In this document: piece after piece, positions 1 through 64,000 of the stretch
Layout: each line of letters begins with the position of its first letter
How positions within the stretch are numbered: the first letter of the stretch is position 1
Assembly: GCA_001661245.1 (NCBI GenBank)
Contig: KV454012.1
Span: 526,147 to 590,146 of the forward strand
Length of the DNA: 64,000 bases
Direction: 5' to 3'
Source of the DNA: Pachysolen tannophilus NRRL Y-2460
Lineage: Eukaryota
Program-made: the position numbers and the translations under genes
Notes under the pieces: generated by a model
Told to the model about the DNA's origin: nothing
Databases searched by the model: none
The model's input: the letters and a program-made list of their open reading frames with translations, nothing else

Positions 1-892
1 CCAAGCTTTTAGGCGGAAGAAAAATTCGCGCTCAAGTGCTTAATTTTTCGTTGAGTTAATGGGGTTTCTTCCTAAAATCAATAGATGCGATCCAAATTGC
101 GATCATTAAGTTTTGGCTAAATAATATCCATTTTTGTCCGATAATAGCAAAAAGGCGAAGGCCTTTAATCCCAACTTACTCAATTAAGAACAAAGCCATT
201 CCAAAACGAAAATAATACAAATAAAAAAATAAATAAATAAAAAAAAATCATTGGGTCTAACAACTTAGCCCCTGTTACTAGTTTAAAAAGTTTTGGATTG
301 AGAACTTAAGGAACTAAACTACAGTTTACAAGGACTCTTTTTTTTTTTCTTCACCAATAGCCAAAGTAGGAAGCAATCAAAAAAATTAGTTTTATTAGTT
401 TTATTTCCATCATCCCTAAATACAGCTGAGATGAAGATTTCAAATGGTCACTCGTTCACACAGTACATATCAGAAATTTTACAAGTAAATCAGCTAAGAC
501 AAAAAGTGACAATCATATTAATCCAAAGGCATTAAAAGAGGAAGAAGTATATTAATTCAGGATAAATTGGTCTGTATGCCATATAGTTTAGGGATTAATT
601 CCCCCAATGAAATAAATTAAATTTCCTCTTTCGGTATTCATGCAGAGCATCATTTAGGAAATGACATCCAAATTTGGAAATTTTATTTTTTTTTTTTTTT
701 TTTTCTTTTATTTTTTTTATTTTCATTTTCATTTTTAACAAGCATTAAAAAGTTTATTTTATTGATTTAACCTTTTTCTTTTTTTGTCTTGCTAGAAACG
801 TCTCATCACATCACCTTTAAGGTCTTGCTAAAAATAAAGTATTAGTCCTGCTGACTTGCTCAGAGGAGTAAGGTTGATACCTACTAGTGATT

Positions 893-3253
893 ATGACCAA
901 AATTAAAGAGAGTGCAAATGGGGGAGATTCATCAAGACTAGTTGACGGTTGCAGATACAGCAATAGTTGTAGTGAAATGCACAGTCGAAGAAAAAATAAT
1001 ATTTATAAGATAGTATTGCCGTTAATAATTCTTTTATTATTGGGTATACCCTTAACAATCAAGAGTCATCATTTGGTTGACGAAAAATTCAATGATAATA
1101 TTGTTATCAGTGATCATAACAATAATAATAATAATTTTAAGATAACTTATATACCAAAAAATGATGATGAAATAAGTGATTTGGAGAAATTAGGTTTAAC
1201 AGTAAAGCCTTCTGTTGAAATTGAGAATATTGATTTAAAAACTAAAAAAGTAATCCATGGTAGATTTTTACATATTACTGATATCCATCCTGATGAATAT
1301 TATAAAGTTGGTTCTGACTATGATGAAGCTTGTCATCAGTCTAAAAAAGGTAGTAAACACAAGCACCATAAGGCATCAAAATACGGCGATGCTATGAAAG
1401 GTTGTGATTCCCCACTTATCTTGATGGAAGATACACTAAAATGGATTTCAGATAATTTAAAGGATAAAATTGATTTTGTCGTATGGACAGGAGATAATAT
1501 GAGGCATGATAATGATAGAAATTATCCTCGTTTAGAAAAAGAAATTTTTACAATGAATGAAAAAGTTGCAGGCTTATTTGATGAAACTTTCAAAGATCTA
1601 GGAGAAAATAACACAGACCCAAGAGAACGGAGAATAAAAATCATTCCAAGTTTAGGAAATAATGATGTGTATCCTCATAATTTATTTGCTCCGGGTCCAA
1701 CTGTTCAAACAAGAGAAATGTGGAGGATTTGGAAAAATTATGTTCCTGCTGAACAATTACATGTCTTTGCCCGTGGTGCCTATTTTTTTTCTGAGGTGAT
1801 TCCAAACAAATTGGCAGTATTATCTATAAATACTTTGTACCTTTATCAAGCTAACCCAGTTGTTGATAATTGTGATAAGAAAAAACAACCAGGCTACAAA
1901 TTATTTGAGTGGCTTGGTGTAACTTTAAAAGAATTACGTTCAAGAGGAATGAAAGTTTGGCTTACTGGCCATGTTCCACCAAATCCTAAAAATTATGATA
2001 AGAGTTGTTTAAGGAAACATATAGTGTGGTTATACGAATATAGAGATATTATAATTGGTAGTTTATATGGACATATGAATATTGACCATTTTATTCCTTT
2101 AGATGCAGTCAAGGCTTATAAATCAATTAACAAAAAATTGAAAAAACTGGGTTTAAGTTATGATGCTTTTAATATTAATGAATTGAACATTGTAGAAGAA
2201 GAATTTGAAGTTGAATATAATGAAGAAGAGGAAATATTTGATGAGAATAATTTATCAGAATTTTTTCAAAATTATGATGATGACTTTGAAACTTTAGATG
2301 AATTGATTTCTACCTTTTTCAAAACTAAGGGTGACTTTGACAGTGATGATGAAAATAATGAAAATTTATTAGGTGCTTATGCAGCTTCTGAAGCACACTT
2401 GATGGGTGGTTCTCCTTCAGGCAAAGTTGACTATATGAATAGTATTAGAGATGTATTTTATTCCAGAGTCAAAGGTAAAAAAAAATCTGGAGTGTCTTCT
2501 GAAAGATATTCAATTGCTCATATAACTGCAAGTGTTGTACCGACTTTTAACCCTGGAATTAGAGTTTGGGAATATAATATTACTGAATTATATGAAAATG
2601 GTGAAGTTATACAGGCAAATCCTATGAAGCCATGGTCTGAATTTTTCCTGGATTTAGAAAAGGAATTATTTCCAATTGAGGAAGATTCTCTAATGGATCA
2701 AATTGGTAATTTTGCTACTGATAGTGGTTTAGATGATAATGACTACGAATCAGATTTCATGACCGAATCCAAATTGGTTGAGATTTTGAAAAAAGATAAA
2801 ACTTTTCCTCCGAAAATGCCATCTAATGCTAAATTAGGACCGGCTTATACTGGGCAATTATTTTCTCCTGTCAGATATGTTCAATACTTTGCCAATTTAA
2901 CGGCCATTAATGATAAAGAAATACCATTTGGTTACGACATTCAATATTATACGGATGACGATAATTATCAGTTAGATTCTTTGTTAGTTGATGATTGGGT
3001 TAAACTTTCCAGAAAGTTAGGAGCACCAATTAAAGAAGATAGAAAAGACAACAATAAAAATAAAAATAAAAAGAAAAATAAAAAGAAAAAGAAAAAATCC
3101 ACTAAGTTAACAAAGAGAGATGTGATTCTTCAAGATGATAAAATCGATATTGAGCAGTCGAAAAACCATAAAAAACTTGAAAATCTATGGAGAGAGTTTT
3201 TAGCTAGATCATTTATTTATACTGGGTATGAGAAGATGAAGAGTAAAGAATAA
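893..3253 (+). CDS. PPN1: Vacuolar endopolyphosphatase (calcineurin-like metallophosphoesterase, type II membrane protein)
   Basis: N-terminal TM (IVLPLIILLLLGIPL); motifs FLHITDIHPD, GCDSP, WTGDNMRHDND, SLGNNDV, GHVPP, YGHMNIDHF, SVVPTFNPG. First ATG is at 893 (the track starts at GTG 887). Confidence 0.92.
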   Translation: MTKIKESANGGDSSRLVDGCRYSNSCSEMHSRRKNNIYKIVLPLIILLLLGIPLTIKSHHLVDEKFNDNIVISDHNNNNNNFKITYIPKNDDEISDLEKLGLTVKPSVEIENIDLKTKKVIHGRFLHITDIHPDEYYKVGSDYDEACHQSKKGSKHKHHKASKYGDAMKGCDSPLILMEDTLKWISDNLKDKIDFVVWTGDNMRHDNDRNYPRLEKEIFTMNEKVAGLFDETFKDLGENNTDPRERRIKIIPSLGNNDVYPHNLFAPGPTVQTREMWRIWKNYVPAEQLHVFARGAYFFSEVIPNKLAVLSINTLYLYQANPVVDNCDKKKQPGYKLFEWLGVTLKELRSRGMKVWLTGHVPPNPKNYDKSCLRKHIVWLYEYRDIIIGSLYGHMNIDHFIPLDAVKAYKSINKKLKKLGLSYDAFNINELNIVEEEFEVEYNEEEEIFDENNLSEFFQNYDDDFETLDELISTFFKTKGDFDSDDENNENLLGAYAASEAHLMGGSPSGKVDYMNSIRDVFYSRVKGKKKSGVSSERYSIAHITASVVPTFNPGIRVWEYNITELYENGEVIQANPMKPWSEFFLDLEKELFPIEEDSLMDQIGNFATDSGLDDNDYESDFMTESKLVEILKKDKTFPPKMPSNAKLGPAYTGQLFSPVRYVQYFANLTAINDKEIPFGYDIQYYTDDDNYQLDSLLVDDWVKLSRKLGAPIKEDRKDNNKNKNKKKNKKKKKKSTKLTKRDVILQDDKIDIEQSKNHKKLENLWREFLARSFIYTGYEKMKSKE

Positions 3254-3918
3254 AAAAAGTTTTATTTGCATTTTATCTTATTTTAATTTATTTTTTTTGC
3301 ATTACTGGAAAGACCAGAATTTTATTTTATTTTTTTTTTTTTTTTGGTTTTATTCAAAACCCTCGATCTAAGAATGTACTCTTAAAACAAACACAATACC
3401 ATATAGACTTTTATTAAAATTAAAAAATTAGAAAATTAAAAAATTAAAAAATTAAGAACTTAAGACAAGTATTTTTTTGATCAAATTCTTTTATTATGTA
3501 GAATAAATGTATTATTATTCTGCTGCGGCTTCAACTACTATTGTTTTTGTTACACAAATGCAACTTTTTTAAATTTTAAAAATGTGTTTTGAGCCGCACG
3601 ATGACCAGAGTTCTTTTTATACCAAACAAATTTTAAGTAACGTTTCTGTCGTTGCACAAACAGAAACCTGTTAGGCAAAGAAGCTGTTGCTGTAGTGAGT
3701 TATTGAATTGTATTACGTCTAAATGCTGGTAACCAGATGGGTTTTCTTTTTCCTTCCTGTTGGATTCGACTCATTTCCGTACTATTAGTTAAAATGTATT
3801 TTTATAAAAACCCCTTTTTTAAATAAAGAGTTTTTGAATTAATTTTAAATGACTAGTATTATAGTATTAAGGTGAAATATAATAATTTCTGTTAAAGTGC
3901 AAAAGTTTTTTTTTTATA

Positions 3919-5933
3919 ATGGGTGTAATAAAGCTTATGCAATATGAAAAGGGAGAGCTTGTTCCTGAGACAAAAATCAAGAGTAAAGTTCATAATTTTA
4001 AAATAAGACGAGATGATGATGATGATAATGATGAAAATATGGTTTATGTTGATAATTTGGATACTGAAAGCATTTTTAATGACATAACTATATTTGAAGA
4101 TGATCGACTTATGAATACACTTTCGGCAATAAAGAGTTCTAGTGATACTAGTCCTATTGTGTTAAATGGTCTTCTTTTATTTGGATTGATGGTGATTATA
4201 ACAATTATACTTGGGACTTTATTATTTTGTATCAGGAAATATTTTTTCTTGAGAAATAGAGTAGAAAAGATAAGGTCAGCAACAAGTATGAAGGTGAATG
4301 ATGGAAATTGGTCACCTGGAAGTACCACAGTTATTAAGATTGAAGATGATCGTAAAATCATTACAGGATTACCTGATTCAATGAATCAAAATACAATTTA
4401 TCCTAGTTTAAGTCAGTTACATGAACTTAGTGAGAATTTCCCAATTCCGTCACAGTTTGATAATGAAGAATATAATTCTGGACAACCATATACTGGTACT
4501 GGTGGTCATGTACAACATCAACTTGAAAACAATTTACATTCACAACATGCTCCAAGATTAGGAAATGATGATTTGAACCCAGTTTCAGTTGAAAAATGTA
4601 AATCATTATTTAAAAAACTTGGTAAAAAAAATAAAAACCAGATGGAGAAGTATGGTAGTGCTGAGACACATCTGGATTTATTAGATCTACTGAATTTACT
4701 GAATTCACTGGATGCTCCAGCTAGACAATTACTTTCTTCACCTTTAGCAGCAGAGCCTTCTTTACTTCAAGTTGTGCAAAATGAAGATGATTCTTCTGGA
4801 TTGATGAAGGACGGTACATTAACAGAGTATTTGGAAAAAAATTTTGCAGTTGAAGATATTCCATTAAACAAGTTTCTTAAAAGAGGCAAATATATTTATA
4901 AAATTGAATTATTAGAAAAATTAAGAGATACAATGATTATTGCTAAGAATAATGAAAATAAAAGTAAATTTTTTTTAAATTTTGATGAAATTCAAACTGG
5001 AATTAATGGTGGTGATAAAGAAAAAATTTGTAAACAATTGAAAACATTTACATCTTTAGATATACCAGTTATGAAATTTCGTTCTTCTTGGAAAGCAGAA
5101 AGAGCAATAAATGAAATTAAGCAATATTTGATGAATGATAATTTAGCACATCAATATCCTAATGATCGAGCTACAAAGAAAATTTATATTATACGATTTT
5201 TATCAATTGCAGCAAATTCCATGGAATATGAGAATGCAAATATTTTTTTACCTACATTTGTACAATTAATTCATGAAATTGTTGAAGGTGGTTCTTTCAT
5301 AAGTTTTTTCAATGATATCAATATTAGTACTATAATTAAAAATTCCTTTTTTTGTATTATTATGGAATTCATTTATTCTCATTGGTATTTTCATGAAAGT
5401 AAAAATGATTATATAAATAAAAAATTTATACAATGGAAATGTGCTCCAATGATACAACAAAAATTTTATCTTTTCAAATATTTGATTAATTTATGTTTTG
5501 GATTTAATACAAATGTTAATAATAGTGAAACAAAGGAAAATTGTTTCCATAATTTACAAAAATTTTTAGTTTCTTTAAAATTAACTTATGATATAATACC
5601 GATTTTAAAAGAAGCTTCAAAGATTACTAATGATGAAAAATTAATTATACTTTTTGAATTTTTAAAGAAAAAATTTTTAAAAGAGAATATCAATATCAAA
5701 AATAATAAAAATAATAAAAATAATAAAAAAATAAAAATAATAATGAAAATAATGAACTTACAAATATGTCCCCTCCATCATCATCTTCATTTTACATAAA
5801 TTCTACCACAGCTGCTACAACAGAAACCGCAACGGCAACGGCAACCGCAATCGCAGCTACCCCACAAATGGCTACAGCTAATGCCAAGTCTACAAAATCC
5901 AATAATAGCATACCAGGCTCTTTTCGCGCTTGA
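3919..5933 (+). CDS. Unknown single-pass membrane protein; 3' end probably frameshifted at the A7 run 5725-5731 (track ORF ends at 5799)
   Basis: 626-aa ORF with one hydrophobic segment (IVLNGLLLFGLMVIITIILGTLLFCI) followed by basic residues. The -1 frame from about 5730 continues as NKNNNENNELTNMSPPSSSS...TAATTETATATAT...NSIPGSFRA to TGA at 5931-5933. Confidence 0.6.
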
Positions 5934-6302
5934 ATGGGGATTAATTAGGATCAGCTTATTATTTCATATGTCTATTTATATGTCCCATTTATATATGTCC
6001 CATTTGTACGTCCCATTCATGTACGAACCCCTCCTCCGGCTCCGGTGTTAAAGCCCCACATCGAGTACTTATTGAAATTTTTCACTTTTTCCAGAAAGTA
6101 TGGAAGAATGGAAATGATGGATGCATCAAGAGGCAGCAAAAAAAAAGACTGAAGGAATTGTTGTTTTACTTATAAAGCAGATGAAAGTAAAAAAAAAGGT
6201 TTGGATTGTTTTTTAATTTTTTTTTATATAGATGTAATTATTAATATATTTTGATATATAGAGATTGTAAGAGGTTTTTTCTTCTTTTTTAATGTTTTGG
6301 AA

Positions 6303-7222
6303 ATGAGTACTGAACCATTGGAGTTTGATTCTTCAATTGCATCAAAGAGTATTTTTACAATTGCCGGTATTAAAGTTTATATATATGGATTATCTGATTT
6401 ACCAAAATCAGATATTACAAAACCAAAAGATGTTGCAGTTTTTTATATATTACATGGGAGATTATCATCACATAAATTTTCAGAATCATATGCTTATAAG
6501 GTATTAACAAAATATAAAGAATTGAAAAAAAAAATACTTTACCGTTGATTGGTATTACGTTTGATTTAGCAAATCATGGTGAACGGGTAGTAGATCCAAA
6601 TAGAAATTTAAGTTGGAATAAAGGGAATATGACACATCTGATGGATATGTGTTCAATCATAGATAAAGCAGTACAAGATTGTATGATTTTAATTGATTAT
6701 TTACCAAGTTATTTCCAAGGTTATCAATTCCATAATATAATTTTGGGTACTTCATTAGGAGGCCATGCTTGTTATAGATTAGCTGCAAAGATTCCTCGTA
6801 AAATAGAAATGATAATACCTGTAATTGGTTGTACAGATTTATGCTCTTTGTTGATCAATAGAGTTAAAAATTTAAATGGTAAAGATTTACAATTAGGATT
6901 ACGTAAATTATCATATGAAGATTTAAAATTAACAAAAGAACAACAATTTTTATGGCCAGAATATTTCCATAATTATTTATCAAAACAAGATTATCAAGTT
7001 GCAGAAAATTTTCCTAATCATGTTAAAGTATTTGCAATATTTGGCTGTCTTGATACAATTGTTCCCCCAATTTTTTCTAAAGAATGGACACAAGATATGA
7101 TTGAAAGAAGATGTTATGACGATTCAATTAAAGTAGAATATTTCGAAAAAATAGGACATCAGCATACCCTGGAAATGTGCGATGCTTATTCCAAATGGTT
7201 GGTGGAAAATATAACTTATTAG
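6303..7222 (+). CDS. Alpha/beta-hydrolase-fold protein split across two frames at the A10 run 6525-6534
   Basis: The 5' ORF has the oxyanion-type motif ILHGR. The 3' ORF has TFDLANHGER, nucleophile elbow GTSLGGH, FGCLDTIVP (Asp) and IGHQ (His). Adding one A joins them as ...ELKKKNTLPLIGITFD. Confidence 0.8.
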
Positions 7223-7409
7223 TATAGGAAGGACATTATATATAAAGTTAGTTCAACAAATTAAAAATAAATTCAATATTAAGGAAATAGTAACTGATAT
7301 AAAATAAAAACCCACAAATATATATATATATATATTATTAAAAATAACAAAATGAACTAAAGAAGCATAAAAAACAGAAAACAAAAAACAAAAAAAGAAA
7401 AAGGCAAGT

Positions 7410-10232
7410 TTAAATAGGTGTATATTTTCTAATAATTCTTCTTGTCCCATCACCAACAATAACCACTTTATTTTCATTCTCTAATCTTCTCAAAGCATCA
7501 CTCAACTCTATATTTTCAATCTTATCTTGCGATTGTTCATTGATTTTTTTCATTAAATCGCTATAAGAAATGTTATCACTGGAATCGTTCTCAATAATAG
7601 AATAAACTTGTTTTGAAAGATCTTCTTTTAATTTTCTTTGAGCTGAAGATTGTCCCGTTTGAACCAAATCCATATCAATTCTTCCTGTGATAGGATCTGT
7701 AGCATAATCTTTTATAGCAGACTTCATTAATCTGACAGCTTCAACAACATCTTCTAATTCAACTCTTTCGGATAATCTCATCTTCGCATGCGCTTCAGAT
7801 AATCTTATCATAGATTCCAATTGTCTGGTTGTAGCTGTAATTCTCTTTTCTTGGGATCTCACATCTTCACCCAATCTTCTCATTTCCACATAGGATTTAA
7901 CTAATTCTTCTTTACCTTCAGGTGTCATGATTGGTTTATATTTCTCCTTAGCGTATTGAATATACAGAGTTAAAAATTCAATTGGTAATATTTCTGATTG
8001 TGAAACGTTTTCTGGTGTGTCTTCGAGGTACATGTTTGTAATATGTCTTGCCAATTGTCTATCAATTTTTTCATCAACTCTATCTAAGATTAAGTAGACT
8101 AAATCAAATCTGGATAATAAAGGCGGAGGAAGATCAATGTTAGCAGTAACAGGTAAATTTGGATCATATCTAGAGTTGATTGGATTAGCAGAAGCCAAAA
8201 TGGAAGTTCTTGCATTCAAAGTGGTAATAATACCAGCTTTGGCAATAGAAATAGTTTGTTGTTCCATGACTTCATGTAAAACCGATCTTGTAGCATCACT
8301 CATCTTATCGAATTCATCAATACAACATACACCACCATCAGATAAGACTAATGCACCACTTTCTAAGACCAATTGTCTGGAATCAATATCTCTAGTGACA
8401 TAGGCTGTCAAACCAACTGCAGAAGAACCTTTACCAGAAGTGTAAACACCTCTAGGAGCAATCTTATGAACATATTGTAATAATTGAGATTTTGAAGTAG
8501 ATGGATCACCGCATAACAAAACATTAATATCTCCTCTATATTTACCACCTTTCTTGAAGACTTTGTTAGTACCTCCAAATAATTGTAATAAGATACCCTT
8601 TTTAACATCATCCATTTCGTAAATTGATGGTGCAAGAGATCTTGCTAACAATTCATAAAGGTCTTCTCTTTGAGAAACTTCTTCTATTTTATTGATTTCT
8701 TCTTGAGTTATTTTTCTTACTTCTTCGGTTTCTTGACTACTATTGACATCAATAGTAGTCTCATCAACACCTAATTTTTTACTGTCAACTTTTCGGATAT
8801 GAACTATATCTAAATATGTCTTATATAAAGATTTTAAAGTTCTTTGCTTTGAATTCATTCTAACAGGTAATGATCTAAATATACCGCAAACTTCAATTCT
8901 ATCACCTGCTCTGCAACTATCTACCAATTCGTCATAAACACATAGGGAAACAGAATGAGGTGTTTGACCATCAGGGATCATATCTGGAGTTTCTTGTAAT
9001 TTAATAACTTGTTTATCAGCAAAAGAAGATCTATTATGGACTAATTGCATCGAATTTGGTTGTTTACAAACTTCTCTTGGACATTTTGTTGGTTCTTGAA
9101 TTACACCTCTATCAATTTCAACTACTGTTGTATGATCACAGACTGAACACTTGAAAAATGCAACTTTCATATCTGGTATGATAGGTGTGCTACGAATCAC
9201 CAAACCTTTAACTGAAACTAATTTATCAATATCATTTGGATTTAATTCTCTCATTCCTTTATGAGATTCAATATTGTAAGGTCTAATTTTATAAATATTG
9301 GTTTCAATTTCGTCCACGTTGTAATCTCCTTCAGGGTTATTATCAACAACTAGTGAAACCATACAATCTTTAATTGTTTGATCCATAATTGGAACAACTT
9401 CTTGAGGATAGTTTAATAATTGGTAATATAATTTTTTAGTAGAAGGATATGCTAATAAATTTTTGGCGTCAAGATTTAAATTAGTTATTCCTAATTCTCT
9501 CATTGAGTTTAATTGATCCACATAGTATAATTCATTATCAATGGGAGTATTATATTCTATTTGATCCAATATTTTCCTATATTTCATCTTAAATGACATT
9601 AAAAAAGTTCTAAAATTGTTTGAACATTCTTGAATAGAAACATTAGTACCCCAAATAACTCTTATAGGTTCATTTATCTCTGTAGCATCTGAATTCAAAG
9701 TACCTAAAGAAGATGATGTATTAGCAATATTTTCTCCTCTTGTTGCTCCCGCAGTTGAAGATGGAATATCTTCTGTGAAAAATCTTCTATTCATTGGCGA
9801 AGAATTAACATCGGAAGAATGAATATCTCCTCTCAGACGAGGACGACGATGTCTTCTAGTACGATCACTAGATGAAATATTTTGTCCCGATCCCAAAGAA
9901 CCAAAATCAGAAGAAGCATGGTTCGATGAGGAATAATGTAACGGAGAAGAAACATCACCTAACCTCTGTGATATATTTTGGACCCTACTTCTCTGTTGCA
10001 AACTTTGTCTTTGAGAAGCACTTGGTGTAAAAGGTTCATTATTCCCATTTCCCTGATTACTATCAGATGGAATTTGAGACGAACTTGAAGGGAAAAACAA
10101 TGGTGATGAAGGAACAGGTGCTGCTCCTTCATTTTGTGTTAACGAGTCATGTTGAGTAGTTTGTGGATTAGTATCATTAGAATCATTTTGCGTGTCTCGA
10201 ATCGGTGATGAGCCTCCATGAGGAAGAGACAT
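7410..10232 (-). CDS. MCM4: Replicative helicase subunit Mcm4 (Cdc54)
   Basis: S/P-rich N-terminal tail, IWGTNVSI, zinc finger CSVC...CPREVC, Walker A GDPSTSKSQ (Mcm4-type), CCIDEFDKM, arginine finger LLSRFD, ITATTRQLES. Confidence 0.97.
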   Translation of the reverse strand: MSLPHGGSSPIRDTQNDSNDTNPQTTQHDSLTQNEGAAPVPSSPLFFPSSSSQIPSDSNQGNGNNEPFTPSASQRQSLQQRSRVQNISQRLGDVSSPLHYSSSNHASSDFGSLGSGQNISSSDRTRRHRRPRLRGDIHSSDVNSSPMNRRFFTEDIPSSTAGATRGENIANTSSSLGTLNSDATEINEPIRVIWGTNVSIQECSNNFRTFLMSFKMKYRKILDQIEYNTPIDNELYYVDQLNSMRELGITNLNLDAKNLLAYPSTKKLYYQLLNYPQEVVPIMDQTIKDCMVSLVVDNNPEGDYNVDEIETNIYKIRPYNIESHKGMRELNPNDIDKLVSVKGLVIRSTPIIPDMKVAFFKCSVCDHTTVVEIDRGVIQEPTKCPREVCKQPNSMQLVHNRSSFADKQVIKLQETPDMIPDGQTPHSVSLCVYDELVDSCRAGDRIEVCGIFRSLPVRMNSKQRTLKSLYKTYLDIVHIRKVDSKKLGVDETTIDVNSSQETEEVRKITQEEINKIEEVSQREDLYELLARSLAPSIYEMDDVKKGILLQLFGGTNKVFKKGGKYRGDINVLLCGDPSTSKSQLLQYVHKIAPRGVYTSGKGSSAVGLTAYVTRDIDSRQLVLESGALVLSDGGVCCIDEFDKMSDATRSVLHEVMEQQTISIAKAGIITTLNARTSILASANPINSRYDPNLPVTANIDLPPPLLSRFDLVYLILDRVDEKIDRQLARHITNMYLEDTPENVSQSEILPIEFLTLYIQYAKEKYKPIMTPEGKEELVKSYVEMRRLGEDVRSQEKRITATTRQLESMIRLSEAHAKMRLSERVELEDVVEAVRLMKSAIKDYATDPITGRIDMDLVQTGQSSAQRKLKEDLSKQVYSIIENDSSDNISYSDLMKKINEQSQDKIENIELSDALRRLENENKVVIVGDGTRRIIRKYTPI

Positions 10233-10442
10233 TTTCTTGTTCTATTTCTTGATATTTATTGCGAAAAAAAAAAACCAATCAACTTTGAAAAAAGATAAAA
10301 ATTCTTGTCAATATTTCTTTAAACAGAATAAAAGCAAAAAAACAAAATACAAAAGAAAAGAGAAAAAAATTATAGAAAACAACAGTCAATATCAATAGTT
10401 TTATTTAAAACAAAACATAACTTGGATGAAAAGAAAACCGTT

Positions 10443-10478
10443 TAATTAAGAAAATTTCCCTTTTTGGAAAATTAATTG
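10443..10478. promoter_or_regulatory. ECB-like Mcm1 site flanked by Yox1/Yhp1-type YAATTA sites upstream of MCM4
   Basis: TTTCCCTTTTTGGAAA at 10455-10470, TAATTA at 10443-10448 and TAATTG at 10473-10478, about 220 bp upstream of the MCM4 ATG. Confidence 0.6.
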
Positions 10479-10520
10479 CAAACAAAGTGAAAAATTAAAA
10501 AAAAACTCTGCAAAAACAGG

Positions 10521-10531
10521 ACGCGACGCGT
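10521..10531. promoter_or_regulatory. Overlapping MCB (MBF) elements upstream of MCM4
   Basis: ACGCGACGCGT (ACGCGA plus ACGCGT) in AT-rich DNA about 290 bp upstream of a DNA replication gene. Confidence 0.6.
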
Positions 10532-10797
10532 CAAGGACAAAAAGATCTGAGAAAAAGTCATTTCTGGTTTGACAGAATTTTTCAGCTAGCGTTATTTTTG
10601 AGTGATATTAAGGATAGCTATTATATGAGTACGTACATACCAATGAGTGATTCATTTTCCAATAAGAAAATTCCAACTCTTTTGATACCAAAGTTTTGCA
10701 AAAAAAACAAAGCAGGTGAAGCAAGTGAAACTAATGACGCTAAAATTAGGTATCTCTGGCTCATATTGAACCATAGCTCGCAAAGATTTAACAACAA

Positions 10798-10869
10798 TCC
10801 GATGTAGTGTAACGGCTAGCACCGTCCGCTTTCACCGGGCAAACCCGGGTTCGACTCCCGGCATCGGAA
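10798..10869 (+). tRNA. tRNA-Glu (anticodon TTC), intronless
   Basis: Acceptor TCCGATG/CATCGGA; D stem GTGT/GCAC; anticodon stem GTCCG/CGGGC with loop CT-TTC-AC; T arm CCGGG-TTCGACT-CCCGG; T-run Pol III terminator at about 10877-10884. Confidence 0.96.
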
Positions 10870-11065
10870 AATTTAATTTTTTTTAATTTTTATTTTTATC
10901 TTATGCTCGAATCTTTAAAAACTCGATGTTATTATGGTATGGTATATTGCCTATGCTACGTGCTTAATCTAAAAAATGGATTATATAAGGATATATATAT
11001 ATGTATGCGTAAAAGCTCTAAATAAGATTAAACCAGTTCAAATGGAATGTAAGCCAACTGTTCAA

Positions 11066-13318
11066 TTAATTACCTTTGTAGATAAAACTTTCTAACGTCA
11101 AATTCCTTGCCCTTTCGTTGAACGAGTCTGTTAAACTTTTCGATCTTAGACCTGTATTACGATAATCTGTGGGTTTCCGCTTAATTCCAGGTTGTTTACT
11201 TAAAGTTTTTTCCAATTTAATTTTGGATCTTGGTTCTATTTTCGAATGGACTTTGTTTTCCAATAAATTAAGATTTTTCTCCAGTAAAGGTTGTCTCTTA
11301 TTTGATTTAACGTCATGTTTAACATTTCCTTTCAATTGTAGTAAATTGGTTTCAGGAGTATTAAAACTAAATTTTTGATTCAATCCGTTTCTTATGGTTA
11401 AAAATTTTTCATCGTTTTCAAGATCGGTTTTTTCAGTTATCAAAGTATTTCTCTTTCTATGAACTGGTGATTCAATTTCTGAAATATCTTCATCAATATC
11501 ACTCGATGCTAAAATGTGGCTCTTTAACTTGGTGTCATTAGTTTCCTCTGGTGCTGAAATTGTCGAAGATTTGTCACTTGCATTGCTGTTGGTTGGATGT
11601 GTTTGGGTCAAAATTACCAGCAGATCATCATTATTTTCATCATATTCAGATAATTCATCAACTTCAAAATCGCTAGAATTCAAAGCCTGATCTAAGATAA
11701 ACTTAGTATTTACTTTAGCAAAAGCCTCCTGCTTTGATGAAGTAGTTGATGACATCGAGTCATTATCTTGTTCAAAATCACTATATTCTAATTTTGGAAT
11801 TAAATTTTGGGATTCTAGTAGTATATCCTCATTTGGTTTATCATCCTTCGTTTCTAACTTTCCAGTGAAAAACTTACTTTTTGTTGGTATTACTAGATTA
11901 CTATCTTCATTATCATGCAAAAGTTTTTTCCTCTTTGTAGTTGGTGATGATATCGGTTTCTTCTTTTCAGAAACTGGTGTCAAATTCCCTGGATTCCCTG
12001 AATTCCTTGAATCTCTAATTCCTCTTTTCAATGGCGTTTCAGATAACTCCTTGTGATTTAACGACAGCATTGTATCAGTAACCTCTGTTTTAGCTACAGA
12101 AGTGGAAAAGGGGGAAAAAAAATTATCAATCGATTTAAATTGTGAATTTTTAGATTTGGCAAATGGAGTCGAATACGCTCTCAAAGACGATCTCGAAGTT
12201 GGATACTTATTGAGTAATGATGCTGTATGATCAATCATAGTTAATGTTCTTGTAGCTGTCACATTAGTCGCGGAACTAGCAGGTATTATTCTATGCATTA
12301 CTTCTCTTGATACAAGTGGAATTTTCTTTATAGGATCCAAATCTCCACAGGCAATCCCAATATGCATTGATTCATCCAACGTGTTCCCACTACACGATTT
12401 CAATAGCTCAGGCACTTCTTGTGGTAAATCATTCAAATGAGTTGATTTTTGTAACAAAGGATCAAATACTAATTGATATTGAAACGCCAAATCTGCTCTT
12501 TTGTATTCTTCCAAGAAATCAGGAGGAATTTTATATTTTCCTTCCAACTTCAATGCCAAAATTACCTTCTCCATTGTACTATATTTTTTCACAATTTGAA
12601 ATGCTTTGTTCACACCAATACCGCTGATACCTTTAGTATAATCACAACCACTAAGAGACGCGACCATTCTTAATTGTTCCTTTGTCATTAAATTAATTGG
12701 AACCTGACTACATTTTTTAAAATTTTCTCTACTAATCTCAACACATTCACCTTTATCATTCAATTTGGTAATCAATTTCTTACATCCAAAGATCAACAAA
12801 TCAGAGTCTTCACTAATAATCCCATCTACTAACCCTTTTTGTTCAAGATAAACCATTTGCGAATCGGCCTCATATGGCGCAACAACATACCGAATATTCT
12901 TAGCCTTTAACAGCTCAATTAAAGACTTGGCCATTGATGGAGTGATATCACAACATTTCTGGAAAAGACAATTGGCCAACTTATGGTTCCCATTTTGATA
13001 AGCTATTAAACCTTGCTTCTTACATTCCTCACGCTTCTTACTTCTTTCAAACTCGGTATTTGCCTTACAAGGTAAATAATCTCCATCAAAAACCATATAT
13101 GGAGTTATTCCAAAATGGTTCAACATCTCGATTCTTTTCAACACAAAATTTATGTATTTTCTGGTTGGTTTACCTTGAGCCAATTCAGTAGAGCACGATA
13201 TGATAGACCGGTGCAACCATGCGTACGTGTCAACCGCCAATATCTTCCCTTTATACCTCAACAAAGTGGTTGGTTCTTGAATCTGCTTTAGCGCAGGCAA
13301 TAAACCAGTGACACCCAT
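11066..13318 (-). CDS. EXO1: Exonuclease 1 (XPG/FEN1 family)
   Basis: MGVTGLLP...AVDTYAWLH, VFDG, APYEADSQM, IISEDSDLLIFG, SGCDY; an Mlh1-interaction-like KSKFF motif; C-terminal LESFIYKG. Confidence 0.96.
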   Translation of the reverse strand: MGVTGLLPALKQIQEPTTLLRYKGKILAVDTYAWLHRSIISCSTELAQGKPTRKYINFVLKRIEMLNHFGITPYMVFDGDYLPCKANTEFERSKKREECKKQGLIAYQNGNHKLANCLFQKCCDITPSMAKSLIELLKAKNIRYVVAPYEADSQMVYLEQKGLVDGIISEDSDLLIFGCKKLITKLNDKGECVEISRENFKKCSQVPINLMTKEQLRMVASLSGCDYTKGISGIGVNKAFQIVKKYSTMEKVILALKLEGKYKIPPDFLEEYKRADLAFQYQLVFDPLLQKSTHLNDLPQEVPELLKSCSGNTLDESMHIGIACGDLDPIKKIPLVSREVMHRIIPASSATNVTATRTLTMIDHTASLLNKYPTSRSSLRAYSTPFAKSKNSQFKSIDNFFSPFSTSVAKTEVTDTMLSLNHKELSETPLKRGIRDSRNSGNPGNLTPVSEKKKPISSPTTKRKKLLHDNEDSNLVIPTKSKFFTGKLETKDDKPNEDILLESQNLIPKLEYSDFEQDNDSMSSTTSSKQEAFAKVNTKFILDQALNSSDFEVDELSEYDENNDDLLVILTQTHPTNSNASDKSSTISAPEETNDTKLKSHILASSDIDEDISEIESPVHRKRNTLITEKTDLENDEKFLTIRNGLNQKFSFNTPETNLLQLKGNVKHDVKSNKRQPLLEKNLNLLENKVHSKIEPRSKIKLEKTLSKQPGIKRKPTDYRNTGLRSKSLTDSFNERARNLTLESFIYKGN

Positions 13319-13567
13319 TCCTTTACCAACAGAATTGTGCTGTATATTACCGTGTTCTTCTTTTATGAAATGGGTTTATAAAGCAACCAAATTCATTTGT
13401 TTACTCTTTTTTAATTTTTAAATGCACAAAAAAAAATAAATAAGAAACGAAAAATTTGGTGAAAAATTCCAAAAAAGAAAAATTGGACTTATCATTAATT
13501 CATCAGTAATTCAGCTCTTTATGAGTAGTTTTAAATTGGAGAAAGGAATCGGAAGTTCAGGTCTGGT

Positions 13568-14833
13568 ATGAGTGATGCTTATGGCAATGATACGGAGTTG
13601 AAATTGTTGAAGTTGAAGAAACTGTTCCCTGAAATTACAGATGATTCAATACTTTTGGAAATTTTATTATCCTGTGATGGCTCGTTAAGTAAAACCAGAT
13701 CAGTTCTTTCGGAGCAGTTTGAAATAGGTGAAAGTTGTGGTAAGAGGAAGTTTGATGAAGAAAGTGGTAGTTTTGGTTCTAAATATCAATCATCTATAAA
13801 TCATTTTTTCGATGGTGGGAGTAGTAAAAATAAGAAATTGAAATTAGAAATTAACAAGTCAAACACCAAGACTATCACGTTATATACAAAAGAAGATATT
13901 GAAGCTACAATACCTTATGTTACATTCCATAAGAATTTTTTACCTCCAGAAATTGCGGATAATGCTTTGAGATATATTTTACAACCAGAGCATCATTTAA
14001 AGGAGAATGAGTTTTATTTATTTGATAACAAATGTAAGTCTTCACACAAAAGTGGTATCTTTTCGAACCCGGATCCATTCATAACTAATTTAAGAACTAA
14101 TAGGGTCTTCTACGATGGGAAAGAAGTTAAAAATTTTAATTCTTATAACAACGATATGGGTATTATACAAGTGCTTATAGAGAACTTAATGGAGGAATTG
14201 AACTCAACGAGACAAAAGTTGTCACCATTTCAACCTACAGAGTGGAAAGGTGATGTATGTGTTGTGAATAGATATGATACAAAACAAGATCATTTAGATT
14301 GGCATTCGGACAAGTTAACAAATATGGGACCGTTGCCGACTATACTGTCTTTGTCGTTGGGTGCCACGCGAGAGTTTAAACTCCGTAAAAATCATCCTTT
14401 TGAAAACAATCCAAATCCTATACTTTCAATTCCTCTCCCACATAATACTCTAATAATAATGCATTCAGGATGTCAGGAAGAGTATAAGCATTGTGTAATG
14501 TCGTCATCAAGACCAATCGATGGACATACCATTTCAAAACAAGTTAGAGTAAATTTGACTTATAGATATTTTCATCCTCGCTTTCAAACTTCTAATTTAC
14601 CTAAATGTCCGAAATGTAAAAATTCAATGCTGTTAAGAAGGAGTTTTAAAAGTGTCACAAGCAGAGGGAAGTATATTTGGATGTGTATGGGAGGATACTT
14701 GGGGAAAAATTGTAATGGATTTCACTGGGCAAATTTCAATAAAAAAGATTTAATTACCGATGATGAAAATGACTGTTCTGAATGGATTGCAAAGGATGAT
14801 TATGAAAAATTGGATTATTTGGGTAGGAAATAG
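13568..14833 (+). CDS. AlkB (ALKBH2/3-like) Fe(II)/2-oxoglutarate dioxygenase with an N-terminal CUE-like domain and a C-terminal GRF-type zinc finger
   Basis: WHSD...YKH...RVNLTYR catalytic residues; PTI(A)SLSLGATREF; N-terminal LKK(A)FPE...LLEILL; C-terminal CPKC...GKYIWMC...C..FHW. Confidence 0.85.
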   Translation: MSDAYGNDTELKLLKLKKLFPEITDDSILLEILLSCDGSLSKTRSVLSEQFEIGESCGKRKFDEESGSFGSKYQSSINHFFDGGSSKNKKLKLEINKSNTKTITLYTKEDIEATIPYVTFHKNFLPPEIADNALRYILQPEHHLKENEFYLFDNKCKSSHKSGIFSNPDPFITNLRTNRVFYDGKEVKNFNSYNNDMGIIQVLIENLMEELNSTRQKLSPFQPTEWKGDVCVVNRYDTKQDHLDWHSDKLTNMGPLPTILSLSLGATREFKLRKNHPFENNPNPILSIPLPHNTLIIMHSGCQEEYKHCVMSSSRPIDGHTISKQVRVNLTYRYFHPRFQTSNLPKCPKCKNSMLLRRSFKSVTSRGKYIWMCMGGYLGKNCNGFHWANFNKKDLITDDENDCSEWIAKDDYEKLDYLGRK

Positions 14834-15133
14834 GGACGTTTTAATGGGTTTACATATGGCTGTTTTGGATCAAGCAGAATAAAAATATTTTTAAAATTTA
14901 AGTAGTAAATTTGTTTAATAAAATATCTAAGATAAAAAAAAGATTTGATAGGAAAAGATGAGCAAAAGAGTACACAACTATTGAAGAATCTCAATTGGCA
15001 TTGAAATAAATTGTGTTCACCTTTTTTCTATAAACGATTTATCTTCAATTAATTTTTTTTTTTTTTTGGAATTTTCATTTTTATTTTTCATCATTTAAAA
15101 CTTTTATTCTTTCGTTTATGTACATCAGTAACC

Positions 15134-18100
15134 TCAAAAATGGACAAATCTTTGAGTTAAAGTATTGACGCCACCAGTAACACCGCTTTCAGGTAGCTTT
15201 GTCGGCTTCTCGTTATCCATCTTATCTCTAATACTCCTATGAATATGGCTTAAATAGTCAGAATATCCATATATCTTATCGGATGATCTGTCCTCGACCA
15301 ATATTTCTCTAAATTCTGCTTCAACTCCATCGATACCTTTACGGCATATTTGAACTGGAGCAAATTCCAAATTCATATAGTTTTTAGTGATAAAACTAAT
15401 TAAGTTAGAAACCTGTGTTGATATATGTGTATCCAATTGAGGCAATTCATCCAATAATGGATCTATTTCACTATATGTGTTGATATTAGGACCAAAAAGA
15501 TCTTTTAATAAAAGTGGATTAACCAGCTCATGAATGAAAATTATTATTTTATCTCCATTAAAAGCTAAGTAACAACCACCATATTCTATTGATGTTGAAG
15601 CCAGAGGAACATGGTGAGGCATTGAAAAATGGCCAGTTTCATCATCGAACATACAGTCTTCGTCTGCTAAACTGTGCAATGCTACAATCATTGGATATAA
15701 GTAGAAACTAATTTTATCCAGGGTCCAAAAGTTCAAAAAATGCCAGCTCATTACTTTTGAATCTCCATCTCGTAATCCAGACTTTACTAACTTGGTTTTT
15801 TGGAATCCTAAAATATACATGGCCAAGCAAGTTAAAGTTTCCGGGAAAACCAATTGATTTGGTAATGAAGTATGTGCAGCAACCACAGTTCTGTATTGAG
15901 TGAGCATATTTACCAAGTCCAAATTGGATAAGTTCCTAATAGATTGTAAAGTAGCAGTTGGTAATTTTATCAATTGCTGTTTAATCCATAAATTAAGAAC
16001 AGTATCTTGATCTGCCATTGCAAAAACATCAGCAGCACGATCACTGACAGCATTAACCATGTTGATAACTCTTACTTTTCTAACACCACACTTGTCCGTA
16101 TATAATAAAGCTGCTTGGAAATGAGCGTCAAGCTTTGTATCAAGTTTATCATCCAAAGTGAAGTCACACATAAATGTTTGATCTGAATTAAGAATTGGTA
16201 ATATAGGATCTTGTCCATCTTTTGAAGTGTAATTTCCGTAATAATTATGTAATTGTAAACCACTTGAACAACGAACTTTCAACTGTCCTTGATATCCAAC
16301 ATCATTTAAAATCGATGCTTTAAATTCAAAGACAAATTTACGTTCATCTCTATTGACGTTATAATTTCGATAAACTTTCAAATTTCCTCCTGTCTTATAA
16401 GTTACATGAGCAGTGTTACTAAGATCAACAGATGTATTTGAAATAACAAATAAGTCTAATCCAGCTCCTGAATCAGCATAATCTTTTGCAAGCATTTTAT
16501 AATAATTTTCATCTGCAGTTAAAACTTGCTTATCTCTTTCAACAATGTTTATATTTGAATCATCTTTATATTTTAAAGAACCTGGACCCCAACTTGGTAA
16601 TTTAGACAAAATAGCAGAGACTTTACCACCTCCAACTGATTTCAATGCATCTAATGCTACCCTTAATGCTGAACCGTAACAAGGATCTGGAATTTTGGAA
16701 TAGTCGTTAATTGATTCAAATTTACTTAAAGTATCTTCAATAATGGATCTTGATTCATTTGGATCTACAAAGAACCCTCCATAAAATGGAATAAATGGAT
16801 CATCCAAATCACTGACTGTAGATACAGATGGGGTCTGTAACGAAGGACTCAAATTATGGAAATGTAGACATCTATCAAAAGTGATAATTGCAATTTTGGA
16901 ATTTGGTGGTAAATTACTAGATTCTTTCCCACCATAAAGTGCTTGTCTTATAGCATCACTTGAACTACGAGGTAAATCAAGTGCAATTGAAGATTCACTA
17001 ATATCAATCAAGAAAACGTAATGCATTGGAACTGGTGGAACATCTTTTTCGACATAATATTCTTCTGGAACGATGAAATCAACTACTCCTCTATGTAATT
17101 CTGGACGTTGATAATAATCGACTCTTTTCCCAGTTACATCGATTGAAGAACCATAATTTGGAGGACAAGGACTTGCAAACTGACACATATTACAAACTAT
17201 TTTATAATCTGGTGTATGTTGCATTAATGGATTAATATAAGTACGACAACGGCGACATCTTGGAGGACCTCCAAACTCGGTCAAATCCACAACAGGAATT
17301 TCTTCCTTTTCAGCAGGTGCAAATGGTCTAAAAATTATTCCCAAAGGAAGTCTCGTTACTTTTAATAATTCTTTAGAAGATGGGATTGAGTATAAACTTG
17401 ATCTCATGAAATTTGGTGATGCAATTCCTTGATCTACAATTGTCGGTACTTGTACACCACATGGTGGTGGAGCAACATCTTGAAATGTTCTAAAATCTGG
17501 TTTAGAAGCCCAAACTTTCAGCAGCTCATTACGGTAACTTGAAAGCTGGATATGATTATCTGGTTGAAAATTCAGATTTACTCCCGTATCTGGTATATCT
17601 GTTATAACTTCTGTTGGGAAGACTAATTGTTCTGCACTATTTGGTAATTGGGGCACTGGCGGGGGCGGTGTAATCGGCACACTAGAACTGCTACCAAACT
17701 GTTGTTGATGTTGTTGTTGTTGCAGCTGCTGCTGTAGCACAGGTATCTGTTGTTGTTGTTGCTGTTGCTGATACTGCTGCTGTGTACTAGATGAAGATGA
17801 ATAAAATCTGTTTAAAGTTGGTTGTGATTGAGTTTGATGGAACAGAAGATACGAGTTGTCGTGCACGTTACTAAAAGGAACCTGGGATTGCAAATGCCTT
17901 AATTGCGGGTGTGTTGGTGACAGATGGAACGGCGCTCCCAATCCACCGGCGGTCCCTGTATATTGTTGTTGTTGTTGTTGTTGATGCAGTTGTTGTTGTT
18001 GAAAAGGAATTGTGTCCAATGAAAAATTACTATTCAGTGGTAACTGTTGATTTGATGAAGCCGCTGACATTGTAGTAGAACCAATTCCATGAGAATTTCC

Positions 18101-18460
18101 AGAAGGTTGATAAGGTCCACTTGCCGCCATTGCGGTTGAAGATGTAGATGTAGTTGCTGTTTGAAAATGTTGATTATAAAAAATATTTGTTGTATTGCTA
18201 TTAAATTGTGGTGTTGGTGATCTATAAATTAATCGTGGTGAAGGTCCCGCGCTTACATTGCCACTAGTAGACCGTTGATGTTGATGCATCACCGCTTCAC
18301 TATCAACAACATAAACCGGTCTTTTTTTCTTAGATCCAGAAACTGAAGAAGCTGTTGATGAAGTTCTTTGTGGAACCATTGATGGATTACCAAATTGTAA
18401 ATTTTGAATACCTTGACTAATCAGGTTCAAATCATTTTGTTCCTGGTAATTGCGAGCCAT
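15134..18460 (-). CDS. SFB3: COPII cargo adaptor, Sec24 family (Sfb3/Lst1, SEC24C/D type)
   Basis: Q/P-rich N-terminus; zinc finger PPRCRRCRTYINP...CNMC; vWA trunk YVFLIDIS; KVRCSSGL; FQAALLYT...RKVRVIN; LVEDR. The paralog assignment rests on the DQG..SP.FMR region. Confidence 0.8.
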   Translation of the reverse strand: MARNYQEQNDLNLISQGIQNLQFGNPSMVPQRTSSTASSVSGSKKKRPVYVVDSEAVMHQHQRSTSGNVSAGPSPRLIYRSPTPQFNSNTTNIFYNQHFQTATTSTSSTAMAASGPYQPSGNSHGIGSTTMSAASSNQQLPLNSNFSLDTIPFQQQQLHQQQQQQQYTGTAGGLGAPFHLSPTHPQLRHLQSQVPFSNVHDNSYLLFHQTQSQPTLNRFYSSSSSTQQQYQQQQQQQQIPVLQQQLQQQQHQQQFGSSSSVPITPPPPVPQLPNSAEQLVFPTEVITDIPDTGVNLNFQPDNHIQLSSYRNELLKVWASKPDFRTFQDVAPPPCGVQVPTIVDQGIASPNFMRSSLYSIPSSKELLKVTRLPLGIIFRPFAPAEKEEIPVVDLTEFGGPPRCRRCRTYINPLMQHTPDYKIVCNMCQFASPCPPNYGSSIDVTGKRVDYYQRPELHRGVVDFIVPEEYYVEKDVPPVPMHYVFLIDISESSIALDLPRSSSDAIRQALYGGKESSNLPPNSKIAIITFDRCLHFHNLSPSLQTPSVSTVSDLDDPFIPFYGGFFVDPNESRSIIEDTLSKFESINDYSKIPDPCYGSALRVALDALKSVGGGKVSAILSKLPSWGPGSLKYKDDSNINIVERDKQVLTADENYYKMLAKDYADSGAGLDLFVISNTSVDLSNTAHVTYKTGGNLKVYRNYNVNRDERKFVFEFKASILNDVGYQGQLKVRCSSGLQLHNYYGNYTSKDGQDPILPILNSDQTFMCDFTLDDKLDTKLDAHFQAALLYTDKCGVRKVRVINMVNAVSDRAADVFAMADQDTVLNLWIKQQLIKLPTATLQSIRNLSNLDLVNMLTQYRTVVAAHTSLPNQLVFPETLTCLAMYILGFQKTKLVKSGLRDGDSKVMSWHFLNFWTLDKISFYLYPMIVALHSLADEDCMFDDETGHFSMPHHVPLASTSIEYGGCYLAFNGDKIIIFIHELVNPLLLKDLFGPNINTYSEIDPLLDELPQLDTHISTQVSNLISFITKNYMNLEFAPVQICRKGIDGVEAEFREILVEDRSSDKIYGYSDYLSHIHRSIRDKMDNEKPTKLPESGVTGGVNTLTQRFVHF

Positions 18461-18530
18461 GATATAAATATTTAATTATAAATAAATAATTATATACATA
18501 CAAACAATATACATATATATATATATAAAT

Positions 18531-18561
<31 letters not shown>

Positions 18562-20330
18562 TAATATATATGTATATATATGATTATTATAACTATCTAA
18601 TAGTAGTATAATTACAATATACTAACTATCAAACTATCAATTTAATAATGAAATGTGGAATAATACTATATAGAATTTAAGATATAATTTAAAGTGTAAA
18701 AGTGATCTACGCTAAAAGGAAACAAAAAACAAAAGAAAAAAAAAATTTTTTTTTTTTTTTCTTTTTTTTTTTTTTTTTGGTGTGAAAAGTTTAATTTTCA
18801 ATCCGCCTTGAAAATGAAAACTAATACGAAAAGAAAGCAATTGGAAAAAGCAATGAAAAAAAAAAAAAAAAAAGTTAAAGTATGTAAAAGTATGTAAAAT
18901 GTAAAAATGTAAATATGTATAGACCGGACATTGTTAGATCGGCAGTATCAGAGCCGGATAAAGTATTATTAAATGTTTTATGTATTTTATATTATGATTT
19001 GTAGTTCGGTTGATCGGTTTGGGGCAAACAATTTGATATGAATTATGATTATATGAAGATGAAGATGAATATAGTTTAGATTGATTAAGATCAAGGTGAA
19101 AAAAGATGGTAAAATAATATTAAATATTTTTTGAAATAGAAATCGCGAAATTTACTCGTTTACATGTAACATGCTCTTATTATGAATTAAAATTTAAAAA
19201 AATAGTTATTTTAACTCAAGCATATAAATATAAATATAAATCATATATATATATACCTAGAAATATATATATATATTAAGAAAGTCAAGCGTCACGCGAG
19301 TCACAGAAAGTCGTACTGTTTCTGCCATCCATGTAAAGACAATAAACGTTTCTTTTCCTGATATTTATGCATTGAATAAATGATTGTTACAATTTATAAT
19401 TGTTGTTATTTAATCGCGATTACAAGCATGACAACTATAGTATTAAAATAAATAAATTGTTTTTTGTTTTTTGTTTTTATTATTATTATTTCTATCTTTC
19501 TTTAATTTTTATTTCTTAAATAGAACAAGTTTTACCGGAGTTGATGGTTTTTTTTTTCATATGTATAAGAAGAAGAAATTAACTATATATGCTTGTTGTA
19601 TTAGCGCTGAAACTGCATAAAATGCAAGAAAATCGAGAATTATAATTGTCATCATAATTGCATAAAATATATAGTATAACTAAAATACTATTGAAACACC
19701 GACAAACCCATTAAATTTAAATTCTTCTTCTACACTTGTAACAATTTACAAATAACTAATTATAATTATAATTATAAAATAAAAAAAATTAAATTAAATT
19801 CAACAACTATATACTTTATTTACTAATTAACTTATATTTTACATTATATTATCTTTTCTATATCTATAAAACGTTTTATTGAAAAATGAATTACTATAAG
19901 AAGTAAACCATATTATAAAAATTGTGAAAAACACGTGTAAAAATTTGAATTTTCAATTTGACTCTGTTTATTTTATGTCTTGTCTTGTCTTGTCTTGTCT
20001 TGTGTTTAAAGACATGTGAAAAAGTGAAGATAGATGTACATGTTTTCAACGAATACTTAACAAAGAGAAAAATAAACCATAACAACGGTGGGTGGGTGGC
20101 TAGTCTTAATAGCTAGTCTTAATAGCTTGGCTATATAACTAACTATTTACCTACTTTATAATTATATCTAGATAATATCTATCTATCTATTTATCAGGAT
20201 TTTTTTATAATATTTAGTTAGTTAAAGATGTAAAAAATTGGCAGATTTACCGGTTATTTCCACATCTTTTTAAAAGAAATAATATATAACAAATAGAACA
20301 GGTAATACAAATAAAATAACTAATAATATT

Positions 20331-20361
<31 letters not shown>

Positions 20362-20438
20362 GATATGGAACAGCTGGGGGGTTTTTTTTTGAAATATCAT
20401 CAGTCAGCATTTGTTCTTGTTGTGATTGAAACTTGATC

Positions 20439-21125
20439 ATGGATCGTGGACCTTTTGAATGGGTCATGGAGATACCCACAGTTACAAGATTATGGGCAAT
20501 GGCAATTGTTTCTATTAGTTGTTTAGAATATATTGGTTTATTAACAGAATTAGATTTTTATTATTCAACAACAACAGTTTTCCAAAAACATCAATATTAT
20601 AGATTATTAACATCTTTCTTATATTTTGGAAATTTATCATTTGATTTAGTATTTACACTTTTTTTCGTTATTAGACATTCTGCTGCTTTAGAAGAACAAT
20701 TTCATAAGACAAAAGATTATATTTGGTTTGTTGCAGTAATATGTACAATGGTAATCCTTTATTCAACTTTCATATCTGACTTATATCTTTTAGGTTCATA
20801 TTTGAATGATGTATTATTATTTTTATGGTCAAGACAAAATAGTGATATTGATATGTCAATAATGGGTATTGTCCAATTTAAAGCCATTTATTTACCATTT
20901 GTATATCTAGTATTGGGTTCATTAGTTAAAGATAATAGTGGTAATATATTGAATCATTATGCTGTAGGAATTCTTATTGGTCATACATATGATTTCTTAA
21001 ATTCAGCATTACCAAAATTACATGGGGGTTTTAACATAGTTAAACCAATTTGGTACTGGTTTGAAAATGAAGATGATCAAGAAGTTTTAAGAGGAGATAA
21101 CAATGCAGTTGGAATAAGATTATAA
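20439..21125 (+). CDS. DER1: Derlin, ERAD rhomboid pseudoprotease
   Basis: IPTVTR, QYYRLLTSFLYFG, ALEE, WSRQN, FKAIYLPF, GILIGHTY; short C-terminus with no Dfm1-type SHP extension. ATG at 20439. Confidence 0.85.
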   Translation: MDRGPFEWVMEIPTVTRLWAMAIVSISCLEYIGLLTELDFYYSTTTVFQKHQYYRLLTSFLYFGNLSFDLVFTLFFVIRHSAALEEQFHKTKDYIWFVAVICTMVILYSTFISDLYLLGSYLNDVLLFLWSRQNSDIDMSIMGIVQFKAIYLPFVYLVLGSLVKDNSGNILNHYAVGILIGHTYDFLNSALPKLHGGFNIVKPIWYWFENEDDQEVLRGDNNAVGIRL

Positions 21126-21352
21126 TATATATATATATATATAAATCTAAAAAAAAAAGTGGTTATTATATATAGTATAGGAAAGTTAGTAAAGTAATGA
21201 TATAGAAGGATTAATGAAGGAGGCAAAAATTAAAAAATAAAATAAAAAGATCAAAAAAATTATTTAGTGCGTAATTAGTAAGTAAATTATAATAATAATA
21301 ATAAAACTCATCTTGTGATCTCATCGGATTATAATCAATAATAAACAAAAGG

Positions 21353-22321
21353 ATGAATTTAGATCTTAATTCAATTCAAACAGTTCCACATTGGAATGAA
21401 CGATATGAATCTTTTATTAGAGGTCCATATGATTATTTAAAGAATAAACCTGGTAAAGAACTTCGTACTTTATTAATAGCCAAATTTAATAATTTACTTA
21501 AAGTTGAACCCCTGTCACTGTTATCTTTGGTTGAATCAATAGTGGATATCTTGCACACAGCAAGTCTCTTGATTGATGATGTTGAAGATAGTGCTAATTT
21601 AAGAAGAGGATCTCCTGTATCACATCTGATATTTGGGGTACCTATGACTATAAATTCATCAAATTATATGTATTTTATAGCAATGTTTCAATGTCTACAA
21701 TTATCAAATTCATCAAACAAAATTTTTATTGAAGAAATGATTAATTTACATAGAGGTCAAGGTTTAGATCTTTATTGGAGAGAAAGTTTGATTTGTCCCA
21801 CTGAACAAGAATATATTGATATGGTTATGAATAAAACTGGTGGATTGTTTAGATTAGCTGTAAGGCTTTTACAAGAACAATCAAAATTAAAAGTAGATTT
21901 AGTACCTTTTGCAAACTTATTGGGAATAATATATCAAATAAGAGATGATTATTGTAATTTAACTACATACTCTAAAAATAAAGGATATTGTGAAGATATT
22001 ACAGAGGGAAAATTCTCTTTCCCAGTTGTTCATGCAATAAATTCAGGGGAAAATGGTAATAAAGAGTTAATGAATATTTTAAAATTAAGAACTGAAAGTG
22101 AAGATTTAAAAAAATATGTTGTTGAAGAAATCTTACAAAAAAAAACCAATAGTTTTAAATACTGTGAAGATACTTTAAATACTTTAAAAGTACAGGGAAA
22201 CCATTTATTGGATGGAATATTTAAAAGAATTAGGGAAGTGGATAATAGGCCCGATTTGGTGGATGATATTGATCTGTTAAGAGGTGTGTTATACAAGTTG
22301 TGTGACGTACAAGAATTTTGA
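21353..22321 (+). CDS. BTS1: Geranylgeranyl diphosphate synthase (type III)
   Basis: PGKELR, LHTASLLIDDVED..LRRG (FARM), LHRGQGLDLYW, NKTGGLF, YQIRDDY (SARM), EDITEGKFSFP. Confidence 0.95.
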   Translation: MNLDLNSIQTVPHWNERYESFIRGPYDYLKNKPGKELRTLLIAKFNNLLKVEPLSLLSLVESIVDILHTASLLIDDVEDSANLRRGSPVSHLIFGVPMTINSSNYMYFIAMFQCLQLSNSSNKIFIEEMINLHRGQGLDLYWRESLICPTEQEYIDMVMNKTGGLFRLAVRLLQEQSKLKVDLVPFANLLGIIYQIRDDYCNLTTYSKNKGYCEDITEGKFSFPVVHAINSGENGNKELMNILKLRTESEDLKKYVVEEILQKKTNSFKYCEDTLNTLKVQGNHLLDGIFKRIREVDNRPDLVDDIDLLRGVLYKLCDVQEF

Positions 22322-22412
22322 TAATTTACATATTTATATATATATATTGTATATATAAAATTCAACTAATTTATTATTTCATATGCACACTTTACATATA
22401 TATATATATATA

Positions 22413-23813
22413 TCAACCCATATCCAAATCGCCATCATTATCAATAATTGGCCCATCATTATCATTGTCGTTATTATTATTAGTCTTTGTGTTCGAAAAA
22501 CTTTCTTGGAAACTACTATCATTTTTACAGATTGTTTCATCTCCAACTTCAATTTCACCGTTACTATCCATAGGGGTCTCATTTGCATTAGACCCAGTTA
22601 CTGCGGGAATAATTTCATTGATATCTTCGTCATCAAACATGCTAAAACTATCACTGTTGTAGCCCTTATCATCTGTTGTATCTCCATAATAGTTACCGTA
22701 AGTGTTATTGATCCTTCTTTTGGATGTTGGAGATGGAGTTGAGGTTTGAAAACTATGCTGAAATGTATTTATAAACCTTGGTGATTCATTGTAGTTATAG
22801 TTACTACCAATAGTATCATCACCGTAATTATAATTATCATAAACATGCTTATTCATTTCATCAGAATAATAAGAGTAATGCGGTTCATCTTCAATGTCAT
22901 TTTTAATTTCTTCAATCTTGTTAGTTCTCAAGTCAACTTCAGAGACATTACTATTGTAATACATCAGGTTCCTTTTATTGTTATTTTGTAACCATTTCCG
23001 GAAAATAAGCCATACAAGTAATTTAGGATTATAATATTTGATCAAAGACCAATATTCTTGAACGTAAACCTCATAATATAGTTCTTCATTTGAAATTGAA
23101 ATTTCATCTGAAGTTTTATTTTGCTTCAAGTGCTTATATAATTTCAATTTCCGATTATCATCATCGTCACTCATCAAGTCATCATCATAATCATCATCAT
23201 CATCGTCAGTCAGAGAAGTGTCTTCAGTATCTGTATCGATATTTTTCTTCTTTTCCCGTAACTTTCTTTCACGTTTTTTTCTTGAAAGCAATTTTTCAAA
23301 ACTAAATTTCTTACGCTCAATTAAATATTTTTCATTTTTATTTTTAGATTCATCAGTGAAAATCTCATTAATTGGCTTTAAAAAACTCAGAGGAATAACC
23401 ACATTTTGATGCATTTTGTCTTGTAAATCAAAAGGTTTTGTCTTTTTATAATCAATCTCCGTATCGGGATTCTCTTGTAAAAACTGATCAATCGATGGAA
23501 TGAAAATAACATCTTTTGATGACGTATCCATATAATCAGCATCCACCGTTTCCGTTGTTACTGAATTACCATTATTTAAACCCGGTGAACCTTCAGGCGA
23601 TGATTGAAACACAGATTCTTGAAGACTCAACCCAGACAAACCTTCAATAAGCCTTTTCTTCAATGAACGATTCACCTCATCATCACTATCATTATTATGC
23701 CTCTTCACACCAAACCCACCACTATAATCAACATTACCACACTTGTATGTTTTAGCATTTTCGCTACTACTACCATTATCGTAAAAATGAGTTGAATATG
23801 GAGTAAAACTCAT
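22413..23813 (-). CDS. Acidic, low-complexity protein of unknown function, possibly YPL071C-like
   Basis: 466-aa ORF. Blocks KKRLIEGLSGLSL and LIKYYNPKLLVWLIFRKW and the ending DGDLDMG resemble S. cerevisiae YPL071C as recalled. The gene is adjacent to BTS1. Confidence 0.6.
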   Translation of the reverse strand: MSFTPYSTHFYDNGSSSENAKTYKCGNVDYSGGFGVKRHNNDSDDEVNRSLKKRLIEGLSGLSLQESVFQSSPEGSPGLNNGNSVTTETVDADYMDTSSKDVIFIPSIDQFLQENPDTEIDYKKTKPFDLQDKMHQNVVIPLSFLKPINEIFTDESKNKNEKYLIERKKFSFEKLLSRKKRERKLREKKKNIDTDTEDTSLTDDDDDDYDDDLMSDDDDNRKLKLYKHLKQNKTSDEISISNEELYYEVYVQEYWSLIKYYNPKLLVWLIFRKWLQNNNKRNLMYYNSNVSEVDLRTNKIEEIKNDIEDEPHYSYYSDEMNKHVYDNYNYGDDTIGSNYNYNESPRFINTFQHSFQTSTPSPTSKRRINNTYGNYYGDTTDDKGYNSDSFSMFDDEDINEIIPAVTGSNANETPMDSNGEIEVGDETICKNDSSFQESFSNTKTNNNNDNDNDGPIIDNDGDLDMG

Positions 23814-24080
23814 ATATTTTTAACAAAAACCCACAAAGAAAGAAACAAAAAAAAAAAACAAGAAAAAAAATTACTTTTACCGTCCTTGCTTCCCTTTAGC
23901 TTTTTCACCACAATTCATAAAAGAAAAATTAATTCCAATCAAGAGAATAACAATAAAAGATAAAAACCTTGTATAAATAGATATTTAATTTTTCTATACG
24001 CATTGAAACAATTTTTAATCCGCCACCCAAAAACAGTAATTAATTTCAGTTTTCTTAATAAGGAAGTCTCTAGAAAAGTA

Positions 24081-24096
24081 CTTCCTAATGAGGAAA
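24081..24096. promoter_or_regulatory. Mcm1 (CArG/ECB-like) site between divergent genes
   Basis: CTTCCTAATGAGGAAA; a related inverted repeat CCTAATC-TCC-GATTAGG lies at 24159-24175. Confidence 0.5.
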
Positions 24097-24442
24097 TACT
24101 GCTCTTCTTCTCTTCTCTTCCCTGTTCAATTTGGCTTAGAAAAAAAAATCTTTACTACCCTAATCTCCGATTAGGAAAGAGGTAAATAATACCAATAATA
24201 CCGATAATAGTATCATCTATATAATTTCAGCCTTTTCATAAAGTAGAAAAAAAAAAGGTTTTGATTTTTTGGTCGTTGTTTCTAACTTCTTTGGATATAG
24301 TATTGATAGTAGAAGAGCTTGAAAGTATTTGTCGTTATTATTTTTGTGTGAGTTTGTGTTAATCTGTGAGTCTGTGAGACTGTGAATCTGAGGTTTTTTT
24401 TTTTGAAAGTTTTCATCGTTATTATAATTTAGTAGAATTGAG

Positions 24443-26740
24443 ATGAGCAATAGTGCTATTACTACCCCGGTTCATCGATACTCGGCATCCAATAATAGTA
24501 ATAATATTGGGTCTCATTCACCTTCACCAATCCCAAGTAGTAAATATAGTTTTGATGGTGGTAATAATAATAACAATAATGAATTTAATCAAAATACTAC
24601 TCAGAGAAGTCCACTTTATCATCCAGTTTCAAGTCCTAAACCAAGCACTAGCAGTATTTTGAAAAGACCCTCAATGTATGTGAGCACAAATGCTTCTTCT
24701 TGGGGTGAGAAAGAGCAAAAGCAACAACAACAGCAACTGCAACTGCTGTTGCTGTTACAGTCTCCTCTGAGTTCAATAAGAGCAGGTTCTCCTGCTGCAT
24801 TTATAAAAAATTCAAAAAGAAATGAAAGCAGTTTAAGTGCTATTTCTAGTGAACAACAGATTAAAGAATTAAATAGTATGATTGATGATTTTAAAGTAGA
24901 TAATGGTAATGGGGCAGGAAAGGATGATGGATCTCCATTCAAGCAAGGCCATAGGATTAAATCACTGTCTACATCATCACCTGCAAGAATTAATCCACCA
25001 AGTATTTATCAACAACCACCATCACCAATTGCGTCAAGATATAATAGTAATTCACCTTTAGGATCGAATCAAAATTCTCCTAGTGCTGCGAGCAGAGTAC
25101 TGTATTCACGTAGAAGTAGTGCTACGATAGATGCAGATTTGAATAAACTTATTTCGGTTTTGCGTTCAAAAGGTCAAGTTTTATCACCAGAAGATATAAA
25201 TGAATTAAGAGAATTGAACAAGAGACCATCTCATTCACGTATTTCAGAAATGTCACAATATTCTGGTGTTGTAGAAGAAGTACAATTTCGTGAGATTGTT
25301 GGGGATGAAAGAACTAGTGGTCCTGCTTTAGTTGAAGTGAGGAAAAGTGGTGTATCTTCAAACGGATCATATGGTGAAGAAGATCAATTTAAAAAATTAA
25401 ATGCTGAAAATGATGTAAAAATTGGAAATAATAATCTAGGAGAATTTGTTAAAGAATCACCAATGGATGATACGGACTCTGTTTTATCATCTGCATCAGT
25501 TATACCAATTGGACCATTAAAGACGGCAACGCCGACAGCGACAACGACAACGAAGGCAGGTATTTTAACTTCAAATGCAGCAACACCTTCTTCGAAATCA
25601 CTTATTGCCACTCGAGCTCCTGATGTTTCACAAGTGACAAGAGTTGAAGAACTGATTCCTGCAAGGTCCAGTAGAAGACCAAGAAGTGCAATTGTTCTTT
25701 CACAAAACAATATTCTTATAAGAGATGATCCTAGAGCCAATCGTCATCGTAGTTCAAAATCAACATATTCATTAGCTGGAACTGCAAGGTCTTCTCCAAT
25801 TACAACACCAACTGGAGTAAGAAGAAGATCATTACCTCCAAGTGTTGCGCCACCAAAATTATCTGATTCAATAGCACTGCCACTTCAAGTTTCTCAACTG
25901 CCACAACCTATAAACACAGCTAGACTTTGTTCTGGTGCAAAACCATTACCGGAGGCACCTCTTGATGATGATGATGAAGATGATGATGATGTCATCAATA
26001 ATGACACCAATGATGATGACCAGGGTGACGATGAGTTTGCCATTACAACGGGGTCTGAAAATTTGGATAAATTAGGGTCACCACAATTTACGAATGATTC
26101 ATCATTTGGTACTACAACACTGGCAGATTCATCTGTTAAAGGTGGGAAAGAAGAAAATGAATTGGATCTATCTTCATATCCAGTACCCAATCTGGTAAAC
26201 CAACATGATGGTATATTTGAAGATATAATACCACCCGCAAAGATTTTAAAAGAAGGTGGTAATATTTCAACAAGTACTGTTATAACAGATGTTGCATCAT
26301 TTCATACTGCAGATAATGCAAGTTTAAAAAATTTAAGTAATGAAGAAATTAAAGATAAACAAGAAGGACAAAAGAAATCCGATCATAAGAAAAGTAAAAA
26401 AAATCGTCGTTCAAATACAGGTAAACTACACAGTATAGATAATGGTAATAATAAGAATAAGAAAAAAAATTCATCTATAACAACAGTACCTTCAGTTTCA
26501 ACTTTCCCATATAATTTAAGTAATAAAAATATAGCTAAATTATTAGAAGCTACTGATGGAGGTATCATAGGTGAAGAATTTGAAAAATTAGATTTACCAC
26601 TTGATGAAAAAAGGTATTTAGAAAAATTAGTTGATGCAGTAGCTAGACTTGCCACAGATTCTATGACTGATCCAGAAAGAAAAGAAGGTACTATTGAAAG
26701 AATGAAACAAGCCTTAAGAATTCTAGAAGGTTTCGAATAA
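24443..26740 (+). CDS. Nba1/Nis1-like bud-neck protein
   Basis: Largely disordered with many SP/TP sites; IPARSSRRPRS motif; C-terminal helix IIGEEF..LDLP..EK..LEKLVDAVARL...ILEGF resembles the recalled Nba1 C-terminus. Confidence 0.6.
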   Translation: MSNSAITTPVHRYSASNNSNNIGSHSPSPIPSSKYSFDGGNNNNNNEFNQNTTQRSPLYHPVSSPKPSTSSILKRPSMYVSTNASSWGEKEQKQQQQQLQLLLLLQSPLSSIRAGSPAAFIKNSKRNESSLSAISSEQQIKELNSMIDDFKVDNGNGAGKDDGSPFKQGHRIKSLSTSSPARINPPSIYQQPPSPIASRYNSNSPLGSNQNSPSAASRVLYSRRSSATIDADLNKLISVLRSKGQVLSPEDINELRELNKRPSHSRISEMSQYSGVVEEVQFREIVGDERTSGPALVEVRKSGVSSNGSYGEEDQFKKLNAENDVKIGNNNLGEFVKESPMDDTDSVLSSASVIPIGPLKTATPTATTTTKAGILTSNAATPSSKSLIATRAPDVSQVTRVEELIPARSSRRPRSAIVLSQNNILIRDDPRANRHRSSKSTYSLAGTARSSPITTPTGVRRRSLPPSVAPPKLSDSIALPLQVSQLPQPINTARLCSGAKPLPEAPLDDDDEDDDDVINNDTNDDDQGDDEFAITTGSENLDKLGSPQFTNDSSFGTTTLADSSVKGGKEENELDLSSYPVPNLVNQHDGIFEDIIPPAKILKEGGNISTSTVITDVASFHTADNASLKNLSNEEIKDKQEGQKKSDHKKSKKNRRSNTGKLHSIDNGNNKNKKKNSSITTVPSVSTFPYNLSNKNIAKLLEATDGGIIGEEFEKLDLPLDEKRYLEKLVDAVARLATDSMTDPERKEGTIERMKQALRILEGFE

Positions 26741-26774
26741 GTAACATAATATATATATATATAAAACGGTTTTT

Positions 26775-26808
<34 letters not shown>

Positions 26809-28499
26809 ACAGTTTTAAATTAAATTTTTTTTAATTGTTTTATTTTTGTTTTACTTTTGTTTTGTTTTGTTTTATGTCATTCCAATCGCTTATTTCCCAT
26901 TGCCCATCGCCCAAAAAAAAAAAAAACAAAGTAAAAGGGGAACAGAAACTAATTAAATAAAAGAATTTTTTTTTCCCCCTTGTTATCCTCCTCTATATCT
27001 ATGTATCAACCTATTTTTTCCCCTCGCCCCTCTTGTTTTCATGTTTTCTTAATTTTCCTGCTCGATCTAATTGAGGCGTCTATATGCGTCATTTTTATTT
27101 TAATTTTAATTTTATTTTTAAAGAAAAAAATTCTTACCTTGCCTTATCTTTTAAAAAAAAGTTTTCGCGATTTTGAAAGGGGTCCAAATTTAAATAATAA
27201 TAATAAATCAGAAAAGAAATAAACTGCAGAACATCGCAGAAAAAATTCGCCACCCACAGAAATCAATGATTTCATAAAAACGTAATTGCTCTTTTGTATG
27301 TATGTAGAAAACAACAAGAATTTAAAAATTTAAGAATTGAAAAGATGGTAGAAAAATATATAGATAGATTGGTAAAGATGTAGAGATGAATCTCTAAGCA
27401 GCTTAAATAGAAGATCTTTTTTTCTTTTCTTTCTTTTTCATTTTTCATTTTTACTTTCTATTGTTATTTAAATATATGTAGCAAGTTTTCATTTTTTGTT
27501 TTTTTTTAATGACCTCAAACTATGTTTTATATTGTTTCTTCGTGTTACTTATTACTTGCTATGAATATGTATGTACTCCTGATGCTAAATTAAAAGAATC
27601 TACTTGAATCCGAGCTTTGTCGCTTTTAAATTTAACAGTTAATTACTACACTACTAGGAATGAAAGCAATATAAAAGATATAAAAAAAAAGAACTTTTTA
27701 AAAAAAAAAGACCATAAATCTAGAACCAAGTTTTTTCTTAACAATTACTATATATTATTATATAGCCTGTACACATCCTACTACTATTATACATATAAAA
27801 TTATACCTAGTCTTAAAATACATAAATTTGCTTTCCCAGAAATATAAAAAAAAAAAAAAAAAAATATAATAAAATAAAATAAATTAGGAGGTATTAAATA
27901 TCGTTTGATGATTTTATTTATCTTCTTGATTTGAATGAGGGATGAGAATACTTTTTATATAATATATATATATATAAAAAAGAAATTTTTTTTATAAAAA
28001 AACAATCTTTTTTTTTCTGTTATCTATCATTCACTATAATATAGAAAATAATATATATATATATATATATAAATTAGAAATTATATATTATATTATTATT
28101 ATTACTTATCGTCTTTTACACTTTTTCACAATTTTTTTTTTTCTTTTTTTTTTTAATCTTATTTTTTAAAAAAAATTATTTTCTGGTATTATACTTTATA
28201 ATTGTCATATCGTTACTTTTTTTTATAAGAATCCATCAACAAGTTATACCCCGATAAAGGATTCTGATAAGTATTATTTTTTTTTTTTTTTTCAAAGTCA
28301 TCATCACTATACCATAGAGAGATTTTTTTTTATTTTTTAATAGCGGTTCTTAGAGTTATCATCATCAACTAAATTCAACTTAATTTTTTTTTTTTTTATC
28401 TTTTCATAGATCGAGGGGAAAATTAGTATTCTTTATATTATCAATCAATCATATCAAAAGAAAATTAAAGATAAAGATAAAGATAGAGATAGAGAGATT

Positions 28500-31022
28500 A
28501 TGGCTTTACAAAGGCATCAGCAAGAAAATGCAAGTAATATTGCAGTAGATACCCTGACAAGCGTTATAAGTCCAGTACCATCAGATACATTTAGTAGAAG
28601 TGATGCTTCATCCAGTGGAGACCCGAAATTTAACAAGTCGAATTTCTTGGAGCTCTTCCATCAGAGTACTCCGAACAATAATAATAATAATAATAATAAC
28701 AATAATACCAATACTAGTACTAAGAATTTTAACTCACACTACTCTACTGGAAGCTGCAGGTCATCGTTATCGGATACAAATTCTTTATTTTCAGATAGTA
28801 ATACAAACGGTGGTGCCAATGGCAATTCAGAGCATAAACACAATGTGTCCATATCGAGTGATCAGACGGCAGTTGACACGATGTTGATGAATGAGGGTTA
28901 TAAATGGGGTAGGAAATTAAGCCTTGCCGAGAGTGACCAGATTGTTTCACCTGTCGCAGCGAGTGATCCATTTGAATTGAACCAGTCTTTATGGTCGTCG
29001 TTGAACCAAGGCAATGGTATTAGCATTGGCAATGGCATCACCAATGGTAATAGTAATAGTAATAGTAATGGTAATAGTAACGGCCATGCTGGTGGACATG
29101 CTGGCGCTGGCAGTGGGTTCGAAGACGTTAACCGTCGTTTTAGTTCAGGCGCCCCTGATAACACTAATAAGTCGCCAAGAGGAGTTAACGGGCATAACTC
29201 TGTCCCTTCGGGTTCGATAATGAGTGATTTTGCTCCCGGCTCCTTTCAACAGCAGCAGCAGCAACAACAGCAATCCAATGCTGACCTGCAAAATTACGGT
29301 TTGTTAGGTGCTGCTTTTAATTCAAGAAGGTCCTCGAATTTCAGAGAAGCGCCACAGTTGAATAACTCTATTTTCAACAGTCAAGGGTCAGGCGCAGGCT
29401 CAGGTTCTATTTCAACGGGTGTCTCTAATGGAATAAACAGTGCTGACTACCACCCAAATGGTCATCGCCATTCGGTTAGTTCCGCGCTTGCTGCAACAAC
29501 GGGAGATATGTATTCAAGTGTTCCAGACTCTGCTACTTCGCCCACTTGGATCCCATCAGCTAGTAGTGGTAGTGGTAGTGGCCAGAACTATGGTAATAAA
29601 CAATCAGCTACTGCTGCTCAATTGAATTCAGCACACGCGCAAGCTCAAGCTCAGGCTCAAGCTCAGGCTCAGGCTCAGGCACAAGCTCAGGCTCAAGCAC
29701 AAGCTCAGGTACAAGCACAAGCACAAGCACAAGCCTACAACAATTATGGACAGCGTGTTGCTGATTACTATGAGTCGCCAGCACTTAGAAGACACTCTTA
29801 CGCTGCTGTTGGAGATAATCAATGGCTTAATGAAGGATATGGAGGATTACCACCACCAGCAAACCCTAACTTGTACCAGCAGACAGCCACTGATAATTTC
29901 AACGATGATCGTGGATATATGCAAAGGCTTTCAGCAGATTTTGGTGCTTTGGGTGTAAATCCTAACATGTATCCACTGCAGCATTTGCAACAACAAAATC
30001 TGCATTCGCATACTTCTAATCTGCCTCTGCAGACACAGCAGCACCAGCAAGCCGGCTACAATAATAATATTGGGTTTTCAGTTGACGATATGGGTCTTCG
30101 TGATGTATCTGTTCCTAGTGAGAGTCCAGAAATTTTTAAAACTGCATATGCGGCTGTTGATTCTTACTTTACCAATGATGAATTTAATAGAGTTCATATT
30201 TCTGGTAAGAGTTCACTTGATTTACCATCAACTTTAGATTCATTAACTAAGAATGGTATTCAATTACCTAGATTTCCAGGAAGTTCTTTTCCAGGTGCTG
30301 AATTAATTTTGATTGCATTCAAAGCAGGAAGAGTTGATGTTTTCTGTTTACCGGAGAACTCTGGTTTAATACTCAATATTGGTGATTTGGTATTTGTAGA
30401 AGCTGATAGAGGTAGAGATTTGGGTAAAGTTGTTCGCTTGGATATATCTATAGATGAAGCCAGATTATTGAAGTTAAAGCAGCATCAAGAGCAACAAGCA
30501 GCTTTAGCTGATAATGAACAATTGGCACAGAATGGGGTTTTAACGTTATTGAATAACATTCAACAACCTCAGGCACAACAAGTGCAGCAACAACAACAAC
30601 AACTGCAACAGCAGCAACAACTGCAACAACAAATTCCTTCATTGCACTTTCCAAAACCAATTATTCGATTTGCCCAACCTGCAGAAGTGTCTCAATTACC
30701 TAGTAAGATGACAGATGAAGAAAAAGCACGCCGTGTATGTGCAATGAAAGTGAAAACTCATGGGTTAACAATGTCTGTTGTTGATGCAGAATATCAATGG
30801 GACAGACGTAAGTTGACTTTTTACTATGCAGCAAATCAAAGAATTGACTTTAGAGAATTAGTTAAAGAATTATTTCGTATTTATAAAACTAGAATTTGGA
30901 TGTGTGCTGTTAGTGGTGGCCTTAACAATCACAACAATTACAACGATTACAATGATGAATTTGGTAAAACCTTGGAGCAAATTGGTGGCTTAACAAATGG
31001 GAATAACGGTTATGGATCCTAA
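28500..31022 (+). CDS. PSP1: PSP1-family protein (PSP1 C-terminal domain, N/Q-rich N-terminus)
   Basis: FKAGRVDVF, GDLVFVEADRGRDLG, DAEYQWDRRKLTFYY, RIDFRELVKELFRIYKTRIWMCA. Confidence 0.9.
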   Translation: MALQRHQQENASNIAVDTLTSVISPVPSDTFSRSDASSSGDPKFNKSNFLELFHQSTPNNNNNNNNNNNTNTSTKNFNSHYSTGSCRSSLSDTNSLFSDSNTNGGANGNSEHKHNVSISSDQTAVDTMLMNEGYKWGRKLSLAESDQIVSPVAASDPFELNQSLWSSLNQGNGISIGNGITNGNSNSNSNGNSNGHAGGHAGAGSGFEDVNRRFSSGAPDNTNKSPRGVNGHNSVPSGSIMSDFAPGSFQQQQQQQQQSNADLQNYGLLGAAFNSRRSSNFREAPQLNNSIFNSQGSGAGSGSISTGVSNGINSADYHPNGHRHSVSSALAATTGDMYSSVPDSATSPTWIPSASSGSGSGQNYGNKQSATAAQLNSAHAQAQAQAQAQAQAQAQAQAQAQAQVQAQAQAQAYNNYGQRVADYYESPALRRHSYAAVGDNQWLNEGYGGLPPPANPNLYQQTATDNFNDDRGYMQRLSADFGALGVNPNMYPLQHLQQQNLHSHTSNLPLQTQQHQQAGYNNNIGFSVDDMGLRDVSVPSESPEIFKTAYAAVDSYFTNDEFNRVHISGKSSLDLPSTLDSLTKNGIQLPRFPGSSFPGAELILIAFKAGRVDVFCLPENSGLILNIGDLVFVEADRGRDLGKVVRLDISIDEARLLKLKQHQEQQAALADNEQLAQNGVLTLLNNIQQPQAQQVQQQQQQLQQQQQLQQQIPSLHFPKPIIRFAQPAEVSQLPSKMTDEEKARRVCAMKVKTHGLTMSVVDAEYQWDRRKLTFYYAANQRIDFRELVKELFRIYKTRIWMCAVSGGLNNHNNYNDYNDEFGKTLEQIGGLTNGNNGYGS
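29637..29735 (+). repeat. Coding (Ala-Gln)n hexanucleotide repeat in PSP1
   Basis: GCNCAR units encoding AQAQAQ... for about 16 units, with one Val interruption. Confidence 0.9.
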
Positions 31023-31775
31023 TTTTTATAACGACTAATATGGTTTGGATGTTATACATACGGAACAATATTTGTTTTATTTTTTATATTTTTTTAATTT
31101 TATTATTACTTTAGGTTTTTTTTTTCAAAAGAAAAAAAAAGGGGATTGTTATACATATCGAACGGTTTTTTTTGTTTCATCTTCGAAAAAGGATTTTTAT
31201 TATGGTAAGGTATTTGTTTAGAAGTACATCAAAAAGGTACAGTTGCTTTATTTTTTAATTTTTAATTCTTTTATATCTTTTTTTTTTTTATTTTTATTTT
31301 TATTTTTATTTTCATGAACACAAAATTAGGATGTGGTTTTAGAGATCTGACTGTTTATTATTATGATCATATACAATTTTTTCATTTTTTTTTTCTCTTA
31401 TACATCATCTACTAAATGACTATATATGTTTTTTTTTTTTTTTTTATTTTATTATTATTTTATTTTCAAGCTGTTAGAGAAATACATTATTATTAAATAT
31501 ACCTTTAAAATTGTATAGTAACGAAAAATATTATATTTATGTATGGAAAAAAGGTGAAAAAAATGATTTAAATTGAAAAATTAGAGTCGTGTCTTTAAAC
31601 CCCAAAAATTATAATTTTTCAAGTTAATTTTTTTCTTTTTCATGAATATGGATGTTATTTTTCAGGTATTATTTATATAATTGATGAAATACCATTAATT
31701 CTTGAATTTTTAAAATTTTTAAAAATTTTGAATTTTTGAATTGTTGGTAGAGTTGATAATCAGTAGTAGGAGAAG

Positions 31776-32660
31776 ATGTTTAGATATTCAACGCGAGTTG
31801 TTTCGACGATACAAAGAGTTTCAATAAAGACAGGGAATGTGAGGAGGCTGCTACTGACGCTGACACAAACTCAAACTCAGATGCAAACTCAAACTCTGAG
31901 TCTGACTGTAAATTCAAATGAAAATGGAAATCAAGATATACTACCTCATGCTGCTGATCTGCCACGATATGTTTTAACTACTTTGCGTTCATTTCCCTCT
32001 TTGGAACCACATTCGATTATGCCAGTTGCTATTGATTTTTTAGGATCTCCTTTAAGAAGAGATATTTTATGGAAAGCTGTTATTATGGAAGCAGATAATG
32101 CAAGAGTTGGAGCATCTAATCCACCAGGACGTGGAGAACATAAATATTCCCGTAGAAAATTATTTAAACAAAAGGGAACAGGTAGAGCTCGTGTTGGTGA
32201 TGCCAATTCTCCAATTAGAAATAATGGTGCAGTTGCTCATGCTAGAACAGCTCCTAATGATTTTTCAACAGAGTTACCATTTAAAGTTTATGCCAATGCT
32301 TATAGAACTGCATTAAGTGATTATTATAGAAATGATAAATTATTTATTATAGGAGGTGAAGAAGGACCAAGATTACCAACAGATAATTTAAATTTAGAAA
32401 TAATAACAGATCAAAAACAAGCAACTGAACATTTTATAAATAAACATGAACTTAAAAATTTAAATTTGTTATTTATTCCAAATGATTTATCAAATTGTCA
32501 TAATTTAGAAAAATCTATAAGAACTTTGAATAAAAAAAGAATTAAAATATTATCAAAAGAAGAAGTTGAAGTAAGAGATTTATTAAAGGCTAATAGGATA
32601 TACATTGAAAAAGAAGCATTGGAATTTTTTGCAAAAGAATTTGCTGAAGAATTGGTATAA
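31776..32660 (+). CDS. YML6: Mitochondrial ribosomal protein uL4m
   Basis: R/S/T-rich presequence; RSFPSLEP, LRRDILW.AV.MEADN.RVG, QKGTGRARVGDANSPIR, VRDLLKANR. Confidence 0.93.
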   Translation: MFRYSTRVVSTIQRVSIKTGNVRRLLLTLTQTQTQMQTQTLSLTVNSNENGNQDILPHAADLPRYVLTTLRSFPSLEPHSIMPVAIDFLGSPLRRDILWKAVIMEADNARVGASNPPGRGEHKYSRRKLFKQKGTGRARVGDANSPIRNNGAVAHARTAPNDFSTELPFKVYANAYRTALSDYYRNDKLFIIGGEEGPRLPTDNLNLEIITDQKQATEHFINKHELKNLNLLFIPNDLSNCHNLEKSIRTLNKKRIKILSKEEVEVRDLLKANRIYIEKEALEFFAKEFAEELV

Positions 32661-32699
32661 CCATATAAATCATATTTGTATATAGTAAGCAATATAGTA

Positions 32700-32730
<31 letters not shown>

Positions 32731-32818
32731 AAATAAGAAAAGCATCAACCATTAGTACTATTAGTACCACTAGTATTCATAGTAATATATTACTTAACTT
32801 AAATTATATTCCAACCGA

Positions 32819-33117
32819 TTAGGGTTCTTAGCCCTAACTAGCCTTTTTCTTTTACTTAACTTGTCACGTGCGTTATTCGGAAGAAATAAAATCCTGTTTC
32901 TCCAACTCAAGTTCTCCAACTCCACATGCGGAATCCAGATCACATGACTAATCTTTCTTCCTTTATTTTTTTTTCACAAGTTTTCCCTTTTAGGAAACTT
33001 CTGTGACTTGTTATTGTTTTCACCGAAATTTTTTTTTTTAGAAATATTTCGCCTTTAAGTGTTCTGCCAAATTTGTTTTTTCAGTGTTAATTTTTTCACG
33101 TGTAAAATGAAAATTTT
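32819..33117. promoter_or_regulatory. Ribosomal-protein promoter with an inverted Tbf1 pair, two Cbf1 E-boxes, an Mcm1 site and an RRPE
   Basis: TTAGGG-N7-CCCTAA at 32819-32837; GTCACGTG at 32863-32870; TTTCCCTTTTAGGAAA at 32982-32997; TCACGTG at 33096-33102; TGAAAATTTT at 33108-33117. Confidence 0.7.
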
Positions 33118-33255
33118 CAAGAAAAAAACGCACTAAAAAAGTTTTTCACCAAAAGGAAGAAAAGACAGAGAGATAATCAATATAAGAAAAATTTGAAAGT
33201 TTTGAATATTTTAATATATCCATCTTTTAACAATAAAGAAGTAAATAAGTTCAAG

Positions 33256-34192
33256 ATGTCATTAGTTGTTCAAGAACAAGGTAACTTCCAACACATTTTA
33301 CGGTATGTAATGAGTTCATGAATATTTTAAAAAAGAAAAGTGATGAAGTTGGATGTTATTTTTTTTTTTTTTTTTTTTTTTTTTATTTATTTAATTTTTT
33401 TTGTTAAGCTATTTGCTTTTCTGTTATTTGATATTTGAGTCGGAAAATCATTTGATAAATGTTTATGAATTAGAAGAAATTTTTTTCAAGAGTTTATGAG
33501 TTTTATATTGTATTTTCGATATAGTTGATTTATCATTTACCAATATGTTTTTCTGTTTATAAGGTGGGTTGTGGTTCAAAGTAATTAATAGCTTTCCCCA
33601 ATTCATAGTTTAAAAGATTTCGTATGGGAGCAAAAAGATTAAAAAAATATATGGATTGAAATTGTTTAAAGTATTTTTTTTTAATTCGAAAATCCAACCA
33701 ACATCACCATTTTTTTCTTTCTTTCTTTTTATGTTTGATATTTACAAGTTTAAAAAGTACTAACTGAAAAAAAAATTTTTTCTTTATTTTAGTTTGTTAA
33801 ACACAAATGTTGATGGTAGAATCAAGATTATGTACGCTTTAACTACCATTCGTGGTGTTGGTCGTCGTTATGCCAACTTGGTTTGTAAAAAAGCTGATGT
33901 TGATTTAGCTAAACGTGCTGGTGAATTAACTCAAGAAGAGTTGGAAAGAATTGTTACTATTATGCAAAACCCAACTCAATATAAAATTCCAGCTTGGTTC
34001 TTAAACAGACAAAGAGATATTGTTGATGGTAAAGATTACCATGTCTTAGCAAACAATATGGAATCTAAATTACGTGATGACTTGGAAAGATTAAAGAAAA
34101 TTAGAGCTCACAGAGGTATTAGACATTACTGGGGTTTAAAAGTTCGTGGTCAACATACCAAGACTACTTCAAGAAGAGGTAAACGTGTTTAA
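33256..34192 (+). CDS. RPS18: 40S ribosomal protein S18 (uS13); exons 33256-33302 and 33793-34192, 148 aa
   Basis: Exon 1 [17 protein letters not shown] splices to T-TTG to give ...[12 protein letters not shown]; near-identical to yeast Rps18. Confidence 0.97.
33303..33792 (+). other. Spliceosomal intron of RPS18 (490 nt)
   Basis: GTATGT donor at 33303, TACTAAC branch point at 33758-33764, T-rich tract and TAG acceptor ending at 33792. Confidence 0.95.
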
Positions 34193-35204
34193 ATTTTATA
34201 TATTGTGTTTCTTAAGTTAATATATATATATATATTTTTTTATATATATCAAAATGTTTTTTTTTTCCTGAAAAATGTTAGTAAAAAGTTAAACTATGTA
34301 TTTAATTAAGTTAACTAACCCATGTAGCAATTTTGCAATTTTACAAAAATTACAAGATATTTGCTACCACAACAATTTCCCTCTATTGTTAAAAAAAAAG
34401 GTTAAATCAATAATTACTACCTCTTCTTATCTTTAAAATAATTAAAAAAAAAAAAAAAAAATTCATTCTACATGAGAGGAGAAATAAATTATTAGCTAAA
34501 AGCAATGAAAAGAGGGTGTGTGACTGACTGTGAGTGACGTCTGAAAATTTAGTTTAAATAATATTTGTAAAACTTTTAAAGCGTCATTTGCAAAATAATA
34601 TAAAGTTTTCAAATGTAATAGATTATTATTTTATACAATAATAATTAAACAATAATGATATGATATTGATATTGTTATAGAAATATTTTATTCTTTATCT
34701 TCTTCTAGACTCACTTCTTGCCTCTCAAGTCGTGGAAAATTTTTTCTTATTTGAAAACTATTCATTTGGTTATCGTGATATATTGCAAGGAAAACATCAC
34801 CAAGCTGCAACCCACTCGATTCCCCATGCAGGAAAGATGCAGGCCGAGTATTCTTTATACAGCAATATAGTGAGAATCAGTTAATTATTATTTAATATAT
34901 GAATACATACTCGTATTGTAGTTTTAAATATAAGATTGAACTAATAATAATTCTCTTGTTATTTTAATTACTAATTGAATTTAATCTATTTGGTTTGTGG
35001 TTTTTGTAATCAATAAGTACAAATTTTTTAAACTTCAAATTTATATGAGATTGTTATTGACTAAAAGTTTTATCAATAACTATACAACTTTGATGTTTTT
35101 GGTGGGAATACTGTTATCCATTAGCTTAGCTTAATTTAATATCCCTATATATATATATTATTGATTGATTTGAAAAAGAAAGAAATTTGTCACTTTTAAG
35201 AAAA

Positions 35205-36089
35205 ATGGTTCAATTATTTATGGTTCATCCTGATTTGAGAGTTACTGATTGTGCAGAAGCCTGCGATATAAATTTGAAAAAATATGAGGTTAGGTATTTT
35301 ACCGCTTTGGATAATTACAACAGATTGATTGAGGGCTATGCAAAGCTCACCAGTGCTTCAGGTTCTAAAGCTTCAGGTTCTACTGCGCCGACTTCGCACC
35401 ACGGTTCTGGAACTTCTAAAGCAACAACATCATCATCATCATCATCATCATCATCAACAGCTGGTCCAAGTCGAGGTGCTGCTGGTTCTTACAAGTTTTT
35501 ACCTCCGGAGTTATCGCCACGCAGCTCAAATGCATCAGAGTCGAAAGTTCCTGTTGATGAAGATGATATCTTCAAAGAAGCTAATTTCAACGATGTCGAT
35601 ATGTCAAAGTTAACTGATAAAGACTTGCTCATCTTGAAGTATTATAAATTATTGGTTAATTACTCACATTTGGAGTATAATTATTTGAAAACTTATTGTG
35701 GAATAAATAAGATTATGAAACAATATTTTTCTAAAGCTGTACTTTCACCTGATGATGAAGAGAAAGGATTAGCATTGGTGGGGAAAGAAATGCAAAATTT
35801 TAGAATGTTGGAAAGAAAATTGGAAGCATTAAAAGATGAAAGATCTGGATATGAAGTGAAATTAAACGAAATTAAAAGAAAAGAATTAGATTACGAGAAA
35901 AGCAATATCCAAACGGCAGCAACTTCGCTTCCTGCCATTTCTGCAACTTCCGGTGGTGCTGCAGGTGGTGGTAGCGCTGGTGCTAGTGCTGGTAATAATT
36001 TTACTTCTCACAATCCGGCAATTCTAAATCCTAAAGATTTAGATGTTATTCACGAAGATTCAGAGGGTTCGCCCGGTGTTGGTTTTTAA
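35205..36089 (+). CDS. Hypothetical protein with a Ser-rich linker and a likely coiled coil
   Basis: 294-aa ORF from the first ATG (35205) with coding-like composition; poly-Ser; helical charged segment MLERKLEALKDER...LNEIKRKELDY. No family recognised. Confidence 0.7.
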   Translation: MVQLFMVHPDLRVTDCAEACDINLKKYEVRYFTALDNYNRLIEGYAKLTSASGSKASGSTAPTSHHGSGTSKATTSSSSSSSSSTAGPSRGAAGSYKFLPPELSPRSSNASESKVPVDEDDIFKEANFNDVDMSKLTDKDLLILKYYKLLVNYSHLEYNYLKTYCGINKIMKQYFSKAVLSPDDEEKGLALVGKEMQNFRMLERKLEALKDERSGYEVKLNEIKRKELDYEKSNIQTAATSLPAISATSGGAAGGGSAGASAGNNFTSHNPAILNPKDLDVIHEDSEGSPGVGF

Positions 36090-36438
36090 TCAAAAATTAA
36101 TTGGATATTGGATATTCTATTATTCATATTGATTTGAATTTTTTTAATAGCTCTTATGATGATTCACAAACACTTTATATGTCTATATATATATGTTATA
36201 CTATATGTTTATACTGATTAGGGAAAATTGGTATTTTGTTTATATTGATTGGTTTGCTTAATAGTTTTTAAAATAAATAATTTTTTAATGTTGAAACCTT
36301 GAGATAATTTGATGAGATTCAAATTGTAATTAATAACTATTTAATAAATCAAAATCCCCATATTCATAAACAAAAAAAAAAAAAAAAAAAAAAAAATAAA
36401 GAAACTGTTAGTCTTAAAACATCTAAATAAATTCTTCT

Positions 36439-38411
36439 TCATCTAAAACTACCATCAATAACAGAATTTCCTAAAGTATCACTACCAACATAAGTCCAGC
36501 CACCAAATTGTTTTTGAACACTTTCAGAAAGGAAATCATCAACAACACTGTCTGCCGGTTTTTCACTTGTGAATTCACTATCAAAGTTTGATGTATCATT
36601 TAAATCTTGAACTGGAGGTTTAAATGGTGGAATATAACCTTTTTGATTTAATTTCGTCCAATCTACATCTTGGAAAAATGGATGACTTTTAATTTCTTGA
36701 GTACCATTATATCCTAATCTCTTTGTTGGGTCTCTATTTAACAAATTTTTGATTAATGACTTGGTATTACTATCGAGAAAACTTGGGAAAGAAAGTGGAT
36801 CTTGAAGAATTTTCTTATACATTACTGAAGTATCATCATCATAAAATGGTGGTAAACCAGTTAACATCTCGTATAATAAAGTTCCCAAAGTCCAATAATC
36901 AACTACCCTTGTATAACCTTGACCCAATAATAATTCTGGAGCTAAATATTCTGGAGTACCACAAAAAGTATTTGTCTTTTCTTGTAATTTCATATTAATT
37001 TTACAAAGACCAAAATCACATAATGCAATATGTCCTTGATAATCTAATAAAATATTTTCTGGTTTTAAATCACGATAAATAATATTTAAATTATGCAAAC
37101 ATTCAATTGCTGAAAGTAATTCGGATATATAAAATTTAGCTCTAACCAATGAAAATCTTCTTGATTGTTGTAAATGATAAAATAATTCACCTCCATTAAT
37201 GAATGCTAAGACTAAATAAAGTTTTTCTGGTGATTGGAAGGCAAATTTTAAAGGAACTATAAATGGATTATCAACTTTTGAAAGAACAAATTTCTCTGCT
37301 AAAGTGTGAGTAACTTCCATCTTACTAACAATATGTGTTTTTCTAATACTTTTCAAAGCATAAATTTTACCTGTATCAATTTTTCTAACTTGCATAACTT
37401 TCCCAAATGAACCTTTTCCAATAACTTTTAACAAATCAAAATCATTAATAGTCAATGATTTTTTTGGTAAATATTTAAAATCAATGGTTAAATTAACAAA
37501 TCCCATTGACAATTTACTGTATGGATTAATAATGCTTACCCACTCATGATTTATTAATCTTGTACCTTTTTCATTATTGCTTAAATTTTTATTACTCAAG
37601 GGAATTTTACAATTACCTATTAGTATATCCTGTTGTAAGCTATTATTTGGTTGATGAACTTTTTGTTGTTGATCAAATTCATCATCTGATTTTGATTGAT
37701 CATCTTCTGGTATTAACATTCCAGGTAATCTAGCAAATACTTGAACATTTAAATAATTTAAAGAATTACTAACATCAAAAGTAGTAACATTATTAAATTT
37801 TGGAGAATGAATTGTACTTCCTGAAGACTCTATCGTTTCTGTATTATTATCAAATTCAACAATTAAATATAATAATGCTTTCTTAGTAGATGTAGTTGGA
37901 CTATTATTAATATAATTATTGGTAGTTGGTATCGAAGCTAAAGAAGGTAATGATTGAGTCATTAATAAACCAACATCAGTTTTTTTATAATCATTATTAT
38001 TGTTAGCAACAAATAACAATTGATCTATAGTATTTTCCAAAGTTTCTGTATCAACACCTACACCAGTTTGAGCTAATTTTGATAATACTGGTTTATTAAT
38101 TTTTAAAGGAATTGGTAATCTAATATTATTCCCATTATAAATTTTCACTGTTAACAAACCTGGTCTTGCCTTTGATGTTGCAGAAGATGTGGATGACACT
38201 GATTTCTCTGGACCTGTTGCTACTGGGTTAGGATTTGGAATAGGCAGTACAACTTGAATAGGATTATTATTATCTAGTTCCGCGGTAATAACATTATTAT
38301 CAGCACCATTTCCTAAATTTAAAGATTCCATTTGATTATTTAAATTCCCATTACTTGTCACTGTATTGGCGGAATTTGTTGAAGTTGCACTTTGAGTTAA
38401 TGTCAAATTTC

Positions 38412-38442
<31 letters not shown>

Positions 38443-38709
38443 ATTTTTCAAATCGCCATTATTTAATTCATTATTAGTATTTTTAGTAATAGTCTTTCTA
38501 GATTCATCATCAAAATTATCGGTATTTACCATCAGTGTTTTGTTTGGTAAGAATGAAGAATGTGCTGAGCCTTGTGGCGTCACGGAATCTGATAATTTCA
38601 ATGAAGATTCAGAAGAATTTGATGATTTTGCAATATTACCGCCGTTACCATTATTAGTAACAGTATGACCAGTTGCCTTTGATTTTAATTTTTTCCAAGA
38701 GGATAACAT
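36439..38709 (-). CDS. YPK1: AGC kinase Ypk1/Ypk2 (SGK-like) with an N-terminal C2-like region
   Basis: FDLLKVIGKGSFGKVMQVRK, EVTHTLAE, HIALCDFGLCK, TFCGTPEYLAPE, turn motif DSVVDD.LSESVQ, hydrophobic motif FGGWTY. Confidence 0.95.
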
Positions 38710-38806
38710 TTTAAATCACAAAACACACTCCTCTATATATGAAAAAAAATTCCTTGAATTACTAAATACCTGAAAAACCTTTCAATTTTAACCCAAAACC
38801 AATTAA

Positions 38807-38843
<37 letters not shown>

Positions 38844-40353
38844 GATTTATATTGAGAAATATAAATATAGTATTCTGTTTACTACTTACTACTATTAGCT
38901 TACTAGCAGTTGAGGTGTGCTGTACTGTTTTCGGAAACAACTCGTAATCTCAAATTGCCGAAATTCCGCTAAATGCACGCAAAACGCGGTGCGCTTAAAT
39001 GTGCGTAGGAGTGTGCGCTTATCAATACGCTTACTCAACCGTGGTATGTGTATAGCTCATATATATGGTCTTCATAACAGATCTGAAAACTTTAAGTGCC
39101 ACACACACACACACTCACTCACTCACATTTCTAGGTTAGTTTTTTTTTTTTTTTTTTTGTTTAAAAAAAAAAAGTGAACCCACACCACCTATCATTTATT
39201 AAATAAATACCATACTTAACTTTTATATGGCCCTTGTATAAGTATGATGCATAAGTGAATTTCATGTAATAAGAAGAAGTACATTAATAATAAATTTTAA
39301 ATAGTATTGTAATTGAAAATTAAAAATTGCTTCAAAGATTTGATACCGACATGCAAATATGATATGGCCAAGAGCCAAGACTAAATTTTTTTTTTTGTTG
39401 TTTTGTTGTTTTGTTTATCTATGTTTTAATTTCTCTAGTGCAATTGCTCGCGCGTAATTTTGATAATCACATGAAACAATGCACACTAGGTACTCTCAAT
39501 TACTTTAAAAAAAATCAATCACTCTTACTACTACAGTAAATGAATTTGCTCATCGAATACACGACGACGTAATTCTATAGTATACTATAGTATACTATTC
39601 TATGCTATGCTAGATAATATAAAATATAGTTTCTGGATCTTAAGTTTTAGCTCGCAATCGCTTAGAGAAAATCGATGACTAAGTTTGTGGGCACGAGGTC
39701 AACAACAGATATTTGAGTTAAAAAAAGAAAGAAAAAAAAATAGGTCCACAGAATGAACCAATTTCCAAAATCACACCAAGATATATAATCTAGCTTTCCT
39801 AGGCAAGATGAATATAACTTGTAAGTGTAATATGAACGAGCAATTTACAAGAAGTTGACAAAGAAAGAAAGAAAGAAAAAAAAAAATTGCGTTATTAAAC
39901 TATTAACTAATAAACTATTAAACTATTGCTCTCTGATTAGCAAGGAATATAACCGTTGGTAGAAGAAAAAGTATTAAAGAAAGGGGCAAATTTCGACTTT
40001 TTTTATTTTTTTTTATTTTTTCTGACCTTTTTAATAATCTTGACCAATATAGAATTTCAACCCATTTTGCATTTTAGACATGGAAAAAGGAAAAAAAAAT
40101 TTTTTTTCTTCTTTTTGACCAAGTTAAAATAGATACGAAATAAAAAAAAAAACCATCAGCCTGCACGTTGAGATTTTTAGGGAAAAAAAACGGTTTTTTC
40201 GAGATTTACTCCGATCTTGTAGCTCTAGAATTTTTGGGTATATTTCATAGCGGATGCGCGGCGATCTTTGCATTCCACGCGGCATCCGTTAGTTTTTTTT
40301 ACTTCGAGATCCAAAAGGGAACCAAAAGAAACCGTGAAGAATTCGCTGGCGCA

Positions 40354-40389
<36 letters not shown>

Positions 40390-40982
40390 TTTGCTTTTTT
40401 TGTGGATCCCATTATCTTTCCCAAGTTTAAATTTTCTCTTTCTCTTTTTTTTTCTCTCTTTTTTCTTTTTTCTTTTTTTTTGACATTTCTGTGTTTCTAC
40501 TAGTTAAAAGGGAAATTAAAGAGTGGGTTTTTCTTTTTCTGCCTTATAAATATCATTTAATACCCGTTTTCTAGAAATAGTGTGGATAGTAGTACTATTT
40601 AGCAAACGCAAATACAAAAAAGATAGATAGATAGATATATAGATAAAAAGTACCAGCAACCGTTAATTTTAGAGCATTTTAGATCTACATAAAAGTAATA
40701 AAAAAAAAGTTTAAAATATCAGCATTTTTTTTTTTTTTTTTGTCTCAATTTTTTTTTTCTTTCTTTATATATACTTTTCCCATCAAAGCAAGATTGCACA
40801 AAGAAGAGGAACTGACAGCAAGAAAGTAGAATCATATATATATATATTTATATATATATAACTACTAGACATTCTTTTTGAAATAGAGGAAGTTTTTTTT
40901 TTTTTTTTTTTTGCTAAGTTTTTTCAAGGTATTATTATTATTAAAAGAAATTAGATTTTCATTTTCATATTGATTGTTGTGA

Positions 40983-42026
40983 ATGGTGCATTATCCAATA
41001 AGATCAAAACCAATAAGTATATGTGTGCTAGGTGACATTGGTGTTGGGAAATCTTCGTTGATTTTACAGTTTGTTCAATATCATTTCCCCGAAGATTATG
41101 ACCCATATATTGAAGATACATATAGACGAGAATATCAAGTTCAAGGTCAAGATTGTATATTTGAAATCTTGGACACTGCTGGTATTGAAGAATATTCAGA
41201 AACAAGAGAAAATCAAATAGCAGCAGCAGATCTGATTATACTTTGTTATAAGATAACTTCAAAAGAATCAAGCGATTTAGTTACAATTTTACATCAACAA
41301 ATTTTAAGATGTAGAGAACAAATTCCACCAATTATTCTTGTTGGGACAATGTCGGATTTAGAAGATCAACGTCAATTATCTTATGAAGAAGGTGAATCTT
41401 TAGCTCATCAATTAAATATTGGTATTTTTTTCGAATGTAGTGCTAAAATGAGAATTAACGTTGATGAATGTTTTATTAAAACAGCAGAAGAAGTTTTAGC
41501 TATAAAAAAATTTCCTGAAATTTCGGATTTAAGTGATGATGCCAATGAAAGTGATGTTGAAGGAACAAGCACTTCTCCAATCGCTGGCACTGCTGCTATT
41601 GCTACTGGTTCTACTTCTACTTCTGCATTAAATCGTCCAGGTAGTAACACAAAAAACTCACAACAAGAAAGACAACTGTCTCAACATCGTCATACACAAA
41701 GCAATGCGTTAACTAACCCAATCGCTTCATCTACATCAAAGGCTAATAATAGAGACTCAATCATCAGTCAAAGACAAAGACAAAGACAATTTTCTCCACA
41801 ACAACAACAACAACTACAACAACAAGAAGGACAAGAAGGACAAGGACAACAAGGACAACAAGGACAAGGACAAGGACAAGGACAAAAACAGGGACGAGGA
41901 CAGCATCAACAACAAGAGTTTCAACTGCATCAGGGACAACCACAACAATCTCATCTCCACAATCAGCAACCCCACAATGAAGAATCATCTAATAGACTTT
42001 CAAGTAGATGTTGCTGCATTATGTAG
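40983..42026 (+). CDS. Atypical Ras-family small GTPase with a long Q/G-rich tail and CAAX
   Basis: G1 GDIGVGKS, effector YDPYIEDTYR, G3 LDTAGIEEY, G4 VGTMSDL, G5 ECSAK; ends RCCCIM. Confidence 0.85.
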   Translation: MVHYPIRSKPISICVLGDIGVGKSSLILQFVQYHFPEDYDPYIEDTYRREYQVQGQDCIFEILDTAGIEEYSETRENQIAAADLIILCYKITSKESSDLVTILHQQILRCREQIPPIILVGTMSDLEDQRQLSYEEGESLAHQLNIGIFFECSAKMRINVDECFIKTAEEVLAIKKFPEISDLSDDANESDVEGTSTSPIAGTAAIATGSTSTSALNRPGSNTKNSQQERQLSQHRHTQSNALTNPIASSTSKANNRDSIISQRQRQRQFSPQQQQQLQQQEGQEGQGQQGQQGQGQGQGQKQGRGQHQQQEFQLHQGQPQQSHLHNQQPHNEESSNRLSSRCCCIM

Positions 42027-42133
42027 GAAAAAAAAAAAAGTTTTTTTTTCTTTTAGACATTCATTTATTTGGCTTTGTAACTGTGCTATTAGTATTTTAT
42101 TATTTTTTTTATTATTCGTTTCATTTGTTTTCA

Positions 42134-42165
<32 letters not shown>

Positions 42166-43950
42166 GATTTAATCAATTCAACACTAATTGACAACTCTTA
42201 ATTTTCATTTCACGTTTATTCTCTCTTTGCTCTGGTTTTTTTTTTTTTTTTTTCCTTTCTTTCTTTCTTCTATGTGTATTTTCTATCTTTTTTTCTTGTT
42301 TTTGTAATAATTTTTTTATGAATGGAAAGTGAAAAAAAAAAAAAAAAAAAAAAAATGGGAATTTAAAAGTTGTCAATAGGCAGTAACTTTTAACAAGTAG
42401 ACTATTTGATCATATTAAAAATAAAATAAAAAAAAAAAGAGGTTTAATTTACTACTACATTAATTAAGGCTAATAATAATTAAATCTTAATTAGCCAAAG
42501 GTTATCTATCCGTATGCATCTATATATTTGTAATGTTTTGCGTTTTTAAATATAAGTCCATAACCGAGATTTCTGAAAAACGTTATTTTTTCTATCTCGT
42601 AAGACCCAATTCGAGGTAATTGACGGTTAACTCAAATTTCTCAAAATTCTGAGTTTTAAATCTCATCGCATGAAAAACAAGGGACAAGATGCTTCATTTG
42701 CATTACAAAGGTTTATAAGATTAAAGTTATCTACAACATTCAAAGTGTAGTGCTACCCTTTTCGATAAACTTAACAATAAATATTGAGAGAATTATTATT
42801 ATTCTTTTACTTTAATTCATAAACATTAGTTATTGATTATGTCTAGGCTTTAAAGTTACCCGTCTGCACTATTGCTCCACTAATTTCCCTTTACGGAATA
42901 TTAGATGCTCTCATCGTCATCTTTCTTTTTTTTTTTTTTTTTTCTTTTCTTGTGTCTCTTTACAGATATTTGAATCACTCACGAAATCATTACATTGATT
43001 TATTGATAAAGTATTTTTTTATAGATCATTGCTTAATATAATTTCCGCTAAACGCATGTAATAACAACGTGAAAAGAAAGATTTTTTTTTTTTTTCAATT
43101 ACAGAGATACAATATACAATCTTATCCACGATACTCAGATAACATAGTTCATTCGCTTGTATATTGCAAAAAGAAATGAAAAATAACACCATCTGTTTAA
43201 CAAGAATTAAAAATCAACAGATACAAATTTGTATAATATGACTAACTAAAGTTTCCACCGGTGAAAAGCGATCACGAGCCTAATATTTATGTTTTAGATA
43301 ACTAACAGTTTGAAAAAAAAATTTTTTTATTTTTTTATCACAAACTTTTCAAAGCCTTTCATATCTGGATAGTTCGCCGTTAACGCTCTATGATAATTTA
43401 TTGGGGAGGGGAGGGAGCTGGAGAATGAGAACGGGAAAAATCCTCCGGCTTCATTGAACCCCACCTTCTCTCCTTCCTACCTCCTATTATTGTAAAACCA
43501 TTGAATCAATTAACATTAAAAACACAAATTTACTTGTTTTTTTTTTTTATCTATGACTACTTACCCCATTGAGTTTTAATTCAAGCAATTTTGAAGCAAG
43601 TGCTTTCTGTGTGTTTTCAATAAAGGGTCCAACGCTTTGACATTCAGCACCGGTGAAGGCAATTGTTTTGTGCTTTTGAGAACTACCATTTGAAAAAAAA
43701 TAAATACTCCATCCTGTTTAGAAAGGTGCATTGTACATTGGATTACTCACAGAATCTACCAGTTTCCCTTTAAATATGGTTCTTTTCCCTTCCTTCAAAG
43801 AAAAAGTCTTTTAATTGTCTTTGAATATTGGAAATTGATATTTAATTAAAGACTCTATTGTGAAATAATCAAAGTTTTAATTTTCTTTTCCTTTTTTTTT
43901 TGGTTTTGGTTTTTGTTTTATCAGAAAGAAAGAAAAAAGCGGTATTAAAG

Positions 43951-45510
43951 ATGAGTCTTGAAGAACTGAAAGAACTGAATAAAGATGCAAATGAGTCAAA
44001 TGCAAACTCTGGGTCAGTATCTGGGTCGGATTTTGAAGTTGAGAAACAAATTGCTGAAGAAGGAGAGTTCAATGAAGAACAGAAACAACTTAGGATCGAT
44101 GAGTTGGCGGAAAAATATGGTGTTAATCAAAAAAAATTGATGCTCAAAATAGATTTTTGCGTTATTCCACCATTTTGTTTATTATATTTCTTATCATTTT
44201 TGGATCGTATCAATATTTCAAATGCTAAACTTTATGGTTTAAGTACTTCGTTAAATTTAGAAGGAAATCAATTTAACACTGCGTTAACCGTTTTCTTTGT
44301 TCCATATATTTTTTTTGAAATTTTATCCAATTATTGCATTAAACTTGTTAAGCCGCATATATGGTTAAGTGTATGTATTTTTTGTTTTGGAGTTGTCACT
44401 ATCGGTATGGGTTTTACAACAAATTTTGGCGGTTTGGTAGCATGTAGATTCTTATTAGGTTTATTTGAAAGTGCTACTTTCCCGCTGATATTTTATATCT
44501 TGGCAAATTTTTATACAAGAAATGAATCTCAAAGAAGATTTTCAGCTTTCTTTAGTGTTGTATGTCTTGCTGGTGCATGTGGTGGTGCCTTGGCTTACAG
44601 AATCGGTGTAGACTTGGATGGTGTCCATGGCATATCTTCATGGCAATATATTTTCATAATTGAAGGTACTTTTACAGCTGGTTTAGCATTTCTTTTATTT
44701 TTCACCATAACAGATTTTCCTGAACAGGCAAGTTTCTTATCTCAAAATGAAAGAGATTTTATTAAGGAAAAATTAGCAATTGCTAGTGGAACAGATTCAG
44801 GATTTGAAATTCATAATACTTTAAAAGATGTCATAAATACATTGAAAAGTCCTATTGTATGGATTCCTACATTTGGATATTTTTGTTTGATTATTCCATC
44901 TTACGGATATGCTTATTTTGCACCAACTATTATCTCTCAAATGGGTTACACGGGAATGGAAGCTAATCGTCATTCTATCTATCCATGGTTAGTTGCTTTT
45001 GGATATTCAAACTTTTTTGGTTATATTTCTGATAGAACTTCAAAGAGGATGCCATTTGCAGTCTTTTCATCACTTTTGGCTATTGTTGGATTGGCAATTA
45101 CTTTAGGCTGTAAGTCAAACCCCCAAGCAAGATATGCAGGATGTTTCCTTAGTGTCACTGGTTTATATACACTGATGCCATTGTTAGTTTGTTGGGCATC
45201 TTTGAATTTTGGAGGCCATCTGAGGAAAGGTGTTGGATCTGGTGCAATGATTGGTTTTGGTAACATTGGTGGTATCATTTCTACTTGGATTTTCTTGTCA
45301 AAGGATGCACCAACTTACAAGCCGGGACTTGCAACTTCAATTGCTTTCACTGCTTTATCTGTTTTCACCATGATTGGATTTCAATATTATTGTCGTTATC
45401 AAAATAATCAGAAAAAATCTGCTGCTTACTTAGAAAAGTTTGATCTGCTTTCAGACGAAGACAAGGTCAAAGCCGGAGATTTAAGTCCACATTTTGTTTA
45501 TGGTTATTGA
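43951..45510 (+). CDS. MFS transporter, allantoate/nicotinate permease (ACS, Dal5/Tna1) family
   Basis: LMLKID..VIP, LSFLDRINISNA, RFLLGLFE, WQYIFIIEG, DFPE.A.FL...ER, GNIGGIIS, C-terminal GDLSPHFVY. ATG at 43951. Confidence 0.9.
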   Translation: MSLEELKELNKDANESNANSGSVSGSDFEVEKQIAEEGEFNEEQKQLRIDELAEKYGVNQKKLMLKIDFCVIPPFCLLYFLSFLDRINISNAKLYGLSTSLNLEGNQFNTALTVFFVPYIFFEILSNYCIKLVKPHIWLSVCIFCFGVVTIGMGFTTNFGGLVACRFLLGLFESATFPLIFYILANFYTRNESQRRFSAFFSVVCLAGACGGALAYRIGVDLDGVHGISSWQYIFIIEGTFTAGLAFLLFFTITDFPEQASFLSQNERDFIKEKLAIASGTDSGFEIHNTLKDVINTLKSPIVWIPTFGYFCLIIPSYGYAYFAPTIISQMGYTGMEANRHSIYPWLVAFGYSNFFGYISDRTSKRMPFAVFSSLLAIVGLAITLGCKSNPQARYAGCFLSVTGLYTLMPLLVCWASLNFGGHLRKGVGSGAMIGFGNIGGIISTWIFLSKDAPTYKPGLATSIAFTALSVFTMIGFQYYCRYQNNQKKSAAYLEKFDLLSDEDKVKAGDLSPHFVYGY

Positions 45511-45862
45511 AGATGGTTTTAATGTTTAATAATTCCTGTTTTACGCAAATTTTATAATTTTTGATTGTTTTTTAGAAATCTAGTTGTTCTTTGCTTTTTA
45601 CTATTGTGTTTTTCTTTTATAAGAGAATGAACCTTTTAATTTTTGAAAAATATTGCAATAATAATAATAATAATAGTAGCAGAAGTAGAGTATATTTTGA
45701 GGCATAGCTAGCTGATTGCACAAAGTGATAAAATATTTAATATCAATACATTACCCACTACGTTATATAATACATAATAAAATGAATAAAAGAGTAAAAA
45801 GCAAAAAACATTATATGACATTTATGAGTGAGGATGAAAAGGAAAACTTCTCACTAAACTCA

Positions 45863-48799
45863 TTATCTTTTTGAAGGTCTCTCGTCTTCCTCATCTGAAA
45901 AAGTTAAATCAATAATTTCATGCAGACGCTTCTGACCAGACGAATGAGGTGAATGTAATACTTCATCTGAAGTGATCTGTACTGTTCTAGCAGGAGAAGG
46001 GATCACAGAATCGGCATTGAAAGTGTTACTACTGTTGTTGTTGGAGCCCACATTATATCTATCAAGTGCTGGGCTTGGACGAACGAATCTCGATGGTGAT
46101 CTGAGAAGCTGCGAATCACGCATGCCATTACTAGTTGACTCTGACATCCTCCGATCTTTCAGCCATTCTTGGTTTGTGGAAGCATTGGGTATCCGCTGGA
46201 TACCAAAAAGTGACAGATTGTCATTGCGTGGGTATGACTCTAAATTAGATTTTGTATTTTCTAGCTGATCAGATGACTTTTGTTGGTTATTGTTGTTGAA
46301 CAAAAATGATGCATTAATTGATGTCCCTCTATCTGGAAACTCGGGTAAGCGAGGTGAAACCTCATATGATACCGATTCTCCGTTTAGAGAATCACCATTT
46401 TCAATGTTATTACGGTCAGCAGTTGATGTAGTTTGAATTTCCGATAAGACGTTAGAATGAACTTGAAAACCTAGATTTACCTTTTGTGGTTGTTGAGTGG
46501 AATTTGATAAAGGTAATCCATCACCGCCAGTCTCCGTATCTCTATTATGTCTCATCGAAGAATTATATGATTGTGTGGAAGAAAAAATTGAAGGTGAATA
46601 ATAATTAGTTTCTGATACAGTAGATGTTCTCCCAACAGATGGTGATTGGACCATTTCATTATCCAGACGTAGCAAAGTATTTTCAGACCAGGATGGTAAA
46701 GCGCTCGAAATCTTGGAAGGATTGGTATTTGGAATTGAAGCAGGAACATCTTGCCTATTAACAGTAACAGACGTAGAGGGCGAAGTCGAAGACATCACTC
46801 TTGTCAGTTGTTCTGTACCATCTGTAGGCAAAGATCGCGAATTTTGAATTGAAGGTTCAGGATGCTCATTAGGTAAACCCAAAGTAGTAAATTCATTTGA
46901 TGCATTAGCAGTTTTTGCTGGTTCAGGTATCGATTCAGGCTTTTCGCCTACAGTAATGGGATTCTGAGTAACGGTATAATGTCTCAGAGAAAGGGAAGGG
47001 TTAGGATATGATGAAACGTTTGAAACAGAAGTTAATCTTGATGATGTTGCCTGGTCAAAATTATTGTTTAAATTATTATTTCTCGAACTATCCACTTGAA
47101 CATTCGAAGCAAGTTGCCGATTTTCGTTGTGGTCAGTTGGAAATGTTTTTGACAAATCAAAACCTGATGATTCACTATCATTTCCTGATGATAATGGGCC
47201 AGTAGTGGATGAATTATGTTCAGAAGGTGATAACAGTTGTGACGAGAGCACCTGAGGTGCTGACACAACTTCTGGAGCTGGCGCTACTATTTGTGAAGTG
47301 AGGGTTGTATGCAGTTTCAGAGGTATCAGCGGAGGAGGATTTGATGGCGGTGGAAGAGGTGGTTGTAACATTTCTTCAACTGCTTCATCATCATTATTAT
47401 CTTCCTCGCTATCACTATCCAATGAAATGATTTCTATGACTTCTGAATCCTTCTTAGGTGTTGAACGAAATTCTGGAATAGCAGGAGTAGTTTCTTCTGA
47501 TTTTGCTTTAAAAACATTGCTTTCACTACCAGAGCTATTATTTCCATCATCTTCACTTTTAACTTTCCAAGTACCATCTTTTTCAATTTCAACAGCTTCA
47601 TCATCTTCTCCTGTATTTTTTATGATCTCTAGCAAGTAATCATCAATAGCCAAATTTTTGACAGTTATGGATTTTTGACAAATTGGACAACTCCATGTTG
47701 ATGCCTGTTCCTGTAATTGCAAAAAAGCTAGACAATCAAAGCATTGTATATGCTGGCAATAAACTGATTTACAAGGATATTTCATCTTGGAATACGACAA
47801 TGGGCACTTTAAAGTTAATACTTCTTGCATTTCAACAAGATCATCTTGTTCTGCTTCTTCTTTTCTTATTTCACTTAATGTTGCCTCTTTGACAATATGC
47901 GGCTGATTAATAATGGAAAGTAAAACCTTTTCTGGAGGTATCATCTCAACAATATAGCAAAAAAATAAAAAATCTGTCTTTGCAAATGCATATATAATGT
48001 CTAAACGGTTAGAATATGGGGGTTGTTTCAAATATGGTGTTAAATTTGCTGGTCTTGCAGTACCTGGTTTATTTTTAATACCTTTAACATTGTCCTTTAG
48101 TAAGACATCATTGAAATGAATTTCCAAAGGTTGAGGAAACTGAACAAAGGCTTCCGTTGTAGGAGATCCCAGCTCATATTCACCACACAACAATAGTAGT
48201 TGATACTGCTTACCACTAGCAAGTAGATTTGCCTCGCTTTCATTAAGCACAAACTGTAAACGGCATGTGCCACGAGTATCCAGCGCCTTATAAGCTAAAA
48301 CTGGACTTCCATGAACCAATCTTTTTAAACGATAAAATGGACTTTCTCTGAAATATAACCATGGACGAACAGATCCACTGGCTGTTGATTTTTTTGATTG
48401 CCCACCATGACCATGAGTATGAGTATGAGAATGACCATGAGTATGACTGTGAGTTCTACTATTATGTAGCACCGCTGGAGCTGACTGATATTGGTTTGGA
48501 GCAACATAATTATAAGAGTTACTTTGAATCAGCGAATATAACGACTGATAAGTTGGAATATCTTGATTATTTGCTGCTTTTAAAGCCAAAGTCCTAATTG
48601 TCTGAAGACGAACATTATCATTTGCTTTGCGACCATTATGATAAAACTGTTTGATACGGTCCTGTATCTCTGCTTTCCGTCCACTTAAGGCTAGCCCAAT
48701 TGACCTAGCAATATCTTTTAATTTGATCACTGTAAGAGAATCTATCACTTGAATAGTATCAGCATTTTCTGCATCCGTCATCGGCTGTTGCCGATTCAT
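45863..48799 (-). CDS. SIZ1: SUMO E3 ligase Siz1/Nfi1 (SAP-PINIT-SP-RING)
   Basis: SAP LKDIARSIGL..SGRKAEIQ; FRESPFY; KGIKNKPGTARPANLT; SP-RING LKCPLSY...CQHIQCFD...WSCPIC; SIMs VIEIISLDSD and IIDLT. First ATG at 48799. Confidence 0.93.
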   Translation of the reverse strand: MNRQQPMTDAENADTIQVIDSLTVIKLKDIARSIGLALSGRKAEIQDRIKQFYHNGRKANDNVRLQTIRTLALKAANNQDIPTYQSLYSLIQSNSYNYVAPNQYQSAPAVLHNSRTHSHTHGHSHTHTHGHGGQSKKSTASGSVRPWLYFRESPFYRLKRLVHGSPVLAYKALDTRGTCRLQFVLNESEANLLASGKQYQLLLLCGEYELGSPTTEAFVQFPQPLEIHFNDVLLKDNVKGIKNKPGTARPANLTPYLKQPPYSNRLDIIYAFAKTDFLFFCYIVEMIPPEKVLLSIINQPHIVKEATLSEIRKEEAEQDDLVEMQEVLTLKCPLSYSKMKYPCKSVYCQHIQCFDCLAFLQLQEQASTWSCPICQKSITVKNLAIDDYLLEIIKNTGEDDEAVEIEKDGTWKVKSEDDGNNSSGSESNVFKAKSEETTPAIPEFRSTPKKDSEVIEIISLDSDSEEDNNDDEAVEEMLQPPLPPPSNPPPLIPLKLHTTLTSQIVAPAPEVVSAPQVLSSQLLSPSEHNSSTTGPLSSGNDSESSGFDLSKTFPTDHNENRQLASNVQVDSSRNNNLNNNFDQATSSRLTSVSNVSSYPNPSLSLRHYTVTQNPITVGEKPESIPEPAKTANASNEFTTLGLPNEHPEPSIQNSRSLPTDGTEQLTRVMSSTSPSTSVTVNRQDVPASIPNTNPSKISSALPSWSENTLLRLDNEMVQSPSVGRTSTVSETNYYSPSIFSSTQSYNSSMRHNRDTETGGDGLPLSNSTQQPQKVNLGFQVHSNVLSEIQTTSTADRNNIENGDSLNGESVSYEVSPRLPEFPDRGTSINASFLFNNNNQQKSSDQLENTKSNLESYPRNDNLSLFGIQRIPNASTNQEWLKDRRMSESTSNGMRDSQLLRSPSRFVRPSPALDRYNVGSNNNSSNTFNADSVIPSPARTVQITSDEVLHSPHSSGQKRLHEIIDLTFSDEEDERPSKR

Positions 48800-48994
48800 C
48801 TTCCTCACCTAATTTTTTAAAATGTAAATAATATAATATGATACTCCTCTTCTTCTTTATGGATGAAACAAGAAAAAAAACTGGTTAACTTGTAATAGCG
48901 CTACTCAAATCCTATCCTAATATATATATGTATATCAAAAAGCTGCTTTTCTTTTTAACGATATATCTTGATGATTGCAAAATACAAAAAAAAA

Positions 48995-49194
48995 NNNNNN
49001 NNNNNNNNNNNNNNNNNNNNNNNNNNNNNNNNNNNNNNNNNNNNNNNNNNNNNNNNNNNNNNNNNNNNNNNNNNNNNNNNNNNNNNNNNNNNNNNNNNNN
49101 NNNNNNNNNNNNNNNNNNNNNNNNNNNNNNNNNNNNNNNNNNNNNNNNNNNNNNNNNNNNNNNNNNNNNNNNNNNNNNNNNNNNNNNNNNNNNN
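48995..49194. other. Assembly gap (200 N)
   Basis: Run of exactly 200 N. Confidence 0.98.
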
Positions 49195-50114
49195 TAATAC
49201 CTTTAACATTGTCCTTTAGTAAGACATCATTGAAATGAATTTCCAAAGGTTGAGGAAACTGAACAAAGGCTTCCGTTGTAGGAGATCCCAGCTCATATTC
49301 ACCACACAACAATAGTAGTTGATACTGCTTACCACTAGCAAGTAGATTTGCCTCGCTTTCATTAAGCACAAACTGTAAACGGCATGTGCCACGAGTATCC
49401 AGCGCCTTATAAGCTAAAACTGGACTTCCATGAACCAATCTTTTTAAACGATAAAATGGACTTTCTCTGAAATATAACCATGGACGAACAGATCCACTGG
49501 CTGTTGATTTTTTTGATTGCCCACCATGACCATGAGTATGAGTATGAGAATGACCATGAGTATGACTGTGAGTTCTACTATTATGTAGCACCGCTGGAGC
49601 TGACTGATATTGGTTTGGAGCAACATAATTATAAGAGTTACTTTGAATCAGCGAATATAACGACTGATAAGTTGGAATATCTTGATTATTTGCTGCTTTT
49701 AAAGCCAAAGTCCTAATTGTCTGAAGACGAACATTATCATTTGCTTTGCGACCATTATGATAAAACTGTTTGATACGGTCCTGTATCTCTGCTTTCCGTC
49801 CACTTAAGGCTAGCCCAATTGACCTAGCAATATCTTTTAATTTGATCACTGTAAGAGAATCTATCACTTGAATAGTATCAGCATTTTTCTGCATCCGTCA
49901 TCGGCTGTTGCCGATTCATCTTCCTCACCTAATTTTTTAAAATGTAAATAATATAATATGATACTCCTCTTCTTCTTTATGGATGAAACAAGAAAAAAAA
50001 CTGGTTAACTTGTAATAGCGCTACTCAAATCCTATCCTAATATATATATGTATATCAAAAAGCTGCTTTTCTTTTTAACGATATATCTTGATGATTGCAA
50101 AATACAAAAAAAAA
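49195..50114. repeat. Near-exact direct copy of 48076-48994 (SIZ1 5' part and upstream region); probably an unmerged contig overlap
   Basis: Appears identical by eye except T4 (48765-48768) versus T5 (49884-49888); the two copies directly flank the gap. Confidence 0.9.
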
Positions 50115-50413
50115 AAAAAAAAAAACCAAAAAAAAAAAGGAAAAACTTCAAAATACATGTACTAAATAAGTGAAATATTAATACACAACAAGTTTGAATA
50201 TCACCCTTCAATTAGATCAATAAGCATCAGCATCAAACTTTACGCTGTTTTAATAATTATCTATCAATCTACCTATCTTTTGTTTTAAGTTTTATCTTGT
50301 AATCGATGGTTTCAAAAATTTTCTTAGTCATTTGTAAACAGCCCTCAAAACCAATTACTACTCGTTATCGGGGAATAACGCCCTTGTCTATATACGTTCC
50401 TGCTGCTATATAC

Positions 50414-50476
50414 GCCAGTAGCATTTGAGCCAGTAACATTTGAGCCAGTAGCATTCGAGCCAGTAGCATTTGAGCC
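50414..50476. repeat. 15-bp minisatellite, four copies
   Basis: GCCAGTAGCATTTGA, GCCAGTAACATTTGA, GCCAGTAGCATTCGA, GCCAGTAGCATTTGA, then GCC; 18 bp past the stop codon of the Moco gene. Confidence 0.92.
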
Positions 50477-50494
50477 GTCATTAGGATGCAGTTG

Positions 50495-52522
50495 CTAGTT
50501 TTCCGATGAGAACGGTCCGATGAGGATGACGTTGACGAGGTTTCCTTTTTCCAACAACTTGTTTCCAGCATGTTGTTCTCTTGAAGGTAAGACGATTAAT
50601 GCATTTGCACCTTTGAAACTAGCAATTCTACTACTTCTTTGAAACCCGGTATTTTCAACAACTAATTCGAATTTCCCAGGTTCATTGGTCTTTGTCTGTT
50701 TGACAAATCCTCTTTGATATTCTGGTCTTGGATCTAGTTGGACATCGTGTATTAATCTTGCACGGACGGTAGGTAATGTTGGTAATTTTGGAGATTTTTC
50801 AAAAAAATTGTAACCTGAAAATAATCTTAAAGAAGGTAAAACAAATAAATGGAAACAAACTGTAGCTGAAGCTGGATTTCCTGGGAGGGCAAATATCACT
50901 TTTATCTTGTTGTTAAATTTCAATGTAGCAAAAGTTGTAGGCTTACCTGGCTTCATTTTGACTCGTCCAAAATGGATTTCACCATTTAACCTCCGCTCAA
51001 TTATAGGTTTCAATAAATCCAATTCACCCATAGAGACTCCTCCAGAAGTAATTAAATAATCAATTTTTTCATTATCAAAAGCATTTCTAATCAAATTTTC
51101 CAAACTACTCAGCTTATCGGATGCAATTCCCAAATCAATTGCATCAAAATTATTATCTCTAGTTACAGATAATAAAACAGGTCTGTTACAATCATAAATT
51201 TGACCATACTGTAATTCTGATGATTTATTATTATTCATAATATCAACTAATTCATCTCCTGTAGAAAGAACACCAATTAAAGGTTTTTCAAAAACTTTGA
51301 TATTTGAAATTCCAACACTAGTTAATAATCCAATTTCTCCTCCAGTTGCAGATATAACACTTTGCTTTTCCAAGAGAAGTTCCCCTTTTTTAATATCTGA
51401 ACCCTTTTCTCTCACGTTATCATTTTCCTTGACATCGGAAGCCAATATACAAACTTCTTTTTCTTCCTTACCATCATCAGTCATGGAAACTATTTGTGTC
51501 TCTTCAACCATTACAATGGCAGTAGCACCTTGTGGAATAGGTGCACCTGTAGTAATACGCGAAATCTCACCTGATTTCAAAACATGTTGCTCTTCAGTTG
51601 GAGAAGCATGTGAAACAGAAACAACTGAATATGTCCCAGGACCATCCGTATGAACTACAGCGTACCCATCTACTATACTTGCCCTAAAGTTAGGAACATC
51701 AGTAGGAGCATAAATATTTTCAGATAATACATATCCTGTAATGCTTTCGTTGTTAATGTTTTTCGATACAACTGTTGGCCGAGGGGTATTCTGTGATATC
51801 AAATTAAAAGCTTCATCCATTGATATCATTGGATAAGGTGAACTTCTTGACCGAGCTGTTATAGGACCATTTAGATCGTTTGAAATAAGTCTATGTTTTG
51901 ATATACCACAACTTTGTTTATGTGTTGAATCTCCATGATTATCATGATGATGTGAATGATGGCTATGACTATGCTCACGCTGATGACTTTTCAGTATCCC
52001 TTTGTGTAAAGCTCTGGAATCATCAATACCCAATTGATCCAATGCATGTGCTAGAGTCGGTAAAACTGCTTCAAGGTTTTCTACCGCACCTTTCGGTGAT
52101 CCAGGTAACGTAATAATTAAGGTATTATTTCTAACACCAGCTACAGGTCTTGCCATCATAGCAAATGGTGTTATTTTCAATGAATCAGATAACATTTTAT
52201 GGACAATTCCAATAGCTTCCTTATGTATTAGAGGTTTGACGGCTTCCGGTGTAATGTCTTTTTTAGAATAACCTGTACCTCCGGAAGTTAAGATTAAACT
52301 TAAATCATTTTCTTCTTTGCACCATTCGGTTAAAATTTTTTGAATATCATCTAAATTATCTGGAACAATAATGAACTGTTTGATTGAATAATATTTGTCG
52401 GTTCCCTCCAATGACTTATTATATTTTGAAAAACATTCTTTAATTGAATGGCTCGTTTTATCTAAAGAATTGTCTTTAAAACAAGTATCGGAAGAAATTA
52501 GAATACCAACATTAAACGACAT
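50495..52522 (-). CDS. cnxE: Gephyrin/CnxE-like molybdenum insertase (MogA G-domain, His-rich linker, MoeA E-domain)
   Basis: ILTSGGTG...DITPEA, LPGSPKG; RASIVDGYAV, RITTGAPIP, LSTGDEL, ITSGGVSMGELD, KPGKPT, LPGNPASA, DPRPEYQR, TGFQRSSR. ATG at 52522. Confidence 0.93.
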   Translation of the reverse strand: MSFNVGILISSDTCFKDNSLDKTSHSIKECFSKYNKSLEGTDKYYSIKQFIIVPDNLDDIQKILTEWCKEENDLSLILTSGGTGYSKKDITPEAVKPLIHKEAIGIVHKMLSDSLKITPFAMMARPVAGVRNNTLIITLPGSPKGAVENLEAVLPTLAHALDQLGIDDSRALHKGILKSHQREHSHSHHSHHHDNHGDSTHKQSCGISKHRLISNDLNGPITARSRSSPYPMISMDEAFNLISQNTPRPTVVSKNINNESITGYVLSENIYAPTDVPNFRASIVDGYAVVHTDGPGTYSVVSVSHASPTEEQHVLKSGEISRITTGAPIPQGATAIVMVEETQIVSMTDDGKEEKEVCILASDVKENDNVREKGSDIKKGELLLEKQSVISATGGEIGLLTSVGISNIKVFEKPLIGVLSTGDELVDIMNNNKSSELQYGQIYDCNRPVLLSVTRDNNFDAIDLGIASDKLSSLENLIRNAFDNEKIDYLITSGGVSMGELDLLKPIIERRLNGEIHFGRVKMKPGKPTTFATLKFNNKIKVIFALPGNPASATVCFHLFVLPSLRLFSGYNFFEKSPKLPTLPTVRARLIHDVQLDPRPEYQRGFVKQTKTNEPGKFELVVENTGFQRSSRIASFKGANALIVLPSREQHAGNKLLEKGNLVNVILIGPFSSEN

Positions 52523-52779
52523 ATTCTTCAAGTGAAACTATTCAAAAGAGCCGCCAAAAAAAAATTCCTAATTTCCTATGATCAAATAGAATCCAAAGTT
52601 ATGAACTGATTTATACTCGATTAAATGTATTTAAAATTATCTTTAACCTGTAACAGCAAAAATGTAGGTTAATTATTTACATGCACCAAATTAAAAAAAA
52701 AAAAAANAAAAAAAACAGATCTACACAATCTATAATACTACAACCAAAATAACATAAGAGATTTTGTACATATTAGATG

Positions 52780-52810
<31 letters not shown>

Positions 52811-52816
52811 ATTCCG

Positions 52817-55285
52817 TTAACTATCTATGTCCATCAAGTTTCCTGAGGCATTAGTGTTTGAATTATTATCCTGTTGCAGTTGTTCATCATTTTTTTCATC
52901 TGCACTTAAATCGATTAATTCATCTTCAGTATTCAACTTAATTTCATCTGCAACTTCACTTGATTCATGGTATGAATATCTATTGCTATCACTGAGATCT
53001 TCATCAACATCGTCTTCTTCTTCAAGCGGATAATCTGAATTTGAAGAAAATTCATCATCATTTCCTTCGGTAAAATTAAGAGTCAGTAATACCTCTGCAC
53101 GATCTGCTGTTAAAAATTTTTGAAGAGGATCAGATAATACACTATGACTTTCAGAATTCCAAACATTCGATTTAGCGTACATTAAAATTATTGGATTCTC
53201 AAAATCTCTACCAGTTGCATTGTATACTTTCTTTATAACTTCGTTGATTGTGACTGCATCTAGATGGAAATTACTACATGTATCACCATAGTATTGTACC
53301 TCTATCCATTGACTTGTATTATTACCACTTTCTGAGTTCACATTTTTTTTTAAATAGAAAAAATCTGTATCATCAATAATTGCACCAATTAATAGATAGG
53401 GATCTGGTTTTGTTTCTGAATTTTCTATTATTTCATTTACATTTTCACTAATATTTATGGATTTATTTTCTTTAGTCAATTGATCTAATTCTTCGTGTAA
53501 TTCAGATTGTCTCTTAGATAAAGATTTACTCAATAAATTTAAATCTTCCATAGTTGCCAGCACTTTTTCATTTAATTCTAAATCATCATCTACCGTTATG
53601 AAACTTGTATTTTTTCCTAAAAATTCTAATGATGCAATTAAAGCCTGTTTAACTGGTTGCCCTTTATAAACTGATAAATGTTGTTTTTCTGAATTTATTT
53701 CTGTTCTTCTATTTCTGATTTGCAATTTTTTTTGTAAAAGTTTTTCAATTAAACCATTATATTCTTTTGTATAAATTTGAGGATAAAAAATTTCAGGAAT
53801 TTCAATAGATGGTGGTCTATGACCTCGTATTGATCCTTCACTACTATTTATTATTGGTATAGTAATAATATCACTCAAATTCTTAAAATTAAATCTACCC
53901 AAGTTTTCGAAATCACTTCCCCAAAAGACGTGATGAAGAGATTTATATAAAGTATCTCTTATACTATCATTTTCAATTGGGAAACATGATATACCATTTG
54001 ATTCTGCAGATTCATTATATTCTAGTTGTGACATGAATATGTTATTATAATCTGATAATGGTTCCAATTGTTTTAATTCATTTGTATAAGTTAAAAAGAC
54101 TAAATTCAATAATTCATCTGTTGATTCAGTTCCTTGTAAATTTGATAAAAAATCAGTAGGTAAAGAAGAAAGAAAATTTTTAATTGAAGCAAAACATCTA
54201 TCTGAATTACCATCCAAGAATGCAATCAATCGTTGTGTTTCCAATATGAATCTGGATTGTGGTTGAGAATCTTTCAAATCTATAAAATCTCCTTTAAACC
54301 ATTTAGGATTAAACCCATAATCATGGAATTGATGTTGTAATATTGAATTTCTAAAACTTGGAACTTCATGCAATATCATCAATAAGGGAGCAAAATAATT
54401 TTCTAAATATCCTCTTAAAGATGTTGGTAAAAGTATTGGAGGAATAAAATCTGGTCTCTTATATTTGGTTAAATCATCATAAACATTTGTTGATAATAAT
54501 TTTTGTCTATTATTAATATTACCACTATTACTATTAATCAGAGCTTGATATGGCAAATCTTCTTCTTCGGAATAATAAGTTGCTAATTTATTTTTAACGT
54601 CATCATCAATGAGACTGCCTATATCAGCCGATTGGCCAACCTTTGAGTGAAAAGACGAAGTACCTACTGAGCCTGTACCTACTATGCCAGAAGATCCAGT
54701 TGTTCCAATGGTACCCACTGTCCCTGGTCTTGATGGTAATTCTGGAGGATGGGACATGTATTGGTTTTCAAGATGTTGAGGTTTTTCCAAAGAGAAATAC
54801 TCTGGTCTGGCCATATTTTCTTCATCATCATCCTCTTCTTCTTCACTACGATCTGATCCTGACGAAGATTTAACATTAATCATATCAGGCTGATCTGGTC
54901 CAACAGAATTATGATTTCTAGCAGAAGAATTGAAATCACTTATTGAAGAATCCGTGGCATTAATTTCTGTTTTTATAATATGGTCCCTGAACGGATTATT
55001 ACTTGCACTGTTATTGGAAAATGATGAGAATTTTGAAGCATTAAGCAGTGATTCATTTTCTGCTTCTTGTTCAAACAGAGTATTATTAGCCGCCAATGCC
55101 GCCGACGACGACGAGGGCAGTTGCAGCCCTTGCAATGACAGCGCTTCATCAACGGGATTGGAAAACAAGTATTCAATGGCTTGGTCCACATTATTATTTG
55201 TTCTTAATAAAGCCTCTTTTGCCTGATCTGCGGCAAAGCCCATATCAATTAACTTGGCTATATTCTCATCTGTATTGAATTCCAT
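52817..55285 (-). CDS. RUP1: UBA-domain Rsp5/Ubp2 cofactor Rup1
   Basis: N-terminal UBA LIDMGF...AKEALLRTNNNVDQAIEYLFS; LENYFA block; acidic C-terminus. ATG at 55285. Confidence 0.75.
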   Translation of the reverse strand: MEFNTDENIAKLIDMGFAADQAKEALLRTNNNVDQAIEYLFSNPVDEALSLQGLQLPSSSSAALAANNTLFEQEAENESLLNASKFSSFSNNSASNNPFRDHIIKTEINATDSSISDFNSSARNHNSVGPDQPDMINVKSSSGSDRSEEEEDDDEENMARPEYFSLEKPQHLENQYMSHPPELPSRPGTVGTIGTTGSSGIVGTGSVGTSSFHSKVGQSADIGSLIDDDVKNKLATYYSEEEDLPYQALINSNSGNINNRQKLLSTNVYDDLTKYKRPDFIPPILLPTSLRGYLENYFAPLLMILHEVPSFRNSILQHQFHDYGFNPKWFKGDFIDLKDSQPQSRFILETQRLIAFLDGNSDRCFASIKNFLSSLPTDFLSNLQGTESTDELLNLVFLTYTNELKQLEPLSDYNNIFMSQLEYNESAESNGISCFPIENDSIRDTLYKSLHHVFWGSDFENLGRFNFKNLSDIITIPIINSSEGSIRGHRPPSIEIPEIFYPQIYTKEYNGLIEKLLQKKLQIRNRRTEINSEKQHLSVYKGQPVKQALIASLEFLGKNTSFITVDDDLELNEKVLATMEDLNLLSKSLSKRQSELHEELDQLTKENKSINISENVNEIIENSETKPDPYLLIGAIIDDTDFFYLKKNVNSESGNNTSQWIEVQYYGDTCSNFHLDAVTINEVIKKVYNATGRDFENPIILMYAKSNVWNSESHSVLSDPLQKFLTADRAEVLLTLNFTEGNDDEFSSNSDYPLEEEDDVDEDLSDSNRYSYHESSEVADEIKLNTEDELIDLSADEKNDEQLQQDNNSNTNASGNLMDIDS

Positions 55286-56395
55286 CACTAATCAATTGAT
55301 CCAAAAAAAAAAAAAAAAAAAAAAAAAGAACAGAACAAAAAAACCAAGATGAGTTTTTCTTTTCTATTATTCTCTTGTTAGTGCCAAAAATGAATCCAAA
55401 TAAAGATCAATTCAATTCCCACTAAAATGTTTCTAATGTTAATTTATCAAACTAATTATATATATATATATATAAATATATATATTTATCTATTTAGGTA
55501 GGGAATCAAAAACAGAGAAGAGCAAGATCCAAATAACACGTTTGTTCTGTCGCGCACTACTGTTTTAGTTTTTTTTAAACAATTTTATAATTTTATGTTT
55601 TCGTTGTTTAAGAGAGCTTTTTTGCCATCGCTTCTTCTTTTTTTACTTCTTCCTTTTTTGAACTTTTTGGTTATGATAGCCACGACTATTTTAATTAATT
55701 TGAAACTGCCAGAATCACGCACGGCTTAAGCTACTTTGTTAATTTGTTTTATCTTTTTTCCGCCGTTTAGGCTTTAAGAGTTATAACCGATTACCTGCGA
55801 TGGAATTAACTAGAAATTTAGGTAAAAATTTATTTATAAAAGTAGTGCGTTTCAGCTATCGGTTTCTAATTCCTAACTCCTTTCGGTACTATTACCGAGC
55901 CCACGGAATTTCAAAGTGACAGGTTGACCCATTAAATGACACAGAAACTAATTTATAACTTCAAGTTGCGTCTTTTGACACAAAAATGGTCAAGGAGTTA
56001 GGAGTTAAGAGTGTCACAAAGGAAAAAATAAGAGGAAACGAAAAATTTTTTCACTTTTTTCACATTTTTTCACATTTTTTCACTTTTTTTCTCATGTTAT
56101 CTCCGATGACGCATGTAACGGGGAAAAAAACAATGCTAATCAAACAAATCAAACAGAATAACAGTATTGTTAAGGGTAGAAAACAAGGTATGACTCGCAG
56201 TTAATGGTTATAAGAAGCAAATACACATGTATCTACAATATTAATATGGCTATCAATATATACATACATATTTATATAAATATATATATCGGTGAAGAAG
56301 GAATAGGTTTTTTGTGAAAAGATGGAATTTGAAGTAATATAAAAAATCATTTTTACAATTACTATATTACTACTACTGTTTGTTGAAACAAAACA

Positions 56396-58219
56396 ATGAG
56401 CGCTAGAAATTCACAAGAAGAAGATAGACCTTCATTGAATTATGCCGATGTTGAGAAATTCTCATCACTCGAAGATTCTCGTGCTGAAAATGATACTGAT
56501 AATATAGAGGAAACTGGACCTGTTAAAAATATAGAAGAGGATCAAAAGGATGAAGGGAACGTTGTTATGTATGATGAGAATGGTGAGGCTTTTAATGAAG
56601 CTGATGCTGGTGATGGTACAAAAGTTTCAGATCATTATCTGCACGGTCTGAAATTAATTCTTAATGTTATTTCCTGTATATTATGTTTATTCTTAGTGGC
56701 ATTGGATCAAACAATTATTGCTACTTTATTAACCGATGTTGGAGATCAATTTAATGATTTTTCTCAAGTTACTTGGATTTCTTCAGGTTTTCTCTTGGCA
56801 ATGTGTGTGGTTGCTGCTATTTGGGGTAAACTTTCTATAATTTTTGGAAGAAAATGGACATTATACGCGTCAATTGCATTATTTGAAGGTGGTTCATTAA
56901 TGGCTGCTTTAGCAAACACAATGAATATCTTGATTGGTGGAAGAGTCATGTCTGGAGTTGGTGGAGGTGGTATTCAAGCAATGGTATTCATCATTGTTAC
57001 AGAATTGGTTCCTATTTCTAGAAGACCATTACTTATGGCTGCAATGTCATGTACTTTTGCTGTTGCAAGTGTATTGGGTCCAATTATTGGAGGTGCATTC
57101 ACATCCCATGTCACTTGGAGATGGTGTTTTTATATCAATTTACCAATAAGTGCAGTTTCCTTAATTTTCATGTTTTTCGTTTATAACCCTCCAAGACCAA
57201 AAGGTGATTTTATTGCAAAATTGAAAATGATTGATTATTTAGGAGTTTTCTTGATGGCTTCTAGTTTAGTCTTGATATTATTGGCCTTAACTTTTGGTGG
57301 TGTAGAATATCCTTGGAGATCAGCAGCAGTTATATGTTGTTTTGTCATTGGTGGGTTGCTTTGGATTGTCTTTTGTATCTGGAATTTCAAATTTTCTAAA
57401 AATCCAATCATCCCATTATCCGTTGTTAGAGTTCCTCAATTGAATGCTTCTGCATTCACAGGTGGTTTCATGTTTATGTACTTTATGGCGCTGTTCATAT
57501 ATGTTAACATATATTTCCAAGTTGTTAGAGGTCTGGATGCTTGGCATTCAGGTATTGACTCGTTACCATTCATCATCACTGTTGTTATCTGCTCAATGTC
57601 CAGTGGTATACTTGTAGGAAAGACAAGATACGTTAAACCTTATTCCCTCTTTGGTGCTCTTTGTGGACCAATTGGTTGTGGTTTACTTTGTTTATTAAAA
57701 GTAGACTCTTCATCAAGTAATAGAATTGGTTTATTAATACTCGCCGGTGTTGGAGTTGGGCTCTTATTACAAACTTCAATGATTTCAGCTCAGCTTGTTG
57801 CTCCAAAGACAGAAGGTGGATTGATTTTAACAACAACTTTCTGTAACTTTGTCAGAGCTTTTGGAGGTGCCCTTGGTTCAGATTTAAGTGAAACTGTATT
57901 CACATCATCTGCGATCACAAAGATAGATGCAATGATTGCTGCAAATAAAGACACTGTTGATTTGAGTTCATTAGAAAGTATTGATATTTCTTCATTAATA
58001 AGTTCACCTGATCAAATTGACGCTTTAAGCACCGAAATTCAACTGCTTTTGAAAAACTGTATCATGGAAAGTATAAGAAATGTATTTTATATGTGTATTG
58101 GTATTGCTGGTCTTGCATTCATCTGTTCTTTGTTTATCACCAATAAACGTCTTCCACTGAAAGCTCCAAAGATTACCAACGATAAGGAAAAGGATGCGGA
58201 GAAGGAAGCCACACCGTAA
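56396..58219 (+). CDS. 14-TM DHA2 drug:H+ antiporter (Sge1/Azr1/Vba family), copy 1
   Basis: LFLVALDQTI, WGKLSIIFGRK, GRVMSGVGGGG, motif C LGPIIGGAFT, WRWCFYINLP, IYFQVVRG; 607 aa. Confidence 0.92.
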   Translation: MSARNSQEEDRPSLNYADVEKFSSLEDSRAENDTDNIEETGPVKNIEEDQKDEGNVVMYDENGEAFNEADAGDGTKVSDHYLHGLKLILNVISCILCLFLVALDQTIIATLLTDVGDQFNDFSQVTWISSGFLLAMCVVAAIWGKLSIIFGRKWTLYASIALFEGGSLMAALANTMNILIGGRVMSGVGGGGIQAMVFIIVTELVPISRRPLLMAAMSCTFAVASVLGPIIGGAFTSHVTWRWCFYINLPISAVSLIFMFFVYNPPRPKGDFIAKLKMIDYLGVFLMASSLVLILLALTFGGVEYPWRSAAVICCFVIGGLLWIVFCIWNFKFSKNPIIPLSVVRVPQLNASAFTGGFMFMYFMALFIYVNIYFQVVRGLDAWHSGIDSLPFIITVVICSMSSGILVGKTRYVKPYSLFGALCGPIGCGLLCLLKVDSSSSNRIGLLILAGVGVGLLLQTSMISAQLVAPKTEGGLILTTTFCNFVRAFGGALGSDLSETVFTSSAITKIDAMIAANKDTVDLSSLESIDISSLISSPDQIDALSTEIQLLLKNCIMESIRNVFYMCIGIAGLAFICSLFITNKRLPLKAPKITNDKEKDAEKEATP

Positions 58220-58867
58220 AGGAAAAACAACTTTATTAATAATAAGCTACAATACATGATACATTAATTACATACTCTGACCAAATAATCTATCTTCTTG
58301 GTCATGGTAAATAAGGATGAACGCGTTTCAAGTATTCTAAGCCCAAGTAATTTGACAATTTAACCTCTCAAATGCACGTTTGTATTATTGTAGGAGTTAT
58401 TTGGTTTTCTCTGTTTAGGTTTGCAGGGGTTTAGCAAATCTTTGCTGACAAAATACACAAAATACACAAAATACTGATGAGTCTTGACTAGTCTTGAACT
58501 GACTACTTTTCAATATTATTTCAAAAGGTAATTTAACGGTGTCTCAAACTTTGGAGATAGGTGTTAAATAAATGAATGAAAAAATACACAAAAAAGGTCA
58601 AAAAAACGGAGTTTTTTAAGTTATCTCCGACCTCCGATGGCACACTTAACGAAGCTAAAAAAAAAAAAAGAAAGAAAGAAAGCTTACTAAAGATATCAAC
58701 AGTATATAGTTATTGTTTTCTTTAGTAAGCAACGAAAAGATGTGAGAAAGAGGTACATATATTTATATTGAGTAGGTTTGTGTTGGAAAAATGAAAGTAG
58801 AGAGAAGTGTTAAGTTTATTGTACTGCGAAAATACTACTGTTTATTGAGCGGAAGAAATTGAGCAAG

Positions 58868-60691
58868 ATGAGTGTTAGAAATTCACAAGAAGAATATGGA
58901 CCTTCATTGGGTTCTGCTGATGTTGAGGAAATGTCATCTCTAGAAAATTCTCGTGCAGATAATGAGATTGAAAATGTAGAGAAGACTGGGCCTGTCAATA
59001 ATATCGAAGAAGAGCACAATGATGATGAGAAAGCTATTATGTATGATGAGAATGGGGAGGCTTTCAACGAAGCCGATGCTGGTGATGGTACAAAAGTTTC
59101 AGAGCATCACCTACATGGCCTGAGGTTAATTCTTAATGTCATTTCCTGTATCTTATGTTTATTCTTGGCAGCGTTGGACCAAACCATCATTGCTACTTTA
59201 TTAACCGATGTTGGAGATCAATTTAATGATTTTTCTCAAGTTACTTGGATTTCTTCAGGTTTCCTCTTGGCAATGTGTGTGGTTTCAGCTATTTGGGGTA
59301 AACTTTCTATAATTTTTGGAAGAAAAATATCCTTATATGCAGCGATTATATTATTTGAAGGTGGTTCATTAATGGCTGCTTTAGCAAACACAATGAATAT
59401 CTTGATTGGTGGAAGAGTCATGTCTGGAGTTGGTGGAGGTGGTATTCAGGCAATGGTATTCATTATTGTTACAGAATTGGTTCCTATTTCTAGAAGACCA
59501 ATCCTTATGGCTGCAATATCATGTACATATGCCATTGCAAGTGTATTGGGACCAATTATTGGAGGCGCTTTCACATCCCATGTCACTTGGAGATGGTGTT
59601 TTTATATCAATTTACCAATAAGTGCAGTTTCATTGATATTCTTATTTTTCGTTTATAACCCTCCAAGACCAAAAGGTGATTTAATTACAAAATTGAAAAT
59701 GATTGATTATTTAGGAGTTTTCTTGATGGCTTCTAGTTTAGTCTTAATATTATTGGCTTTAACTTTTGGTGGCATACAATATCCTTGGAGGTCAGCAGCA
59801 GTTATATGTTGTTTTGTCATTGGTGGGTTGCTTTGGATTATTTTTTGTATTTGGAATTTCAAATTTTCTAAAAATCCAATCATCCCATTATCCGTTGTTA
59901 GAGTTCCTCAATTGAATGCTTCTGCATTCACAGGTGGTTTCATGTTTATGTATTTTATGGCACTGTTCATATATGTTAACATATATTTCCAAGTTGTTAG
60001 AGGTCTGGATGCATGGCATTCCGGTATCGACTCATTACCATTCATCATCACTGTTGTTATCTGTTCAATCTCAAGTGGTATACTTGTTGGGAAGACAAGA
60101 TATGTTAAACCTTTCAGTGTATTTGGTGGTCTCTGTGGACCAATTGGTTGTGGTTTACTTTGTTTATTAAAAGTAGACTCTTCATCAAGTGATAAAATTG
60201 GTTTATTAATATTAGCTGGTGTTGGAGTTGGTCTCTTATTACAAACTTCAATGATTACAGCTCAACTTGTTGCTCCAAAGACAGAAGGTGGATTGATTTT
60301 AACAACAACTTTCTGTAATTTTATAAGATCTTTTGGAGGTGCCCTTGGTTCAGATTTAAGTGAAACTGTATTCACATCATCTGCAATTACAAAGATAGAT
60401 GCAATGATTGCTGCAAATAAAGACACTGTTGATTTAAGTTCATTAGAAAGTATTGATATTTCTTCATTAATAAGTTCACCTGATCAAATTGACGCTTTAA
60501 GCACCGAAATTCAACTGCTTTTGAAAAATTGTATCATGGAAAGTATAAGAAATGTATTTTATATGTGTATTGATATTGCCGGTCTTGCATTCATCTGTTC
60601 TTTATTTATTACTAATAAACGACTTCCGCTGAAAGCCCCAAAGATTACCAACGATAAGGAAAAGGATCCGGAGAAGGAAGCTACGCCGTAA
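58868..60691 (+). CDS. 14-TM DHA2 drug:H+ antiporter, tandem copy 2
   Basis: ATG at 58868 gives 607 aa, colinear with copy 1 at an offset of 2472 bp, with scattered substitutions. Confidence 0.92.
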   Translation: MSVRNSQEEYGPSLGSADVEEMSSLENSRADNEIENVEKTGPVNNIEEEHNDDEKAIMYDENGEAFNEADAGDGTKVSEHHLHGLRLILNVISCILCLFLAALDQTIIATLLTDVGDQFNDFSQVTWISSGFLLAMCVVSAIWGKLSIIFGRKISLYAAIILFEGGSLMAALANTMNILIGGRVMSGVGGGGIQAMVFIIVTELVPISRRPILMAAISCTYAIASVLGPIIGGAFTSHVTWRWCFYINLPISAVSLIFLFFVYNPPRPKGDLITKLKMIDYLGVFLMASSLVLILLALTFGGIQYPWRSAAVICCFVIGGLLWIIFCIWNFKFSKNPIIPLSVVRVPQLNASAFTGGFMFMYFMALFIYVNIYFQVVRGLDAWHSGIDSLPFIITVVICSISSGILVGKTRYVKPFSVFGGLCGPIGCGLLCLLKVDSSSSDKIGLLILAGVGVGLLLQTSMITAQLVAPKTEGGLILTTTFCNFIRSFGGALGSDLSETVFTSSAITKIDAMIAANKDTVDLSSLESIDISSLISSPDQIDALSTEIQLLLKNCIMESIRNVFYMCIDIAGLAFICSLFITNKRLPLKAPKITNDKEKDPEKEATP

Positions 60692-61357
60692 AGGGGAAGA
60701 AATCCTAATAATATTTTTACATTACATTATACATTTGTATTACACTCTCACGCTCGGAATAGAATAAACAGAACATGTTTGTTATAGTTGTTTTATTTAT
60801 GTATGCGTTTCTTACAAAAGAGGTGGAAAAAAAAAGAAAAAAAAGAAAAAAAAATAAACATGGGTTTATGCTGCTAAATTAAATAGTTTGTTTTTTTTAT
60901 TTTTTTGTGTTTTTTTTTTGTTTCCGTTATAATATAATAATATCCAGCTTCTTTATAAAGTATGACTTGATTTTTTATTTAATAATAGTAATTATTAATA
61001 TACAGTCTTTTTTTCCAAAAAACAAAAAAAAAAAAAAAATAGCCGATCTGTAGGTCACTGTACTTCTTAATTGTTAAAAATGGAAAAATTCGTAAAACTG
61101 ACATCCTTTCAAAAGATAGTTCCAGGATAAATTATTTTTTTAAAGTTTTAAGTTCTTACTAATGACATTATAATATCACAATAATCAATAACAAACAGCT
61201 GAGAAAAAAAAAAAGAATTGGAAAAAAAAAAACTTTCCAGATTTCTAGATCTCAGTGTCCCCCGTAAACACCACATACAAGTAAGAATAGAAAAAAAAAG
61301 AAAAAAAAAAAAAATACCGTGATGCAGTAATTATGCTTAATTCATGGGGGTGGGTTA

Positions 61358-61602
61358 CGGAGAAAAATTCTTTTATACTTCTTAGATTGTAAAATATAAG
61401 GAAAATAGTCTTCCGAAACGTCATTATCTTAAAAGGTGAGAATCTTAGTAAAAAATTGGAAAATTTGACTGCATAAAAAGTCATCCAAGGTATTCGGAAA
61501 ACGTTCTGCGTTTTAATAATAAATTTTTTTTATATTTATTTTTTAAATATTATGCATGTCGGTCGATCTCCAGATTTAAATTGTTTTAAAGAATACGGAA
61601 CA
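61358..61602. promoter_or_regulatory. Cluster of Rgt1-type CGGANNA sites upstream of the hexose transporter
   Basis: CGGAGAA at 61358, TCTTCCG (reverse) at 61409, CGGAAAA at 61495, CGGAACA at 61596. Confidence 0.55.
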
Positions 61603-62002
61603 CGGTACTTTGAATTTGAATTTTCCCTAAATTTAGTACTAAAATCTTAACATTCTTTGATTTAATGCTGCTTTCAATCATGCCTCTATGCTTGTAAAGA
61701 AAGTAGTTATGATTATTTATTTTTTTGAGTTTTTTTTTTTAATCTGACCATATTGGATTGTAAGTGATGAAAAAAATGGTTTGTAGTTGTTCGAAACTTT
61801 AGTTTATCGATTGTAATGACCATCTAATTTGTAGCATATAAAAATGATGAATAATTCCATTCAAATTGAAGTAAATTTTTTTTTATTTTCATTAGTTGTT
61901 TATATTATCAAACAATAATAAAGATAAAGAGAATATATATATATTAAAAGAAAAATAAGATTAGTTTATAACAAATAAGAGTTAATATAATATAATATAA
62001 AG

Positions 62003-63688
62003 ATGTCACAAGTCGACACAGAAAATTTGTCATCGGCTCAAACGCCAGTTAACGATGATTTACAAGCCAAAACGGAAAATAACGAACAACCTTTGGCTAA
62101 ACATGATACAGTGCATAAGTTGATTGCCAAAAGACCACTGTCCAAATATTTAGGTGTTGCCATTGAATGTTTATTAGTTGCATTTGGTGGTTTTGTCTTT
62201 GGTTGGGATACCGGTACTATTGGTGGTTTTACTAATATGTCCGATTATAAAGATAGATTTGGTTCAAGACATTCTGATGGTACTGCATATCTTTCAAATG
62301 TCAGAACAGGTTTATTAGTTTCTATTTTCAATATTGGTTGTGCTATTGGTGGTTTAACATTAGCTAGATCTGGTGATATGTACGGTAGGAAAAACGGTTT
62401 AATTATTACCTTAATTGTTTATATCATTGGTATTATTATTCAAATTGCTTCAGTAAGTAAATGGTACCAATATTTCATTGGTAGGATTATTTCAGGTCTT
62501 GGTGTTGGTTCTATTGCAGTTTTATGTCCAATGTTTATTGCTGAAGCTTCTCCACGTCAAGTCAGAGGTGTCTTGGTTACTTCTTATCAATTGATGATTA
62601 CCTTGGGTATATTCTTGGGTTATTGTACTAATTATGGTACTAAATCTTATTCAAACTCAGTTCAATGGAGAGTTCCATTAGGTTTATGTTTTGCATGGGC
62701 TTTATTAATGATCTGGGGTTTAACTTTTATGCCAGAATCTCCAAGATATTTATGTAAAGTTGGTAGAATTGATGATGCAAAGAAATCTATTTCAAAAGTA
62801 AATAAAGTTCCATTAGATGATCCATTTGTTGATTCTGAAATTGATGTTATTATGGCAGGTATTGAACGTGAAAAATTAGCTGGTAATGCATCGTGGAAAG
62901 AATTATTTGTTGGTAAGCCAAGGATTTTCTACAGAGTCTTTATGGGTGTTATGATGCAATCATTACAACAATTAACTGGTGATAACTATTTCTTCTATTA
63001 TGGTACCACCATTTTCACTGCTGTTGGTTTAAGTGATTCATTTGAAACTTCTATTATTTTAGGTTTGGTTAATTTGGTTTCTACTTTTATTAGTTTCTAT
63101 GTCATTGGTAGATTTACAAGAAGACAAGCATTAATGTGGGGTTCAGCTGGTATGGTAGCTTGTTTAGTTGTTTATGCTTCTGTTGGTGTTACAAGATTGT
63201 GGCCTAATGGTTATAGTGCAGGTACAACATCTAAAGGTGCAGGTAACTGTATGATTGTCTTTGCATGTTTCTTCATTGTCTGTTTTGCAACAACATGGGG
63301 TCCAGGTGTATATGTCGTTATTTCCGAAACATTCCCATTAAGAATCAGACAAAAAGGTATGGCCGTTGCAACTGCAGCAAACTGGATCTGGGGTTTCTTA
63401 ATCAGTTTCTTCACACCGTTTATTACCACTGATATTCATTTCGCTTATGGTTATGTCTTCATGGGATGTTTAGTCTTCTCATGGTTCTTTGTTGGTTCTA
63501 TTGTCTATGAAACTAAAGATTTAAGTTTAGAAGATGTTGATATCTTATATTCATCTTCAGTTAAACCATGGAATTCTACAGCTTGGGTTCGTGAGAGAAT
63601 TGCAAACTCTGAAAAGACAGAACAAGAAAAATCTGTACAAGAAAAAAGTTCTGAAACTGAAAACGAAAATGCTAATGAATCAGTTTAA
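62003..63688 (+). CDS. Hexose transporter (HXT/GAL2-like sugar porter)
   Basis: [66 protein letters not shown]. Confidence 0.95.
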
Positions 63689-64000
63689 AAAAGAAAAAGA
63701 TTAGTTTAATCAACCTAGTCTTTTTGTGTTTTTGTTTTCTGTTTTTGTTATTCTTGTTGTTGTTTTATTTTTTAATTCGTTCCTCATACCTTGAATATGA
63801 ATAGCATGGGGAACTCTATAAGACAGTTTTGATAAGTTTTTTTAATGCGGTCAAAAATTTAATTTTTTAATTAATTATTTTTTTAGGGTTCTCTTTTTTA
63901 TTTTTCTTTATTTCCAATTTTTTTTATAAGTAATCCTCTTAATGATGATGGCCGTTATGATTTAGATTTTATTTAAAATAATAATAATAATTATATAATT

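What the first reader, a model, noticed from the sequence alone, without database searches (positions are those of the whole stretch)
6638..62140. Non-standard genetic code: CTG appears to encode Ala (table 26)
In-frame CTG codons fall where family consensus is Ala or Gly rather than Leu. Examples: AlkB PTI[CTG]SLSLG at 14345 (family PIIASLS); HXT KRP[CTG]SKY at 62138 (Hxt KRPASAY); MFS YT[CTG]MP at 45172 and FP[CTG]IFY at 44485; Ras AD[CTG]IILCY at 41232; hydrolase TH[CTG]MDM at 6638; DHA2 RG[CTG]DAW at 57533. The Yml6 presequence at 31848-31862 reads RRALATAT. This fits the CUG-Ala yeasts (Pachysolen, Nakazawaea, Peterozyma), and low GC plus a Moco gene fit Pachysolen. The code is already described, but it changes every translation in this window. 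Two ambiguous sites were seen: BTS1 21626, and DHA2 56639, which aligns with CTA in the paralog.
Basis: partly seen in the sequence, partly recalled or inferred. Interest (0 to 1): 0.75.

Follow-up and report, generated by a model that had tools for sequence, protein, structure and literature searches.

The report
Known CUG-to-alanine code of Pachysolen

Summary
Confirmed, and already known.

The window is Pachysolen tannophilus. One ORF is 99% identical to the NCBI protein PACTADRAFT_74385, which has Ala at all six CTG sites.

In ortholog alignments of four genes, 19 of their 28 CTG codons could be scored. A Codetta-like score gives Ala +9.1 bits, Ser -8.0 and Leu -20.4, and 56 of 60 codons decode as standard. 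CTG sits in A/S/G-topped columns 9 of 19 times, against 6 of 224 for the other Leu codons (Fisher p = 5e-8). Eight further CTGs compared with solved orthologs face A, A, G, T/S, P, P, P and M, never Leu.

Evidence against, stated openly:
- 4 of 19 CTGs lie in Leu-topped columns. At 56639 Leu is in 106 of 119 homologs, and the tandem paralog has CTA.
- Pfam scores barely separate Ala from Ser.
- No tRNA(CAG) could be sought, because no genome is held.

Published mass spectrometry (97.2% Ala of 907 positions) and a tRNA-Ala(CAG) settle the mechanism (PMC4937558). This is NCBI table 26. Interest is low.

The parts
6638..62140 (.). Span of the finding. It holds 107 of the 113 CTG codons counted in the window's 24 ORFs of at least 150 aa, on both strands; the other 6 (2147, 2648, 4672, 4690, 4699, 4708) lie upstream of it. 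All are to be read as Ala (table 26).
   Evidence: codon list; statistics; species identity.
14345..14347 (+). CTG, AlkB-like 2OG oxygenase, aa 260.
   Evidence: Faces A in human ALKBH3. Pfam 2OG-FeII_Oxy_2 scores: A 92.0, L 90.9, X 89.9, S 89.2 bits.
12911..12913 (-). CTG, EXO1-like nuclease, aa 136.
   Evidence: Faces A in human EXO1.
41232..41234 (+). CTG, Ras-family GTPase, aa 84.
   Evidence: Faces G in Rap1b. Pfam Ras scores: A 148.2, S 147.3, L 146.8 bits.
44485..44487 (+). CTG, TNA1-like MFS transporter, aa 179.
   Evidence: Column A 47, S 41, G 28, L 2 of 119.
45172..45174 (+). CTG, TNA1-like MFS transporter, aa 408.
   Evidence: Column A 80, C 14, S 12, G 9 of 119.
45220..45222 (+). 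CTG, TNA1-like transporter, aa 424. A contrary site in a Leu-type column.
   Evidence: Column L 49, I 28, T 23, V 7, A 1 of 119. L in all of the closest homologs.
57533..57535 (+). CTG, DHA2a transporter, aa 380. The same codon is at 60005-60007 in the tandem paralog.
   Evidence: Column A 83 of 119. CTG in both paralogs.
57491..57493 (+). CTG, DHA2a, aa 366.
   Evidence: Column S 47, A 18, G 13, T 12 of 119.
56639..56641 (+). CTG, DHA2a, aa 82. The strongest contrary site, in a conserved Leu column.
   Evidence: Column L 106 of 119. The paralog has CTA at 59111-59113.
15602..15604 (-). CTG, Sfb3/Lst1-type Sec24, aa 953. A column split between Leu and Ala.
   Evidence: Column L 70, A 33 of 119. 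A in human Sec24C, C in Sec24D.
15719..15721 (-). CTG, Sfb3, aa 914. A hydrophobic column.
   Evidence: Column L 38, V 22, I 16, A 10 of 119. V in Sec24C, A in Sec24D.
48281..48283 (-). CTG, SIZ1 PINIT domain, aa 173.
   Evidence: T in S. cerevisiae Siz1, S in Siz2.
48170..48172 (-). CTG, SIZ1 PINIT domain, aa 210.
   Evidence: P in both Siz1 and Siz2.
7965..7967 (-). CTG, MCM4 lid domain, aa 756.
   Evidence: M in S. cerevisiae Mcm4, D in the next distinct MCM4 chain (entry 6raw), K in an archaeal MCM.
51110..51112 (-). CTG, MoeA/gephyrin-like Moco gene, aa 471.
   Evidence: P in gephyrin.
31848..31862 (+). Three CTG codons in the mitochondrial L4 (Yml6) presequence, which reads RRALATAT under table 26.
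   Evidence: The region does not align with S. cerevisiae Yml6, so it carries no weight.
31959..31961 (+). CTG, mitochondrial L4, aa 62.
   Evidence: P in S. cerevisiae Yml6.
21626..21628 (+). CTG, BTS1 (GGPP synthase), aa 92. An uninformative site.
   Evidence: Column S 15, K 14, R 12, T 11, L 9 of 101. S in a fungal GGPPS domain.
62138..62140 (+). CTG, HXT-type sugar transporter, aa 46. Not testable here.
   Evidence: Lies upstream of the Pfam domain, which starts at aa 56. The PDB search returned nothing at my threshold.
6638..6640 (+). CTG in a putative alpha/beta hydrolase. Not testable here.
   Evidence: Only a sub-threshold Peptidase_S9 hit over aa 133-214 of ORF 6521-7219, away from the site.

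Best explanation
The window is a piece of a nuclear chromosome of Pachysolen tannophilus. In this yeast the codon CUG is read as alanine (NCBI translation table 26). According to the literature, a tRNA descended from an alanine tRNA carries the anticodon CAG. It keeps the alanine identity elements (G3:U70, A73), so alanyl-tRNA synthetase charges it with Ala, and no tRNA-Leu competes for CUG. All 113 CTG codons in the window's ORFs should therefore be translated as Ala.

Shown here: the species identity, and the fact that CTG codons behave like Ala codons and unlike Leu codons in ortholog alignments. Taken from papers, not tested here: the tRNA and the peptide evidence.

Inferred: CTG is one mutational step from Leu, Val, Met, Pro, Gln and Arg codons but two steps from any GCN codon. 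New CTG codons therefore arise as replacements of those residues. This would explain the minority of CTGs found in Leu, Pro, Gln or Met columns.
For: (1) Species. ORF 43951-45510 matches NCBI PACTADRAFT_74385 [Pachysolen tannophilus NRRL Y-2460] at 99% of aligned residues. The NCBI protein has A at all 6 CTG sites and lacks 22 residues of the continuous ORF (an intron-like gap, with 4 mismatches beside it that look like alignment edge effects).

(2) Codetta-like tally. I used MAFFT alignments of four genes (DHA2a, TNA1-like, Sfb3, BTS1) with CTG masked as X. There were 119, 119, 119 and 101 homologs, all below 80% identity to the query. Over 19 CTG columns the scores are A +9.1, S -8.0 and L -20.4 bits. 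As a control, 56 of 60 observed codons decode to their standard residue; three of the four misses are rare codons with n of 3 or fewer, and the fourth is CTG. After thinning homologs to below 70% or below 60% mutual identity, A stays best at +9.1 and +7.4.

(3) Column classes. The top residue in CTG columns is A 7, L 4, S 2, K 2, T 1, Q 1, D 1, E 1. The log2 likelihood of this pattern is -46.2 if CTG behaves like GCN codons, -56.0 like Ser codons and -84.6 like the other Leu codons. A/S/G-topped columns: CTG 9 of 19 against other Leu codons 6 of 224, Fisher p = 5e-8.

(4) Solved orthologs. Eight further CTGs face A (ALKBH3), A (EXO1), G (Rap1b), T/S and P/P (Siz1/Siz2), M (Mcm4), P (gephyrin) and P (Yml6). 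Leu appears 0 of 8 times.

(5) Pfam. Bit sums over 10 CTG-bearing domains are A 1329.9, S 1326.5, L 1325.1 and X 1322.7.

(6) Literature.
- PMC4937558 (abstract, sections 4 and 5, passages): of 907 fully supported CUG positions, 97.2% were Ala by LC-MS/MS. The tRNA(CAG) has G3:U70 and A73 and groups with alanine tRNAs.
- PMC5951914 (passages): the Ala clade comprises Pachysolen, Nakazawaea and Peterozyma.
Against: - 4 of 19 scored CTG columns are topped by Leu: 56639 (L 106 of 119, and CTA in the paralog), 15604 (L 70, A 33), 45220 (L 49, I 28) and 15721 (L 38, V 22). The rate for GCN codons is 8 of 127 (Fisher p = 0.052).
- The generic Pfam MFS_1 model scores Leu higher for both DHA2 genes: 156.2 against 152.2, and 148.2 against 146.1.
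- Pfam sums separate Ala from Ser by only 3.4 bits. Several single sites favour Ser or Thr: DHA2a aa 366, SIZ1 aa 173, and BTS1 aa 56 and 92 against a fungal GGPPS.
- Only 27 of 113 CTG codons could be judged at all.
- No tRNA(CAG) could be looked for. The window holds only tRNA-Glu(TTC), and no genome is held.
Confidence: 0.97

Rival explanations
1. CTG is read as serine (table 12), as in the Candida (CUG-Ser1) or Ascoidea/Saccharomycopsis (CUG-Ser2) clades.
For: Ser and Ala are nearly tied in Pfam sums: S 1326.5 against A 1329.9. S is ahead for BTS1, PINIT and MCM_lid. Some columns are topped by S: DHA2a aa 366 with S 47 of 119, and Sec24C/D have S at aa 979.
Against: The Codetta-like score is S -8.0 against A +9.1 bits. 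The class likelihood is 10 bits worse than for Ala. Only 2 of 19 columns are S-topped, against 7 A-topped. The window belongs to P. tannophilus, for which proteomics shows Ala (PMC4937558).
Confidence: 0.01
2. CTG is ordinary leucine (standard code), and the Ala-like columns are chance or misalignment.
For: 4 of 19 CTG columns are Leu-topped, one of them very strongly (56639, L 106 of 119, with CTA in the paralog). Pfam MFS_1 prefers L for the two DHA2 genes.
Against: The other five Leu codons sit in L-topped columns 162 of 224 times (72%) and in A/S/G-topped columns 6 of 224 times. CTG sits in them 4 of 19 and 9 of 19 times (Fisher p = 5e-8). The score for L is -20.4 bits. None of 8 PDB-ortholog sites has Leu. 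Published MS also speaks against it (PMC4937558).
Confidence: 0.005
3. CTG is decoded ambiguously: mostly Ala, with a biologically relevant share of Leu. This would be comparable to the Ser/Leu stochastic decoding reported for Ascoidea asiatica, and it would allow CTG to persist at conserved Leu sites.
For: There is an excess of Leu-topped columns among CTG sites, 4 of 19 against 8 of 127 for GCN (p = 0.052). The column at 15604 is split, L 70 and A 33. The Ascoidea precedent is PMC6041473 (abstract seen in the search listing only).
Against: PMC4937558 (section 5) reports 97.2% Ala. It describes the remaining cases as similar in number to those seen for AUG, and calls CUG as unambiguous as AUG. 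The excess is borderline and has a simpler mutational explanation: CTA, CTT, CTC or TTG to CTG is one step. Nothing in the window bears on tRNA competition.
Confidence: 0.015

Closest known systems
NCBI translation table 26 (Pachysolen tannophilus nuclear code, CUG = Ala); Muhlhausen et al. 2016, PMC4937558
   Same: Same organism and same codon. The window shows the same signal: CTG falls preferentially in Ala columns. The database protein for this locus already carries Ala at the CTG sites.
   Different: Nothing differs. This window is simply an instance of that code. The only nuance is that a visible minority of CTGs (4 of 19) lie in Leu-topped columns, whereas the paper says CUG lies mainly at conserved alanine positions (passage).
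CUG-Ser codes (table 12; Candida CUG-Ser1 clade and Ascoideales CUG-Ser2 clade), PMC5951914
   Same: The same codon is taken away from Leu in budding yeasts by a tRNA with anticodon CAG. Like Ala, Ser is a small residue, so the two are hard to separate with coarse profiles.
   Different: The amino acid differs: here Ala beats Ser by about 17 bits. The clade also differs: the Ala clade is Pachysolen, Nakazawaea and Peterozyma.
Stochastic CUG decoding in Ascoidea asiatica (PMC6041473; abstract in the search listing only)
   Same: CUG is reassigned in a budding yeast. It would be the model for any residual Leu reading at conserved Leu sites.
   Different: Published proteomics for Pachysolen found no such ambiguity, and it was not tested here.
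Mitochondrial CUG = Ala in the Eremothecium branch (mentioned in PMC4937558, passage)
   Same: CUG is read as Ala.
   Different: That case is a mitochondrial code. It arose by changing acceptor-stem identity of a tRNA-Thr, not by an anticodon change in a tRNA-Ala. The genes in this window are nuclear.

Membership tests
CUG-Ala nuclear code (NCBI table 26) | In-frame CTG codons align preferentially with Ala in ortholog alignments. | tested here: met
   19 columns score A +9.1, S -8.0 and L -20.4 bits. 7 of 19 are A-topped. As a control, 56 of 60 codons decode as standard.
CUG-Ala nuclear code (NCBI table 26) | CTG does not behave like the other Leu codons. | tested here: met
   A/S/G-topped columns: 9 of 19 against 6 of 224, p = 5e-8. 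L-topped columns: 4 of 19 against 162 of 224. 0 of 8 PDB-ortholog sites have Leu.
CUG-Ala nuclear code (NCBI table 26) | The organism belongs to the Ala clade (Pachysolen, Nakazawaea, Peterozyma). | tested here: met
   99% identity to PACTADRAFT_74385 of P. tannophilus NRRL Y-2460. The clade definition is from PMC5951914.
CUG-Ala nuclear code (NCBI table 26) | A tRNA with anticodon CAG carries alanine identity elements (G3:U70, A73). | not testable with these tools
   The window holds only tRNA-Glu(TTC), and no genome is held. The tRNA is reported in PMC4937558, section 4.
CUG-Ala nuclear code (NCBI table 26) | No competing tRNA-Leu(CAG) or tRNA-Ser(CAG) is present in the genome. | not testable with these tools
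   No genome is held.
CUG-Ala nuclear code (NCBI table 26) | Peptides show Ala at CTG-encoded positions. | not testable with these tools
   Literature only: 97.2% of 907 positions (PMC4937558, section 5).
CUG-Ser code (table 12) | CTG codons align preferentially with conserved Ser. | tested here: not met
   2 of 19 columns are S-topped. S scores -8.0 bits against A +9.1, and the class likelihood is 10 bits worse than for Ala. Pfam sums alone are inconclusive, S 1326.5 against A 1329.9.
Standard code (CTG = Leu) | CTG codons fall in the same kinds of columns as TTA, TTG, CTT, CTC and CTA. | tested here: not met
   The log2 likelihood is -84.6 under Leu-like behaviour against -46.2 under Ala-like behaviour.

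The most novel reading that the evidence does not exclude
A site-specific minority of CUG codons in Pachysolen, those sitting at conserved Leu columns such as 56639, 15604, 45220 and 15721, might be tolerated because they are read as Leu at an appreciable rate, for example through wobble by a tRNA-Leu(UAG). The code would then be partly dual, as in Ascoidea, rather than cleanly Ala. A milder version is that CTG codons mark recent one-step replacements of Leu, Pro, Gln or Met by Ala. In that case their placement records where radical changes are tolerated.
Probability: 0.03. Interest if true: 0.65.

Novelty: already known. Interest (0 to 1): 0.12.

Why it matters
The matter is practical rather than conceptual. 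Any annotation of this window with the standard code would put Leu at 113 positions that are really Ala, across 22 of the 24 ORFs of at least 150 aa. The code itself has been in the literature since 2016 and has an NCBI table number, and the public protein records for this locus already use it. It also shows that, at this scale, the signal separates Ala from Leu easily and Ala from Ser only moderately.

Tried and rejected
- Whole-genome access for a tRNA(CAG) search: none is held. ARAGORN, with and without intron mode, finds only tRNA-Glu(TTC) in the window.
- Pfam bit-score comparison of the L, S, A and X translations: too coarse, with at most 7.2 bits between any two sums. The X run also lacked the first Met of the minus-strand genes through my coordinate slip.
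- BTS1 homologs: all four CTG columns are variable and uninformative. One search timed out, so one search used 101 of the 150 hits (those 250-479 aa long).
- PDB search for the HXT N-terminus: my 1e-18 threshold returned nothing.
- Hydrolase at 6638: no usable family match.
- Earlier notes of this scan: none exist for this genome.
- Sequencing runs: 5 holders in 2 studies, and no RNA holder listed. I did not lay reads. The holders are near-identical to the window, and the CTG codons of any 20-kb stretch (e.g. 48 codons, 144 bases, in 13500-33000) offer almost no chance of an informative variant.
- Paralog comparison: the two DHA2 genes differ at 125 of 607 codons, and only one difference involves a CTG (CTG against CTA). 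This is too few to test whether the change is synonymous.
- I checked whether non-Ala CTG columns are enriched for one-step neighbours (L, V, M, P, Q, R). The counts are 5 of 19 against 22 of 127 for GCN, p = 0.35, not significant.
Full report
**What the window is**

The window is 64 kb with a GC content of about 0.30. It holds 24 ORFs of at least 150 aa. Pfam names typical yeast nuclear genes among them:
- MCM4
- an EXO1-like nuclease
- an AlkB-like oxygenase
- an Sfb3/Lst1-type Sec24
- DER1
- BTS1
- a PSP1-domain protein
- mitochondrial L4
- an AGC kinase
- a Ras-family GTPase
- a TNA1-like MFS transporter
- SIZ1
- a MoeA/gephyrin-like Moco gene
- a UBA protein
- two tandem DHA2 transporters
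- an HXT-type sugar transporter

The TNA1-like ORF (43951-45510) matches the NCBI protein PACTADRAFT_74385 of Pachysolen tannophilus NRRL Y-2460 at 99% of aligned residues. The NCBI gene model lacks a 22-residue intron-like stretch of the continuous ORF; four mismatches next to that gap look like alignment edge effects. Its contig length, 2,193,613, equals that given for proteins the tool marks as the window's own. The window is therefore P. tannophilus nuclear DNA.

**The observation**

The 24 ORFs contain 113 CTG among 14252 codons.

**Test 1: Pfam scores under different codes**

I translated 12 genes with CTG as X, L (table 1), S (table 12) or A (table 26) and compared Pfam bit scores.
- Over 10 domains that hold a CTG, the sums are A 1329.9, S 1326.5, L 1325.1 and X 1322.7.
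- The direction fits Ala, but the margin is small.
- The generic MFS_1 model prefers Leu for both DHA2 genes. The more specific TRI12 model prefers S or A for the same genes.
- Pfam families are too broad to settle the question.

**Test 2: ortholog columns**

I collected homologs for four genes, each queried with CTG masked as X: DHA2a, TNA1-like and Sfb3, and BTS1.

Rows and columns I dropped:
- Hits above 80% identity to the query were dropped (P0001, P0121, P0241). These are the window's own proteins or its paralog.
- For BTS1 I kept 101 of 150 hits (those 250-479 aa long) after a time-out.
- Columns with more than 20% gaps were dropped. This leaves 19 of the 28 CTG codons of these four genes. 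The nine dropped are TNA1 aa 6 and 9, and Sfb3 aa 13, 142, 158, 180, 206, 246 and 296.

Results:
- A Codetta-like log-odds sum gives A +9.1, S -8.0, L -20.4 and T -20.5 bits for CTG.
- The same procedure decodes 56 of 60 observed codons to their standard residue. Three of the four misses are rare codons with n of 3 or fewer; the fourth is CTG.
- After thinning the homologs to below 70% or below 60% mutual identity, A remains best at +9.1 and +7.4.
- By top residue, the 19 columns are A 7, L 4, S 2, K 2, T 1, Q 1, D 1 and E 1.
- Against the empirical column classes, the log2 likelihood of this pattern is -46.2 for 127 GCN columns, -56.0 for 173 Ser-codon columns and -84.6 for 224 columns of the other Leu codons.
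- CTG falls in A/S/G-topped columns 9 of 19 times, against 6 of 224 for the other Leu codons (Fisher p = 5e-8).

**Test 3: solved orthologs**

Ten PDB searches gave pairwise alignments. For eight CTGs outside the four families, the residue opposite is:

| Site | Opposite residue |
|---|---|
| AlkB-like 14345 | A (ALKBH3) |
| EXO1-like 12913 | A (human EXO1) |
| Ras-like 41232 | G (Rap1b) |
| SIZ1 48283 | T (Siz1), S (Siz2) |
| SIZ1 48172 | P (Siz1), P (Siz2) |
| MCM4 7967 | M (yeast Mcm4), D (MCM4 chain of entry 6raw), K (an archaeal MCM) |
| MoeA-like 51112 | P (gephyrin) |
| Mitochondrial L4 31959 | P (yeast Yml6) |

Leu appears at none of the eight. Human Sec24C/D show V/A, A/C and S/S at Sfb3 aa 914, 953 and 979. 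A fungal GGPPS domain shows T, S and S at BTS1 aa 54, 56 and 92.

**Results against the reading**

- Four of the 19 scored CTGs lie in Leu-topped columns:
  - 56639: L 106 of 119, with CTA in the tandem paralog.
  - 15604: L 70, A 33.
  - 45220: L 49, I 28, T 23.
  - 15721: L 38, V 22, I 16.
- That rate (4 of 19) is higher than for GCN codons (8 of 127), with borderline significance (p = 0.052).
- Ala and Ser are separated by about 17 bits in the column test but only 3.4 bits in Pfam sums.
- Only 27 of the 113 CTGs were judged at all. The rest lie in low-complexity or unalignable regions, or in genes I had no search left for.

**Mechanism**

The mechanism cannot be tested from this window. The only tRNA gene is tRNA-Glu(TTC) at 10798-10869, and no genome is held. 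It is, however, published for this species.

PMC4937558 (abstract, sections 4 and 5 and passages read) reports:
- The Pachysolen tRNA(CAG) groups with alanine tRNAs.
- It has G3:U70 and A73 and lacks a long variable arm.
- Of 907 fully supported CUG positions, 97.2% were Ala in LC-MS/MS.
- The residual cases were no more frequent than for AUG.
- CUG lies mainly at conserved alanine positions.

PMC5951914 (passages) places Pachysolen with Nakazawaea and Peterozyma in an Ala clade. The public proteins for this locus already carry Ala at the CTG sites: 6 of 6 in P0121 and 12 of 12 in P0241.

**The Leu, Pro, Gln and Met columns**

This paragraph is my inference. CTG is one substitution away from CTA, CTT, CTC and TTG (Leu), GTG (Val), ATG (Met), CCG (Pro), CAG (Gln) and CGG (Arg). 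It is two substitutions away from every GCN codon. Under the Ala code each newly arisen CTG is therefore a replacement of one of those residues by Ala.

Three observations fit this:
- The CTG/CTA pair in the DHA2 paralogs.
- The three Pro, one Gln and one Met columns.
- CTG lies next to a Gln codon in 19 of 113 cases (17%), against 7% for GCT and for GCA.

A direct test for enrichment of one-step-neighbour columns was not significant: 5 of 19 against 22 of 127, p = 0.35. I therefore offer this as an explanation, not a finding.

**Verdict**

The thing itself is the known nuclear code of the type species (NCBI table 26). It matters for translating this window correctly, but it is not new.

Noticed in passing
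window 56396-58219 and 58868-60691: Two tandem DHA2-type transporter genes of equal length. They differ at 125 of 607 codons, 71 of them synonymous under table 26. Five CTG positions are shared and one differs (CTG against CTA at aa 82).
   Followed up: partly
window 48995-49194 and 52707: A run of 200 N lies inside ORF 48935-49894 (minus strand), and a single N lies at 52707. They are either an assembly gap or a masked stretch. I left that ORF out of all searches.
   Followed up: no
window 6255-7222: The putative hydrolase seems to be split. An open frame at 6255-6548 contains a Met and hydrolase-like sequence. It overlaps a second frame at 6518-7222 that holds the rest. This suggests a short intron or a frameshift. 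The only Pfam match is a sub-threshold Peptidase_S9 hit.
   Followed up: partly
window 43951-45510: The NCBI gene model for the TNA1-like transporter (497 aa) lacks 22 residues that are present in the continuous 519-aa ORF. The annotation therefore removes an in-frame stretch as an intron.
   Followed up: no
all 24 ORFs; e.g. 24719-24772, 17725-18037, 30603-30621: CTG codons are often embedded in Gln-rich tracts. 19 of 113 are next to a Gln codon (17%), against 7% for GCT and for GCA. This is as expected if many arose by CAG-to-CTG changes.
   Followed up: partly
window 4672-4710: Four CTG codons lie within 13 codons of ORF 3919-5799 (H-X-DLLDL-X-NL-X-NS-X-DAP). Read with Leu, this looks like a Leu-rich amphipathic motif. 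Read with Ala, it continues an Ala-rich stretch. No homologs were examined.
   Followed up: no
P0074 and P0217: Two database proteins are labelled as prokaryotic: an Asgard archaeon MAG and Lacticaseibacillus paracasei. They are 51-52% identical to these yeast transporters and sit among Candida hits, so they probably come from yeast contamination in those assemblies.
   Followed up: no
window 10798-10869: tRNA-Glu(TTC) on the plus strand is the only tRNA gene in the window.
   Followed up: yes
window 48170-48172, 51110-51112, 31959-31961: Three CTG codons face a Pro in the nearest solved orthologs (Siz1/Siz2, gephyrin, Yml6). CCG to CTG is a single change.
   Followed up: partly
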